From assembly GCA_905178155.1 (NCBI GenBank), contig CAJINV010000010.1, forward strand, positions 2,534,466 through 2,598,465: a stretch of DNA of 64,000 bases, written 5' to 3'. The notes beneath the pieces are model-generated. The model was not told where the DNA came from and did not search any database. It saw only the letters and a list, made by a program, of their open reading frames with translations. Positions within the stretch are counted from its first letter, which is position 1; the number at the start of each line of letters is the position of its first letter. Below are positions 1-64,000 of the stretch, piece after piece. This stretch comes from Amoebophrya sp. A120 (lineage: Eukaryota > Protista > Dinoflagellata). A program made the position numbers and the translations under genes.

Positions 1-1446
1 CAATTTTGTGATGCGCAACATCCAAAGTGATTGCAGCTGTGATGCTGGGCATAATGCATTGACATTGTGCTGCGTCAAGCCATTGCACATTTTTGTAGGC
101 CGATGTTGAAAAATAAAGAAGAACAAGTTATTTTATTCCAGCATTACAACGATACTGGTCGCAATTCCGATTATTTTTCCCCTCGGTCGTTCTCTGGCTC
201 ATTTGATGTAAACGTGTGGCAGAGCAACAGCAAGAAGCACCTTTTCGTGTTCTCACAACTACATCTCTGATAATTCAGTGCGAGCAGTCGATTATTCGGG
301 CGCTGCGACCCGCAAAAAATCATCGAGGAACGACGTCGGTATCATTGGTTTTTTCCTGCGTGCTGATATGCACACACAGTATGAATATTTTCTTTGACAT
401 CTACTTCTGTCATCAAAAGAATGATCGACCTTATCCACATCCTCCGCCCTGCTTGTGCAGCTGGCTTCCGCGGCCGCCCATAGAGAGTTTCATTGTTGTC
501 GGTCAAAGAACAAGTAGTACAGAAGTTGTCGTCGAAAATCGATGGATCATTTGAGATGATCATGTTGATGACGTCGTCTCTTGCGAAGATTTATTTCGGT
601 CTCACCTGCTAAAACTTCTCTCGGATCATCGAAGATCTTCACAGGTGATAGATGTTGCGTCAATTATTATCCTGTGTGGCCCTTTTCAGGAACTACCCAC
701 CTGTAGTCGATGCTCGTGCAGCTATTTGTAAACTATATATCCCCCACGAAATTATAATGAACTCGAACTCGAAGCGGGACTACAGTTTCTCATGCCAGTT
801 TGTGGCTCTGGTTCTGGAAAAATAAGAATCTGTGATGGAGGTTTTGTTTCAGTACTTACTACGGTAGTAATTTTTACCCCCGATCATTATGGACACCACT
901 TTCAGAACATCAAAGACGTGAACAATCGTTGACCCCGGTAAAAATTCGGAAGTGCTCGGTCCTGCTCTTTCTGACATTCCCTTTATTCCTTACTCTTATC
1001 GACACTAACTTACTACCGCACTTGCTTAGCACCGAGAGAATGTTAGTCGCGGTGTAGAAGATGCGGATCCTAGTGGTATTCTCCCAATGTTGGTAGATTA
1101 ATTGCGGAAGTTGTGGGAAATCGAAATCCAAATCTTTAGCAACAGTACAACTAGAACCATATCCCCCACCTATGGATCCTACTAAGCGTGGCTACAAAAA
1201 CGCGCTGGACGCGTCCTACACTGGCGGTACGTCCCAGCTATCGTGGGGAAATTTGAAACTGTCGCAGTCTCACCTTGTGATGCGGAGCGTGGTCCTTGAG
1301 ACAGTTTTTTGTCATGCTTGTTCTCGACAGGTATAAGAATGAAATGGACACTTTAAAATAAGTACTAAGTACCTGTTTTATTCATCTCTTGCATCTGACG
1401 CTGAAGGAAATGAATAATAAAATCTGTAATGCTGAACCTGCATAAG

Positions 1447-3906
1447 GTTTGAGACTGAGGCAGTTTTTTCGTACGATGTCCGCCCCTGTTCGATTTCAAA
1501 GCGTATTCCAACAAGACGGCACATATCAACTGCAAAAGTATCGTACTCGTATAAATGCATTACAAATTTCCGCAGCATGAGAAATAAAATTTGTAATGCG
1601 GATTTGCGTTCAGAAAAAAATTTGTAATGCATGATTGCAATACGAGCACGATAGTACTTTAGCACAGGATACCACACCCAGTCGGGTACAGGTCGTCGTC
1701 GCAAAGCGGGACCACAAGAAATTCGAACAAAACTTCGCCCGAGTTGTATCCTGATTAAAAACTACGTCCCCACGACCCCAGAGTCAAGTTGTCAAATCTG
1801 CTACACAAATCAGCCAGCTTTGGTTGTTTCGCATGACAAGTTTGGGTTCGTAGTGTAGTAGTCCTTTTTAGCTGGTGGAGCCGCATGACAAATTGGCTAC
1901 CTGATCCTGATTCCAGCATGACAAGAAAATACCAGATAGCACCACAGTAGAAAATGGCTGTCATTGGGCTCTGCATGAGAAACATTTTCAGCATGCAGAT
2001 TTGCATTACAACTATGGGGAGGTGGGGACGTTTTTGCATAGGATAAGTTGCAGCAGGGGCAGAATTTGATTCCCGGCGAGCAGCAACGCATGGATCATGC
2101 CGGTGCATTTTTTGGGGACGGCAGCGTGCAGCAAGGGCCAGCATCAGCAAGTGTCGTTCCGCCGCCACCGCCACTACCGAAAAATTTGGGCAGTCCGAAG
2201 AACGCATCTTCAAACCGTCGCCCAGCGCCCATCAGGACGGAGGACTCCGGAACAACAAACGTTGCAGCGACAAGTGGTAACTACAATAATGACTTTTCTT
2301 CACCAAAGAATGTCAAAAATGTGGACGGGCTAGTACATGGTGGAAATCAAATATGCAAGAAAAAAACTGTGTAAAAATGCAGAACATGCGACAGAGTATA
2401 CACCTGTCATGCCAGACAGCCATGAAGTCCGCTTTTCATGTGTGTTTTCCCTTAGAGGCCACGCATGACCACAGGTTTTTTCTGTTATGTAGATCAAATT
2501 TGTGATGCTGGCAGCCAAAGAAAGCTAGACTGACACAGTTTTTTTCTTGGATATCAAAACCAAAAGCACCAGACGACGCCGTCGAGTGGCAATAAAATCC
2601 GCGAAGCCAGTAGCATGCGGGAGTACGCTATCCTGAGTAAAAACGTCCCCACCCCAGAGTTGTCATGCAAAAACACTTGCTCAAAATGTTTCTCATGCGG
2701 GGCCCTATGACAGGTATTTTCTAGTCGTGTTTTGGAATTTGTAATGCTCCAATCAGCATGGTAGGCTAGATTTGTGATGCTTCTGAACGAGGTAAACAGG
2801 ATTACAGTACGAGGCCGAACTTGTTATGCGCAACGCCCTAAGCTTGTAGATTTGTCTAGCAGATTGACTATGGGGTGGGGACGTTTTTCCTCAGAATATA
2901 CGCAGCACCTTTGTCACCGGAGTTTCGGAAACCGAAAACAAGCGGTACAACTTATCCTGAGCAAGAACGTCCCCACCCCAGAGTTGTCATGCAGATTTGC
3001 AATGACAGGAACATTTGTAATGCGCATCTACATCAGAGGCATTTCCAATCGTGTTTTGGCATTTGTAATCCTGTAAACAGGATGAGGAGATGAGTTTGTC
3101 ATGCGACTGTCCTTCCTAACCTGCACTACACTACAAAGACGAACTTGTCATGCATGGCTTCCAAAACTCCTCGATTTGTGTTGCAGAGTTCACAACTTGA
3201 CTATGTGGTGGGGACGTTTTTACTCAGGATACAAGTACGCCCAAATCTACAAGCAACGCCGCTAACATGCTGAATGCGAGGCTCGAGTCCACAACCAGCT
3301 ACAGTCGGCAGGGCAGCAGCAGCGAATTCCGGCAGGTGCGCATGCGCACGCCCAGTCACGGGTATCCAAGAAAAAAACTGCGTAAGTGTAAATTAGTGTT
3401 GCAGAAAATGCAAAACTGTTACACTTGTCATGCTGGACATGCATCAGAGGCAATTTTCGTGCGTGTTTTCACGTACTAGCTACGCATGACAGGAGGTTTT
3501 CTGTGTCATGCAGAGGAAACTTGTGATGCTATTCCTCCAAGAAACTTACACTTACACAGTTTTTTTCCTGGATAACGGGGAAGTGGTGGTTAATAGAAGT
3601 GCTTCTGGTGGAGGAGGTGCAGCGGCCACGACACAGGAGCTGCATCTTCAAACGGAATTTATTTCATCGCAAGGAACTAGTACGACGCCAGCGAATTATA
3701 ATTTTTGGCCCAGCTGGGTCTGGCAGTACGCCGCGAACAGCTTTCAGGACGGACGAACTAGTATGGAATGCAAATATCTGGTCATCAAGAACATCTTCCG
3801 GCGGGTGGTCTGCAACCAGGGAGCCGACATTTGTCATGCTGTTTTTGCATTTGCAGGAAGGGGTGGAATTTATCACGCAGAGAGTATCCGGATCATTCGT
3901 CAATAA
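1447..3906 (+). CDS. Unknown low-complexity (S/G/P/Q-rich) protein, multi-exon; 5' end unresolved (possible ATG at 1172)
   Basis: One continuous frame (..FDFKAYSNKTAHPVGY..PELQQGQNLIP..PPPPPLPK..NFWPSWVWQY..IIRQ*) after removing six introners plus one DR each; no recognisable domain. Confidence 0.55.
1524..1671. mobile_element. Introner family C
   Basis: TIR; DR gcaca/ccaca. Confidence 0.75.
1747..2045. mobile_element. Introner family D
   Basis: TIR; DR agttg/agttg. Confidence 0.85.
2352..2553. mobile_element. Introner family E
   Basis: TIR; DR tcaaa/tcaaa. Confidence 0.85.
2629..2898. mobile_element. Introner family D
   Basis: TIR; DR tacgc/tacgc. Confidence 0.85.
2953..3231. mobile_element. 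Introner family D
   Basis: TIR; DR caact/caagt. Confidence 0.85.
3363..3574. mobile_element. Introner family E
   Basis: TIR; DR acggg/acggg. Confidence 0.85.
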
Positions 3907-4077
3907 GCTTTTTCATCGATCGATCCTTAGACCCCCGTCTGAGATGAAGTAGTGCTCATGGATCTTCGGGACGAGACAAGATGAAACGCACATCCTTTAT
4001 TTCTCACTATACAACAAGACGGATTTTTCATTTTATCATCCACTCCATATCAACTCATTCTCAACAGCATCACAAGT

Positions 4078-7000
4078 TTGCGCAGTGGTCTTTCATCGCA
4101 GAGGACCACCACCCAACCATTTTTGCAAAAATGCATAGGGGCAAGCAACACAACTTCTAAGGGCCCGTCACATTTCAAATATCTCGACGGCGTCCCAGCG
4201 GGAACTACAAGTGCTGGTGCCCAGCAGCAAAGAGGATTTGCGGGTGGAAGTAGGAGACCCTATAAAGATTACATCGACGACGAGCTGTCTTCTAGAGGAT
4301 TCTACTCTCGTTTCCTCCACGAGAAGTGCGGCCTGACGCCGAAACTGCTCCTCGCAGTGCTTGCGGGCTTGGCCCTCGGCGCGGTGCTGGTGATTGTCAC
4401 GTTTTTGCTGTTCGCCGGAGATGGAATATCAAACAAAAAAAGTTCCTCACGATCGTCACTCATGCGCATTTTTGTAATGCAAAACTTTCTGTCATGCTAA
4501 AAAATGCATCACAGCCAAACTTTACAGGGGATTTGCCTAGTGCTTCTGCAATACAAGGAAGAGTTGTTATTCTAAAAAAGTTTGTAATGCAAAACCTGCA
4601 TTAGTTAGTGACTGTGAAAAACTTTTTTCCCTCCATATGGAAAAACGAGCAGTGAGGAGGGCAATCCTTCAAATATCCTGAGTAAAAATGTCCCCACACC
4701 AGAGTTGTCATGCAAATGCGCAATGAGAGGAAAATTTTTAATGCGCGTCTCCATGAGAGGCATCGCATTTCCAATCGTGTTTTTGACTTTGTAATGCTGT
4801 AGGCACGATGGGAAGCTGGGTTTCTCATCCGGCTTCCCTTGCTGACCAGCACTACACTGCAGATGGAAGCTTGTCATGCGCAGCTCTCAAAACTTGGAGG
4901 TTTGTGTTGCAGATTTACCAACTTGACGTATGGGGTGGGGACGTTTTTACACAGGATATCAGAGACCGGGACGAGGAACCCCGGCTCGCAGCAGGAACCT
5001 GCTATGTCCCTGTCCGAAGTGCAACGATCCATAACAAATGCTCTAGTGATATCAAATGCAAAAGTGTCTGGGTCTGGAAGGTTGCAACTTGTAATGCTAC
5101 TTCTGGATCGTGCAAAAATCTGTGTTGCATGAATGCCAAAAGCTGTCCACTTTTGACCCAGTTGAGAGGAAGTTTCTCATGCAGGAAAGGCATGATACGG
5201 ATCTCACAGAATCTGTCATGCTAGGTCCTGCATTCCAGACGACGTGGATCATGGAAAATCTGCATGACAAACCTAGCAATGTTCCAGACCCAGACATTTT
5301 TGCTTTTGATAAGTGAACGGCGTGCCCCATTTCAACGCCGGCGACCCCTGTACTACGGTGACGATCTACCAGAGCGAGCAGGAAACCCTACTCACGAAGC
5401 AAATCCCCACCAACGTGCGAATAAGGTTGACGGAAACTATGCAATGCAGAAGCATCGTACTAGTATAAATTGCATTACAAATTATAGCCCAGCACTACAA
5501 ATTAAATTTGTAATGCTGATTTACCTTATGAAAGAGATGCAATTACTACGAGTACGATACTTTTGCACGGGATAGAAACCAACCTGCAGCAAATGATGCA
5601 GTCGTTTGATACGACAAGGAGTTCGAGTACTGAGTGTATCAATACGCATTGCAAATATGTCTCGTTCCTCTGGAAGATTAAAACTTGTCATGCTAAATCT
5701 GAATGATGCAAATATCTGTGGTGCGTGAGTACCAAAATCCGTCCGCCTTTGACCAAATTGAGAGGGAGTTTCTCATTCAGGAAAGGCATGATAGAGACCG
5801 GAAGAAATCTGTCATGCTGGGTCTCGCATTCCAGACCTAATGGCTCATGCAAAACGTGCATGACAAGTCTCAGAATCTTTCCGACCCGGACATATTTGCA
5901 ATTCATAATCAACGCGGCGTGGCAAATCAGATACGCGTTCGACGATGTGCTGGCGATGCAAGACCTAGCTGCGCAGGTGGAGGACAACAACGCACAATTA
6001 GCCGGAAGTAGTTCGTCATCTGGAGCAGGTACTTCTTCGGCACCCGCTTCCTCAGCCGTGAAAGAAACAAAATCCGTATCGCAAGGAAGAATTCCCCCCT
6101 GGCCCGTATTGACGAGGTAGGTTTTCGAAAATTTGTGTTGCTGATTTGTGACGACCACAAATCGCGTCTGTCTTGCAAGACGCCATTTATTCCACCGGCT
6201 CCGCCGCATTATTCTTGCAGGCGGTTTGTCATGCTGTTGGGCCTGCAGCGCGGACGTTTTTCATGCTAAGCGCCTAGGTCACAGCCTCGCTGCTCAGGCT
6301 TGGTATGGGTCTGCAGTCCGCTCCATCAAGACGAATCTGACTTGTGTACGCAAATCCAGCTACTTCGGAGACTTTGTTTTGATAGATATCTATGGGGAGG
6401 GGGATTTTTCCTTTTGATAATCCGTGGCCGAAATTCAGACGGAAATTACCCGCGAGTTGACGGGTATTTCGGCAGAACCGTATTACAGTGAAAAGTGCCC
6501 CCCACCCCCAAAGTGGCAAAAATTTGTGATGCGAAGTTTCCAAATGAAAATTTTTTGTCATGCATGAAAGGAATATGAATCTTTCTGATGCAGATTCTCG
6601 TGGTGTTTCGCATCGCTCGCATGACAAGCACCGCTCTTGCTGGGATCTTTTGCAATACAAATTTTTGCTATTCACCATCGGAAATCTGTGATGCTGATAC
6701 ACGCAAGAGGGCGAATGTTTCATTTGGAAAGGTTTGCAATGCAAATGCTTTCAAGTTCGGGGGTGGGGGCATTTTTCATTGTGATAAACCGGACGCCAAG
6801 CAAAAAACGCAGCTCGCGTTGAACCTGCACCGGAAATTTCTGAGTAGCTACCAATTGCCCCTTATGCATTGCAAATATGTCTGGGTCTGGGAGAGTGCAA
6901 CTTGTGATGCTCATTTGGATGCTGAAAAAATCTGTATTGCATGAGCAGCAAGAGGAGTCAAATTTGGCTACGCGGAGGGGGCGTTTGTCATGCGGGATGC

Positions 7001-8949
7001 GCGTCGATAAACGGTAAAAAGTCTGTAGTGCTAGGGCATACATCACAGACATCATGGATCATGGAAAATGTGCATGACAAAGTTGTCCTCTACCAGATGC
7101 AGACACATTTGCATTTGATACCCCTCGACATCGAGATTATCGTGAAAAATGCGGAGCTGAAGTTGAACAGCTACTACCGAGTTTTGCCGATCGACTCCCA
7201 GAATTCAGAAACGGCGTTGGTCGATAACTTCGGAACCGAAGTGTTGCAGATGCTTTTGGAGCAGGAGTTTGAAAGAATTCTAGCTTTACCTTCCAGCTCC
7301 GGAGGGAGTGGCGGGGGCGTTTCGGGGACGCAGGTCGTGCCAACAGCTGCAGCAACAACGACAGCGTCAGCCTCCTCTTCGAATGGTGGCAGCGCAGGGA
7401 CCTCAACTTCGCAAGCAGCAGCTGCTGGTCCAGCAACAGCTATCCCATGTAAAAACGTCCCCACCCCATAGTTGTCATGCAAATCTGCATGGTAAAAATG
7501 TTTCTCATGCGGAGCCCTATGAGAAGCGTTTTCTCTTCGTGTTTTGACATTTGTGATGCTTGAATCAGCATGCTAGGCTAGATCTGTGATGCTGCTGGGG
7601 CTATTATAAATAGGATTATACTACGAGGCCAAACTTGTCATGCGCAGCAACCAAAGCTGGTGGATTTGTCTAGCAGAATTCCCATCTTGGCAGCTCTGAT
7701 GTGGGGACGTTTTTACATAGGATAACAGTACCGTCCGCCACGAATCCCGCGTCTGACCGGGGAAAAGTGGTGTTGCCTTACCAACTGCAAATATGTCTGG
7801 GTCTGGAAGAGTGTAAACTTGTCATGCTGTCTTTGGATTCCAAAAAAATCTGTATTGCGTAAGGAGCAAGAGGAGTCCAGTTTATGCTACGCGGCGGGGG
7901 TATTCCTCATGCGGTATAGGCATCAGGACGCCCTCGCAAAATCTGGGATGCTAGGTTATGCATTACAGGCATCATCGGCCATGCAAAATGTGCATGACAA
8001 GTGTTCATCCAACCTTTCAGACCCAGACATTTTTGCATTTGATATGCCTCCCACTCCAACCACGACCACGAGCGCGCCGACTCAGTTCGCCACGAATTAT
8101 CAAAATGAAAAATCCCCCCTCCCCATATCGAAAGGGAAGTCTGTGATGCTGTATTTGCGTACACAAATCAGCTTTGTCGTGCAGTAGAGCACTACAGGCA
8201 GATGCAAAGCCTGGAACGGGGTGGCTTGAGGTAGTCACTTAGCATGGCAGATGTCTGCCCCATTGGCGCGGCAGCATTACAAATCGCCTGCGAAATGCGG
8301 CGGAAGCTCTGGCTTTGCCCTCTTGCAAGACAGACTCGATCTGTGGCCACAAATCAGCATCACAAATTTTGAAACGCGCACCGTTTCGATATGGGGAGGG
8401 GGGATTTTTCCTCACAATACGAATTCCAATCTGTTCACCCCCGTCAGCCTCACCTCCGGCGCGTTGCAAATTGTGACCGACCGCGTGATGGGGGGCATTT
8501 CTACGGCGTCGTATGATACGGGAAGGAAAATCTTCCAGGGCAATGTTCTAGCCGCGAACAACGGCGGTTTTGCATCGGTTCGGATGTACAAAGCAATGAA
8601 TTTTGACAAAGCCGCGGGCTACAAGGGGTTGTACGTGAAAGCGCGGCGGGCGGACGACATTACGAACGACGGCACAAATCGGGAAATCACCCTGGAAATG
8701 ATCGCCGACGTGAGCGGTGTGGGGCAGTACGTGATGGAGTTTAAACCGAATTTTTCGGACACTTCCGCGACTTTCCTCTTTCCCTTTGACGGCTCCTGGG
8801 CGCAGGAGGCTTTCAGCTGGCGGCGGAGTGGGAAGCGGGCGGTCTTGTTTGACCCGACAAAAATCGGGATGCTGGGGTTTATGGCGATCAAGCCGAAGAT
8901 TCTCGGGGAGTTCGCCGTGTACATAGAGGAGCTGGGTGGTTATTTCTGA
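4078..8949 (+). CDS. Single-pass membrane protein with C-terminal CIA30 (NDUFAF1-like) domain; 11 introners; start codon unresolved
   Basis: Hydrophobic segment LLLAVLAGLALGAVLVIVTFLLF; frame kept across 11 excisions; last exon IVTDRVMGGISTAS..FQGNVLAANNGGFASVR..YKGLYVKAR..F.VYIEEL matches CIA30 motifs (D-x-VMGG-x-S, NNGGFASVR). Confidence 0.75.
4427..4637. mobile_element. Introner family H
   Basis: DR tggaa/tggaa; homologous to 46646-46838. Confidence 0.85.
4674..4958. mobile_element. Introner family D
   Basis: TIR; DR tcaaa/tcaga. Confidence 0.85.
5050..5311. mobile_element. Introner family A
   Basis: TIR; DR agtga/agtga. Confidence 0.9.
5438..5574. mobile_element. Introner family C
   Basis: TIR; DR gaaac/gaaac. 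Confidence 0.85.
5643..5907. mobile_element. Introner family A
   Basis: TIR; DR atcaa/atcaa. Confidence 0.85.
6077..6419. mobile_element. Introner family B
   Basis: TIR; DR atccg/atccg. Confidence 0.85.
6481..6786. mobile_element. Introner family J
   Basis: TIR; DR aaccg/aaccg; reverse-oriented homologue at 39226-39531. Confidence 0.9.
6863..7120. mobile_element. Introner family A
   Basis: TIR; DR cccct/cccct. Confidence 0.9.
7441..7724. mobile_element. Introner family D
   Basis: TIR; DR acagc/acagt. Confidence 0.85.
7779..8044. mobile_element. Introner family A
   Basis: TIR; DR tgcct/tgcct. Confidence 0.9.
8098..8419. mobile_element. Introner family B
   Basis: TIR; DR cgaat/cgaat. Confidence 0.9.
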
Positions 8950-10027
8950 TGCCAAATTTTTATTTTTATGAGAAGCATAATGCCCGATCTCAGCCTCAGG
9001 TTCCTCGTTTTTGTAAACAGGAGTGACAGGAGCGACAGAACAGGAGTAAGTTGCAGACATAGAAGAAGAAGATGTGCAGCAGGAGTGTGGGTTTGCAATC
9101 TTCTCGACGAGGAGAAGCATGATAGATAAGGCGGCCGGACTATACAGTGTCGGTGTCGCCGAAGCAAGAGAACAAAAAGTCTACACAAGTACTCACCGCA
9201 CATCAGCCACAGCGCGATCATGAAGCTGATTTTATTTCTGTTGTTCATCCCACCTCTCGTTTGACTGACCTGCGAAAGATAAGAAACGCAGCGAGCTCCT
9301 TCGAAGCGGGGGCACCGAAGCGGCACCAGCTGCCAGTATTCGGTACATATACCTCCCTGTTCGACACAAGCTAGGTGCAAGAACTTGTTCTGTTGCACTC
9401 AGACGAAAAAGAGCACATCATGCACAGTCCCCGTACGTCGAAGAACTTGATAAAAACGAAGGTTGTGAGTGAAAATAAGTCACTGATTATAAAAGCAGAA
9501 AAGTACAGCTGAAGAATTCGACATTTCATGAACGCAGCTGAAGTACGTAAAACTGAACGACAGCATTTGCATGTTTTTTTCGTATTAATTGTTGTTGTCG
9601 GGTGCTCACAGTAGTTGTAGTGCAACCACCTCCGCTGGAAGGGTAAGTAAGTACCTGCTCCGATAGTTTCATACGTCAGTCCGATTTTTAAAGATATAAG
9701 CCCATTTCATGCTCTCACAGGCATTTCTGCACGGCCCCACGTTCGTTCGCTACTTTCCCTTCGTCCCCTTGATATTTACCCCCGTGTCGGAGGAAAGTGC
9801 CACCACCTTCGCAAGCTTGACCTGTACTTGTTTAGTAGGCAGATAGGTTTTCATTTACCAGAATCGTCTTCATCAACATCTCCTCCTCGCTTTCAATGCT
9901 ACCCAAGACTCAGCAGCAAATAGACTTTTTTTTTGTGCCAAGCGGTTCGTTGAGGTTGAGAACGACGACGGTGATGTAGAAGAAGAAGAAGAAGAAGTCA
10001 CTTCCATAGCTTTATTAGATCCCAAAA

Positions 10028-12202
10028 ATGTTCGCCGCCACCTACCAGCAGTTGGAGCAACAGAACAAGAACGCCGGCGGAATAAATAATACTAGCCTAA
10101 ATCTGCACGGCATCGTAAGGAAAAATCCCCCCTCCCCACACAGAAAAGGCATACTTTCGGAAATTTGTGATGCTTGCTTGTGCTCACAAATCGTGTCTGT
10201 CTTGCAAGAAGGCAAACCCAGAAGCCCCCTCCCGCATTATGCCTGCGGTTTGTGATGCTGAAGGCGTACCGCATGGACTTTTTTCATGCCGAGCGCCTTG
10301 GCCAAAACCTCTCCCACTCAGGCTTGCTATGGGCCTGCAGTCCTCTCCAGCAAGACAGATTTGATTTGACTACTCAAGTCCAGCGTCACAAGTGTCCATT
10401 TGGATATGGGGAGGGGGGATTTTTCCTTTTGATACACGGCGTGAACAAGTCCGAGCGGTTACTGTTGCCCAATGTCGTGGAAGAAGGTCTCCGGTCCAAC
10501 GGGTTCACCTCTGCTTTCTCCGCTCCGGTGCACGAGGATGCGCACGACGAGTACAAAAGGGCGCCTGCGCACCACAACACGGTCATCCACGGGACGGAGA
10601 GGGCGCGGCATGTGGTTGACGACCCTGTGAACAAGATGCAGAAGAACACGTGCAGCGTGCGGCCAGCCGAAGCGGGCCACGGGGTCGTGCAACAGCTTGG
10701 GCCCCCCACTTCGCACCAGAAACAGTGCAGCAACACCGTCGAAGCCGACAGCTACACCATCCATTTAGATCCTTTAGGAGTGACCAACGACGGGCCTTCT
10801 ACTTCGAGGGATAATAATACCAGCTCGAATTATTTTTACAGCAGCCGGTGGAATTATTCATACGGCAGCGGCGGGACCACGGGTAGCACGTCCATCGCCT
10901 CGCTGCTGCAGCAAGCTTTTGACACGGTCCAACTTCTGTTACCAACGTACGCCACGCAGGAAAACCTTAAATGGGTCGCGAGGATAGTGTTCTTGGTCGT
11001 CTTGATTCTCTACTTGCTCCCCATGACGTTTGGCTTGGTCGGATTACTCTTCTCCGGCTTTTCGCTCTCGGCGGTGCAGTATGCATTGCAAAAATGTCTG
11101 GGTCTGGAAGAATGCAACTTGTAATGCTAGCCTTACATTCCTGGGAAATCTGTATTGCATAACCGACAAAAGCCGCAGCCATTTTTGTCATGCAAAAACG
11201 TAGTTTCTCATGCGGATTGCCTATGAGATAGCGCTCCGGAAAGTTGTCGTGCTGGGCTGCATTCGGAAGTGTTTCCATCATGCACATTTTAGCATCACAA
11301 GTTTCCAGACCCAGACATTTTTGCATTTCATATGCGGAATCCGTACACGGAGGAGTACAACAAAAAAATCGTCGCCACCGAGCAACAGGCGATGGACCCC
11401 AACGAGATTGCGGGGCCAGAGCAAGTATGAATTGCAAAAGTATCGTACTCGTATAAATGCATGACAAATTCCCTCAGCATGAGAAATCGAATTTGTAATG
11501 CGGATTTGCCTTGAGAAAAAAATTTGTAATGCTAACGCATGATTGCAATTCAATGGAATTACAATTACTACGAGTGCGATACTTTTGCACGGAATAGCAA
11601 GACAAATCTGCGACATCAATTTCCGAAAACAACAACAACCCAGAAGGACTCTCCGACCGCACAACTTCCCCGGTGAATGACACGACGCTGTGGTATTGGG
11701 ACAGTCGGCTGCTGTTCCTCTACGTAATTCCCATTTCCTTTGGCGTCTACGCGTATTTCCGCAACAAAGACAACCAGAACGGGGACGTGGTTACGGCTTG
11801 CAAATTAATATGTCTGGGTCAGGAAGATAATCGCAAGTTTGTCATGCTCGGCTAGCATGATGACATTCATGCGCATAATTTTTTACACAAAAGCAGCTCG
11901 AATTTCAATTTCGTGTCATTCTAGAAGGCAGTTTCTTGTCATGCAGAATAAGTATTACACAATACCTAGCAACTGAGATGAAGCTTGTCATGCTGAGCTG
12001 GCGCTTGTGGTGTGCTCATGGTTCGCCACGCAGCATCACAAGCTTCCAGACTCCGACATTTTTGCAAAGCATAACAATGCAGCAACAATTGCTCGGCGAT
12101 GACGGGAGGAGACGGAACAGTCACACGAGCGCCGGGGCGGCAGGAGGGAGCAACGGCTTCGGAGATGCGGATGAACACGCGGAGTATGAGCCGCTTCCGT
12201 AA
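10028..12202 (+). CDS. Unknown membrane protein with several hydrophobic segments; 4 introners
   Basis: ATG 10028; frame restored across four inserts; TM-like WVARIVFLVVLILYLLPMTFGLVGLLF and LLFLYVIPISFGVYAYF; stop at 12200-12202. Confidence 0.6.
10111..10434. mobile_element. Introner family B
   Basis: TIR; DR cacgg/cacgg. Confidence 0.85.
11080..11332. mobile_element. Introner family A
   Basis: TIR; DR tgcag/tgcgg. Confidence 0.85.
11426..11596. mobile_element. Introner family C
   Basis: TIR; DR gcaag/gcaag. Confidence 0.9.
11792..12073. mobile_element. Degenerate introner family A
   Basis: Eroded TIR, DR not recognisable; removing the element plus 5 nt still restores frame. Confidence 0.6.
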
Positions 12203-13435
12203 ATTCTTGGTCGCGTGCGTCCTCCAGTGGTTCATGTACATACAACTTTACGAGGAACCTATTGTGCAGTTGTTCGAGAAGATGAATGATTCTTCATTTG
12301 GCGCAACAAGCAAGACAAAAGAACTTGCAGATTTTTGTCTAGGAAGGCGCAGTAGCAGTTATGAGGTTGAGGCAAGGTATTATATATTGAAGCACCTACC
12401 TCGTCGAGGACCTGCTTCCTACACAAAAATTTCGACGCAAAAGTAGTATAAAAACCACTAGTATAATTCTTCAAGAATCCATCACCGCACGGAGTCAGTC
12501 TCTCTTTCTACTTGAAGCTGTGATAAAGCAAAGTCTTTTCATCTCGTTGGACTGGAGTCGAACTGGATGTGGGCAGCAGGGTCAACAGCACTTTGTTCAC
12601 TAGAATGTGAAAAGGAAAAAAGACTACAGTTGTGTCTTGTCAGCAAAGGACTTTCTTGTGTTCAACGATTGAACAAAAATCAAGTGTGTTCTTCAACAAG
12701 GGAGCCGAAGATCACCACTTAGCTGTTCAGGACCAGCACAGGAGCCTTCATTTCTTTTTGAGCGGCCGATATAGAAGTAGATCACAGAAGATGACACACG
12801 ACCCTTTGGACCAGTAGAGGATCCCCTCTCTTTAGCGCAGAGAGGTGATCCTCTTTTTCTCTCAAGCTTAATCTCTTTGACCAGTTGGTCTTTTTCTCTT
12901 GGCTTAGAAAGTCCAAGAGAAAAAGAACCTGGTCAAAGACTCTAACTCTAACGTGGTAACCGGGGGCACATACTGCTTTAGAGACCTTTTTTTTTTTTTT
13001 TAAAGCCAAGAGGTAACCGGGACCTTTTTTTTTTTTTGTCTAACCGCTAACCGGGGGCACATACTGCCAAAACGCTGGCTCCGGTGCCCGGAACTCATCA
13101 TCGCACCCACACGCGCACACAGGCGGCGACGCTTGCGCACTACAGCCTCTAAAAAGGCACCAAACAGCCACACTGGGCGCCAAAGTACTAAAGACATCAC
13201 TCAACCCGATAGGCAGACCCACACTGGGGCTCATAACAGGAGCCAGACAGCACACATAGGCATGGGGCACCTCCTGAAAGGGATCTGCAGATGGCGTGGG
13301 CGATCAAGTCCACGAAAAAGAAAGCACCCGAAGGTGCTAACCTTTCCTGTGCAATAGATCACAGATGTGCAAGTAGATCACCCTTTGGACCAGTAGAGGA
13401 TCCCCTCTCGACGTACTCACCTCTGGTGCGGGCCC

Positions 13436-13676
13436 TATCAAATGCAAAAGTGTCTGGGTCTGGAAGGTTGGAACTTGTGATGCGCATTTCAAAACACAGA
13501 AAAATCTCTCATGCATAGGTAGCTAAAGCTGCCCACTTTCTGTCAGCAAAATAGGGGACTTGTCATGCGGATTCGGCATTGCGGAAGCTTGTCGAAATCT
13601 GTGATGCTAGAGCTTCCATGCCAGACCTTCTGTGTCATGCAAAAACAGCATGACTCAGACATTTTTGCATTTGAGA
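13436..13676. mobile_element. Introner family A
   Basis: TIR; DR ggccc/ggccc. Confidence 0.8.
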
Positions 13677-13759
13677 GGCCCTTGCCCACGCCGATGTTTG
13701 AAAACATGAGAATCCCGCCCGAGGACGAGCACGTGCAATACTGTACAACCGACCCGGAG

Positions 13760-13969
13760 TATCACGAGAAAAAAGTGTTACAGTTACACATTGTGTTGCA
13801 GGCCAAGCAAGACAGACAAGCTCTGTCATGCCAGATATGCGTAGGAGCCTCGTTTCACAGGTGTTTTCCCGTAGGATATCTGCATTACAAGTCTTCTCTC
13901 TCATGCAGAGAAATTTGTGTTGCTGAATTCACTACAAATGTGTAACTGTAACACTTTTTTCGTGGGATA
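13760..13969. mobile_element. Introner family G (first of tandem pair)
   Basis: TIR; DR cggag/cggag. Confidence 0.85.
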
Positions 13970-13974
13970 CGGAG

Positions 13975-14188
13975 TACCACGAGAAAAAAGTGTTACAGTT
14001 ACACATCTGTTGGAGTTTGTGCATCACAAATTTATTTCTCTGTGTGGCAGAGAAAACTTGTAATGCGAAGATCATAAGGGGAAACAGGAAGGAAACGAGG
14101 CTCCCAAGCATTTCCTGCATCAGAAAGGTTGTCTCTGTTGCCGGTGTTGCAACACAATGTGTAACTGTAACGCTTTTTTCCTGTGATA
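13975..14188. mobile_element. Introner family G (second of pair, opposite orientation)
   Basis: TIR; DR cggag/cggag. Confidence 0.85.
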
Positions 14189-14228
14189 CGGAGGTGGTGC
14201 AGGAGGTGTTCAATCTCGGGAATTCCGA

Positions 14229-14428
14229 TATTGTGAGGAAAAATCTCCCCTGCCCATATCGAAAAGGAAATTTGGGATGCTGATTTGTGGCCACTAATCA
14301 GCTTTGTCTTGTTCGCTACAAGGCAAACGGCACCCATGTGCTGGCGCATTGTGCAATGAGTCTGTGGTGCGTTATTTTCGCATACGTCAGACTTGTTGCT
14401 CATGCGCAGCTGGTGCTAGCCGGATGCG
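14229..14428. mobile_element. Truncated introner family B
   Basis: Aligns with the first part of 26217-26552, then stops; no right TIR. Confidence 0.7.
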
Positions 14429-15352
14429 TTTTTTTCCAGTCGGCTTAGAATAAGTGTGACGCACGACCCTTTGGACCAGTAGAGGATCCCCTCTCGACGT
14501 GCTGGTCCTGGGCACGTCGAGAACGACTCTTCTCGACGTGCTGACTTCGAGGTGATCGGCTGGTCCTGGGCACGTGATCTGAATGCGGACGCCGACGAAC
14601 CATCATCATCGACAATTTCGCTCTCTTCCTCTTCATCTGAAGTCGAAAATTCACCAAGATCAAGATAGGGGATCGTTGTTCTTACTTCGCGTTCTGCGCA
14701 AGAGCAGAATGTGCCACGGTGCTCCTGCGCAAGCGCAGGAGAGATAAACAGATCTAGATTTGCATACAACCTGATGGTCGTGCAACAGGTTCTTCGATGT
14801 TGACGACCTTTTTCTTTATACAGGTTCACCGTCTTACTCCTACAAGAGTGATAGGTACCTCCAAGATCCATCTCATGCTCGCGATTTTTGGTTCGAAAAG
14901 TTTTGTTTGCAGCTTTGGAACATCAACAATGAATTAATTACTGTGATAGTTGGTGGCCCTGGCCGCGCGACTAGTCTTCACACTTTTCCGCTTGTAGTTA
15001 TAGCGGTCTGGAGCAGATCTTACTAACTCAATTTTGATGACAGCTGGTGCGCATCAAGCACTGCAGCCGCAGCTTTTTTTTTGTCCTTTGCCTTTCAGAG
15101 TCACGATTATTTTCTTTTTTTGTGCAGGCGACCTAATTACCCCTTTTTTTGTGTTGACTCAAGCTACTTCTTACCACACCAGAACTAGGCACGGAGTAAG
15201 TAAGTAGTTTTGTCGTCTTCTGTCAACATCTCCTTGATGATTACAACGACGACCGTAGAAGTCGGGCCTAGAGTAGTCGTACTAGCGACAAGGACAACAG
15301 GTCATAATTCTTTATCCATTTCCAAGAAATTATAGACGATTAAAGAAGAAAG

Positions 15353-18300
15353 ATGGAGGAAGGGTTCGACTTTTTGACTTCCTGGGCCGAGGAAGTCCAC
15401 GACCAGCAATGCAATGACCCGTCCACGCTGAAAAAGCCCTGGGACAGCAATCTCGTCCGCGTTTCCCACGAGTTTCACCGGTTTCCGCCAGATGTGTCCA
15501 TCGGCGGCATCTACAACAACGGATTCGCGACCAGTTCGCAGACGCACGGACAGCTGGCGAGCACGATTGCGAAAAACCACCGGTATGGGATTTTCGGGCA
15601 CACGAGGACGGCCTGGATGACGGACGACCACATCCTGTACTTGTGGAACTACGCCCGCATGACATCAAGTTCATCCTCCAGCTCCTCGTCTTCCAGTGCC
15701 ATAGTCCCCATGCTCCTGAACAACCACGCCCCGCCGGCGACGTCGTCAAATGGCGCTGCCTTGCCGAATGGAACAACCTCCCGACCGGGGGCTTTATTCG
15801 CGCCCAACGGCAGCGGCGCCCGTGGTGTCGTTGGGGGGCAGCCGCAAGAAATGTATGCGACGTCGGACCCGGTGCTGGGGACGGTGAACATCGTGCCGGC
15901 GGATTCCATCATTTTGTCCGTCGCGATGGTGCAGCCGAGAGAAAACGCCTTTGGGAACAGAATACACTTTCTGATCGTGGTGGTCACGCAGCAGAACGTG
16001 CATCTGTTGGGCGTTGTGATCAGGGACAGCAGGCTGCACACGGTCAACCTCCCGGGCTACAGCTGGTACTTGTGAAGGAGTTTGTTGTATTTCTTCTGCT
16101 GCAGTAGAACTACCACTACATAGAACTGCTAGGAGGTTCTTGATATTGCTATCAATTTTTCGTGCTTGTATAAAATCCACCTCTTGCAGCTCGTCAAGAA
16201 CGTCAGTCTTTTCGTTTTCCGCACAGCTGCTCGCTTGCCTGCGATTGATGCTCCGCTCGGAACGTGATCTGCAACATGCATGCGAAAACTTTATTATTTC
16301 ATGCTTCTGACTCTGAGTTCTGACTGTAGGAAAACGAAAATCAAAATGATAATGAAAATCTAAATCTAAAACCAAATCTCGCATGACAGTTCTACCAACG
16401 GGCACCCCTTTTCGGCGGTCCACAGTACCGAGGACGGGCGGATTTTGCTGTCCAGTCTGCGCTACATTTACGAGCTATCAAATGCAAAAATGTCTGGGTC
16501 TGGAAACTTGTAATGCTAAAAATGAATGATAGACGCACCGAAATACGCAGCTATGCATGACAAATTTCTTGGCTGCCATGTCTTACGGATTGCGCATAGA
16601 AAACTGCGTTTTTGCATGACAGGTAAGAGGGCTTTTTCGTGCCTATGCAACACAGATTCCCGAGTCATGCCAGACAGGCACGACAAACTTGCATTCTTCC
16701 AGACCCAGACATTTTTACATTTGATACGAGCTGGAGTACGACAACGTATCAAAAAGAAAAATCCCGCCTCCCCATATCGAAAAGGAGATTTGTGATGCTG
16801 ATTTGTGACCACAAGTCGACTTGTATTGCTAGAAGGCCAAAAGACGCAGCTGTTCCTTCGTTTGCATGCAATTTGTCATGCTGTTTCCCGTTTCCAGTTG
16901 CTTCCTGTCATGCTGAAGACGCAAAGCTTTCCCACGCCAGCCAGCACTAAAATTTGCATCTCTTCCCGTCTAGCATGACAACGCGATTTGTGATCACAAA
17001 TCATGCTAGACAAATCTTTCTTTGAGTATGGGGTGGAGGGATTTTTCCTTTCGATACAATGACGCCAACGTTTCAATGCAGAACTACTCTGCCACGGCCT
17101 CCTCCCTGCTGTCGTCTGCCGCGAGCTCCTATGAAATGCAAAAATGTCTGGGTCTGGAAGAATGCAACTTGTGATGCTGTATTTGGATTCCAAAAAAATC
17201 GGTATTGCGTGTTGAGTGGCAAACGGAATGCAATTTTTGCTACGCTGAGAAGGCATTTGTCATGCGGAATAGGCATCAAGAAGCCCTCAAAAAATCTGTA
17301 CTGCTAGGGTATGCATCACAGACATCATGGCTCATGCAAAACGTGCATGACAAGTGTCAGAATCTTCCAGAACCAGACATTTTTACAGTTGATAGCTCCT
17401 TGCTCGGTTCGGCGTTCGGGGGCTCAAGTTCGTTTTGCCGGCTAAACTGCATCACCGGTGGCGTTTTCAGCAACTTTCTGTTCAACCGGTCGAGCAAAGC
17501 GACGATAAAACAGTTTGCGGTCGCGCAAGCAAACTTCTTCGTCACAGTAGACGAGGACCAAGTGCTGACCGTCTACGGCTGCGGGAACGAGCAGGACGAC
17601 AGTAGTGCGACACCCAGCATGCCAGCAAATGGCGACAGGCCGATCTCCGCAGCGCAGTCACTGGCCGGCCAACAAACCACAAGCAGGACGAACCCGTGGT
17701 CTCGGAAGGAGCAGTGGACCTTGCTGGATCTGGAAAACCAGCTGCAACGGAAGATGCAGTTCCACGCGCTTCAATCGCGGGAGTTTATCCAGTTGCATGT
17801 GTCCAACAGCAGTTCGAGTAACGGAGTTCTACACATTTTCCTGCTCACCAGCGCCTACGAAAGGATACATCTGCGATACGTGACGCACGCATTTTTACAC
17901 GGATCATTCGGGTCCGCGTCCTCATTGGGTCTCGGCGGAGCCGGACCGTTGGCAGGCCGCGGATTGGAACTCTTGCAGTATTCAACGCTGAATCCACAAG
18001 CGTCCTTCCCGAGGGGGTATGACGGACCGCCAGGTATTTTTATATAAACACTTAATTTGAATTTATTTTTCACTTGTTTTTGTTTGATGATAATACAACA
18101 AAGACGCGGGTGACGGAAGATGTGGTCGTGGTCCGCAACATCGAACTAGAAATTATTCAAAAGTGCAAAAATAATCGTCGATGATATTACAGGCTTCGAT
18201 ATGCAATGTAAATTTCCCGTGCATGTACAAAATGCATGACAAATTTCACTAACTTGCAGTGTCCAGCAACCTGTCATGCTAGACTAGGACTGAAGACAAG

Positions 18301-21300
18301 TTTTCTCATGCAGAGACTGCATTTGTACGCGTACGGGAAATTTACTGTGGATATTCGACCGTGGCCTGGATCAAGCGACAATGAAGCGACAGCCCGGCCT
18401 GGGCGCCATGTCGGCGGTATCCCACAGAAAAAAGCGGGCAGGTCAGATTTGTAATGCAAAAATAAATACACAGGAAAATCAAAATCTGTCATGGGCGAGG
18501 CCATAGCATGCTGTTGAGGGCATGCAATACAATTTTTTTTATCTATTTATTTTTGCATTACAAATATGACCTGCCAGCTTTTTTCTGCGTGATAGGCGGG
18601 CAGAAGTCTCCCCGGCGTGTACCGGAACGGCATTTTATCCAGCACAATTAACTATGTCTGGCGTTCTGGGAGGGTGATGACTGATTTGTCATGCACCTTG
18701 TTTTGCTGGTAACCAGCTAAAAAAAATCATGTGGTTCTGAATGCACAGGATAGCATCACAGGTTCTTTTATGCAGGCCTCGAGAAATAAGCGCCAATTCT
18801 TTTGAATGAGAAATAGCTCGCTGTTCAGGTGACAGCTGCCCACGCAAGACTGACACAGTCAGCATGACAAGTTTTTGTATTCTTCCAGAAAAGTACCAGA
18901 CACGTGGTTCGCATTTCATACGTTTGGGCACTGTGCAACCAGGACGGCGAAGTCTGCGTACTGCATTTTGTGTTTTTTTATCATGCGAAGTCGGTTGAAG
19001 GTTTTTTCTTGTCATGCAGAAAGGATACCTAGACCACCTACATCGTATTCTGTAAATTGCATAGCCCTGGTTTTTTTTTGTCATGCGCCGATGTGTCGAA
19101 GTAGTAGTAGTGTTGATGCCAGTTAACGATTTTACGACTGTGTTCAACAGTAAATTGATATTTATTAGTTTTTTTACCTTCCCCCGGATCCTAATTCAAC
19201 AGTTCTCCGTTCGTGTGCAGACTGCCACCGCAATCGGGGAGCGCGAAGAGGAAATTGTAGGCAACCAGAAGTACAGTAACACCTACAACCTGTTGCAGCA
19301 AACCAGAGATTATAATGGCAGCACCACAAGCAGCACGGGCCAGTTGCCCCCGGGCACGCAGCAATTTTCCTCCCCCATCGGCGTCGAAACCGGCATAACC
19401 ATCGTAGAAGAAGGCGGGCTGGAGTTCCACAAAACGTGGGACGGGACCGAGATCCCCTTTATGAAGACCGAGCGAGAGGGCGATCTGGGCCTGTTCCGCC
19501 CCACCAGGACCTTCGCGCTGATGACGAACAAGGGAATATATGTACAGCTTTACTTAATACTGTATTCACTTGCTGGTAATTTTCATCTTTTTCATCATGC
19601 CGACTGTGTGTCTGAATCTGAAGTGCTGCATGTTTTATTTGTGCACATACATAGATACCACAGACCACGAGCGGAAATAGAATATACCAAACTGAAAATA
19701 CTCACTCCACAAGGTCCTTTCCCTGACGTATTCGCAACGCGAGGCTTCCCGGAACATACCGCCCCAGACTGCTCGCGAGTGTTGCCAGTGCTTGGCCAAC
19801 GGGGAGCAAACGAAGTGGCAGTGGCGCATGGACGACTTGGATTTCACGGAGGACGGACTTCTTGTGAACAACGGCAAATGGCTGGACGGGCTCGGTTTGT
19901 TCCTGTCCTCTTGCATCGGCGAGACCAACCTGTGGCGGCGGCAGATGGTTCAGTTGGTGGACCAAGACACGGGGTTTCCGCCCGCGAAGGTAAAAAACCA
20001 AATCATTTATTCCACCTCCGGGAGGACCAGTGGCTCCTCGTCGTCCTCAAGTAGTACGACTAGCCGACTAAAAATGAACCCCTTCGCGAGCCGAAACGCG
20101 TACTACCGCGTCGGGCTGTCGACGCACCAGGACCAAACGAAAGAGTTGATCACAAGGCTGACGTATGCATCGCAAATATGTCTGGGTCTGGAAGGATCCA
20201 AACTTGTCATGCTATCTTTGGATTCTCAAAGAATCTGTAGTGTATTGCTATGACCAGCAAGAGGAGCAGCCCAGATTGTGCAAAACGCGGAGAGGGCACT
20301 TGTCATGCGGAATAGGCACCATCCGGAAGCCTACTTCCAAAAATCTGTGATGCTAAGTCATGCACTATAGGCATCGTGCGTCTTGCAAAATATGCATGAC
20401 AATCTTCCAGACCCAGACATATTTGCAGTTGATATGACGCACGCGCTCCAGTTCGCCAAACAGGGGATCGTGCGGTGCATATCGTGAGGAAAAATCCCCC
20501 CTCCCCATATCGAAACAAAGTTTCTGATGCTGGATTTGCGTACACAAATCAGATTTGTCTTGCAGAAAGTGCTTGGCTGCATTTTCTGAGCCTGTTTGGG
20601 TATGCAGAAGCCTAGCAATTGCGCATGGCAAACAGGTTCGCAGTAGTCGAAAGCGCATGACAGACTTGCTCTGGAATGCGTAAAATGGCTACTATGACCC
20701 TATAAATATGCAAGACAAAGACGATTTGTGACCACAAATCAGCATCACAAATTTCCGTTTTGATATGGCGAGGGTGGATTTTTCATTTTGATAGTGCAGG
20801 CAGGCCGTGACCAGCGGGATGGCAGTGGACCAAGGCACTGGCAGTATAGAAGTAGACCAGGCGAGCGCGAACGGCACGGGTTCGGATATGAACTGCAAAA
20901 GTATCGTACTGGTATGAATTGCAATACAAGAAATCATCTCAGCATTACAAATTAAATTTGTAATGCGGATTTACCTTAACAGCCTAGATTTGTAATGCAT
21001 GACTGCAGTTAGTACGAGTCCGATACTTTTGCACTGCATATCGGACGTTCCGATGCAGCGGGAGCGGGATTTCTCGGTCGATCCCCTGGATGAGGAATTG
21101 ATGTTCCAAGAACATGTGTTCATGCAGAGCTCTATCACACAGAAAAAAACTGGCAGGTCATATTTGTAATGCGAAAATAAATAGACAAAGAAAAACTGTA
21201 TTGCATATCCTAAATAGCATGCTATGAGGCCGCCCATGACAGATTTTTCTGTGTATTTATTTTTGCATTACAGACATGCCCTGCCAGCTTCTTTCTGTGG

Positions 21301-24300
21301 GATAAACTCCGACTACAATCCGATAACCCCACCGGGGGTGGATCCGATGACCACCTACGCGACCACGCTGGACGCGCCGACCATCAAGGCGGAAATCGGA
21401 TACGATGGGCAGTACCAGTACAATTGCGTGAACGAATATGCAAGAAAAATAAAACTGTGTAAGTGTAAGTTTGTGAAGCGGAAAATGCAAAACCGTTTAC
21501 ACTTGTCATGCCGGAAGTGCGTCATAGCCACACTTCGTGCGTGTTTTTACGTACTAGCTGCGCATGACAGGTTTTTTATGTTAAATGCGATCTACGAATT
21601 ATTGGTGATGGTACTTACTCATCCTACACAGTCACACTTACACAGTTTTTTTCTTGGATAAAGAAAACAGCAGTTTCAACCGGCGAAAGGAGAAAACTGC
21701 GTTCCGCAACAGCTACTACAGCTCGAAGCTGAAACTGCAGTACTTCTTTCACACACAGTATGGATGTGTCAGGATCGAAATCGACAAAATCGAAAAATTT
21801 GTGATGCGTAAAGTGTAGGGCGCTGAAGGCCTGTATTGCGGAGCAGGCACATGAGACCGATCGTAAGCCTGGCTAGGGGTATGCAACGTGCTGCCAGAGT
21901 AGCATGACAGGAGCAGTCTTCTTTGCCTGAACCGCATGACAAACTGGATTTAGGTACCGCCAAAATTTGTCATGCGACACTTGAAAACTGGGCTCCAACT
22001 GCTAATCGATTTTATGCATCACAAATTTTTCGATTTTGTCGATTTCGATCCTGACATTCCCATACGCAGAACTACCGAAGGGTGCAGTCTGTCCTGGTAA
22101 CTGCGGACCGGACTCTCGAACTGCTTCGTTTTTTCAGCTACGTCAACGAGCACCCGACCTTGCTGAATTGTCTGGACAATGTTCTTATCAAATGTAAAAA
22201 TGTCTGGGTCTGGAAGAATGCAACTTGTGATGCTAACTTTGGATTCTAAAATTTTTTGTATTGCATGACCAGCAAGAGGTGCCTAGTTTGTGCTACGCGG
22301 GGAGGGCATTTGTCATGCGGGATAGGCATCAGGAAGGCCTCTAGAAATATGTGATGCTAGATCATGCATTACAGACATCAAGAGTCATGCAAAATATGCA
22401 TGGCAAACCTGGCAACCTTCCAGACCCAGACATTTTTACATTTGATAGTTCTGAGCAATGAGAACGTCCGGAATTTTCACCGAAGTAAAAATCCTGGCGC
22501 GATGAATTCTTCCTCCATGGTGGAGGCGGGCAGAACCGTGGCAAGCAAGAAAGCAACGCGTTTCTATTATTGCGAGGAAAAATCCCCCCTCCCCATATCA
22601 AAACGGAAATCTGTGATGCAGATTTGTGGCCACGAATCAGCTTTGTGATGCTAGAAGGCAAAAGATGCGGACTGTAGTGCTGTCTAGCGTGGAAAAGCCT
22701 TGCAGCTCCAGGATGACAGGAGGCAGCTGGAAGTGGGAAACAGCATGACAGACCACCTGCAATTTAGGCCGCAGCTTCGTCTCTTGGCCTTCTAGCAATA
22801 CAAGTCGATTTGTGTACTCAAATACAGCATCACAAATTCGCGCATCTTCCGTTTTCGATATGGGGAGGGGGGATTTTTCCTTTTGATATCTATCCCTCGG
22901 CGTCGTCCTCGTCTTCGTCATCCTCTGATTACAATGGCGAGAACAATAAATCCCGGTTCCAGCAGCTGTTCGAGTTTCTGACCTCGAAGAACCGGAAGCC
23001 CCACTACCAGTTGGAAGTGGATTTTGTCCTGGAGAATTTGGTACTCGACCCGCAACCCGTGCTGATCTGGATGAGCTACATCATCGTCTACTACCCGCGA
23101 CAGTGCGCCGACCTGGCGAAACAAGTCCCGAAACTGTTCTCCATGGTGGACTGGCAGTCGCCGGGTGTGAGCGAAGCCTGGGCGGCTAGTCGCAAGGTGC
23201 CGTTGCCTGGTGCCGGTGGTGGGAGCAGCCCCGCCAACGGAATGGAAGTGGACTCAAGTACACATACATAGATACAAGAGTTCTTTGTTTCGTGTTTTAT
23301 TCATCTCTGGTGGCGGGTGCTTGTTGAGGCGGTTCTTGTATGTAGGGTCTAGTGCCTCTACTGGTCGACGTGCCAGTTGTATAATCATAGCAGGTCTTTC
23401 TACTTCATCATGAGTTGTGAAGATCATTCTGTTTGTTCCATGGCAGGAGCGGTCCTCCTCCTCCTCCCCCGAGGAGCCTGTTTGCATATTACCAACCTCA
23501 TACTAGTACTTTTCGCACACGACAGGTCCTATTAACAACACGAGCAGGAGAACGACCGATTTTGCCCACCGACATCAAGCAGGCAGAACGTCCGCACAGC
23601 AACAGTTGCTGGACTCCAACCAGGTATCGAATGCAAATATCCCTGGATCATGTCCGGAAGGCTGCAAGGTTTGTCATGCTAGCCTGGCATGACTCTGAGC
23701 GCTGTATTGCGTAGGGCCATCGATGAAACAGCCTTTCATCCCGTCTGGCATGCAAAAACGCAGAAGTTTCTCATGCACAATAGGCAGCACAGAAGCACGA
23801 AAAATCTTGTCATGCTTGGCGGTGCATTACAGTGCACTTATTCTCGACTGCCTTGCATTACAAGTTCTTTCCAGACATCATCCAGGGGTATTTGCAATGC
23901 ATACCAGGTTTTAGTAGCCAATTCCGCGGAGGAGAAAGAGGCAGAGTGGCTGGAGCAGGTGGAAATCGAGGGGCTTTGTCTATGCACTGGGAATACGTCT
24001 ACTTGGTCTGGAAACTTGCAAGAGTTCTTGTCATGCTGGTCTGGCATGACTCGGAACTCTGTATTGCGTGGCCGCGAAGACGAGCCACCCTTGCCTGTCA
24101 TGCAAAAACGCAGTTTCTCATGCGGAGTACGCAAGAACCCAGAGCCACGGAAAAACTTGTCATGCTGGGCAGCGCATTATCAGGGTGCTCATTCTTCCCT
24201 TCCTTGCATCACAAGTTCCAGAGGACCCAGACATATTTGCAATGCATAGTGTCGGTGGATCCACAATATCGACGTGGTGCACTGTTTATCCTGTGCAAAA

Positions 24301-27300
24301 GTATCGTACTCGTAGTAATCGCAAACATGCATTACAAATCTTGTTCCCAAGGCAAATCAGCATTACAAATTTCATTTCTCATGCTGAGGAAACTTGTGAT
24401 GCATTTATACGAGTACGATACTTTTGCACAGCATACTGTTCCAACGACATTTTGAAAACGCTCGCGGAGAACTTGAAACGAGTGACGAGCAGGTGCGGGG
24501 CAGTGCAGAGCTTGGACCTGGTTTTCGCCAATTGTTTAGTGGACCAAATCGGCAAGCTGGTGGACGCAGAAACCGGGTCGGTCTTTCTATCCCCAAAGCG
24601 AGCGAAGATGGACGGGAAGAGGATGCACGGCAATCCTACTGTATCCTATGTAAAAACACTCTCACCCCAGCGTCAAGCTAGGGATCTCGCAACACAAGTC
24701 GAGAAGTTTTGGGAGTCAAGCATGACAAGTTCCTCTCTGGATTGTAGTGCAGTTTAGCAAGAGCAGCCGTGGATCACGAAGCCGTCTACTCATCCTGTTC
24801 CTGTTTATAGCATTACAAAGTCCAAAACATCAAGATGGGAAATGCCTCTCATGGGGATGCGCATTACACATCTTCCTGTGACTGCAAATCTGCATGACAG
24901 CCATGGGGTGGGGACGTTTTTACATGGGATATACTGCGGGCAAGCTGAAAGACAGCTCCATGATGCTCCAGCGGGTGTATTTCTTGATGGACAGCTATCT
25001 CGCAGCCCTGCTTCCCGGGTCTGCGCCCGTAGCGGGTCCGAGTGTCGTGACGGCGCTTGCGATAGTACAGCAGCAGCAGCAGCAGCAGCAATATCAAAAT
25101 GCGAGCAACGCTGCGTCCTCGTTCAATGAGACGCTAATTGAGGAGCTTCTATCAAATGCAAAAGCGTCTGGGTCTGGAAGAGTGCAAAATTTCTCATGCA
25201 TATTTCTCATGTCCATGATGCCTGTGATGCTTGACCTAGCATCGCAGACTTTTAGAGGGCCTCCTGATGCACCTTCCGCATGAGAAACGCCCTGTCCGTG
25301 TAGCAAAAACTGCGCCCCTCTTGCTGGTCATGCAATACAAATTTTTTTGGAGTCCAGAAACAGCATGACAATCTTCCAGACCCAGACACTTTTGCAATTG
25401 ATAGCTTTGGACCAAGTGCAATTCGACTCTAATTTCTTCCTCGACTGTCGGGTCGTCGGGACCACAACAAGCTGCCTCCTCCTCCTCCTCGCGCGCGCAT
25501 CTTCTCCCGCAGCAAACGCAGCGGCAAATGCAGGACCAGCGGCGGGAGCAGCGACATCTTACCATCATTCGCTACTGCATCTACGACTTTTTGCTACAGG
25601 AGATCACGTCCATCGAGTTTTTGCTGAAGAAGTTCGCAACCCGAGCCACGGAGGAAATCTACCATTACCTGGAATCGAGATATCTGGACTACAAGGCCAA
25701 TGCACTAGACGTGGGGAGAATACGTAATGTCTTTGTTTTAGAAGATCAACATTCATTACTAGCAGGTCAGGTGCTGCTCTGGCATGTTTTGAACCCAGCA
25801 CTTTTGTTTGACGTCACACAGGAGCGGCACGTGAGGGAAAATAATGATTCTCAATCATGGAAATCATTGAAATCGAAATTCTGCAAATGGGAGTACTCGT
25901 CACGTAAGTAGTTGTACATTATAAAAAACCACTCCTACACCAGGTCCCCGCATGCTGCTGGAGTGTATGTGGCGTTACTACGAGCTGATTGGTGACCAGA
26001 AGGCGGCGAGTCAGTTGCTCCTCGAGTTGGCGATGTCGACGGGAAGTGCAGCTAGTGGGCCTCGTTCTCAGAGTGATTTTTCCAACGCACGAGGAACGTC
26101 AACAAGTGCAGGAGGTCTTCTACCGCCAGAAGACCCGTTTCACCTGAGTCTGTTCGAAAAACAGCAGTATTTGCTGAAGGCTGTGCAGATGGCAGACCAT
26201 AACTCCGGAGCGGCCGTATTGTGAGGAAAAATCTCCCCTCCAGCCCATATCGAAAAGAAAATTTGTGATGCTGATTTGTGACCACAAATCAGGTCTGTCT
26301 TGCGTAGAAGGCAACTACCGGCGCCCATGTGGCGCATTGTGCAGCGAGTCTGTCATACGTTTTTGCCTATGTCAGACTTGTTTCTCATGCTCAGCTGGTA
26401 GCCGGATGCATAGTACAACGCAAATGGGCTTATAATATGGCGCCAAGCTGCCCTTGCGGCAATACAAAGTTCATTTGTGATGTACACGAATCCAGCAACA
26501 CAAATCGTCTTTTGAATATGCTGGGGTCGTGGGGGCTTTTTTGACTTTGATAGGGCGCCGACCAACTTCTAGCCGCGAAATCGCGAAGTACAACAACCGT
26601 GCCGCAGTTGCACCCATATCAACTGTAAAAATGTCTGGGTCTGGAAGAATGCAACTTGTGATGCTGCGTTTCGATGACTAAAAAATTTGTGTTGCATGAG
26701 CAGCAAACAGAGTCTAATTTTTGCTACGCGGAGAGGGCATTTGTCATGCGGAATGGGCATTAAAAATACCTCAAAAAACCTGTGATGCTAGGGCATGCAT
26801 TACAGGCATCATGGGTCATGAGAAATATGCATGACAAATCTTGCATTCTTCCAGACCCAGACATTTTTACATTTGATAACCCAGAAGCTTTGGATGCGTT
26901 GCGGAGGCAACTTTGGTCGACGGAAGCCGTGCAAATGCCCCTGATCGATGAATTGGTTCGCTTGAATCCAAACTCCTATCAAATGCAAATATGTGGTCTG
27001 GGTCTGGAAGGATGCAAGGTTTGTCATGCACATTTTGCATGCGTCCTGATCGATCTGTGATGCATGCCCTGGCATCACAGATTTTGTGAGGGCTTTCTGA
27101 TGCCTACACCGCATGAGAAATGCCCTCCCCGTGTAGCACAAACTGGACTCCTCCTGCTGGTGATGCAATACAGATTTTTTTGGAATCCAAAGGCAGCATC
27201 ACAGGTTACCACCTTCCAGACCCAGACATATTTGCAATGCATAACTCCAGGCTGAACGCGAATCTGGCGTTCAACCAACCTTTCCAGCAGATGTTGAAGC

Positions 27301-28992
27301 GCAACCTGTCGACACAGTCCCGCGCGAAAATCAGCCACTACCTGAAGCAACAAACGCTGACGAACCAGGTGGGCTGCGACATCGAAGCCCTGCTGGAAAT
27401 TGCCCACGACCTGCAGCTATCATCGATACAAAAGTTGTAATGTCACACTCGTACTAAGAATCTTCAAAATTATCGCAACCACGCATGACAGATCTCTTCT
27501 CTAAAGGTAAATCAGCATTACTTCCTTTAAGATCCTGAGTAAAAATTTGCGAGGCCGCGGTAGTATTGCTAGTACAACGATATTAGTTACTTTTGCACTG
27601 CATAGCGGTTCCCGCACCTGCTGATTTCCCAGACCAACGACAGCTACTCCGCCAAACCGATTATCGAATTTGACAACGACCGGCAGTTCGCGTACTACTG
27701 CCTGCTCTATTTCCCGAACCCGAGTTGCATCTACGGGGAGATTCCCTTACCGTTTTCCTTTTTTCAACGGGGCGTGTCCAGTCCCTGCAGCGACCTCCAG
27801 TCGGGCGAAACCAGGTCCCAGCTGATTCGAAACATGCGGGCGTTCCTAGAGCTCACCATAGGCGACGGCCGGAGTTCGAGTTCCTCTGCTGCTGCTGCGC
27901 AGAGCGGGTCCTCGAGCGCGAGCTACCTGCGGAGGAACGACGGCCTGGCGAATAACGTGTTAGTGCTTTTGGAATGCGTGAACTGCGTGCTGCACAGCGA
28001 CTACTTCCACCACTGCTTCCTAGGTTGTAACAGGCATATTAAAACAAGTAGCAAGGAACAAGACGAGGTGGACCCGAGCACGACCAGCGCGTTCTGGGTG
28101 TACGAGCTCTTCATCGACTCGCTCGGGTTTGACGACATTTGGCTGATTCGTACTTACACCGGGTTTATCGAGCAGGCGGAGGAGATCGGCCCCGACTTTT
28201 TTGACTTTCTGTCCCGCCTGAAGTTCCCCGGGTTTGGGGAGATTACGGAGGCGCCAGAGCAGGCGGCGAGCGGACCTATGTTGCTGTCGAACACGAACCC
28301 CGCCCGGAAGCTGTTGTGGAGCGCGCTCGGCCTGGTGCTGAAAGACCACGAGGGGCGCGAAATCAAGCGTCACATGACCAAACTAACCCTGGCGATTGCC
28401 TCCTCCTGGCTCGGGAAAGCACAGAAACACTGCCACAGCCGCCCACTGTTCGCGCCCTTCCGGCAGAATTTTCCGGAATTCATGGACGACCTGAACCGGC
28501 TGCATGCGGTTTTCGACCGTCAGGCGCACCAGGATCACGCTGGACATATGATGCAGGACGACGACGACTACGAGGAGATGCGGGGACAGCAAGAACAACC
28601 CGTTTTGCAGCAGCAGCAGTTTCATAGTATCGACCCAGAGGCGCAGCAGTTCGCTCTATCAACTGTAAAAATGTCTCAGTCTGGAAGATTCTGGGGCTTG
28701 TCGCGCATGCTTTGCATGACCCAGGATTGTGTGTGATGCATGCCCTACCATCACAGACTTTTAGAACCCTTCCTGATGCCTACTCCGCACGACAAAGACC
28801 CTTCCGGGGTGGCACAAGAAACTAGGCTTCTCTTACTGGTCACGCAATACAGATCTTTTGAGAGTCCAAAGTTAGCATCACAAGTTGCAACCTTCCAGAC
28901 CCAGACACTTTTGCACTTGATACGCTCGAGAAATTCACAAATTGAAGCACGACGCAGGCAGACTGGTTGAGCGCGCGGAATACTATGAGTGA
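15353..28992 (+). CDS. NUP155: Nucleoporin Nup155/Nup170-like, about 22 introners plus several GT-AG introns; exon structure 18030-19750 not resolved
   Basis: Motifs RTAWMTDDHILYLWNY, IILSVAMVQPRENAF..FLIVVVT..VHLLGV, STEDGRILL..IYELEY and C-terminal MWRYYE..AASQLLLELA..LSLFEKQQYL resemble Nup155 N- and C-terminal blocks; stop TGA 28990-28992. Confidence 0.75.
16066..16389 (+). other. Canonical GT-AG intron (Nup155-like gene)
   Basis: gtactt..gacag; joining gives GYSCSTNGHPFSAVHSTEDGRI. Confidence 0.7.
16476..16726. mobile_element. Introner family A
   Basis: TIR; DR cgagc/cgagc. Confidence 0.9.
16747..17056. mobile_element. Introner family B
   Basis: TIR; DR caacg/caatg. Confidence 0.85.
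17130..17394. mobile_element. Introner family A
   Basis: TIR; DR gctcc/gctcc. Confidence 0.9.
18418..18594. mobile_element. Introner family F
   Basis: Long TIR; DR ggcgg/ggcgg. Confidence 0.85.
20164..20434. mobile_element. Introner family A
   Basis: TIR; DR tgacg/tgacg. Confidence 0.9.
20480..20793. mobile_element. Introner family B
   Basis: TIR; DR gtgca/gtgca. Confidence 0.9.
20887..21040. mobile_element. Introner family C
   Basis: TIR; DR tcgga/tcgga. Confidence 0.9.
21133..21304. mobile_element. Introner family F
   Basis: TIR; DR agctc/aactc. Confidence 0.85.
21437..21660. mobile_element. Introner family E
   Basis: TIR; DR acgaa/aagaa. Confidence 0.85.
21759..22064. mobile_element. 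Introner family I
   Basis: Long TIR; DR cacag/cgcag. Confidence 0.85.
22186..22447. mobile_element. Introner family A
   Basis: TIR; DR gttct/gttct. Confidence 0.9.
22568..22888. mobile_element. Introner family B
   Basis: TIR; DR tctat/tctat; reverse homologue at 33369-33695. Confidence 0.9.
23258..23525 (+). other. Canonical GT-AG intron (Nup155-like gene)
   Basis: gtacac..gacag; joining keeps frame into ..LLDSNQVLVANS. Confidence 0.6.
23625..23903. mobile_element. Introner family A variant
   Basis: TIR; DR ccagg/ccagg. Confidence 0.8.
23981..24248. mobile_element. Introner family A variant
   Basis: TIR; DR ttgtc/gtgtc. Confidence 0.8.
24287..24435. mobile_element. Introner family C
   Basis: TIR; DR ctgtt/ctgtt. 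Confidence 0.9.
24642..24931. mobile_element. Introner family D
   Basis: TIR; DR tactg/tactg. Confidence 0.85.
25150..25403. mobile_element. Introner family A
   Basis: TIR; DR gcttc/gcttt. Confidence 0.85.
26217..26552. mobile_element. Introner family B
   Basis: Partly eroded TIR; DR ggccg/gggcg. Confidence 0.8.
26617..26878. mobile_element. Introner family A
   Basis: TIR; DR accca/accca. Confidence 0.9.
26977..27243. mobile_element. Introner family A (reverse orientation relative to 26617)
   Basis: TIR; DR actcc/actcc. Confidence 0.9.
27418..27604. mobile_element. Degenerate introner family C
   Basis: Eroded TIR; DR gcagc/gcggt. Confidence 0.6.
28657..28922. mobile_element. Introner family A
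   Basis: TIR; DR cgctc/cgctc. Confidence 0.9.
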
Positions 28993-29119
28993 TGTGAATA
29001 GGTTAGTAGATTCTTGTATTGGTGCAGCATCATGGGTAAGTAAGTACTTCTTACAACTGTCCAGAGTCAATCGCTTGGTTCTTCTCTTACGTTGAGCTTG
29101 AGTGTTTTGATTTGGTACA

Positions 29120-30127
29120 AGTAGGTACTTACGTAGTAGTTTTACCGCCACCCTTTTGGTGGTGTGGAACTTCTGCAGCTCTTCGCAGAGGTTTTCATAG
29201 GGTAAAAGGTAGTGGTCCGGCTATCAAACAAACCGCCCCCTCCGCGCGGAGGGGCCTGTTTCTTTCTGGGCCGCCAGCGGCGGAAGAAGAAACCGAAAAT
29301 AAGAAATCGACCCCTCCGCGCGGAGGGGTCGACTTCTTATTTTCGGAACGGCGCGCGCCGAAGAATTTTTTTGTTGTTGCATCCAGCACTGGCCTCGGAA
29401 ACAAGTCGTGGGCCACGCCTCCGCGCGGAGGCGAGGATTTCTTGTTTTCCCAGTGCGGAGCAAGAGCAACGACAACGGCGGGCCATTCCTGAGGAGGTGG
29501 GCGCCGCGGTTGTCTGGTTCCTTCCTTATGGGGCATAGTGCGCGCGCATTGGCGCCGTGTGGCTGCGCTCCTTAAGGCGCATGTAGCGTGGTGCGTGCGT
29601 TGTTACGGGCCTTTTGTCCGAGGGTAGCGCCTGTCGTGCAGGCGCCGCTGCATGGGATTCCGCTCCTGATCTCGGTGGCGACTCGCGAGGGGCTAAGGGT
29701 ATGAGCATGCATGGGACACCGGCGCCACGACAAAGCCAACCAACGGGCCGGGTCTTTGTTTGAGGCGCGCCACGTTTCGCCCTACCTTTTTTCGTTGTGT
29801 TGTTTCTGGAAAATCAAAACTCATAGTCATGCGGCAACTTTTTGCGCCCGGCGGTGTAGGGGCCGACCTTCGTTGGAGTGAACTCTGCAGTAGTGGCGCC
29901 CGGCTTTCTTACAAACTGCCGGACGCCTTGTGCGATCGATCGGCGACGCACGACTCTCCCCTGCCCTCGCCAAGGCAGCCGCAGTTTCTCTGGCGCCGGG
30001 CAATCTGCTTAAATTATTGAAGTATCTGCTTCTACTACCTGATACACAGTAGGTACTTACGTAGTAGTTTTACCGCCACCCTTTTGGTGGTGTGGAAATT
30101 GTGCAGCTCTTCGCAGAGGTTTTCATA
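29120..30127. repeat. 80-bp direct repeats (29120-29199, 30048-30127) flanking an ~850-bp GC-rich insert
   Basis: agtaggtacttacgtagtagttttaccgccaccc..gaggttttcata present twice with about 2 mismatches. Confidence 0.85.
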
Positions 30128-31628
30128 CAGATGAGCAAACAGTACATAGTCTTTTACTTCTACCTCGCAGCGCCGCGAGCACAGGCGTGATCTATTTGTG
30201 TTTGGTACTAACTTCTTCATCCGGTTCGGGGTTGTTGTACTTAAGCGCCTATAGGTAGAAGTACTTCCTTCCATACTCTCACCAATTTTTTTTCTCACCA
30301 CAAAAACCAATGACCATGTACTGTAGTTGTGCCATGGTCTTGTTTCTAGACAAATCACCACAAAAATCAATGAATGCAGACGAGTGTTGAGTCCTCCCTC
30401 TCATTTCCAAGAAGAGCGGTCGACAGAATAACGACAGGAATGGCGGGCTACTTATCGCTTTCATCACAAGGAACTCCGAGTCCGACGAGCGCGTTGCAAG
30501 CAAGAGAAAGGGCAGAAATTTTCTGCATCGACTTCATTTTGAGATTACAGCGAAGCACAGAGACAGAACTTCATGAGACAGCTGAGCATCCGGCCACTGT
30601 TGTTCTAGGCTCAACAAAACGGTAGCTACTGCGTATAAGTAAAAACTTATCTACTTCCCCTGTAGTTGGCAGCGCAACTAACGTCGCAGTGATACAAGGA
30701 AAATCAAAATACTTGTACCTAATATCGAAAGACCACGATCTTCGGTTCTTCTTGCGTTGCCCTGATGTTGCTTCGTATCCGTGCGCGCGGCTCGTGGTAC
30801 TTACTACCGACTCCGTAGCGGAAGTAGAAAAATGTACAAAGCTCCTATCGGTTTGTTGTTTGAGCGTTTCGCTTTCGGTTGATCCTCAGTGCAGGTAAGG
30901 ACTCATATCGTCATCGTGTCTCTGCTGTGTGGTCTATGAGCGTCATACATTGTGTCTCCGTAGCAAGAAGACCTGATGGTGTTCACAGCGTATAATTTTT
31001 CGTTACACTTTGTGTACCGTCTATCGGTGAACGTGGTTGTAAATGAAAATCGTGCAGCAGCGTCCTGCTGGTCGGTGGTCGTACTAGAAGTCGTGCGTCT
31101 TTTCTATCGTTCACGCACCGTGCGTCTTTTCTATCGTTCACGCAACTTCGCTTTGTAATTATTCCGTATTTGAAGTAGTACTTCACGTCCTCGGTTTGTA
31201 TTTCAGGATGCACATCATTGAGTAAAGCTAAAGTCGTTGCAGCAGGCGCATTACTAGCTTTGTCTGTGTCCTCGTCCGCCACTTCGTCCATCTTACGCCT
31301 TTCGTTCGTGATGAAGACAAAGAATGAATAAGTACAACTTACTCACAATTCCAATACCCCCAAGTAACAGGAGAAACAGTAACAGCATCCCAAGAATCGA
31401 TAACTACAACCACCTCCCACTTCCCTCAATCGAAAACTTCTATCAGACGAGAAAAAATCACCGTGAAAGAAAACGAAATCTGCTTCGAAGAGCAAGAACA
31501 GCACTTCTAAACTTTCAGTTTGGAGGACAAAAGACTTCTCTCCCACCACCACCCAGGGCGGGCTACACTCGACGAACTTCCATCCATCTCGAAGGACAGA
31601 AAGGGTACTAGAAAGAAGCAAAAAAAGA

Positions 31629-32917
31629 ATGGCTCCGAGCATGAAATCTCTCTTGAAGAAGATGGCCGCCTTCGTGGTGGTCGGCACGCAGCTATCAAAA
31701 GGAAAAATCCCCCCTCCCCGTATCAAAACGAAGTTTCTGATGCAGGATTTGCGTACACAGATCAGATCTGTCTTGCTGGAGAGGAGTGCAGGCCCATACT
31801 GAGCCTAAGTAGAGAGGCTCTGGCCTAGGCGTCTAGCATGAGAAACGCCCGCGCTGTAGGCCGATCAGCATCACAAACCGCCTGCACAATGCTGCGGAGG
31901 TTGTGGAGTTGCCTTGTTGCAAGACAGACGCGATTCGTGGTCACAAATCAGCAACGCAAATTTTCGGAAACGTGCCGTGTCAATATGGGCAGGCGGGATT
32001 TTTCCTCGCGATAGCAGCTGTCGCCGCTCCCGACCGTCGACGGCGTGGAGGTGTTGCTGCTGGACAAGATGTATGCCTTGCAAATATGTCTGGGTCTGGA
32101 AACTTGTGATGCTGGGTGGCGTATCATGACGAGGCCACAAGTGCTGGCGCAGCATGACAAGTTTCTGAGCTACTAGGTGTTGCCTTTTCTGCATCAGAAA
32201 CTGCGTTTCTGCATGACAGAAAAGTGGGGCTCTTGTGTAATGTGCATGACAGATTTAAGAGTCATGCCAGACAAGCATGACAAACATGCATTCTTCCAGA
32301 CCCAGACATATTTGCACTCGACAAGATGCGCAAGAAGAAGACGGCCAAGAAAGTGGAACTACAACGCGCAGGAGCGGTATGGAAGCGTCAGGATTGAAAT
32401 CGTCAAAGTTGAAATAATTTCTCACGCATAAATAATCGCAAGGCATGAAGTGCCTCTCTTGCAGGGATGGCAAGTGTTGGGGCCGACTGTCAGCCTGTCT
32501 GGGGTCTGTGATAGAGCTTCTAAAGTAGCATGACAAAAGACGCCTTCTGTCCCTAAACAGCGTGACAAACTGGATTTAGACGATGCCGAAAGTTGTAGTG
32601 CACCGCTTACAACTTGGCCGTCCAACTCGTATCGATTTTATGCATTACAAGTTATTTCAACTTTGTCGATTTCAGTCCTGACACATCCATAAGCGGAAAA
32701 GGGGACGGCCGGGTGGAACCCTATCAGTGCCGTTGGGAACGCCATTAATGGCGCTACTTGCCTGACTGCCCCTAGTTGCCTGGACCTGTACCAGCAACAA
32801 TGCTGTATGTGCAAGTACAACTCCGCGTGCCCCGCCATTATCGCAGAATACGGAAACAAGATGGGGGATCCGAACCAGAAGCCTTACTGCAGATCTTGCG
32901 GTTGCGCATGTCCCTGA
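31629..32917 (+). CDS. Small Cys-rich, probably secreted peptide, copy 1 (3 introners)
   Basis: Spliced: MAPSMKSLLKKMAAFVVVGTQLSPLPTVDGVEVLLLDKMRKKKTAKKVELQRAGAEKGTAGWNPISAVGNAINGATCLTAPSCLDLYQQQCCMCKYNSACPAIIAEYGNKMGDPNQKPYCRSCGCACP*. Confidence 0.8.
31693..32013. mobile_element. Introner family B (shared with paralog, 37015-37331)
   Basis: TIR; DR gcagc/gcagc. Confidence 0.9.
32072..32323. mobile_element. Introner family A (copy-1 specific)
   Basis: TIR; DR agatg/agatg; empty site in paralog. Confidence 0.9.
32378..32691. mobile_element. Introner family I
   Basis: TIR; DR agcgg/agcgg. Confidence 0.85.
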
Positions 32918-32939
32918 TTGATTTTCGGTGCGCTGGTGG

Positions 32940-33278
32940 TATCCTGAGAAAAAACGGCCCCATCCCAGAGTTGTCATGTGCTTTAACTTGGTCTTTTCCA
33001 GTACATAAACACCCCAGAGTTGTCATGCAGATCTGCAAGCATTTTTTTATAATGCGCATCCCCAGGAGAGGCATTACCCATCGTTTTTTGGAACTTGTAA
33101 TTCTGTGAACAGGATAAGGAGATGGATTTGCTATGCAGATTACCTTGCTAAAAAACTGCATTACACTACAGCCTGCATCTTGTCATGCGTGGCTCCCAAA
33201 ACTTTAAGGGCTTGCGTTGCAAAATAATCCCCACCTTGAGGACTCTGGTGTGGGGACAAGACATTTTTAGTCAGGATA
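32940..33278. mobile_element. Introner family D, downstream of stop codon
   Basis: TIR; DR ggtgg/gctgg; internal duplication of ccccagagttgtcatg. Confidence 0.75.
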
Positions 33279-33368
33279 GCTGGTACGGAAGGCCGGACAA
33301 CCATTTGTATTTGATTTCCTTCGCAAGCGCGGTGTTCTTCAAGATGTAGATGATGATCATGATTATCA

Positions 33369-33695
33369 TATCAAAAGGAAATATCCCCCCTCCCCATATC
33401 GGAAACGGAAGACGCGTGAATTTGTGATGCTGTATTTGAGTACACAAATCGACTTGCGATGCTAGAAGGCCAAGAGACGAAGCTGCGGCCTACATTGCAG
33501 GTAATCTGTCATGCTGTTTCCCACTTCCAGCTGCCTCCTCCTCCTGTCATCCTGGACCTGCAAGGCTTTCCCACACTAGGCAGCACTACAGTCCGCATCT
33601 TTTGCCTTCTAGCATCACAAAGCTGACTTGTGACCACAAATTTGCATCGCAGATTTCCGTTTTGATATGGGGAGGGGGGATTTTTCCTCGCAATA
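33369..33695. mobile_element. Introner family B, putative 3' UTR
   Basis: TIR; DR tatca/tatca. Confidence 0.85.
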
Positions 33696-33767
33696 TATCA
33701 CCCTCACCTTGAAGAACGCCAGGTACTACTAGGTAGCCTTCCCAAGAAATAAACAAGTATCTGCTCG

Positions 33768-34031
33768 TATCAAATGTAAAAATGTCTGTGTCTGGAAACT
33801 TGGAACTTGTGATGCTAACTCTGGACTCTAAAAAAATCTGTATTGCATGACCAGCAATAAGAGCCACATTTGTGCTACGCGAGGAGGGCATTTGTCATGC
33901 AGAAATGACATCAGGAACATTCCAAAAATCTATGATGCTGGGTCATGCATTACAAGCATCATGGGTCTTCATGCCAGACAAGCATGACAAGCCTTCCATT
34001 CTTCCAGACCCAGACATTTTTACATGTGATA
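33768..34031. mobile_element. Introner family A, putative 3' UTR
   Basis: TIR; DR gctcg/gctcg. Confidence 0.85.
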
Positions 34032-34238
34032 GCTCGTACGGATGTTCTCGCGATGTTGTATAAAAAGAATTTTCGTACATTTATTTTTAAAATCAAAGTT
34101 TTCATCAGCAGTAAGAAATTAAAAGAGGCTGCAGAAGAGGAGGGCGAGCCTCGACGCACGTGAGTTAGATTTAGATGGCTACGGCCAGCATTGTTACGCC
34201 GATTCTTGCTTGTAAACGACCCCTAGAACAAATATATA

Positions 34239-35543
34239 GTAAAGATTCGGGAAAAATTTTACCGAAGAACATCGCGCGATTGTACTAATAGAAGTGCGAA
34301 TGGGGGGATCTGCCGAGTTAGTGTCAGTCGATTTTGGACTTACACGAACTCGCCAGTCGGGCGCCCGACTGGCGAGTTCGTGTAAGTCGAAAAAAAAAAG
34401 ATTGCAGACTCTTTTCTGCGTTGCTCTTCCTCCCTTGTCGACGAGCTGCTCCAGTTTCTCGGCGTTGCTCCTCTTGCTTTGCTACAAAAGTCGTGTCCAA
34501 AAAGCACAACTATGAGGCCGCGCGCAAAATCGGAGCTCCCCCGTCCACCGCACCAAAGATGGCAAATCCAGAAAATATGGGCGCGGGGTGGTAGTGCGAT
34601 TGTACTTTTTTCTCTTCTTAGTGGAGCAGAAGCTTTTCTTGGTGTGGTTAGCACCAAGATGACTTTTTAGAAACCACATCAGGAGGAAATACATCAAGCA
34701 CCACCGAAAGAGAGCGGAGTCATAAGTGAAAAACTGCGATCCGCAAGCGCGCCACAAAAGGAATGGGCGCGAAAAAATCTGAATACTAAAGCCCCGCCAC
34801 GCAATGTCAAAGAAGCCAACAGCAATTGGCCAGGGGCGCAAGCAAGCTGCTGCTGCGCTCTATTGTTTTTTCTGTCGTAGAGAACGACCCGCCTCCATAG
34901 AGAGGACAAGTTTCTAGAGAAGCTTACAAAAAGCGGCCCGATTGAAAAAGGGGCCGCGGGCTGCGAAAAAGTAAGGGTGTCTGGGATCTACTTGGGAGCG
35001 AGTCTGTTGCTTTACTGCGTGCGCGCAGCGTGTTTCTGTTGCGAAGTAGTTGCGCTACGACTGCTCTCCGAAAAGAGGCTTTCTGGTCGTTTTAGCGAGA
35101 ATAGTGGCAGACATCAGCAGAAGCAGAGGGCTATTTTGCTTTGTGGCAAGCACTGCAAAACGAGCCAGAGACCACCTGACTGCGCTCTTTTGGGAAAAAC
35201 TGCACGAAGTAGAAAAAGCGCCACAGCGCGGGCGATATGTGTTTCGCTTGGTATTAAATAGCATCTACTCGAAGCGAAACCGCGCCCGGCGCTGTAATCT
35301 CACAGAAAGAAAATAATGGCGCAAAATGCGCCGTAGCATCGGCGTTCAATTTCGGAAACAGGATTCGCGATAAAAAGCCCCTCGATTTCGAGAAGGGGGG
35401 CGTAGGGGGGTAAGGTCGGTCAGGATCCGGATTTGGGGGGGCTTCTCGGTATCGAGAAGGGGGTCGATTAATCGTACAGGCTCGTAAAGATTCGGGAAAA
35501 ATTTTACCGAAGAACATCACGCGATTGTACTAATAGAAGTGCG
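34239..35543. repeat. 60-bp direct repeats (34239-34298, 35484-35543) flanking an ~1.2-kb insert with a perfect 52-bp palindrome
   Basis: gtaaagattcgggaaaaattttaccgaagaacatc..gaagtgcg twice with 1 mismatch; palindrome at 34337-34388. Confidence 0.85.
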
Positions 35544-36785
35544 GGGGCTGTAAAGATCCTAAACTGTAAGAAAAAAAATGCCCTAGACGAACAAGCGCAC
35601 TTATTTCCCATTTTTTCCAAAATCTCTTCGCAAAGAAAAAATTCAAAGTGGTATCCTATCCCCACGGTTACTTATTTCCCCGTTTCACAACTTCATAGAC
35701 ACGACCAGTACTAACACCTTTACACTAGACAAAAAAACAGTCACCAGCCCCGGAAAAATATATTGCCACTAAGAGGAAGAGGAAGTTTAACGTCTACACG
35801 AGCACATCGTTCTTCGATCGTGCATGAAGACAAAGACGAAGGCCGCTAGAAATGCTACAAAAACCACGCACCGTTGTGGCAAAGGAGGTAGCGACCAAGA
35901 ACAAAACGACTTCCACTTGCTTAGAGGACAACGTTTTTACGACTCATATTTTCAAGTACACATACCGACGACCACCAAAGTGTGGACGGGGCCTGCGCGC
36001 GGTGCGTTTTTGAGAATTTTTGCGCCGCTTTGCAATGGTTTTGGTCAACATTCGACGGAAGTTTAGATCTGTCATACGGTAGTGCTACTAGGCCTTCTGC
36101 TCTCGTCTCGGTTGTGGTCGTGTATAGTATTTCGGTCATCATAGATGTTGATGATTCATCGTCTTTTCATCGTTCTACGCTGCTGCTACAGCCGCGCTAT
36201 AAAGCAAGTCGTGCGAATTATGTATTTTTGACCCATTTGTTTATGAATATTCGTGCGCCGGGTAGGAAGGAAGTTCCGATGCTACAAGAACTCGGAGGTT
36301 CGCGCCCTTTCGTAGCACCTTGACGACCTCCAAAATCTGCAAGTTGCATCGTGAAACAAGAAACACGTCGTGGTCGGTTTTTAGTATGCTAGCGACCGTC
36401 GGTCTCGGTACGTCTACGTACTGTAGTGTCTCGTGCGTCGTCACGTTGCCTCGTGCATCTTCTTCGTCGTGCCACCAATTAGTGTCATCTATTGTAGCCG
36501 TGGTCTGCTAAAAATGCAGCTCGCAAACACTGGGCTATCTAGTGAACATATTAAAGAAGAACGACCACTATAATTGTCGATCACCACACTCCGCAAAAAC
36601 AAAAAACAGCATCCCACTAAGAACAAACTACCACCCAAGAAGTTCTTGCCACTTTATTTCCTTAATCGGAAAAACAACACGACGAGAAACAACTTCCTCT
36701 CGACAACAAAGAGCCCTCGCTTTCAAACTTGTATCGCTTTTCGGAAATTTTACACGCGTAAAGAGCAAAAAGCAAAAACAGCAAA

Positions 36786-37928
36786 ATGGCTCCCAGCATG
36801 AAATTATGCATTGCAAAACTATCGTACTAGTAGAACAAATAGGATGACAAAATTGGTCAAGAAGAAAAGTGGAATTTGTAATGCTGATTTCCTAAGATAG
36901 GACATTTTTGTCATGCATCACTGCAATCACTATCACTACGTGTACGATACTTTTGCAATGCATAGAAATCCCTGTTGAAGAAGATGGCCGCCTTCGTGGT
37001 GGTCGGCACGCAGCTATCAAAAGGAAAAATCCCTCCTTACCATATCAAAACGAAGTTTCTGATGCAGGATTCGCGTACACAGATCAGATCTGTCTTGCTG
37101 GAGAGGAGTGCAGGCCCATACTGAGCCTAAGTAGGGAGGCTTTGGCCTAGGTGTCTAGCATGAGAAACGCCTGCACTGTAGGCCCATCAGCATCACAAAC
37201 CGCCTGCACAATGCTGCGGAGCTTGTGGAGTTGTCTTGTTGCAAGACAGACGCGTTCACAAATCAGCAACACAAATTTATTTCGGAAACGTGCCGTGTCA
37301 ATATGGGGAGGCGGGATTTTTCCTCGCGATAGCAGCTGTCGCCGCTGCCTACCGTGGACGGCGTGGAGGTGTTGTTGCTGGACAAGATGCGCAAGAAGAA
37401 GACGTATCAAAAGTGCAAAAACGTCTGGGTCTGGAAGAGGGTAAACTTGTCATGCTTGCAGGTTTTCCATGGCCCATGAGGTTTGGAATGCGGTACCTAG
37501 CATGACAGACTCTACTGCGAGGTCACTTGCATGCCTATAAAATCCTGCATGGGAAGAACAAACTACCTGCCAACTTGGTCCAAAGTGGACAGCTTTTATT
37601 GGCGCTCATGCAACAGAGATTTTTGCATGGTTCAGATTTAGCATGACAAGTAATGCAATCTTCCAGACATCCGGGGATATTTGCAATCCATAAGACGAGC
37701 ATGAAAACGGCGAGCAAGGTCACGGAACAAGGCGTGGGCGACCTATTCAGCGCGGGTCTCAATGCAATGCAAGCTCATTGCGCGCTTTCGGCAGATTGTC
37801 TGGAGCTGTATCAGCGGGAGTGCTGTGGCTGCAAATACGCGTCGAATTGCCCCCAAATTGAGGCGCATTACAAGACAGTGTCGAACGGTGCGGCCCCGGT
37901 GTGCAGGTCCTGCGGTTGCGCGCGTTAA
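36786..37928 (+). CDS. Small Cys-rich, probably secreted peptide, copy 2 (3 introners)
   Basis: Spliced: MAPSMKSLLKKMAAFVVVGTQLSPLPTVDGVEVLLLDKMRKKKTSMKTASKVTEQGVGDLFSAGLNAMQAHCALSADCLELYQRECCGCKYASNCPQIEAHYKTVSNGAAPVCRSCGCAR*; N-terminus identical to copy 1. Confidence 0.8.
36805..36964. mobile_element. Introner family C (copy-2 specific)
   Basis: TIR; DR gaaat/gaaat; empty site in paralog. Confidence 0.9.
37015..37331. mobile_element. Introner family B (shared with paralog)
   Basis: TIR; DR gcagc/gcagc. Confidence 0.9.
37405..37692. mobile_element. Introner family A (copy-2 specific)
   Basis: TIR; DR agacg/agacg; empty site in paralog. Confidence 0.85.
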
Positions 37929-38640
37929 GTGATTAGTGTGCGGCTGGTCGTTGTCGTGTCTAACTGACTGACACACGCAAGGACAGCACGTACGTTGTTG
38001 TCGATTAATAAATACTCAGAACGAGATTTGAACGGGAACAACACGAGTTCTTGCACGACGCCATGATTTTCAAATTCGCCAGATGCCTACTTTTTACCAA
38101 AGCGATTCATTTTTGTCAGAACAAATTTATTATACAAGCGCGAAGTTTTTTATCAATTTCTACAAGGCCTGCATCTATCTTCGAGGGTCATTTTTGTCAG
38201 TACATTTTGAAAGAGAACTACAACAACCAGATCGATTCGAACAAGATACCGAATAATTATTAAAAACTCGTTAAAAAAAAGCATCTCTACTAAAAAAATA
38301 GGAATATACAAACGCTAACACATCGCACTGCTTTAAGGTTTCAGCACAACAAGAGCCGAATACTTATCATTACAAGCACTTTTCTCTTCTGTCTACATCT
38401 AGAACTACTGCAAGAAAATAAATCTTCATAAGCGAGTAACATGGAAAACGTGGCATCCCCGCGTCGACCATGTTTTGTCTCGACGTTTCACACGTGATAT
38501 TGATACTATTCACACACACGCAAGACGAACGTCACAAGCGTTGGGTCTTCTTGCACCATCCCCATATACAACAAGACTTCAAGCTCGTAGTTCCAGCAAT
38601 GTTTATTTTCTCTCTCAAGTACTTACACAATCGAAAGAGG

Positions 38641-38894
38641 TATCAAATGCAAAAATGTCTGGGTCTGGAAGAATGCAGGTTTGTCATGCTTGTCTGGCAT
38701 GACTCGAGAATCTGTGTTGCATAGGCAGTAAGCAGCCCTCTTACCTGTCATGCAAACACGCAGTTTGCCATGCGGAATACGGAAGACATGGCAGCCAAAA
38801 AATTTGTCATGCATAGTTGCGTATTGCAGTGCGTCTATCATTCACTTTGAACACTACAAGTTTATTCCGGACCCAGACATATTTGCAATCCATA
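38641..38894. mobile_element. Introner family A outside any called CDS
   Basis: TIR; DR agagg/agagg; reverse homologue of 16476-16726. Confidence 0.85.
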
Positions 38895-39225
38895 AGAGGT
38901 AGAGGACATTAATTTTCAGAGCCGTCGCGTAGTAGTTTGTCGTTGACATCGTCATCGCATGGTCGTTCTCAACATAGCATCGCCTTCGACGCTGAAGGGG
39001 TGCTTATCCTATCGCAGACACGGATGAGGCGTTGCGGTTACCAGCACAGCGGAGCGCGAAATAATATTGTAGGATAAAGGCAGCCACACCTCCGCGATAT
39101 AGTAATCATGAAATGTTGGGAACAAGAAGCCATGTAGAAGTTGACAAGAGCGAACTTCTACTGGGGTCGTCCTTGTGCAGCTGACGAGCATATCCTGCTC
39201 GACACAAGAAAGCAAGGCCGGACGA

Positions 39226-39531
39226 TATCGTAAGGAAAAAAGCCCCCACCCCCAAACTTAAAAGCATTTGTATTGCAAACCTTTCCAAATGAAACATTCG
39301 CCCTCTTGCATCTATCAGCATCACAAATTTCCCATGCTGAATAGCGAAAATTTGTGATGCAAAGGAGCCCAACAGCAGGCGAATCCCTGATGCAAAAGAT
39401 ACCTTGCGCACCTAGATTCTGCATCAGAAATGCTTGCGCTCCTTTCATGCATGACAAAAAGTTTTCATTTGGAAACTTCGCATCACAAATTTTTGCAATT
39501 TCAGGGGCGGGGGGCATTTTTCACTGTGATA
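39226..39531. mobile_element. Introner family J outside any called CDS
   Basis: TIR; DR gacga/gacga. Confidence 0.85.
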
Positions 39532-42433
39532 GACGAAAAGCATTGAAGAACGTGCGCGCTTCTTGAATTGTTGTACCTTTTACTACCAACGGAAGAAGAC
39601 AAAAAATAAGACCACTTCTGCTCGTCGGCGTCCCTCTGCTGCAAAATCGACGCACGCAGTTAACCGTGACAAATTATTTTCTGTTCGTTCTTTTTTTCCC
39701 CCTCTGTTTATTTTGGTATCGCATAATCGATCCTTTCTGGCTGCAAAATAAGTACCGGAGAACGTCGAGAGCCGCACTTATCTGTTTCTTTATTTTCTGA
39801 CGTGAGTCCCTTCTGTACAACAACTGATGGCTTCTTTATTTTCATTTCTCATGCACGTCGCGACGCTGTTTTGCTTTTGTGGACGTCTTTCATCTCGACG
39901 TGTTTATTTTCCTATTCATTCACGAAGAAGATTCTGAGTGACGACGAGGGAGAACTACGCAGCGTGGTACCAAAGTGCAGCTGCGAGGAGTGTTTCTTCC
40001 TCTAAGACTGAAAGTCGGTGTCTCTGATCTAGCAGGAAGAACGACCCGCCATATACTGCTTACACTCTTGCTCATCATGCGGCTGCCCTTGAGTCATAAG
40101 CTTTTAGAAGTGCTGCTGCAACAACTGCAGCTACGAGATGACCGTTCTTGAAAAGGTTCTATAGGCGGCCTCGTTAGAAGGTGGTCTTCATTTTGCTCAT
40201 CGAATCGGAAAATCTTTGTTCTTTAGGGACGTAGTTTAAGTATAGTAGAGAGACCTATAGTACTGGCGGCAACTTGGGCCAAGAGCTATAGGCAAAGATG
40301 GGCAAAAGCTATAGGGACGACTTTTTTTTGGCAATCAGCACGCTCCTGCAACCAAAAGTTGGCTCAGACTTGGGCCAAAGTTGGCTCAAAGGTCTAGCCC
40401 TAAGCACTTCTTGAGTGTTTTTGTGCCGTTCAGCCGCATGCTATTGTTATTTTTTTTGTGAATTCGGGCTCTAGACGTTTTGCAAAGCGCCATCACGAAC
40501 CAGGGGCGCACGAGGATCAAAAGTTGGCCCAAAGATGGAGCTCAGCTCTAGAGCTTTTTTCACAAAATCCAGCAACTTTTCCAGTTTTCCCAGTAGCCCT
40601 GTCGCGACGTAAGAAAAAGATCCGCTTTTTCGCTTGCAAAATGCCTGCGCGCCTTTCACTTCTCCTGGAGGAGCCAGCTTCGGGACCAGAAGCTCGGGAA
40701 GCTGCTCCAGCATCCTTTCAAGAGCGCGGCTTTATTTGGTTTTTCCCGAAAACCCCAGATCCGGTAGAAGCCAGACGCCGCCGCCTCCGTTCCAAACTTT
40801 TTTTGGCTTTTTCCGGAATGGCCAAACGCGTACACGGGCGCGGCAGAAGCCTGCTACAAATGCGGCCTGCCATGTTTTTCCTTCGGCGCAAAGCCAAAAG
40901 CTTTTCGGAGGTTTGCAGACTGGCCAGGCTTGTCGGAAAAGTAAAGACAAGAGGGGCGCGCTCTGCTTGCACCCAGGCGGCTTAGTATTTTCCCAAATCA
41001 GCTGCGGGGCAGAACCCGTTCGGAAGAAGCTGCAAGGGCCGCTTTTTACTTGTAAGTAGACAGGCCGCTTTGTCCTTACAGCGTAGCTGCTTTCCCTTTT
41101 CTTTCGCTCTTCTGCCAGAGAAACCCCAGCCCGATAGCAGTGAAAGTCGCCTCCTCTGTCTCAGTTACAGAAAAGGCCTGTAGTATCTGCTTTTCCAAAG
41201 GCGGGCAGATCCTGACCAAGCCAAGCAAGGGCGCCGCTTTCAAACTTCGAGAGAGGAAGCCTGTTATTGCTTGTTGCTCAAGCCAGAACCGAAATACTCC
41301 AAAGGCGCAGCTTTCCGGATCCGCAAGAAAGTAGGAAAGCCTGCCATGCGCCCCGACGGCTAGCGCTGGCCTTTTCTCGAGCATTTCCAAAAGCAAGTGC
41401 CCCATGCCATGGCCAAAGGAAACACGTAAACAAGGAAAACATAAGCAAAGCGGCTGCAACATTCTCTGGGCTGTTCTCCAAATCGCTTGCGCTTCGCATG
41501 CTGCTCGCGGCAACCTCAGGCGTGAACAAGCGAAACAAGCCGCGGCCCCGTTGGTTTTTGAAAAACGGCGCGCGGTTTTTCTTTGGGCCAGGCAAGGCGG
41601 GAGCCGGAATTGCCAACCTCCCCATCATTTTTCTTTCCTATCCCCTGAGCGAAATCTGCTTGCTTTCACCTGGCAGGACCAGCTAGAACTATCGCACACA
41701 GCGACCACGGGCGCCCTTGTTTCTTTTCGGCCCGTCATCCGATAAGGGTAGCCGAAAGAAGCTGAAGCAGCTGGCGACGTTCCGAGGTAACCAGCCGGAA
41801 AAGAAAGAGCCGGGACGAGAAATGTGCCCGCTGGTTCACTGAACCGACTGGCCGCCAGCGGGGCGAAATAAAAAGCCAAAAGCGCAACCAACAAAGGAAA
41901 GGCCTGCTCCTTCCTGCCATTTTGCGGCGGCAGCGGCGCGGCTTGCTGCCTCTCGGCCTTTTCAAGTGTTGTTCTTTTTGCTTTTTCGGCCAAACAGGCT
42001 TATAGCGCAGCACTTTTCTTCGTCCGCGTTGCCTGCCCCTCCTATTTTCTGTAGCCCAGTTATTGCCCTCGTGCGTTTCTTTTGCCCACTTATACCCACC
42101 GCCTTGAGCCCTGTTGTTCTATTTGTATGCGTAAATTCCCGCGCCGTTGTGCCTCCACGGCGGCGCGAGTGAGGTATAGTATTGCTAAGGTCGGTCGTCG
42201 TCGTGGTCCGCTGCTGCTGCTGTTGCACTCAGTACTGGTTGTACTACTTCTCATTTATTTTCCTCCACGTGGAGCTCGTCGGCGTGTTAGCACACCTACT
42301 CCAATGAATTTATTTCTCGATCTTCTTGTATCTTTCAAGGGAGTTGTGTTATAGAGTGATATGAAATTGAAATAATACAAATAAACTAACATTTAAACAA
42401 CAAGATGCGGCATACGCATATCTACAATTGAAG

Positions 42434-45400
42434 ATGTTGAATGCGCACAGTTCTACTTCCCGGGGTCGGGGGCCAGCTGCTCCTACGCCTGGCTCATCAT
42501 TTGCGCAGTCGTCGAAAAGCGATCACCACCAGCACCAGGTTCCGGAGGAGGCGAGCAGGACAAGAGCGAATGCGAAAGGAGGAACTTCTATAGTACAACC
42601 GAAGCACAACTACCTCTCATCTTCCGATCGAACATCACAGCAGCCATTGAGTTACGCATTGCAAATATTTCTGGGTCTGGAAGGATGCGAACTTGTGATG
42701 CGCATTTCACAACACACGCAAAACTCTCACGCATGGGCAGCAATAAAAGGTGCCCACTACCACTTCCTGTCACTTAAAAGGGGGATTTTTTGTCATGCGA
42801 CTGTGGCATTGCGGAAGGTTCTCGATATCTGTGATGCTAGGGCCTCCATGACAGACCTTTTGCGTCATGCAAAAACAGCATGGGAAAAATCTGCATTCTT
42901 CCAGACCCAGACACATTTGCATTGGATACGAGTAGCACGAGTGCTGCACCCTCCACAACGACGCCGCAGATTGACCCGTTAGGACAGTTTGTGCAGAGCA
43001 TCAAGTCGGGCATCGCTACCTTGGTGCACAGCGAAGCCGTGCAGAACTTTGTGTCCGTTGCGCAAGACGTGTCCAACACCACCAATATCGTGGATGTGCA
43101 ACTCGTTCGCGGGTATGAAGAAGTGCGGAAGGAGTGGCTCTTGGCGGTGCCCAGCAGCACAAGTCACGCACCCAATGCAGCAGCTGCTGCAGCGCCGACC
43201 CTTTTTCTATTGGGTAAGCAGTACGAAAACGCTCCGGACCAGAAGCAATGGGAAAACTTCAAGAAGGACTTCAACCGGCTGTACCGGTGCACTTACCGGA
43301 AAAACTTTCACAAGCCGCTGGAACGGACCTACACCAATGATTCCATTGTCACCATCGACACCGACGCCGGGTGGGGCTGCATGATCCGTGTGGGGCAGAT
43401 GCTTCTGGCGAACTTGCTGAAGCGGCAGCTCTATCAAATGTAAAAATGTCTGGGTCTGGAAGAATTCATGTTTGTCATGCTTGTCTGGCATGACTCTTAC
43501 ATCGATCTGTCATGCACATTACCCAAGAGCTCCGTTTTTCTGTGATGCAGAAGCGCAGTTTATCATGCAGAATAGGCAACACCTAGGAGCTCAGAAACTT
43601 GTCATGCTGAGCCAGCATCTGTAGCCTCATCATGAGACGCCACCCAGCATTACAAGTTTCCAGACCCAGACACTTTTACTTTTGATAAGCTCGAGCAAAG
43701 GTCGGCCACGGAACAGAATGTGCGGGAGTCAGTGGATGCGTTGAAGATTTTGCGCTTCTTTCTCGACCGACCGGACGCGAAGTTCGGCCTGCAGTCGTTT
43801 CTGCTGCTGAAGGACGCTGGCGATTGGCTTGGGCCGACCAGCATTGCCACAACCATCGAGAAAATGGTGAACCACGATGGCGTATGCTTTGCAAATCTGT
43901 CTGGGTTTGTAAGGATGTAACTTGTGATGCTGTTTTTGGATTCTAAAAATATCTGTGTTGCATGAGCAGCAAGAGGAGTCAGTTCTTGGCACGCGGAGAG
44001 GGCATTTCTCCTGCGTAACTAGCATGAAGTAAGAAGCTCCCAAAAAATCTGTCATGCTAACACCAGCATCACAGACTCCACGGGTGATGCAAAATGTGCA
44101 TGACAAGCCCCGACTCTTCCAGACCCAGATAGTATATTTGCAGTGCATATGGCGGTGGTCCGGGCAGTGCCGGGCACCAGCACCACGCTTTTCTCCACAG
44201 CACTCGACCCATGACGGCGTCCCTGATGAGCGGCAGTTACGAGAAGATGGCGGAGTCTTTTGCGGTCTACGTCGATTACGATGGGTACATCTATTTGGAC
44301 GAGATCCGAAGACTTTGTATGACCCGCTCAAACGTTACAATCTCAAACGTGACAATAGAATCTGGATTTTGTAGTATTGCATGATGAGCATGACAGACCC
44401 GCACAGCGTTCCACTTTCTGCAATACAAATTTCGCTAGATCTTCTTAGTGCGGTTTGGGACTCCAGAACTTGTCATGCGCAATGCTGTGGGAGTCAGTGG
44501 GCTAGGTCGTGCACCTTTTGCATCACAGATTTCCATCTTCTATTGTAACGTTTGAGATTGTAATACCTGAGCAGGTTATACTTTGCCCGGAGCTCTTCTA
44601 CCAAGGCGCGGTCGACCGTGACAAAAAGGCGGAACAAGAACGGGCGGCACACCGCGGCGAAGTCGTAGACGAGGACGACGGGCAGCACGGCAAAGAAGGC
44701 AGTGCTGACAGCAAGAAACCGAAAATAAACAAGGGGCTGCTCCTGCTTCTTCCGTTTCAACACGGAACCGAGCAGTACATGCCGGCGATACAGCAGGCGC
44801 AAGTGTCCTACTACCTGAAAATTCCGTACACGATGGGCATCCTTTCGGGGAAGCCGCGGAATATTGCAAGGAAAAGTCCCCCCTCCCCATATTGAAAACA
44901 TGTCGCTTCGAAAATTTGTGATGCAGACTTGTGACCACAAATCCGGTCTGTCTTGCCAGAAGGCAAATCCAGAGAGTCCGCCACGATATGCGGGCGGTTT
45001 GTAATGCTGCAAGGCCTACAGGGCAGACGTCTGCCATGCTAGGCCCCTACACCAAAAGGACCCCCCTTGGGCTTGCGATCTGCGTGCAATGCTTTCCTGC
45101 AAGACAGATGTGATTTGTGTACACAAATCCCGCGCCACAGATTTCCGTTTTGATATGGGGAGGGGGGATTTTTCATTTTGATACGGAAGGCGCACTATTT
45201 TGTGGGCTGTCTGAACGAGGACCGACTGCTGTATCTAGACTATCCCACAGAAAAAGACAGGCAGGTCATATTTGTAATGCAAAAATGGATACGCAAGAAA
45301 ACCTGTATTGCGAATCCAAAACAGCACGCTATGGGGCCGCCCATGAGAGATTTTTCCTGTGTAATTTATTTTTGCATTACAAACATGCCCTGCCTGCTTT

Positions 45401-48400
45401 TTTCCCTGGGATATAAACCCGCACGTGGTTCAGGAGGCCGCCCTGAACCTGAAACAAAGCTCCGCCGCCGCTTGCAAGAAGCAAAACAGCATGATACAAG
45501 CAAGCGGCGCAATATCAACTTCTTCCCCCTTCGAAAACAACGACACTTGGCCCCGTCGACAGAAGGACAAAACTTTGCTTTCTCACGCGACGTATGCACT
45601 GCAAAAATGTCTGGGTCTGGAAGGTTGGAACTTGTCATGCCAAATCTGAATCATGCAAAAATCTGTGTTGCATGATTACCAAATGCTGTCCACTTTTGAT
45701 CAAGTTGAGAGGCCGTTTCTCATGCAGGATAGGCATGATAGATAGTGATCTCACGGAATCTGTCATGCTAGGTCCTTCATTACAGAAGATCATATGGGTC
45801 ATGGAAAACCCGCATGACAAGTCGAGCAAAGTTCCAGACCCAGACACTTTTGCAATCCATACGACGTTCCACCCTGCGTCGCGAGCGGCAGGAGGAACTG
45901 CAGCGGGTAGTTGTTCTCACGCAGAGCGGAAAAGGAGCTCCTCCTCCAGCGGCGCGACAAGCAGCTCAACTTCGGCGGGGCCGCCGACTACTTCCTGCGC
46001 TTTTGCAGCTGGGTCAGTTGTGCCCTCAAAGCTGCCTCCCGGTGGCGGGAGTGGTTGTACTACTAGCCTGCCTAGTACAACGAACCCGGCGGCGCCGAGC
46101 ACTTCCGTAACTGCCGGGACGAGTGCCTCGAATTTTTTATCCGTGTTCCAAAGTTCGGCAACCTCCATTGCGGCCAAGGGCAGTCGGTTGCTGCGGCATC
46201 TGTCCTCGGAAACCTCGGCTGCGAGCTTGGAGAGCAGCAGCGGTGCAGTACTGTGAGGAAAAATCCCCCCTCCCCATACCAACCCGGGACACTTCTGAAA
46301 ATTTGTGATGCTGATTTGTGACCAAAAATCGTCTCTGTATTGCAAGAAGGCAAATCGAAAAACCCCGCCGCGTAGTTCTGCAGGAAATCTGTAATGCTGC
46401 ATGGCCTACAGAGGATGCGACAGCCTTGCTAGGCGCCTACACCAAAACGCCCCTACTCAGGCTCTGCATCTGCCTGCAGTCCTCTACTGCAAGACAAAGC
46501 CGATTTGAGTACACAAATTCCGCAGCACAGATTTCCATTTCGATATGGGGTGGGGGGATGTTTCCTTTTGATATGCAGCAGCTCACCTCGTCCAGAGAAG
46601 CTTCACCAAGGAATCCGCGAGCGTCAGTGCTACCAGTAGGGCCAGTATCAAACAAAAAAAGTTCGTCACGATCACTCATGCGCATTTTTGCAATACAAAA
46701 CTTTCTGTCATGCGTAAAAATGCATCACAGCCGAACTTCATAGGGGATTTCCCTAGTGTTTCTGCAATACAAGAAAAATTTGTGATGCTAAACAAACCCT
46801 GCAAGTTAGTGACTGTGACAAACTTTTTTCTCTCCATAGCCAGTGCTGGTGACATGAGGAAAACAAACGAACCACAAGGGTCTACTAGTGCGACGAACAT
46901 CGTGGAAGCGGAACCAATTCTGGTCGACGAAGACACGTATCAAATGCAAAAATGTCTGGGTCTGGAACAAAGCAACTTGTCATGCTGTTTTTGGACTCTC
47001 AAAAAATTTGTATTGCATGACCAGCAAGAAGAGTCTAGTTTGGGCTACGCGGGGAGGGCATTTGTCATGCGGAATAGGCATCACGAAGCCCTCAAAAAGT
47101 CTGTGATGCTAGGGCATGCATCACAGACATCATGGCCCATGCAAAACGTGCATGACAAGTCTCAAAATCTTCCAGTCCCAGACATTTTTGCATTTCATAA
47201 CACGAGCCCATTGGCAAGAACCGCCTCGGAGGGCGGAAACGCGGCAGCGTCCTCCGCGAGGCACGGCGGTGGAACAAGTGGGGGGTTCCTCAGTTTGTAC
47301 AAGAACAGCACGGGGGGAGGTCTAGCAAGCTCGTCAGGTCCTACTTCCCGCGTCGGGCAAGCGCAAGCGCAGGAAGAACTGCAGGCAGCTACACACACTA
47401 GCATGCCGCAAGGGCAAGAACACAGGCAGGAGCTGCGCCAGCAGTTTGTTTCTACCACATCTTCATCAAAAGCAAAACCTCCGACGCCCTCGTCCGCTTC
47501 AACCTCCTTTCCCGGTTCGTCGCTGCCCACCGTGCGCTCCTTTCAAGTGGAGGTGGAGAGGCACCTCCACGTTTTACCGCTGACGGAGATGAACAGCAGC
47601 CTCTGTTTACGCATTGCAAATATGTCTGGGTCTGGAAGGGTGTAACTTGTGATGCTGCGTCTGGATTCCAAAAAAAACTGTATTGCATGAGCAGCAAGGG
47701 GAATGCAATTTTTGCTACGCGGAGAGGGCATTTTGTCATGCGGAATAGGCATCAAGAAGCCGTCAAAAAATCTGTGATGCTAGGGCGTGCATCACAGACG
47801 TCGCGGCTCATACAGAACGTGCATGACAAGTCTCAGAATCTTCCAGACCCAGACACTTTTGCAACCCATACTGTTTGACTTTTTTCGTGCAAAGCGAGGC
47901 GGAGCTGATGGACTTGTGTGAGAATTGGCTCGGCGGGGATGGCGCTGGAACGAACAGCGATTACAACGACCCCCATCTTCATCAACAGCAAAGGATGTTG
48001 AATAAAAACTCATGGGTCACGGTGGAGAAAAAAAAGCCCGAGGGTTTGACGCAGCTGATGAAAACCTCGCACAACTCTTTCATGCTGGACTCCCAGCACT
48101 CGTCCATGCTGTCGAGCCAACAAACCATGTCTGACTCCTTTCTGGATGACGACCGCAGCCGGTCGCGGACCCACGGACTGATGAGCGCGGGCGGAAACAA
48201 CTTCGATATGAAAGCGAGCTGGGGCGGGTCCAGCGTCCAGTCCGTGGAGCAATCGCCCGCTGCGGGAGGCGGGTCTTCGTCCTTCCACGAAATACACAGT
48301 CACAACCTGTATGCAGTGAAAAAAGTCGTGCTACAGTTACACGTTGAAGAGCTGCAGGCCAAGCAAGAGAGACAACCTCTGTCATGCCGGATAGGTGGCA

Positions 48401-50896
48401 TAGGAGCCTTGTTTTTCCATCAGTAATACGTGTTTTCCCTTAGTAGAACTTGCATTGCAAGTTTTCTCTCTCAGGCACAGAAAAGTTGTGATGCTGAAAC
48501 TCTAGCAGATGTGTAACTGTAACACACTTTTTTTTCTGGATAGTACGAGTAACGGTTTCACGAGTATCGGAACATCAGCAGGAGTTACCGGCGCGGTAGA
48601 AAAGCTTTCTTTATTGGGGTCGAAAGAGGAAAAATCTGCGTATTTGCAGCAGCACCAAGGGAACGGCAATCGCAGCAGTTCCAGCAGTGGATCCAATTTG
48701 TCGGTCAAGTTGGTGGTCGAGGAAGAGTCCTTTGCGAATCACAGCCATGTGGGCACTAGTAGTGGTGGTACATCAACTACTAGGGTAGAAGCGGTAGACC
48801 CTTCTTCATCAGGCGGTGCGACTACACCTGGGATGATTGGTCATCAATCTCTTCTACACGGCGCACCAAATCAGGATCGGAAGAAAAAGAAACGCGCTTT
48901 GACGCGTGAAGGCGCGATTTTGGAGACGTTCGAAGTGTTGTCGCCGAGCATCGTGTATGCACTGCAAATATGTCTGGATCTGGAAACCCAAACCTGCGAT
49001 GCTTAATTGAGCATGGTTGAAGCGCTTGCAATGGCAGCCAAGCATGGTAAGTTTTTGAGACGCCTGCTGATGCCTAGCACGCATCACAAATTGCGTTTTT
49101 GCATGACAAAGGAAGCTCCTCTTTTGCTGCTTATACAAAAGAGATTTTCCAGGAATGCAAGACACGCGTCACAAGTTCCACTGTTCCAGAGGACCCAGAC
49201 ATATTTGTATTTGATATCGTGTCCGGTGCCAGTAGCACCCGGGGGGCCGCAGCAGCGGCCAGGAGTGGCAACAACTACAACCGGGCGGCCGCCGCCCCGA
49301 ACAATCGCAGTTATAGTATTAATGCAGGCGGGACCACCTTCGCGGGGGCTCCGGCTCCGCCTCCGGCCGGGTTTAGCAACGTCGTGCCTGCAGCTGCGCG
49401 GGGGGGAACAACCGGCTCAAGTACAACTTCTAGTTGTCCACCTGGAGGAGCTGAAGGAGAACAAGGTCCGTCCTCCTCCGGCGCCAACAATGTGATGCTT
49501 GCGAACAATGCTCATCTGCAAGGACATAGCCAGACCAATAATACAACAAATGGCGGAGGTGGGGGCCCAACAGCCGGGCGTGGGCAACATCTACCGCCGG
49601 CGCCCACTGCGAGCAACCTGATCCGCGTAAACCCCCCGGCGACGGCACTGCAGAAGGCAACCGCGAAATCGCAGCCGTCCTCGCCCAGCAGAATGATACA
49701 CAAGCGCAGCCACAACGATTTGCAAACGCAGCTCGAGAAATCGCTGCAGCAGCGGAAGTATTCATTGCAAAAGTATATTGCACCAGTACAAGTTGCGTCA
49801 CAAATATATGATTTTGGCAGGAAGAAGAGTGGAATCTCAATCTGTGATGCTGGTGCAGGTTAGGAGAAAGATTTGTCTTGCGTGACTGCAATTATACGAG
49901 TACGATGCTTCTGCATTTGATACAAGCCTGAGTAAGGACGACGACTCGCTGGTGGTGATTGCGAAAAACAACCAAGTTCACCGGTTAGACAACAGTACGG
50001 AGGAGATGATTGGGATGATATCCCCCGTCGTGAGTCCGCCGTTCGTGAAGGTAGATCTGCCTACTTTGCAAGAGCCTGTGATGCCCGGGTCTGCCGAAGA
50101 CGACTTTGAGTCCGTGGACATCATATGCATTGCAAATATGTCTGGGTCTGGAAGGTTAGAACTTGTGATGCTCACTTTGGATTCTGAAAAAATCTGTATT
50201 GCATGACCAGCAAGAGGAGCCCAGTTTGTGCTACGCGGGGAGGTCATTTGTCATGCGGGATAGGCATCAGGAAGGCCTCTAAAAATATGTGATGCAAGAT
50301 CATGCTTTACACACGTCCTGCTGAGTCATGCAAAATATGCATGACAAACCTGGTAACCTTCCAGACCCAGACGTTTTTGCAATTGAAACATCATCGGTGA
50401 TTCCGCGCACGAGTTCGCTTTGACGGGCTTTTCGCCCGTTGGCAGCTCCCCGGAGGATGATATGAATGGTGTCGGAGGAGGAGGGGGGACCACTAGGGCT
50501 TTGTCGTCGAACCATGTAGTAGATGTTGCAGCTGCGGCGAGCGGTAGTAAAAAGACCATCGCGCCGCTGTCCTTAGAAATTATACCAAGATCCTCTTCAG
50601 CTGCGGCCCGCGCGAGCTCGCAAGAGTGGGATTTGCTGGAGAGCAAGACCCCAACGGGGTTGCAACTGGTGGACCACGAGGACATGCATCTTGGGACGGC
50701 GGCGAGACCTACCGGCGCATCTGCAGCCGGTGTTAGTATCAACAATGCGAGTGGTCGAGGAACCACGACCTCCAAGGCCGCATTGCAGTTTCGCAACTCG
50801 CGGTCCGAGATTATCGCGCGAGACGCGGGGATTAACAGTGCGGGGGCGGTGCTAAGTTTGGAAGAGCATGTAGAGATTCTGGAGGAGGACGGGTGA
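42434..50896 (+). CDS. ATG4: Autophagy cysteine protease ATG4 (peptidase C54), 15 introners, long low-complexity insert and tail
   Basis: TYRKNF, TDAGWGCMIRVGQMLLA (catalytic Cys), GDWLGPT, GILSGKPRKAHYFVG, LLYLDPH (catalytic Asp/His, formed only after introner removal), MNSSLCLTFF. Confidence 0.9.
42653..42928. mobile_element. Introner family A
   Basis: TIR; DR tgagt/cgagt. Confidence 0.85.
43432..43687. mobile_element. Introner family A
   Basis: TIR; DR agctc/agctc. Confidence 0.9.
43883..44149. mobile_element. Introner family A
   Basis: TIR; DR tggcg/tggcg. Confidence 0.9.
44318..44580. mobile_element. Introner family K (single copy in window)
   Basis: TIR with internal repeat ctcaaacgttacaat; DR ctttg/ctttg. 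Confidence 0.8.
44862..45183. mobile_element. Introner family B
   Basis: TIR; DR cggaa/cggaa; splits ATG4 GKPR/KAHYFVG. Confidence 0.9.
45241..45413. mobile_element. Introner family F
   Basis: TIR; DR tagac/taaac; splits ATG4 catalytic LD/PH. Confidence 0.9.
45593..45861. mobile_element. Introner family A
   Basis: TIR; DR cgacg/cgacg. Confidence 0.9.
46249..46573. mobile_element. Introner family B
   Basis: TIR; DR tgcag/tgcag. Confidence 0.9.
46646..46838. mobile_element. Introner family H
   Basis: DR gccag/gccag; homologous to 4427-4637. Confidence 0.85.
46938..47199. mobile_element. Introner family A
   Basis: TIR; DR acacg/acacg. Confidence 0.9.
47608..47870. mobile_element. Introner family A
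   Basis: TIR; DR ctgtt/ctgtt. Confidence 0.9.
48310..48542. mobile_element. Introner family G, DR eroded
   Basis: TIR present; flanks acctg/gtacg do not match. Confidence 0.7.
48956..49216. mobile_element. Introner family A
   Basis: TIR; DR tcgtg/tcgtg. Confidence 0.85.
49759..49922. mobile_element. Degenerate introner family C
   Basis: Eroded TIR and DR. Confidence 0.6.
50124..50388. mobile_element. Introner family A
   Basis: TIR; DR catca/catca. Confidence 0.9.
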
Positions 50897-52136
50897 GCAG
50901 CGGCACAGAAATATAAACATGTTGGCTATTGTTTGACCACAAATGTCAAAGCCGCGCAGAGGTGATGAAGATTACTAGAGTTGTCCACCTGGTCCTGGTA
51001 GGTTGTCAGCTCGACGTCCAGGAGGGAAACGGTAGAAATACGTAAGTAGGACCGTGCTGTCGTGAATTTTCAAAGATGTTGATGTAGTTACTTTTTTGTG
51101 TAGAAGCAGGAGCACGGTCGTGAAGATGGTCGCACGAAGCACATTTCCACAGGCCGCTCCTATTATTGCTGCGTCGGTCTAATATCAAACTGCTGTATGC
51201 AAGAAAATAGCACCAGCTGGGGTGCAGCTGACCACTCAGTGTCGTGTGAAATACTTCTAAAATATGCAGATTTATTTTCCACTTGTAACTTTTTTTGTTG
51301 ATCGTTCCGCTTGATTTTATCGAAGCGGCTTTGATGAATTCTTCTCTACGATCTTTTTCCACGAGGGCATGCGCAGGTGCCTGCAGGGTGCTGACGAAAG
51401 AACATCAAGAAAGAGACCCTGCTTCTGAAGAAGATGCAACCGAGGACACCAGAGCACGTTAATTTCTTTACTCCTGGATCATGCCCCGGTTTTGATGAAT
51501 TCTCATTTAAAACTCCGATTGAAATTAAGATTTCTTTGCTAATTGCTCTGCGGCATCAGCTCTGGTATGTGTTGTAAAGCCTTTCTGGTTGGACGCTTCG
51601 GTGATGTGACTACAAGAGAAATAGGATCCACTTCATTGTGTGTTTTTCTGAGAAATGTTGAGATCTTCCTGACAGCTCTCTCTAGTGAACTTGCAAATCA
51701 GTGCGCTCAGTTCGCGTAAGCGCAGCAAGGATCTTAGTGTAGATCCACGAAAGCAACAAAAGGAAGGAGGACCATGAAGAAGAAGTGATCAAGGGAATTG
51801 TGTAGAAAATGATCCAGAGACGTTCAAAACTTGCACAGGCACTACTTGAAGACCAATCCAGCGACAAAAACTGTGCACAGTTTTCTCGAAATTAGAGCCC
51901 CCGCTTGTTCTTCTGTAAAACACTTCTATTTTCATCTTCATCATTATACTCCAGCGACCGCCTTATCGTTTTTGTACTGGTAATGTTATTCCTATTCTCA
52001 TTGAATGAATCACAGAGCACGATAGAAGTAAAACGAACTGACCAAGCACGTCGGAATAGTATTTGTTTTCTTCTCTAAAAATCTGCTTCATAGAAATCTC
52101 CTCCTCGACGACGTGTGCTTCAAAAGCAAGTAGAAA

Positions 52137-55100
52137 ATGCAATCAGCTACGGGAGGCACAATGATCTCAACAACGTCCTCCGCAGACGTTGCCACCGCAG
52201 CTGCTTTCAGCTCCGTCGGTGCAGCTGCCGGGACGATGGTCAAGGGGAACAAGGTGAAAACTGTGAAAAAATCAATGAAAAAAACCCCTTTGTCGAAGAA
52301 GGGAAAGAAAATGAAGAAAGCCGGTGGGGCAAGCAAGAAGCCTGCCTCGTCGGTAGTACTCACGAAGCAGGGAGACGCACAAGCGAAAACAGCTCCTGCT
52401 GCAAGTAAGAAACCGTCACAGGATGAATCCGTATCACAGACAAATGGTGGAGTAGCAGCACAGCTCGACGGGGAAGGAACGCCAGCGCCAACGACCAAAT
52501 CGAGAAACGCGAAGCAGCGAGCGCGGAAGAAGAGTAGTAAAAATAAGGTGCTAAATTGGAAGCCGGTGAGCCTACCGAATGAATTTCGAGCTACTTGGGA
52601 CGAAAGTGGGAAGGTGAATTACGGTGAGATGTTCGGAGTAACGGTGGAAGAGTTGGACGCAGGTGACTACGAGATTTTCGGTCTAGATAAGAAAACGCAA
52701 ACCTCTACTACCTCCGGCATACAAGCTGGCGATATTACGGCAGCAGGGAAGAACAAGAAGACGACTACTAAAGTCATGAAGAAGAAGGGAGCTGCTGGTC
52801 CTGCGACAAACAAGAACTCCGCTGTAGTCACAACCTCGTCGACCTGCTCTTCCGATGTAATTAGTGCTGCTGAACCTGCAGCTGCGACGAAGGCGGAGAA
52901 CGAGAAGCATAAAAATCTGAAGCGTGCGCGAACCGACCACTCAGAACCTGGTGGTGCTGGTGCTTCGCTGGGTGGAAGCAAAAAGTCTACCTCTGCTCTT
53001 TCTACTGGGGACGAAGATCAACATGTCAGGGCAGAAGAAAAAGTGGCAGCTGAATTATCGGATCGTGATGCACCAAGGTCTGCTTCGCAACTGAAGAAAG
53101 GAAAAGAGAATAGTACGAAGAGTAAGAGAAGCGAGAAGAAGGAACAGCAGACGTCTGCAGCACCTGTAAAACGTATTGCAGAAGTGGCAAAGTGTACTAG
53201 CAACAAGCAAGAGAGCCAGCAAATAAAGGGTGATAAATCGTCCTCACCGACCACATCAACGAAAAGTAAGGGTCGCGGCGACGAAACTTCTACAGCCACC
53301 TCCTGTCCGCCGGAGTCCGAAATCGCGAAAATCGAGAAAAATTGGAACCCGGACAACAGTCTCCCCTTCCCCCTCCACCCTGCTCTTCTGCAAGGGTTAG
53401 CGCACAAGAAGTTCTACCGGCCCTCCGCGATCCAGCAGGCCTGTCTGGTGCCGGCGCTCGCCGGGAAGGATATCGTCGGCGTTGCGGAAACGGGCAGCGG
53501 AAAAACGCTGGCCTTCGGGTTGCCCGTACTGCAAAAGTGTTTGGAGATGAAAGAAACAAAAAATCATGGGACAACTAGTGGAAGCAGGAGTAATAAAGAT
53601 GAACTCGGAGGACGACTCCAGGACCTGCAAGTAGGTGAAGAAACCACGACGACGGCAACTACAGCAGCAAGTTCTAGTACCTGCTGTCCTGCACGAGAGC
53701 AGTCATCCAATTCCCCTCTCGTCGGCTTGATTATTGTCCCGACGCGGGAACTTGCGCAGCAGGTGAAAAAGCACTTGGACGACGTCGTGCAGAAGTTTGC
53801 CGCCCTGCCAGGCAGCGCGGTACTGCCAGCATCAACATCATCTCAGCATCACGAGTATAAACAGCAGGTGTTCACGGTCTGTCTCGTGGGCGGGCTGACC
53901 CCGATCAAACAGCTGCGTTTACTGGAGAAACAACCCCAGATCATCGTCGGCACACCGGGGCGAATTGCGCAGTTGGCCGGGTTGGTCACGGTGTCGAAGA
54001 AAAACACGAATGAGGACGCGATCTCGGATATCAAATGCAAAAATGTCTGGGTCTGGAAGATTCTGAGATTACTATCTAAACTGCAGCAGCTGGTCAAAAA
54101 TGCAGGCGAGGGGTATGTTCGGGGGTATGTTCGGGGGTGTGTCAGGGGTATGCAAATGCTCCTCAATCACGAGCGGACTGCAATTTTTTGCCGAAAAACC
54201 AACAGGTGGGGTATAAACATACCCCAGACACACCCCAGACACACCCCAGACATACCCCAGACAGACCCCCGAACATACCCCAGGCAAAAAGTCCGAACAT
54301 ACCCCAGACACACCCCGGACAAACCCCGCGCAGACTTTCGGACACACCCCGGGCAGACTTTCGGACACACCCCGGCCAAACTTTCGGACTTTGCCATGTG
54401 AGGTTTGGAGCCGAAGCCCAGTCTGTCACGCGAGACCGTGCGGCCAAGGGGCGAAAGCCCTAGGCCAGCGCGGGGACTCGGTCCCCGCGTCATGGCCTAG
54501 GGGCCAGCTGTAAGCGCTTCCCGGACACCGTGCGGCCAAGGGGCGAAAGTCCTAGGCCAGCGCGGGGACTCGGCCCCCGCGCCATGGCCTAGGGGCCAGC
54601 TGTTGGCGTTTCCCGGGCATGGTGTGGCCAAGGGGCGAAAACCCTAGGCCAGCGCGGGGACTCGGTCCCCGCGTCATGGCCTAGGGGCCAGCTGTGAGCG
54701 CTTCCCGGACACCGTGCGGCCAAGGGGCGAAAGTCCTAGGCCAGCGCGGGGACTCGGTCCCCACGTCATGGCCTAGGGGCCAGCTGTTGGCGTGTCCCGG
54801 GCACGGTGTGGCCAAGGGGCGAAAGCCCTAGGCCAGCGCGGGGACTCGGTCCCCGCGTCATGGCCTAGGGGCCAGCTGTGGCTGTGCGCGCGCTTCCCGG
54901 ACACCGTTCGGCCAAGGGGCGAAAGCCCTAGGCCAGCGCGGGGACTCGGTGGGCCCCCGCGTCATAGCCTAGGGGCCAGCTGGGAGCGCCTCCCGGACAC
55001 CGTGCGGCCAAAGGGCGAAAGTCCTAGGCCAGCGCGGGGACTCGGTCCCCGCGTCATGGTCTAGGGGCCAGCTGTTGGCGTTTCCATCCCGGGCGAGGTG

Positions 55101-58100
55101 TGGCCAAGGGGCGAAAGCCCTAGGCCAGCGCGGGGACTCGGTCCCCGCGTCATGGACTAGGGGCCAGCTGTCGGCGCTTCCCGGACACCGTGCGGCCAAG
55201 GGGCGAAAGCCCTAAGCCAGCGCCGGGACTCGGTCTCCGCGTCGTGGCCTAGGGGCCAGCTGAGCGCGCTTCCCGGACAACGTGTAGCCAAGGGGCGAAA
55301 GCCCTAGGCCAGCGCGGGGGCTCGGTGGGGCCCCGCGTCATGGACTAGGGGCCAGCTGTGCGCGCTTCCCGGACACCGCGCGCGCGGCCAAGGGCGGGGC
55401 AAAGCGAACCCTTAGGGCAGCGCGGGGACTCGGCCCCCGCGCCATGGCCTAGGGGCTGGCTCGCAGCACTTCCCGCGACGCCGTGCGGCAAAAGGGCGAA
55501 AACCCTGCCTAGGCCAGCGCACGCGGGGACCCTCTCTGCCCCCGCGCCATTGCCTAGGGGCCAGCTGTAAGCGCTTCCCGGACGCCGTGCTGCCAAGGGG
55601 CGAAAGCCCTAGGCCAGCGCGGGGACTCGGTCCCCGCGCCATGGCCTAGGGGCCAGCTGCAGGCGCTCCCCGGCGACACCGTGCGGCCAAGTTAGGGGCG
55701 AAAGCCCCAGGCCAGCGCGGGGACTGCTCGCTCGGTCCCCGTGTCATGGCCTAGGGGCCAGCTTTGGGCGCTTCGTTCCCGGACAACGAACGTGCGGCCA
55801 AGGGGGCTAGCTACGAACACTCCCCGGACACCACACCGCGCGGCCGAGGATGGAAGGGGCAGAGAAAAGCCCCAGGGCAGTGCGGGGACTCTGTCGCCGC
55901 GTCATGACCTGGGGGCCGGCTCCCGGCCCGGCACGCGCCAGTTAGTTTCTTTTTTTCTTTTATCTTTGCGCGCGGCAGGCTAATGAATCTAGTGCGCGCA
56001 AGCAAGGGGGCCGCGTCCGCAGGCCCGTCGCGGGTCAGTGAATGCAAGGCGCACCGAGATACCTAGCTGCAGGCGACCTGCCTGGCCAGTGCCACCGCGC
56101 AGACAAATGTAATGCCGGAAGGTCGCCGCACGGGGACTCTGTCCCCGTGCTCGGACCTTGTTTGTCATGCATGTTTTGCATGACCCAGGATGTCCGTAAT
56201 GCACGACCTAGCATCACAGATTTTTAGAGAACTCCCTGATGCCCACTCCGCATGACAAACGCTCTCCCCGCGTAGCACAAACTAGACGCCTCTTGCTGGT
56301 CATGCAATGCAGATTTTTTTAGAGTCCAAAGTTAGCATCACAAGTTCACATCTTTCCAGACCCAGACATTTTTGCATTTGATCTCGGAGCAGTCACAGTG
56401 GCTGGTGGAAAACTTCAAGCAGGTGCAATTTCTATCGTAAGGAAATATCCCCCCTCCCCATATCAAAAACGAAGCCACAGAAATAAATTTGCAATGCTAA
56501 ATTGTGACCACAAATCGTCTCTGTCATGCAAGAAGGCAACTGCACAGGCTCCGCCGCATTATCGAGGCAGTCGGTGATGCTGTTGTGCCTAAAGCGTGGA
56601 CAACGTTTGTAATGCAAGGCGCCGACATAGGCGCCTATGAATGTCGGCGCCTTGCTTCCCAGGGTTGTCATGTGCCTGCAGTCCACTACCGCAAGACAAG
56701 TCTGATTTGTTTACGCAAGTCCAGCATCACAAATTTCCTGGCCGATATGGGGTGGGGGGATTTTTCCTTTCGATAATTTCTGATCCTGGACGAGGCCGAC
56801 CGGTTGGTAGAGCAGGGCCATTTTCGCGATTTGACCAAGATCTTGGACTTTTTGTACAAGGAAAAAAAGGTGGACTTCATTTTGAACCACAGCGACGCAG
56901 CAGGGAAAAATGATGCGAAGAGACAGAAGAAAGAAGATGACACTATTAACCCGAACGACATCGAGCTCGGGGCCCGACGAAAGGCGGAGAAACTCCCGAG
57001 GCTGCAGACGTTGGTCTTTTCCGCCACATATGCATTGCAAAAGTATCGTACTAGTACAAATGGCATGACAAATTTGCCCAGCATGAGAAACGGAATTTGT
57101 CATGCTGATTTGCCTTGGGGCGGAGATTTGTAATGCATGACTGCAATTACTACGAGTGCGATACTTTTGCACAGGATACCACCTTGGCGGATGTGGAGCC
57201 GCTGATGGAAAAGGTCCGGTTCTGCGCCGGCGCGTCGAATGCGTCGAAAATGAACAAACCCGTTGTGATCGACCTGTCGCAGCAGAAGACGAGATTGCTG
57301 GCTGCCGCAAGTGCTGCAACAATAACTAAGAGCGGCAGCGTTTTTCCGGAAAAACTGCGGTTCGAAAGACTCAGTTTTACCAAAGATGAGGACCGGGATT
57401 GCTTGCTGTGTTACTACGTGCTGCAGCAGATCGCCATGCTGCAGCAAAATAGTAGGTCAGGAGCTCCTGCTGATGTTCGTGGAGCAGCACCGAGAACATC
57501 AGCATCGAATAGCGAAGACGCAACAACTATAGATTGCAAAAATGTCTGGGTCTGGAAGAGTGCATGTTTGTCATGCTTGTCTGGCATGACTCTTAAATCT
57601 GTCATGTACGTTACCCAAGAAAAGCCCCATTTTTCTGTCATGCAAAAACGCACTCTGTCATGCAGAATAGGCAACACCTACAAGCTCAGAAACGTGTCAT
57701 GCTGAGCCAGCACTTGTGTACCTTGCTCATGATACGCCAACCAGCATCACAAGTTTCCAGACCCAGACACTTTTACATTTGATAACAACACCAGCTTCTG
57801 TCACGACCCCGAAAATGATCGTGTTCACGAACGCGATTTCCATGGTATCAAATGTAAAAATGTCTGGGTCTGGAAGATTGCCAGGTTTGTCATGCACATT
57901 TTGCATGACTTCTGATGTCTGTGATGCATGCCCTAGCATCACAGATTTTGTGAGGGCTTCCTGATGCCTATACCGCATGACAAATGCTCTTTCCGTGTAG
58001 CAAAACTTGGACTCTCTTTGCTGCTCATGCAATACAGATTTTTTTAGAATCCAAGATCAGCATGACAAGCTGGATTCTTCCAGACCCAGACACTTTTACA

Positions 58101-59993
58101 TTTGATACATGGTTTACCGGCTCTATTCCCTTTTTGGCCTTCTCCTCGGGAGCGACGCGGGGAAGTCGAAACTCGCGGCGATTGTGCCGCAGAAGGGTAG
58201 TACTAGGCGAAACAATGGTCTTCATGGTGGGAAAAAGAATTTTTATGCGGGAAATTCAAAAAGGTCCGCGAACGAGTACCCATTAAATTGCGACGTTTTC
58301 GCCTTGCACAGCAACATGTCCCAGAAGGAAAGGCTCAACAAAATGGACAAGTTCCGAAACAGCGGGGTTGTACTAGATCTTCATGGGGTGTCCTCGTCCA
58401 GAACTTGTGAAGTAGAAGATGGAAAAGAGCAGCAACAAATGCAAAGTCCACCGAAGGACGCGGCCATTCTGATTTGCACCGACTTGGCGGCCCGCGGGCT
58501 GGACGTCCCAGATGTGAACTACGTGGTGCATTATCAGGTAGATAATTAAACAACTGACTGTTTATGTGATTTTGATATTGATTCTGTGATGCAAAAGTCT
58601 CTATTACAAGAAAAAAGTTGGCCTTCTATGCAATCTATCATGATGACAAAGCTTTGAGTAAACAGAAGAACCGTTTCTCAAACATTCGCAGTAAGTGACC
58701 GACAGAGCTGAAGCAATCGTGCCGGTGGGGGTGTGTAGTTGTCATTCTGATGTAATTTGTCGTGTACTATTTTTACGTGCGTGACAGTAACTTGTCGGAG
58801 TGGTTTGCACCACAGCTCCGCCATTGCGCGTTCATTGTGCAGCGCATGCGGGACATTGCTTTACTTTCCTTAGATGTCTGACGACAGGTTTTTTGCACCA
58901 GCAGCTGGTGCATATTTCTTGACTATTATTCGCACGACAAATCTAGTCGCTCCTTATCCAAATGCGACGTGACAAACACAACTAAAGTGATGAATGCAAA
59001 AAGTGCCGCGCCATCCATTTTCGTCGAGTCGCCATTAGCTTGGCCTCGCTGACAACAACTCAAAGGCATCCTGATTTGTGGCAGAATTATACTAGTTTAT
59101 TCGGATATAGAAGACGCGCGGAACAACTTGCCGTACAACGTCGTTGAAAAGGCCGTTATTTTCATTTGCATTTCCGACTCGCCTAGCGCTCAACGTGCCT
59201 GCTTGCCTATTCGGCGCGAAATTAAAACGACCATGACCGAATAATTTTCTTCCTCCAACAAAACAACAGGCTCCGCGTTCCTCCGAGATTTTCATTCATC
59301 GCACGGGCCGGACCGCCCGCGCCGGCAAAGCCGGTACGGCGTTGATCATGCGTGCACCTGGCGACGTGCAGAAATACGACGAGTTAGTAGCGCAGAAGAA
59401 CCTTTTTGGCGAGAAGGGAGACGAACTAATCTTGGAACTGGCGGTTCCGCAGGCCAAGAAGCTCCAGTCGCTGCGGCAACTGTTGGAAAATTGTTCGAAC
59501 TTGGAGAAGCAATTGCACGAGGTGTCCAAAAAGCACAAAGAAAAGGAGTGGTTCAAGCGGCACAGCTATCAACTGTAAAAAAGTCTGGGTCTGGAAACAT
59601 GTAAACTTCTGATGCGCATTTGAGACCAGAAAAAAATCTGTCATGCATGGACCGCAAAAGTTGCTCATTTCTTGTCACCAAAAGAGGGAACTTGTCATGC
59701 GGATTAGGCATCGCCTAACCTGCTCAAAACCTGTGTTGCTAGGACTTGCATGCGAGACCTTCTGTGACATGCACAAGCAGCATCACACTCTTCCAGACCC
59801 AGACATATTTGCATTTGATAACAGCAAGGAGTGCGAGCTGGACTTTTCCGACCTTTCGGACTCGGAGGACGGAGATTTTGGCGGCGGTCACGACGGAGAT
59901 TTTGGGGGTGTGAAGAAGGAAAACAAGGAAAAACTAGCGCAATTGTACAACCAGGTGAAACAAAAATTGCAAAGCGTTTTGAAGTTGGGATGA
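52137..59993 (+). CDS. DDX24: DEAD-box RNA helicase, DDX24/MAK5-like; 6 introners and one GT-AG intron
   Basis: Q motif (FYRPSAIQ), AETGSGKTLAFGLP, PTRELA, GTPGR, LDEADRLVEQGHF, QTLVFSAT, TDLAARGLDVP, HRTGRTARAG; the GHF after DEAD and the K-rich N-terminus favour DDX24/MAK5. Confidence 0.85.
54110..54392. repeat. Short 11-12 bp tandem repeats (cataccccaga / acacaccccgg) in inverted arrangement
   Basis: ggggtatgttcg repeats at 54110-54151 are the reverse complement of cgaacatacccc repeats at ~54218-54310. Confidence 0.75.
54435..55925. repeat. GC-rich 92-bp tandem satellite, about 16 copies, decaying rightwards
   Basis: ggccaagggg recurs at 54442, 54534, 54626, 54718; unit contains ccctaggcca-gcgcggggac-tcg-gtccccgcg-tca-tggcctaggg. 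Confidence 0.9.
56433..56775. mobile_element. Introner family B
   Basis: TIR; DR atttc/atttc; removal gives VQFLILDEAD. Confidence 0.9.
57029..57178. mobile_element. Introner family C
   Basis: TIR; DR ccaca/ccacc; removal gives FSATL. Confidence 0.9.
57528..57784. mobile_element. Introner family A
   Basis: TIR; DR acaac/acaac. Confidence 0.9.
57846..58107. mobile_element. Introner family A
   Basis: TIR; DR catgg/catgg. Confidence 0.9.
58538..59269 (+). other. Canonical GT-AG intron (DDX24-like gene)
   Basis: gtagat..aacag; joining gives VVHYQ-APRSSEIFIHRTGRTARAG. Confidence 0.85.
59567..59820. mobile_element. Introner family A
   Basis: TIR; DR acagc/acagc. Confidence 0.9.
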
Positions 59994-60763
59994 CATGAAC
60001 TTACTTAATACCTTCTAACCAACGTGGACGATATTCGAATATGATGCGATGAATTACTGAAGAAAGTGATGCAAGTGCGCGAAGAAGTGAAGAAAAGAAA
60101 AACGACATACTAGTGTGGAAGAATTTCACGTACAACTAGCATGTGCGTGAGCTTCTAACCTCATGTGCTGACTTGGACCCTCTGCGACGATTTATGCAGT
60201 TCGTGTTATCGTAGTCGTAGACGTAGTCGTGCCTCCTCCCCCGCCACGTGCATGTTGTGGTCCTGTGATACCCAAGTTTGGCTCGCTACTCTTTCTTCGT
60301 TGACAAAGATTCTGCTTCCTGTATTGCATCCCCGTGGATCATTCGTTGTCGTGTCGGCTCAGAAATGTATAGTACTGGAACACCAAGAACTACGAACTGG
60401 TTCTTTCCGTGCCTTCGTTCACACCGTGCAAAACCTGAACTCGTACATATTTCATTCTCTTCGTCTTCGTTGCAATCTCTGTACGCGTTTTTCGTCCACC
60501 AAGCTGGTCTGGCCGCTGGACAACTCACGAACAAGACCTCTACTCTGGTTTTTTGGTAGAGACCCGTGTCTACTTCAACTTCAGTAAAGACTATTTGGTA
60601 AAATATTTATAAAATCAATCCAGGAACACCCCTGCTTTTCTTCGAAAAGAGTTAGGAAAACCTAGTCCTGCAGAAAATTCCAAGATAGCACAAAGGCCGC
60701 TCTTCTTCCCAACAGAGTACTTATCGTAAATCTTCAAGTAATTTCCGCGGCTGTGAAAAAAAA

Positions 60764-61108
60764 ATGAAGAAGGCACTTGTGTTCTCGGTTGCCGCCTCCG
60801 CCGCGGCGATCCAGGCGCCCACGCACCAGTGGATCGGGAAAGAAGACGGGGGAAACTTCTTGGAAGTTGACGCTGGGGCGAAGAAGGTGGGCGCGGGTGG
60901 GAAGAAGGAGATGAAGCCGGCCGAAGACATTCGAACGGCAGCAACTACACTGTTTGTGAAAACGCCGCCCATTTGCAAAAAAGTACGAAAAGACGGAAAC
61001 GCACCAGAGAAGGCGTACGCGCCATGCGGATCCAATCCTTGTTGCAGATCACAAACAATCGAATGGGCTGACGAGACCTGCGTTTGGGGTGCCTGCCTCG
61101 CCCAGTAA
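60764..61108 (+). CDS. Small intronless secreted protein with six C-terminal Cys
   Basis: Signal-peptide-like MKKALVFSVAASAAA after an A-rich leader; GC-rich coding-like codons; Cys cluster near the C-terminus. Confidence 0.6.
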   Translation: MKKALVFSVAASAAAIQAPTHQWIGKEDGGNFLEVDAGAKKVGAGGKKEMKPAEDIRTAATTLFVKTPPICKKVRKDGNAPEKAYAPCGSNPCCRSQTIEWADETCVWGACLAQ

Positions 61109-62747
61109 GAGTTTGACTTTGCAATACCAGCAGGTATAGGCTTTTTGTTGTTCACTTAAGCTGCTACCGAGCTAAGAAAAGTTTCGCACCGGGTACTGTT
61201 TCGCAGTTATTTAAGTATTTTCTAGCGTTGCCGAGTCCGATACCGATTCCATATCCAAAGCTTTTTATTGATTTCATTGATCACCTTGTATTCGAATCTA
61301 CCTGATGGAGGTATTCATTTTCGCTTAATCTCTCATCCCTTCCCTCGAACAAACTCAGTCAAAAACTTACCTGCTTTGGGAACGAACCCGCTCGACGCAC
61401 CTGATGGTATGATTTTCTTCACTGCTACGTCGACCTCCATCTATGCCTATCGCCCTCAGCATTTGCGCGTCGTTTCGCGCTAACGCAGTTGCCCGCCTCA
61501 CATCCGTACTAATATTTGTAACCTCCTCCACAACATTTTTGAATGTGTACATGCCCCCAGAGTCTCCGCTGTAATGACATGCCCCCGTAGCTCCCTCGCC
61601 TCTGCTACGCGAATACAATTCCAAAGATGGGCATAAGGAATCCAGATCGATAATTACACTCCACCTTCTTATAGTCATCCTCCCTCCCGATGGAACAAGA
61701 GAAAACCGTTAGCAACCCCCAGCGCTGCCCATCCCACACCCTGTCGAACAGGACTGCTATTGAAACGTTTTCGTGCCTCCACTGAAATCTTTCCTCAACT
61801 CGCCTTTCATACCACGACGCAAAGTATATTTCTTTGTTGACAATGGTCGCGTTTTGGCACTTATATTTTTGTTCGTTTTCGTGTTCGAGAGAGAAAGACG
61901 AAGTGAGGGACCGTGATAAGATTACTATCGGCGAGTAGTTGTCTATAATAGCAAGCACACAGTGAATGTGAATGATCATACTTTTTTTTTGAAGGCAACG
62001 AGATCATCCGCGTCACAAAGCAAAACGATCTGACTTCTGAAGAGGATATGAAGAAAGACCAAGATCAGCGCACTGCGAAGATGAACTTCCTAGCACTATT
62101 ACCTCTTGCGGAGGCAAGATCATCGGTTGTTTTTTTGTCACGGACGTGTATTTAACACGAGCTTCACAATCGACCTTATCCCAATCTCGATCAGCGCTGC
62201 ATGATTCTCGTGCAAAACCCTCGCAATTCAAAGATACGAAAGCTCCGCACTTTGCCAAACTTTTTCCGAAGATCGTCTTGTAGAATTTTATTTCGAGGCT
62301 TTAATACAATAGTACATAGGTTTCGTACAACAGCATATGATGCCTCTTCAACGGTTCCAGTTGAACCGCTCTCGGGCTCTAGAACAGTGGAGGACTTACA
62401 CAAAAGTGTTTTGTGCATGTAAATGATTTGAGGAAGTCGAAGTTTCCGGCACAGATAAAGAAAAATAATCGTACTAGACTCCTTGACCTTGTTCTTTCTC
62501 ATCTGGTTGACGAAGGACGAAGGCGGCAAAAAAAAAAATGAACCGAACCGGCATGGGACCTAAAGCTTTGGCCGCCCGCTCATGATGTGTTAGAATCTCA
62601 ACTGTTACGATGAAATGCAGCGCGGGACCACTACCGTTTTGGAGACAGGAGCATTTGTAGAGCATTTTCCACACCGCTCTGAATAAAATTGACGAAGCTC
62701 GCCGTTCTCTAGTACTACGGCGTGAAGCACACCGGCACCGTAGCGCC

Positions 62748-63803
62748 ATGACCTCTCCCAAAAATTCTACCCGGAAGTCTACCACGACGAAATGGGTCCA
62801 GGAAATCAACTGGTCCATGCTGGCCACGTGGGTCACGCTTTTCACCACGGTGCTTTTCAACCTGCAGTTTCAGTTCATCTACCGCAATATGCAGCAGGGG
62901 CCACTTTTCAACACCTTACTGACGGAGTACTCCGACCCGGTGATACTCGACGCGCTCGACCTTCTGGAAGATTTCCAAAAGGCGTCGGCCGGGGCGGTCG
63001 CCAAGGGTGCCGGGGTGGGGCTCGGGGGATCGGGACTCAGTGAGAAAGGGGCGAACAGTATCCAAGGAAAAAGCTGTATTTAGTGTAGCTGTCTTGTTCA
63101 GGTGACAGCATGACAAATTCGTTCTGCATGACCACAGAGAAATCCTGTCATGCACAGCTTGTATGTGAAAACATAAACATCTTTGAAAAAAAAAAAAACA
63201 GGACAGTGTGGGTGGCATGAGAAGTGTAACTGCTTATACATTTTCTGCATCACAGACTTACACTTACAGAGTTTTCTTCTTGCATAAACAGCTTCGGGAC
63301 GGAAAACTGGCAATACGCCTACGACTTATGCGCAGAAAAAAGTGTTTTTACAGTTACGCATTGTATTGCGGGCCAAGCATGACAGAATTTTTCTGTCATG
63401 CACAAAATGCTTGCGCGCCTCGTTTCTTCTGTGTTTTCCCTTATTATCTCTCTTGTGCATTCCACGGCATTCAGAGAAAGTCTGTGTTGCTGAACTTACA
63501 ACAAATGCGTCACTGTAACTGTATACACTTTTTTCTGGCCGCGATAAGATTTCCTGGAATTGCAGTACATAAACCACTACGCATTGGTGCAAATAGGTCT
63601 GGGTCTGGGAAGTAATGGAGATCTTGTCAGGCGTGCCTTGCATGTTTTTTGCTGAAGAACCACTACCGCTAGTACCGCATCAAAAGGTTTCCAGACCCAG
63701 ATCGGTATTTGCACTGCATAATCACCCCCGAGGACGGGAGATCGACCACGCAAGACGAAGGTTGATCTCCTGGTACAGCAAGGTACAGAAGTTGAAGTTG
63801 TAA
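62748..63803 (+). CDS. Unknown protein with N-terminal TM helix, 3 introners; 3' end uncertain (may splice onward)
   Basis: WSMLATWVTLFTTVLFNL hydrophobic segment; frame continues ..ANSFGTENWQYAYDFLELQYINHPRGREIDHARRRLISWYSK after excisions. Confidence 0.55.
63059..63286. mobile_element. Introner family E
   Basis: TIR; DR aacag/aacag. Confidence 0.85.
63327..63546. mobile_element. Introner family G-like
   Basis: TIR; DR cgact/agatt (eroded). Confidence 0.75.
63578..63720. mobile_element. Short (143 bp) degenerate family A introner
   Basis: gtctgggtctgg..ccagacccag; DR accac/atcac. Confidence 0.75.
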
Positions 63804-64000
63804 ATAAATGCTATTCATTTTAATAGTCACTCAGCAACTTCTCATGCGGGCAATGAAGCAGCTTTGCGTTGGTATTTTGTCATGCCAAAAAGTTTGCGAG
63901 TGTTTATGTTCTGTTGATGATGTCAGTATCAAAACAGGTACGGCTTTTCTTCGAGTTTGATCTGCTGTCCTCGTCTTACCTGGGCGTCATCCCGGGGGAA

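What the first reader, a model, noticed from the sequence alone, without database searches (positions are those of the whole stretch)
1524..63720. Genes interrupted by ~80 TIR-bounded, non-GT-AG mobile introns from at least 11 families, all obeying one excision rule
Seen: inserts typically read [5-nt DR]-TAT..TIR..TIR..ATA-[5-nt DR] with no GT/AG or AT/AC ends. Removing the insert plus one DR restores the frame, including inside catalytic motifs of conserved genes (ATG4 GKPR|KAHYFVG and LD|PH; helicase QF|LILDEAD and SAT|L; 11 of 11 junctions in the CIA30 gene). Known: IR/DR-bounded introner elements with non-canonical ends have been reported in Amoebophrya spp., and to my knowledge their removal mechanism is unresolved. 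Inference: the genes are functional, so a precise pathway independent of ordinary splice sites must remove these MITEs. It could be an RNA-level hairpin-recognising machinery or ciliate-IES-like DNA excision, and it runs alongside a normal spliceosome because GT-AG introns occur in the same genes.
Basis: partly seen in the sequence, partly recalled or inferred. Interest (0 to 1): 0.92.

Follow-up and report, generated by a model that had tools for sequence, protein, structure and literature searches.

The report
Amoebophrya transposon introns, fixed cut register
In the plankton parasite Amoebophrya A120, 83 small mirror-ended transposons interrupt the genes of this stretch, and those checked are missing from transcript contigs although nearly all lack normal splice signals; the class is already published, but the cut likely falls at one fixed place (one base before the element, four after it), a testable clue to how they are removed.

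Summary
Observation confirmed. I count 83 TIR elements (70 TAT..ATA; 5-nt repeat perfect in 60) in 14 clusters. An exon matches an Amoebophrya sp. A120 protein at 100%, and the elements fit the introners published for that strain (PMC7789003), so the class is known. All 10 joints read in transcript contigs remove element plus 5 nt, one of them 2,360 nt long; a GT-AG intron is spliced in the same contigs. Twelve copies with unequal flanks allow only one register: intron = N-TAT...ATA-NNNN. The paper calls the border unknown, although its Table S4 motifs fit this register. This scan found the same rule earlier on other pieces of this genome. Best guess: the hairpin positions a spliceosome that keeps only the +2 U (0.5); rival: endonuclease plus ligase (0.33). 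A branch-A clue did not replicate in a second assembly.

The parts
1524..63720 (+). 83 TIR-bounded introner elements; predicted intron = 1 nt before TAT to 4 nt after ATA
   Evidence: full coordinate list
5050..59820 (.). Cluster 1, 33 copies of about 250-290 nt (24 forward, 9 reverse): 5050 5643 6863 7779 11080 11792 13436 16476 17130 20164 22186 23625 23981 25150 26617 26977 28657 32072 33768 37405 38641 42653 43432 43883 45593 46938 47608 48956 50124 54029 57528 57846 59567
6077..56775 (.). Cluster 2, 13 copies of about 310-343 nt (8 forward, 5 reverse): 6077 8098 10111 16747 20480 22568 26217 31693 33369 37015 44862 46249 56433
1524..57178 (.). Cluster 3, 9 copies of 137-187 nt (7 forward, 2 reverse): 1524 5438 11426 20887 24287 27418 36805 49759 57029
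1747..63720 (.). Clusters 4-14: (1747 2629 2953 4674 7441 24642 32940); (2352 3363 21437 63059); (13760 13975 48310 63327); (18418 21133 45241); (4427 46646); (6481 39226); (21759 32378); singletons 18200, 18636, 44318, 63578
3985..8946 (+). Host gene with C-terminal CIA30 domain, 11 elements
   Evidence: Pfam PF08547 E 4.6e-12; spliced protein 42% identical to P0002 over 636 columns; length of transcript contig fits loss of all 11 if it starts at 4142
10019..12199 (+). Host gene (no Pfam match in the exon tested), 4 elements
   Evidence: X3 contig 11: 1815 nt observed, 1815 predicted
15344..28989 (+). Nup133/Nup155-like host gene region, 24 elements and at least 4 GT-AG introns (18958-19202, 19542-19713, 23258-23525, 25724-25943)
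   Evidence: PF08801 E 1.2e-6; deposited A120 protein P0001 matches 20 of 24 junctions, the other 4 lie upstream of its start
42371..50893 (+). ATG4 (peptidase C54) host gene, 15 elements, 1552-codon ORF after removal
   Evidence: PF03416 E 2.4e-15; 4 of 4 joints in the laid part seen in transcript contigs
52134..59990 (+). DEAD-box helicase host gene, 6 elements and a 732-nt GT-AG intron (58538-59269)
   Evidence: PF00270 E 3.8e-19; 5 element joints and the GT-AG joint in each of 3 runs; element 59567 lay outside the laid stretch
49759..49922 (+). Copy with 1/5 flanks (GGAAG/CAAGC); fixes the register at exactly 4 nt kept from the left; reads GT..AG
   Evidence: joint 49757>49927, no ambiguity, in 2 of 3 runs
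48310..48542 (+). Copy with 1/5 flanks (ACCTG/GTACG); register 4 or 5; reads GT..AC
   Evidence: joint 48308>48547 in 2 of 3 runs
11792..12073 (+). Copy with 1/5 flanks (GTGGT/ACAAT); register 4 or 5
   Evidence: contig resumes at 12078 and its length fits
57029..57178 (+). Copy with mismatch at repeat position 5; excludes register 5
   Evidence: joint 57023>57179, 4 ambiguous letters, 3 of 3 runs
27418..27604 (+). Reverse-oriented cluster-3 copy; register 3 or 4, so the asymmetry follows the transcript
   Evidence: P0001 match; orientation
10111..10434 (+). Only copy without T at predicted +2; it reads GC
54029..56383 (+). Cluster-1 copy holding a 2,092-nt insertion with a 92-nt satellite; removed as one 2,360-nt piece
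   Evidence: joint 54019>56380 in 3 of 3 runs
31629..37930 (+). Two paralogous short genes giving three filled/empty site pairs (36805, 32072, 37405) and one shared insertion (31693/37015)

Best explanation
These are non-autonomous TIR transposons that duplicated 5 nt of target on insertion and are missing from the transcripts, likely removed from pre-mRNA by a spliceosome positioned by the predicted TIR hairpin, which likely cuts 1 nt before the stem and 4 nt after it. Shown: insertion with a 5-nt duplication (empty paralogous sites); loss of element+5 nt in transcript contigs; no need for the repeat; both orientations present. Inferred from 12 unequal-flank copies: the single register N|TAT...ATA-NNNN, which leaves T at +2 as the only constant splice signal. 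Inferred, not shown: removal at RNA level (about 0.9), the hairpin as the guide (about 0.8), and the U2/U5/U6 core as the catalyst with the hairpin standing in for U1 and 3' AG recognition (about 0.5).
For: Element+5 nt removed in 10 of 10 joints with both ends read; contig lengths fit 14 more (1283/1283, assuming a start at 4142, and 1815/1815). One register fits 5 of 5 transcript junctions, 6 of 6 deposited-protein junctions and the ATG4 LDPH motif; chance 0.021 for the five and 0.0004 for all twelve if each cut were random. Predicted end pairing above 0.5 in 76 of 82 folded copies. +2 is T in 82 of 83 here, the exception reading GC, and in 130 of 130 oriented copies from a second assembly. 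All 9 commonest A120 non-canonical motifs in Table S4 of PMC7789003 are NT-NN and all 9 for A25, whose TIR starts TTA, are TT-NN: different offsets from the stem, same +2 U. The paper found 83 of 89 spliceosomal proteins but no U1. GT-AG and element joints lie in the same contigs.
Against: T at +2 is also what TIR conservation gives: the mirror base at the 3' end varies in 4 of 213 copies against 1 of 213 at +2, too few to separate. All 16 dinucleotides occur at the predicted 3' end. The apparent branch A at -7 (83 of 83 against 8 TAC starts, p=0.007) did not replicate: 3 of 130 lack it in the second assembly, pooled p=0.087. G at +1 (33 of 83, p=0.016) and 3' AG (11 of 83, p=0.025) are weakly enriched here, but G at +1 is not in the second set (43 of 130, p=0.19) and AG is not its commonest end (14 of 130; GG 16). 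Table S4 borders may reflect aligner preferences, and I tested no A25 sequence. No lariat was examined. The runs are contigs whose RNA label is a guess; seven of the twelve register calls rest on a gene model or a motif.
Confidence: 0.5

Rival explanations
1. A protein endonuclease measures from the end of the TIR stem (1 nt and 4 nt) and an RNA ligase joins the exons, as proposed for euglenid and diplonemid non-conventional introns; no spliceosome is involved.
For: Both orientations occur (24:9, 8:5, 7:2 here; 32:28, 3:9, 10:8 in the second assembly); junction letters are nearly free; no replicated branch signal; a 2,360-nt copy with intact ends is removed exactly. PMC12621601 (passages) proposes RNase III-like or tRNA-splicing-like routes and cites circular excised introns in Euglena.
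Against: The stagger would leave a 3-nt 3' overhang, not the 2 nt typical of RNase III (recalled). A25 motifs start TT and A120 motifs NT, which suggests a kept +2 U and not a kept distance. The very end of the stem is predicted paired (probability above 0.5) in only 55 of 82 copies.
Confidence: 0.33
2. The elements are excised from DNA in the transcribed nucleus, like ciliate IESs.
For: TIR plus target duplication is a DNA-transposon anatomy. The joined form in DNA could not be excluded: the joint table of the genomic-looking run was filled by repeat noise.
Against: X1 contigs carry elements with unique flanks and no differences at the depth of unique DNA (3550-4699, 11563-12826). Copies without a repeat are joined at the same offsets, so no microhomology is used. 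A reversed cluster-3 copy keeps the 4+1 polarity of the transcript (one discriminating pair). A two-fold symmetric transposase cut would not be expected to give that (inference).
Confidence: 0.05
3. The elements self-splice as ribozymes.
For: Strong predicted folding.
Against: 14 clusters share only about 15 terminal letters; one copy tolerates a 2-kb insertion. No Rfam search was run.
Confidence: 0.04
4. The junctions are reverse-transcriptase skips across hairpins at the direct repeats, or the loci are pseudogenes.
For: Hairpin plus short repeat is the usual setting for template switching (recalled); the laid RNA runs belong to one study.
Against: Three copies lack the repeat yet are skipped at the same offsets; long frames and catalytic motifs appear only after removal; the spliced CIA30 protein aligns with an independent homologue; two thirds of removed lengths are not multiples of 3 (53 of 83).
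Confidence: 0.03

Closest known systems
Introner elements among the non-canonical introns of Amoebophrya sp. A120 (Farhat et al. 2021, PMC7789003; abstract, Results parts 2-3 of 3, passages of Discussion and Methods, supplement passages and Table S4 rows)
   Same: Same strain by a 100% protein match; IR starting TAT + 7 nt + AAA, 3-5-nt DR, about 240 nt, many families, mixed with GT-AG introns, RNA-supported, mechanism open.
   Different: The paper's Fig. 3 legend calls the splice position variable and unknown, and it doubts general transposase mobilisation. Here: one register, no need for the DR, both orientations, empty sites showing a 5-nt target duplication. I could not see its figures.
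Euglenid and diplonemid non-conventional introns (PMC11282704 and PMC12621601, passages)
   Same: Non-GT-AG ends, end-pairing hairpin at a fixed offset, short repeats at the borders, coexistence with U2 introns.
   Different: Euglenid stem at +4..+6 with -8..-6; here it starts at +2 and ends at -5. Circular excised introns are reported for Euglena and untested here.
Fritillaria borealis MITE-derived non-canonical introns (PMC11282704 and PMC13326754, passages)
   Same: TIR/TSD transposon origin; non-GT-AG introns ascribed to a modified U2 spliceosome.
   Different: U1 is kept and ends are mostly AG-AC/AG-AT there; here U1 was not found by the paper and all 16 3' dinucleotides occur.
A120 introner family 38 with integrase-like ORFs between TIRs (Gozashti et al. 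2025, PMC12130899, passages)
   Same: Same strain; a candidate autonomous source for TIR introners.
   Different: No such ORF was found in this window or in 141 related loci; its termini were not compared with these.

Membership tests
Amoebophrya A120 introner elements | IR beginning TAT, seven variable nt, then three or more A | tested here: met
   matrix; position counts (A at 11-13 in 76-83 of 83 at each end)
Amoebophrya A120 introner elements | 3-5-nt direct repeat at the borders | tested here: met
   5 nt; 78 of 83 match at 4/5 or better
Amoebophrya A120 introner elements | Non-GT-AG ends, removed from transcripts | tested here: met
   80 of 83 not GT-AG at the inferred register; joints
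Amoebophrya A120 introner elements | Repeated in families; host is A120 | tested here: met
MITE (non-autonomous TIR DNA transposon) | TIRs, no coding capacity, target duplication made on insertion | tested here: met
   three filled/empty pairs in paralogues
MITE (non-autonomous TIR DNA transposon) | Autonomous partner with the same TIRs | tested here: inconclusive
   none in the window or 141 loci; one 415-codon ORF nested in a copy (L075) had no Pfam or atlas hit; no whole genome was held
U2-type spliceosomal intron | GT/GC-AG ends | tested here: not met
   3 of 83 GT-AG at the inferred register
U2-type spliceosomal intron | Branch-point adenosine motif near the 3' end | tested here: inconclusive
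   A at -7 in 83 of 83 here, 127 of 130 in the second assembly
U2-type spliceosomal intron | Lariat intermediate; snRNP dependence | not testable with these tools
   only contigs were available for this strain
Euglenid-type non-conventional intron | End-pairing hairpin at a fixed offset | tested here: met
   the offsets differ from the euglenid ones
Euglenid-type non-conventional intron | Release as a circle | not testable with these tools
   needs intron-enriched RNA reads
Ciliate IES | Absent from the transcribed DNA | tested here: inconclusive
   present in genomic-looking contigs; joined form neither seen nor excluded; one run, life stage unknown

The most novel reading that the evidence does not exclude
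Amoebophrya runs a general mRNA-splicing route in which an RNA hairpin alone sets both cuts, 1 nt and 4 nt from the stem, whatever the junction letters, orientation or length up to 2.4 kb, and the catalyst is an endonuclease-ligase pair and not the spliceosome. Any TAT...ATA transposon would then be a perfect intron on arrival, and the hairpin a portable splicing signal.
Probability: 0.33. Interest if true: 0.85.

Novelty: already known. Interest (0 to 1): 0.42.

Why it matters
The elements and the open question date from 2021. What this window adds is a boundary rule that makes the question testable: it names the exact intron ends to look for in lariat, circle and end-chemistry assays, it removes the direct repeat from the mechanism, and it argues against DNA excision and reverse-transcriptase artefacts. 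If the spliceosome does it, it splices with only a +2 U and a hairpin. If an endonuclease-ligase does it, that is a second route for nuclear mRNA splicing used at genome scale (the paper counts 29,850 repeated introns in A120). I did not find the rule stated in the papers returned by four searches; Roy et al. 2023 (Curr Biol) appeared only in reference lists and was not read. Other agents of this scan reached the same rule on other pieces of this genome.

Tried and rejected
Whole-genome analysis: no genome held. Raw RNA reads X9 and X10 (2 of the 3 listed were laid): 215 and 4 reads, all only partly fitting, on element ends; no use for junctions. No listed holder is on record as RNA; X3, X4 and X6 are treated as transcript contigs because their word share (0.34) fits the exonic share (0.33) and they skip the GT-AG intron. 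Joined form in DNA: table swamped by repeats, no verdict. Branch A at -7, G at +1 and 3' AG: suggestive in the window, not replicated in 130 oriented copies (of 377 detected; 247 left out for lack of a confident strand) from contigs JACKZZ01. Cryptic GT-AG splicing: rejected, every joint removes element+5 nt. The joint 54068>56161 probably comes from other copies without the nested insertion (26 letters on the short side), so it is not taken as a splicing intermediate. Autonomous element: long TIR pairs scanned in the window and 141 loci; 7 hits, none with a transposase domain among the 2 ORFs scanned; five intergenic ORFs of the window had no transposase hit. The A120 model of the CIA30 gene was not retrieved, so junctions 1524, 2953, 4674 and 7441 were not resolved. 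Figures S19-S25 of PMC7789003 are images that I could not see and may bear on whether the register was already drawn.
Full report
Observation. A scan for TIR pairs flanked by direct repeats gives TA..TA-ended elements only for 5-nt repeats (53 of 72 hits; none for 3, 4 or 6-9 nt), with 0-3 hits in shuffles. After a symmetric end-matrix scan and manual curation (3 automatic calls dropped, one of them split in two, 12 added) there are 83 elements between 1524 and 63720. Ends are TAT..ATA in 70, TAC..ATA in 8; the repeat is perfect in 60, 4/5 in 18, 3/5 in 2 and 1/5 in 3. They form 14 clusters at 40% coverage and 17 at 60%; full-length pairs are at most 92% identical. Removing element+5 nt opens long plus-strand frames: 59 of 83 junctions fall in ORFs of 300 aa or more, against 15 and 4 in the other frames. 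Pfam identifies CIA30, peptidase C54, DEAD and Nucleoporin_N exons.

Identity. An exon matches a protein labelled Amoebophrya sp. A120 at 100%. Farhat et al. 2021 (PMC7789003) describe for A120 non-canonical introns with IRs that start TAT + 7 nt + AAA and 3-5-nt DRs, count 29,850 repeated introns in 1,954 families, found no U1 snRNA, and state in the Fig. 3 legend that the border position is variable and unknown. The class is therefore known for this strain.

Origin. Two paralogous short genes (31629 and 36786) share one insertion and differ at others; at three sites one paralogue has the element between two 5-nt copies and the other has a single copy. The repeat is a target-site duplication.

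Removal. Run X1 looks genomic (even depth of about 21-34 on unique pieces, intergenic cover) and holds elements with their flanks unchanged. X3, X4 and X6 look like transcript contigs: their word share of 0.34 fits the exonic share of 0.33. Ten joints with both ends read each remove element+5 nt: 10105>10435 and 9 of 9 elements in 47900-59400, including a 2,360-nt copy with a nested satellite. The GT-AG intron 58538-59269 is spliced in the same contigs. Contig lengths fit removal of 3 more elements in the 10019 gene (1815 of 1815) and all 11 in the CIA30 gene (1283 of 1283, if that contig starts at 4142, the 30-letter overlap with its neighbour). The deposited protein P0001 matches 20 of 24 junctions in its region. 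These RNA runs come from one study and their RNA label is a guess.

Register. With a perfect repeat the cut can slide over six positions (k = letters kept from the left copy). Unequal flanks resolve it. Transcript contigs: 11080 k=4-5, 11792 k=4-5, 48310 k=4-5, 49759 k=4, 57029 k=0-4. Deposited protein: 18636, 21133, 21437 k=2-5, 26217 k=3-5, 25150 k=0-4, 27418 k=3-4 (how the model's borders were placed I did not read). ATG4 LDPH needs k=3-5 at 45241 (the motif is recalled). Only k=4 fits all; random cutting would leave a common k in 2.1% of trials for the five transcript junctions and 0.04% for all twelve. The other 11 of the 23 unequal copies were uninformative or untested. The intron is thus likely N-TAT...ATA-NNNN. 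Three of these copies have only 1/5 matching flanks, so the repeat is not read. All nine commonest A120 motifs in the paper's Table S4 are NT-NN, as this register predicts, although aligner preferences could contribute.

Polarity. Copies lie in both orientations relative to the plus-strand genes (24:9, 8:5, 7:2, 2:5). Cluster-3 copy 27418 is reversed relative to 49759 and 57029 yet has k=3-4, not 1. The asymmetry follows the transcript, as expected for RNA processing and not for a symmetric DNA cut. This rests on one pair and a gene model.

Second assembly. A pattern search returned loci from contigs JACKZZ01. They hold 377 distinct elements, 130 of which could be oriented (the same rule called 44 of 70 window elements, all correctly); 117 of 130 match window clusters at a median 82% identity, in both orientations. 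T at +2 holds in 130 of 130. An invariant A at -7, which looked like a branch point in the window (83 of 83 against 8 TAC starts), fails in 3 of 130 (pooled p=0.087). G at +1 is weakly enriched in the window only. I do not claim a branch signal.

Mechanism. The TIRs are predicted to pair in 76 of 82 folded copies. Two catalysts fit. A spliceosome placed by the hairpin would explain why +2 U is the one constant, why the single exception reads GC, why A25 (TIR starting TTA) shows TT-NN motifs while A120 shows NT-NN, and how splicing goes on without a detected U1; Fritillaria is a precedent for a U2 spliceosome handling MITE-derived ends (PMC11282704, passages). An endonuclease with a ligase would explain the free junction letters, the orientation independence and the lack of a branch motif; euglenid and diplonemid introns are the precedent. 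I put 0.5 on the first and 0.33 on the second. The +2 U argument is weak alone because transposition also conserves that base.

Novelty. The elements are published. I did not find the fixed register stated in the papers from four searches, but I could not see the paper's figures or Roy et al. 2023. Earlier agents of this scan noted the same 1/4 rule on other pieces of this genome; I had written it down before that look-up, and their notes are not counted as support. Verdict: known class, useful refinement, interest 0.42.

Noticed in passing
window 54069-56160: 2,092-nt insertion inside element 54029, with about 14 copies of a GC-rich 92-nt unit and shorter repeats; no match in the 141 loci; no transcript-contig depth over 54428-55963.
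   Followed up: partly
window 13760-14188: Two cluster-6 copies in opposite orientation in tandem at one target, with three copies of the CGGAG repeat.
   Followed up: no
window 13400-14480: Gene fragment with three elements and a truncated cluster-2 copy at 14229, bordered by a short repeat also seen near 12800; looks like a disrupted gene piece.
   Followed up: no
window 31629-32914 and 36786-37930: Paralogous short proteins with a hydrophobic N-terminus and a Cys-rich C-terminus; a similar start appears near 60765.
   Followed up: partly
L075 476-2934: Cluster-1 ends with a perfect repeat enclose about 2.2 kb with a 415-codon minus-strand ORF; no Pfam or atlas hit; probably another element nested in a MITE.
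   Followed up: partly
window 5669-5732 and 16726: Raw RNA run X9, which has no reads on the exons here, has about 200 reads joining an element end to other sequence: an element kept in an abundant RNA or in DNA of a related organism.
   Followed up: no
window 29120-29200 and 30050-30130: An 80-nt direct repeat brackets a 0.9-kb GC-rich stretch; the one ORF scanned there has no Pfam hit.
   Followed up: partly
window 38641-38894 and 39226-39531: Two intact elements outside any long plus-strand frame; may lie in UTR or non-coding RNA.
   Followed up: no
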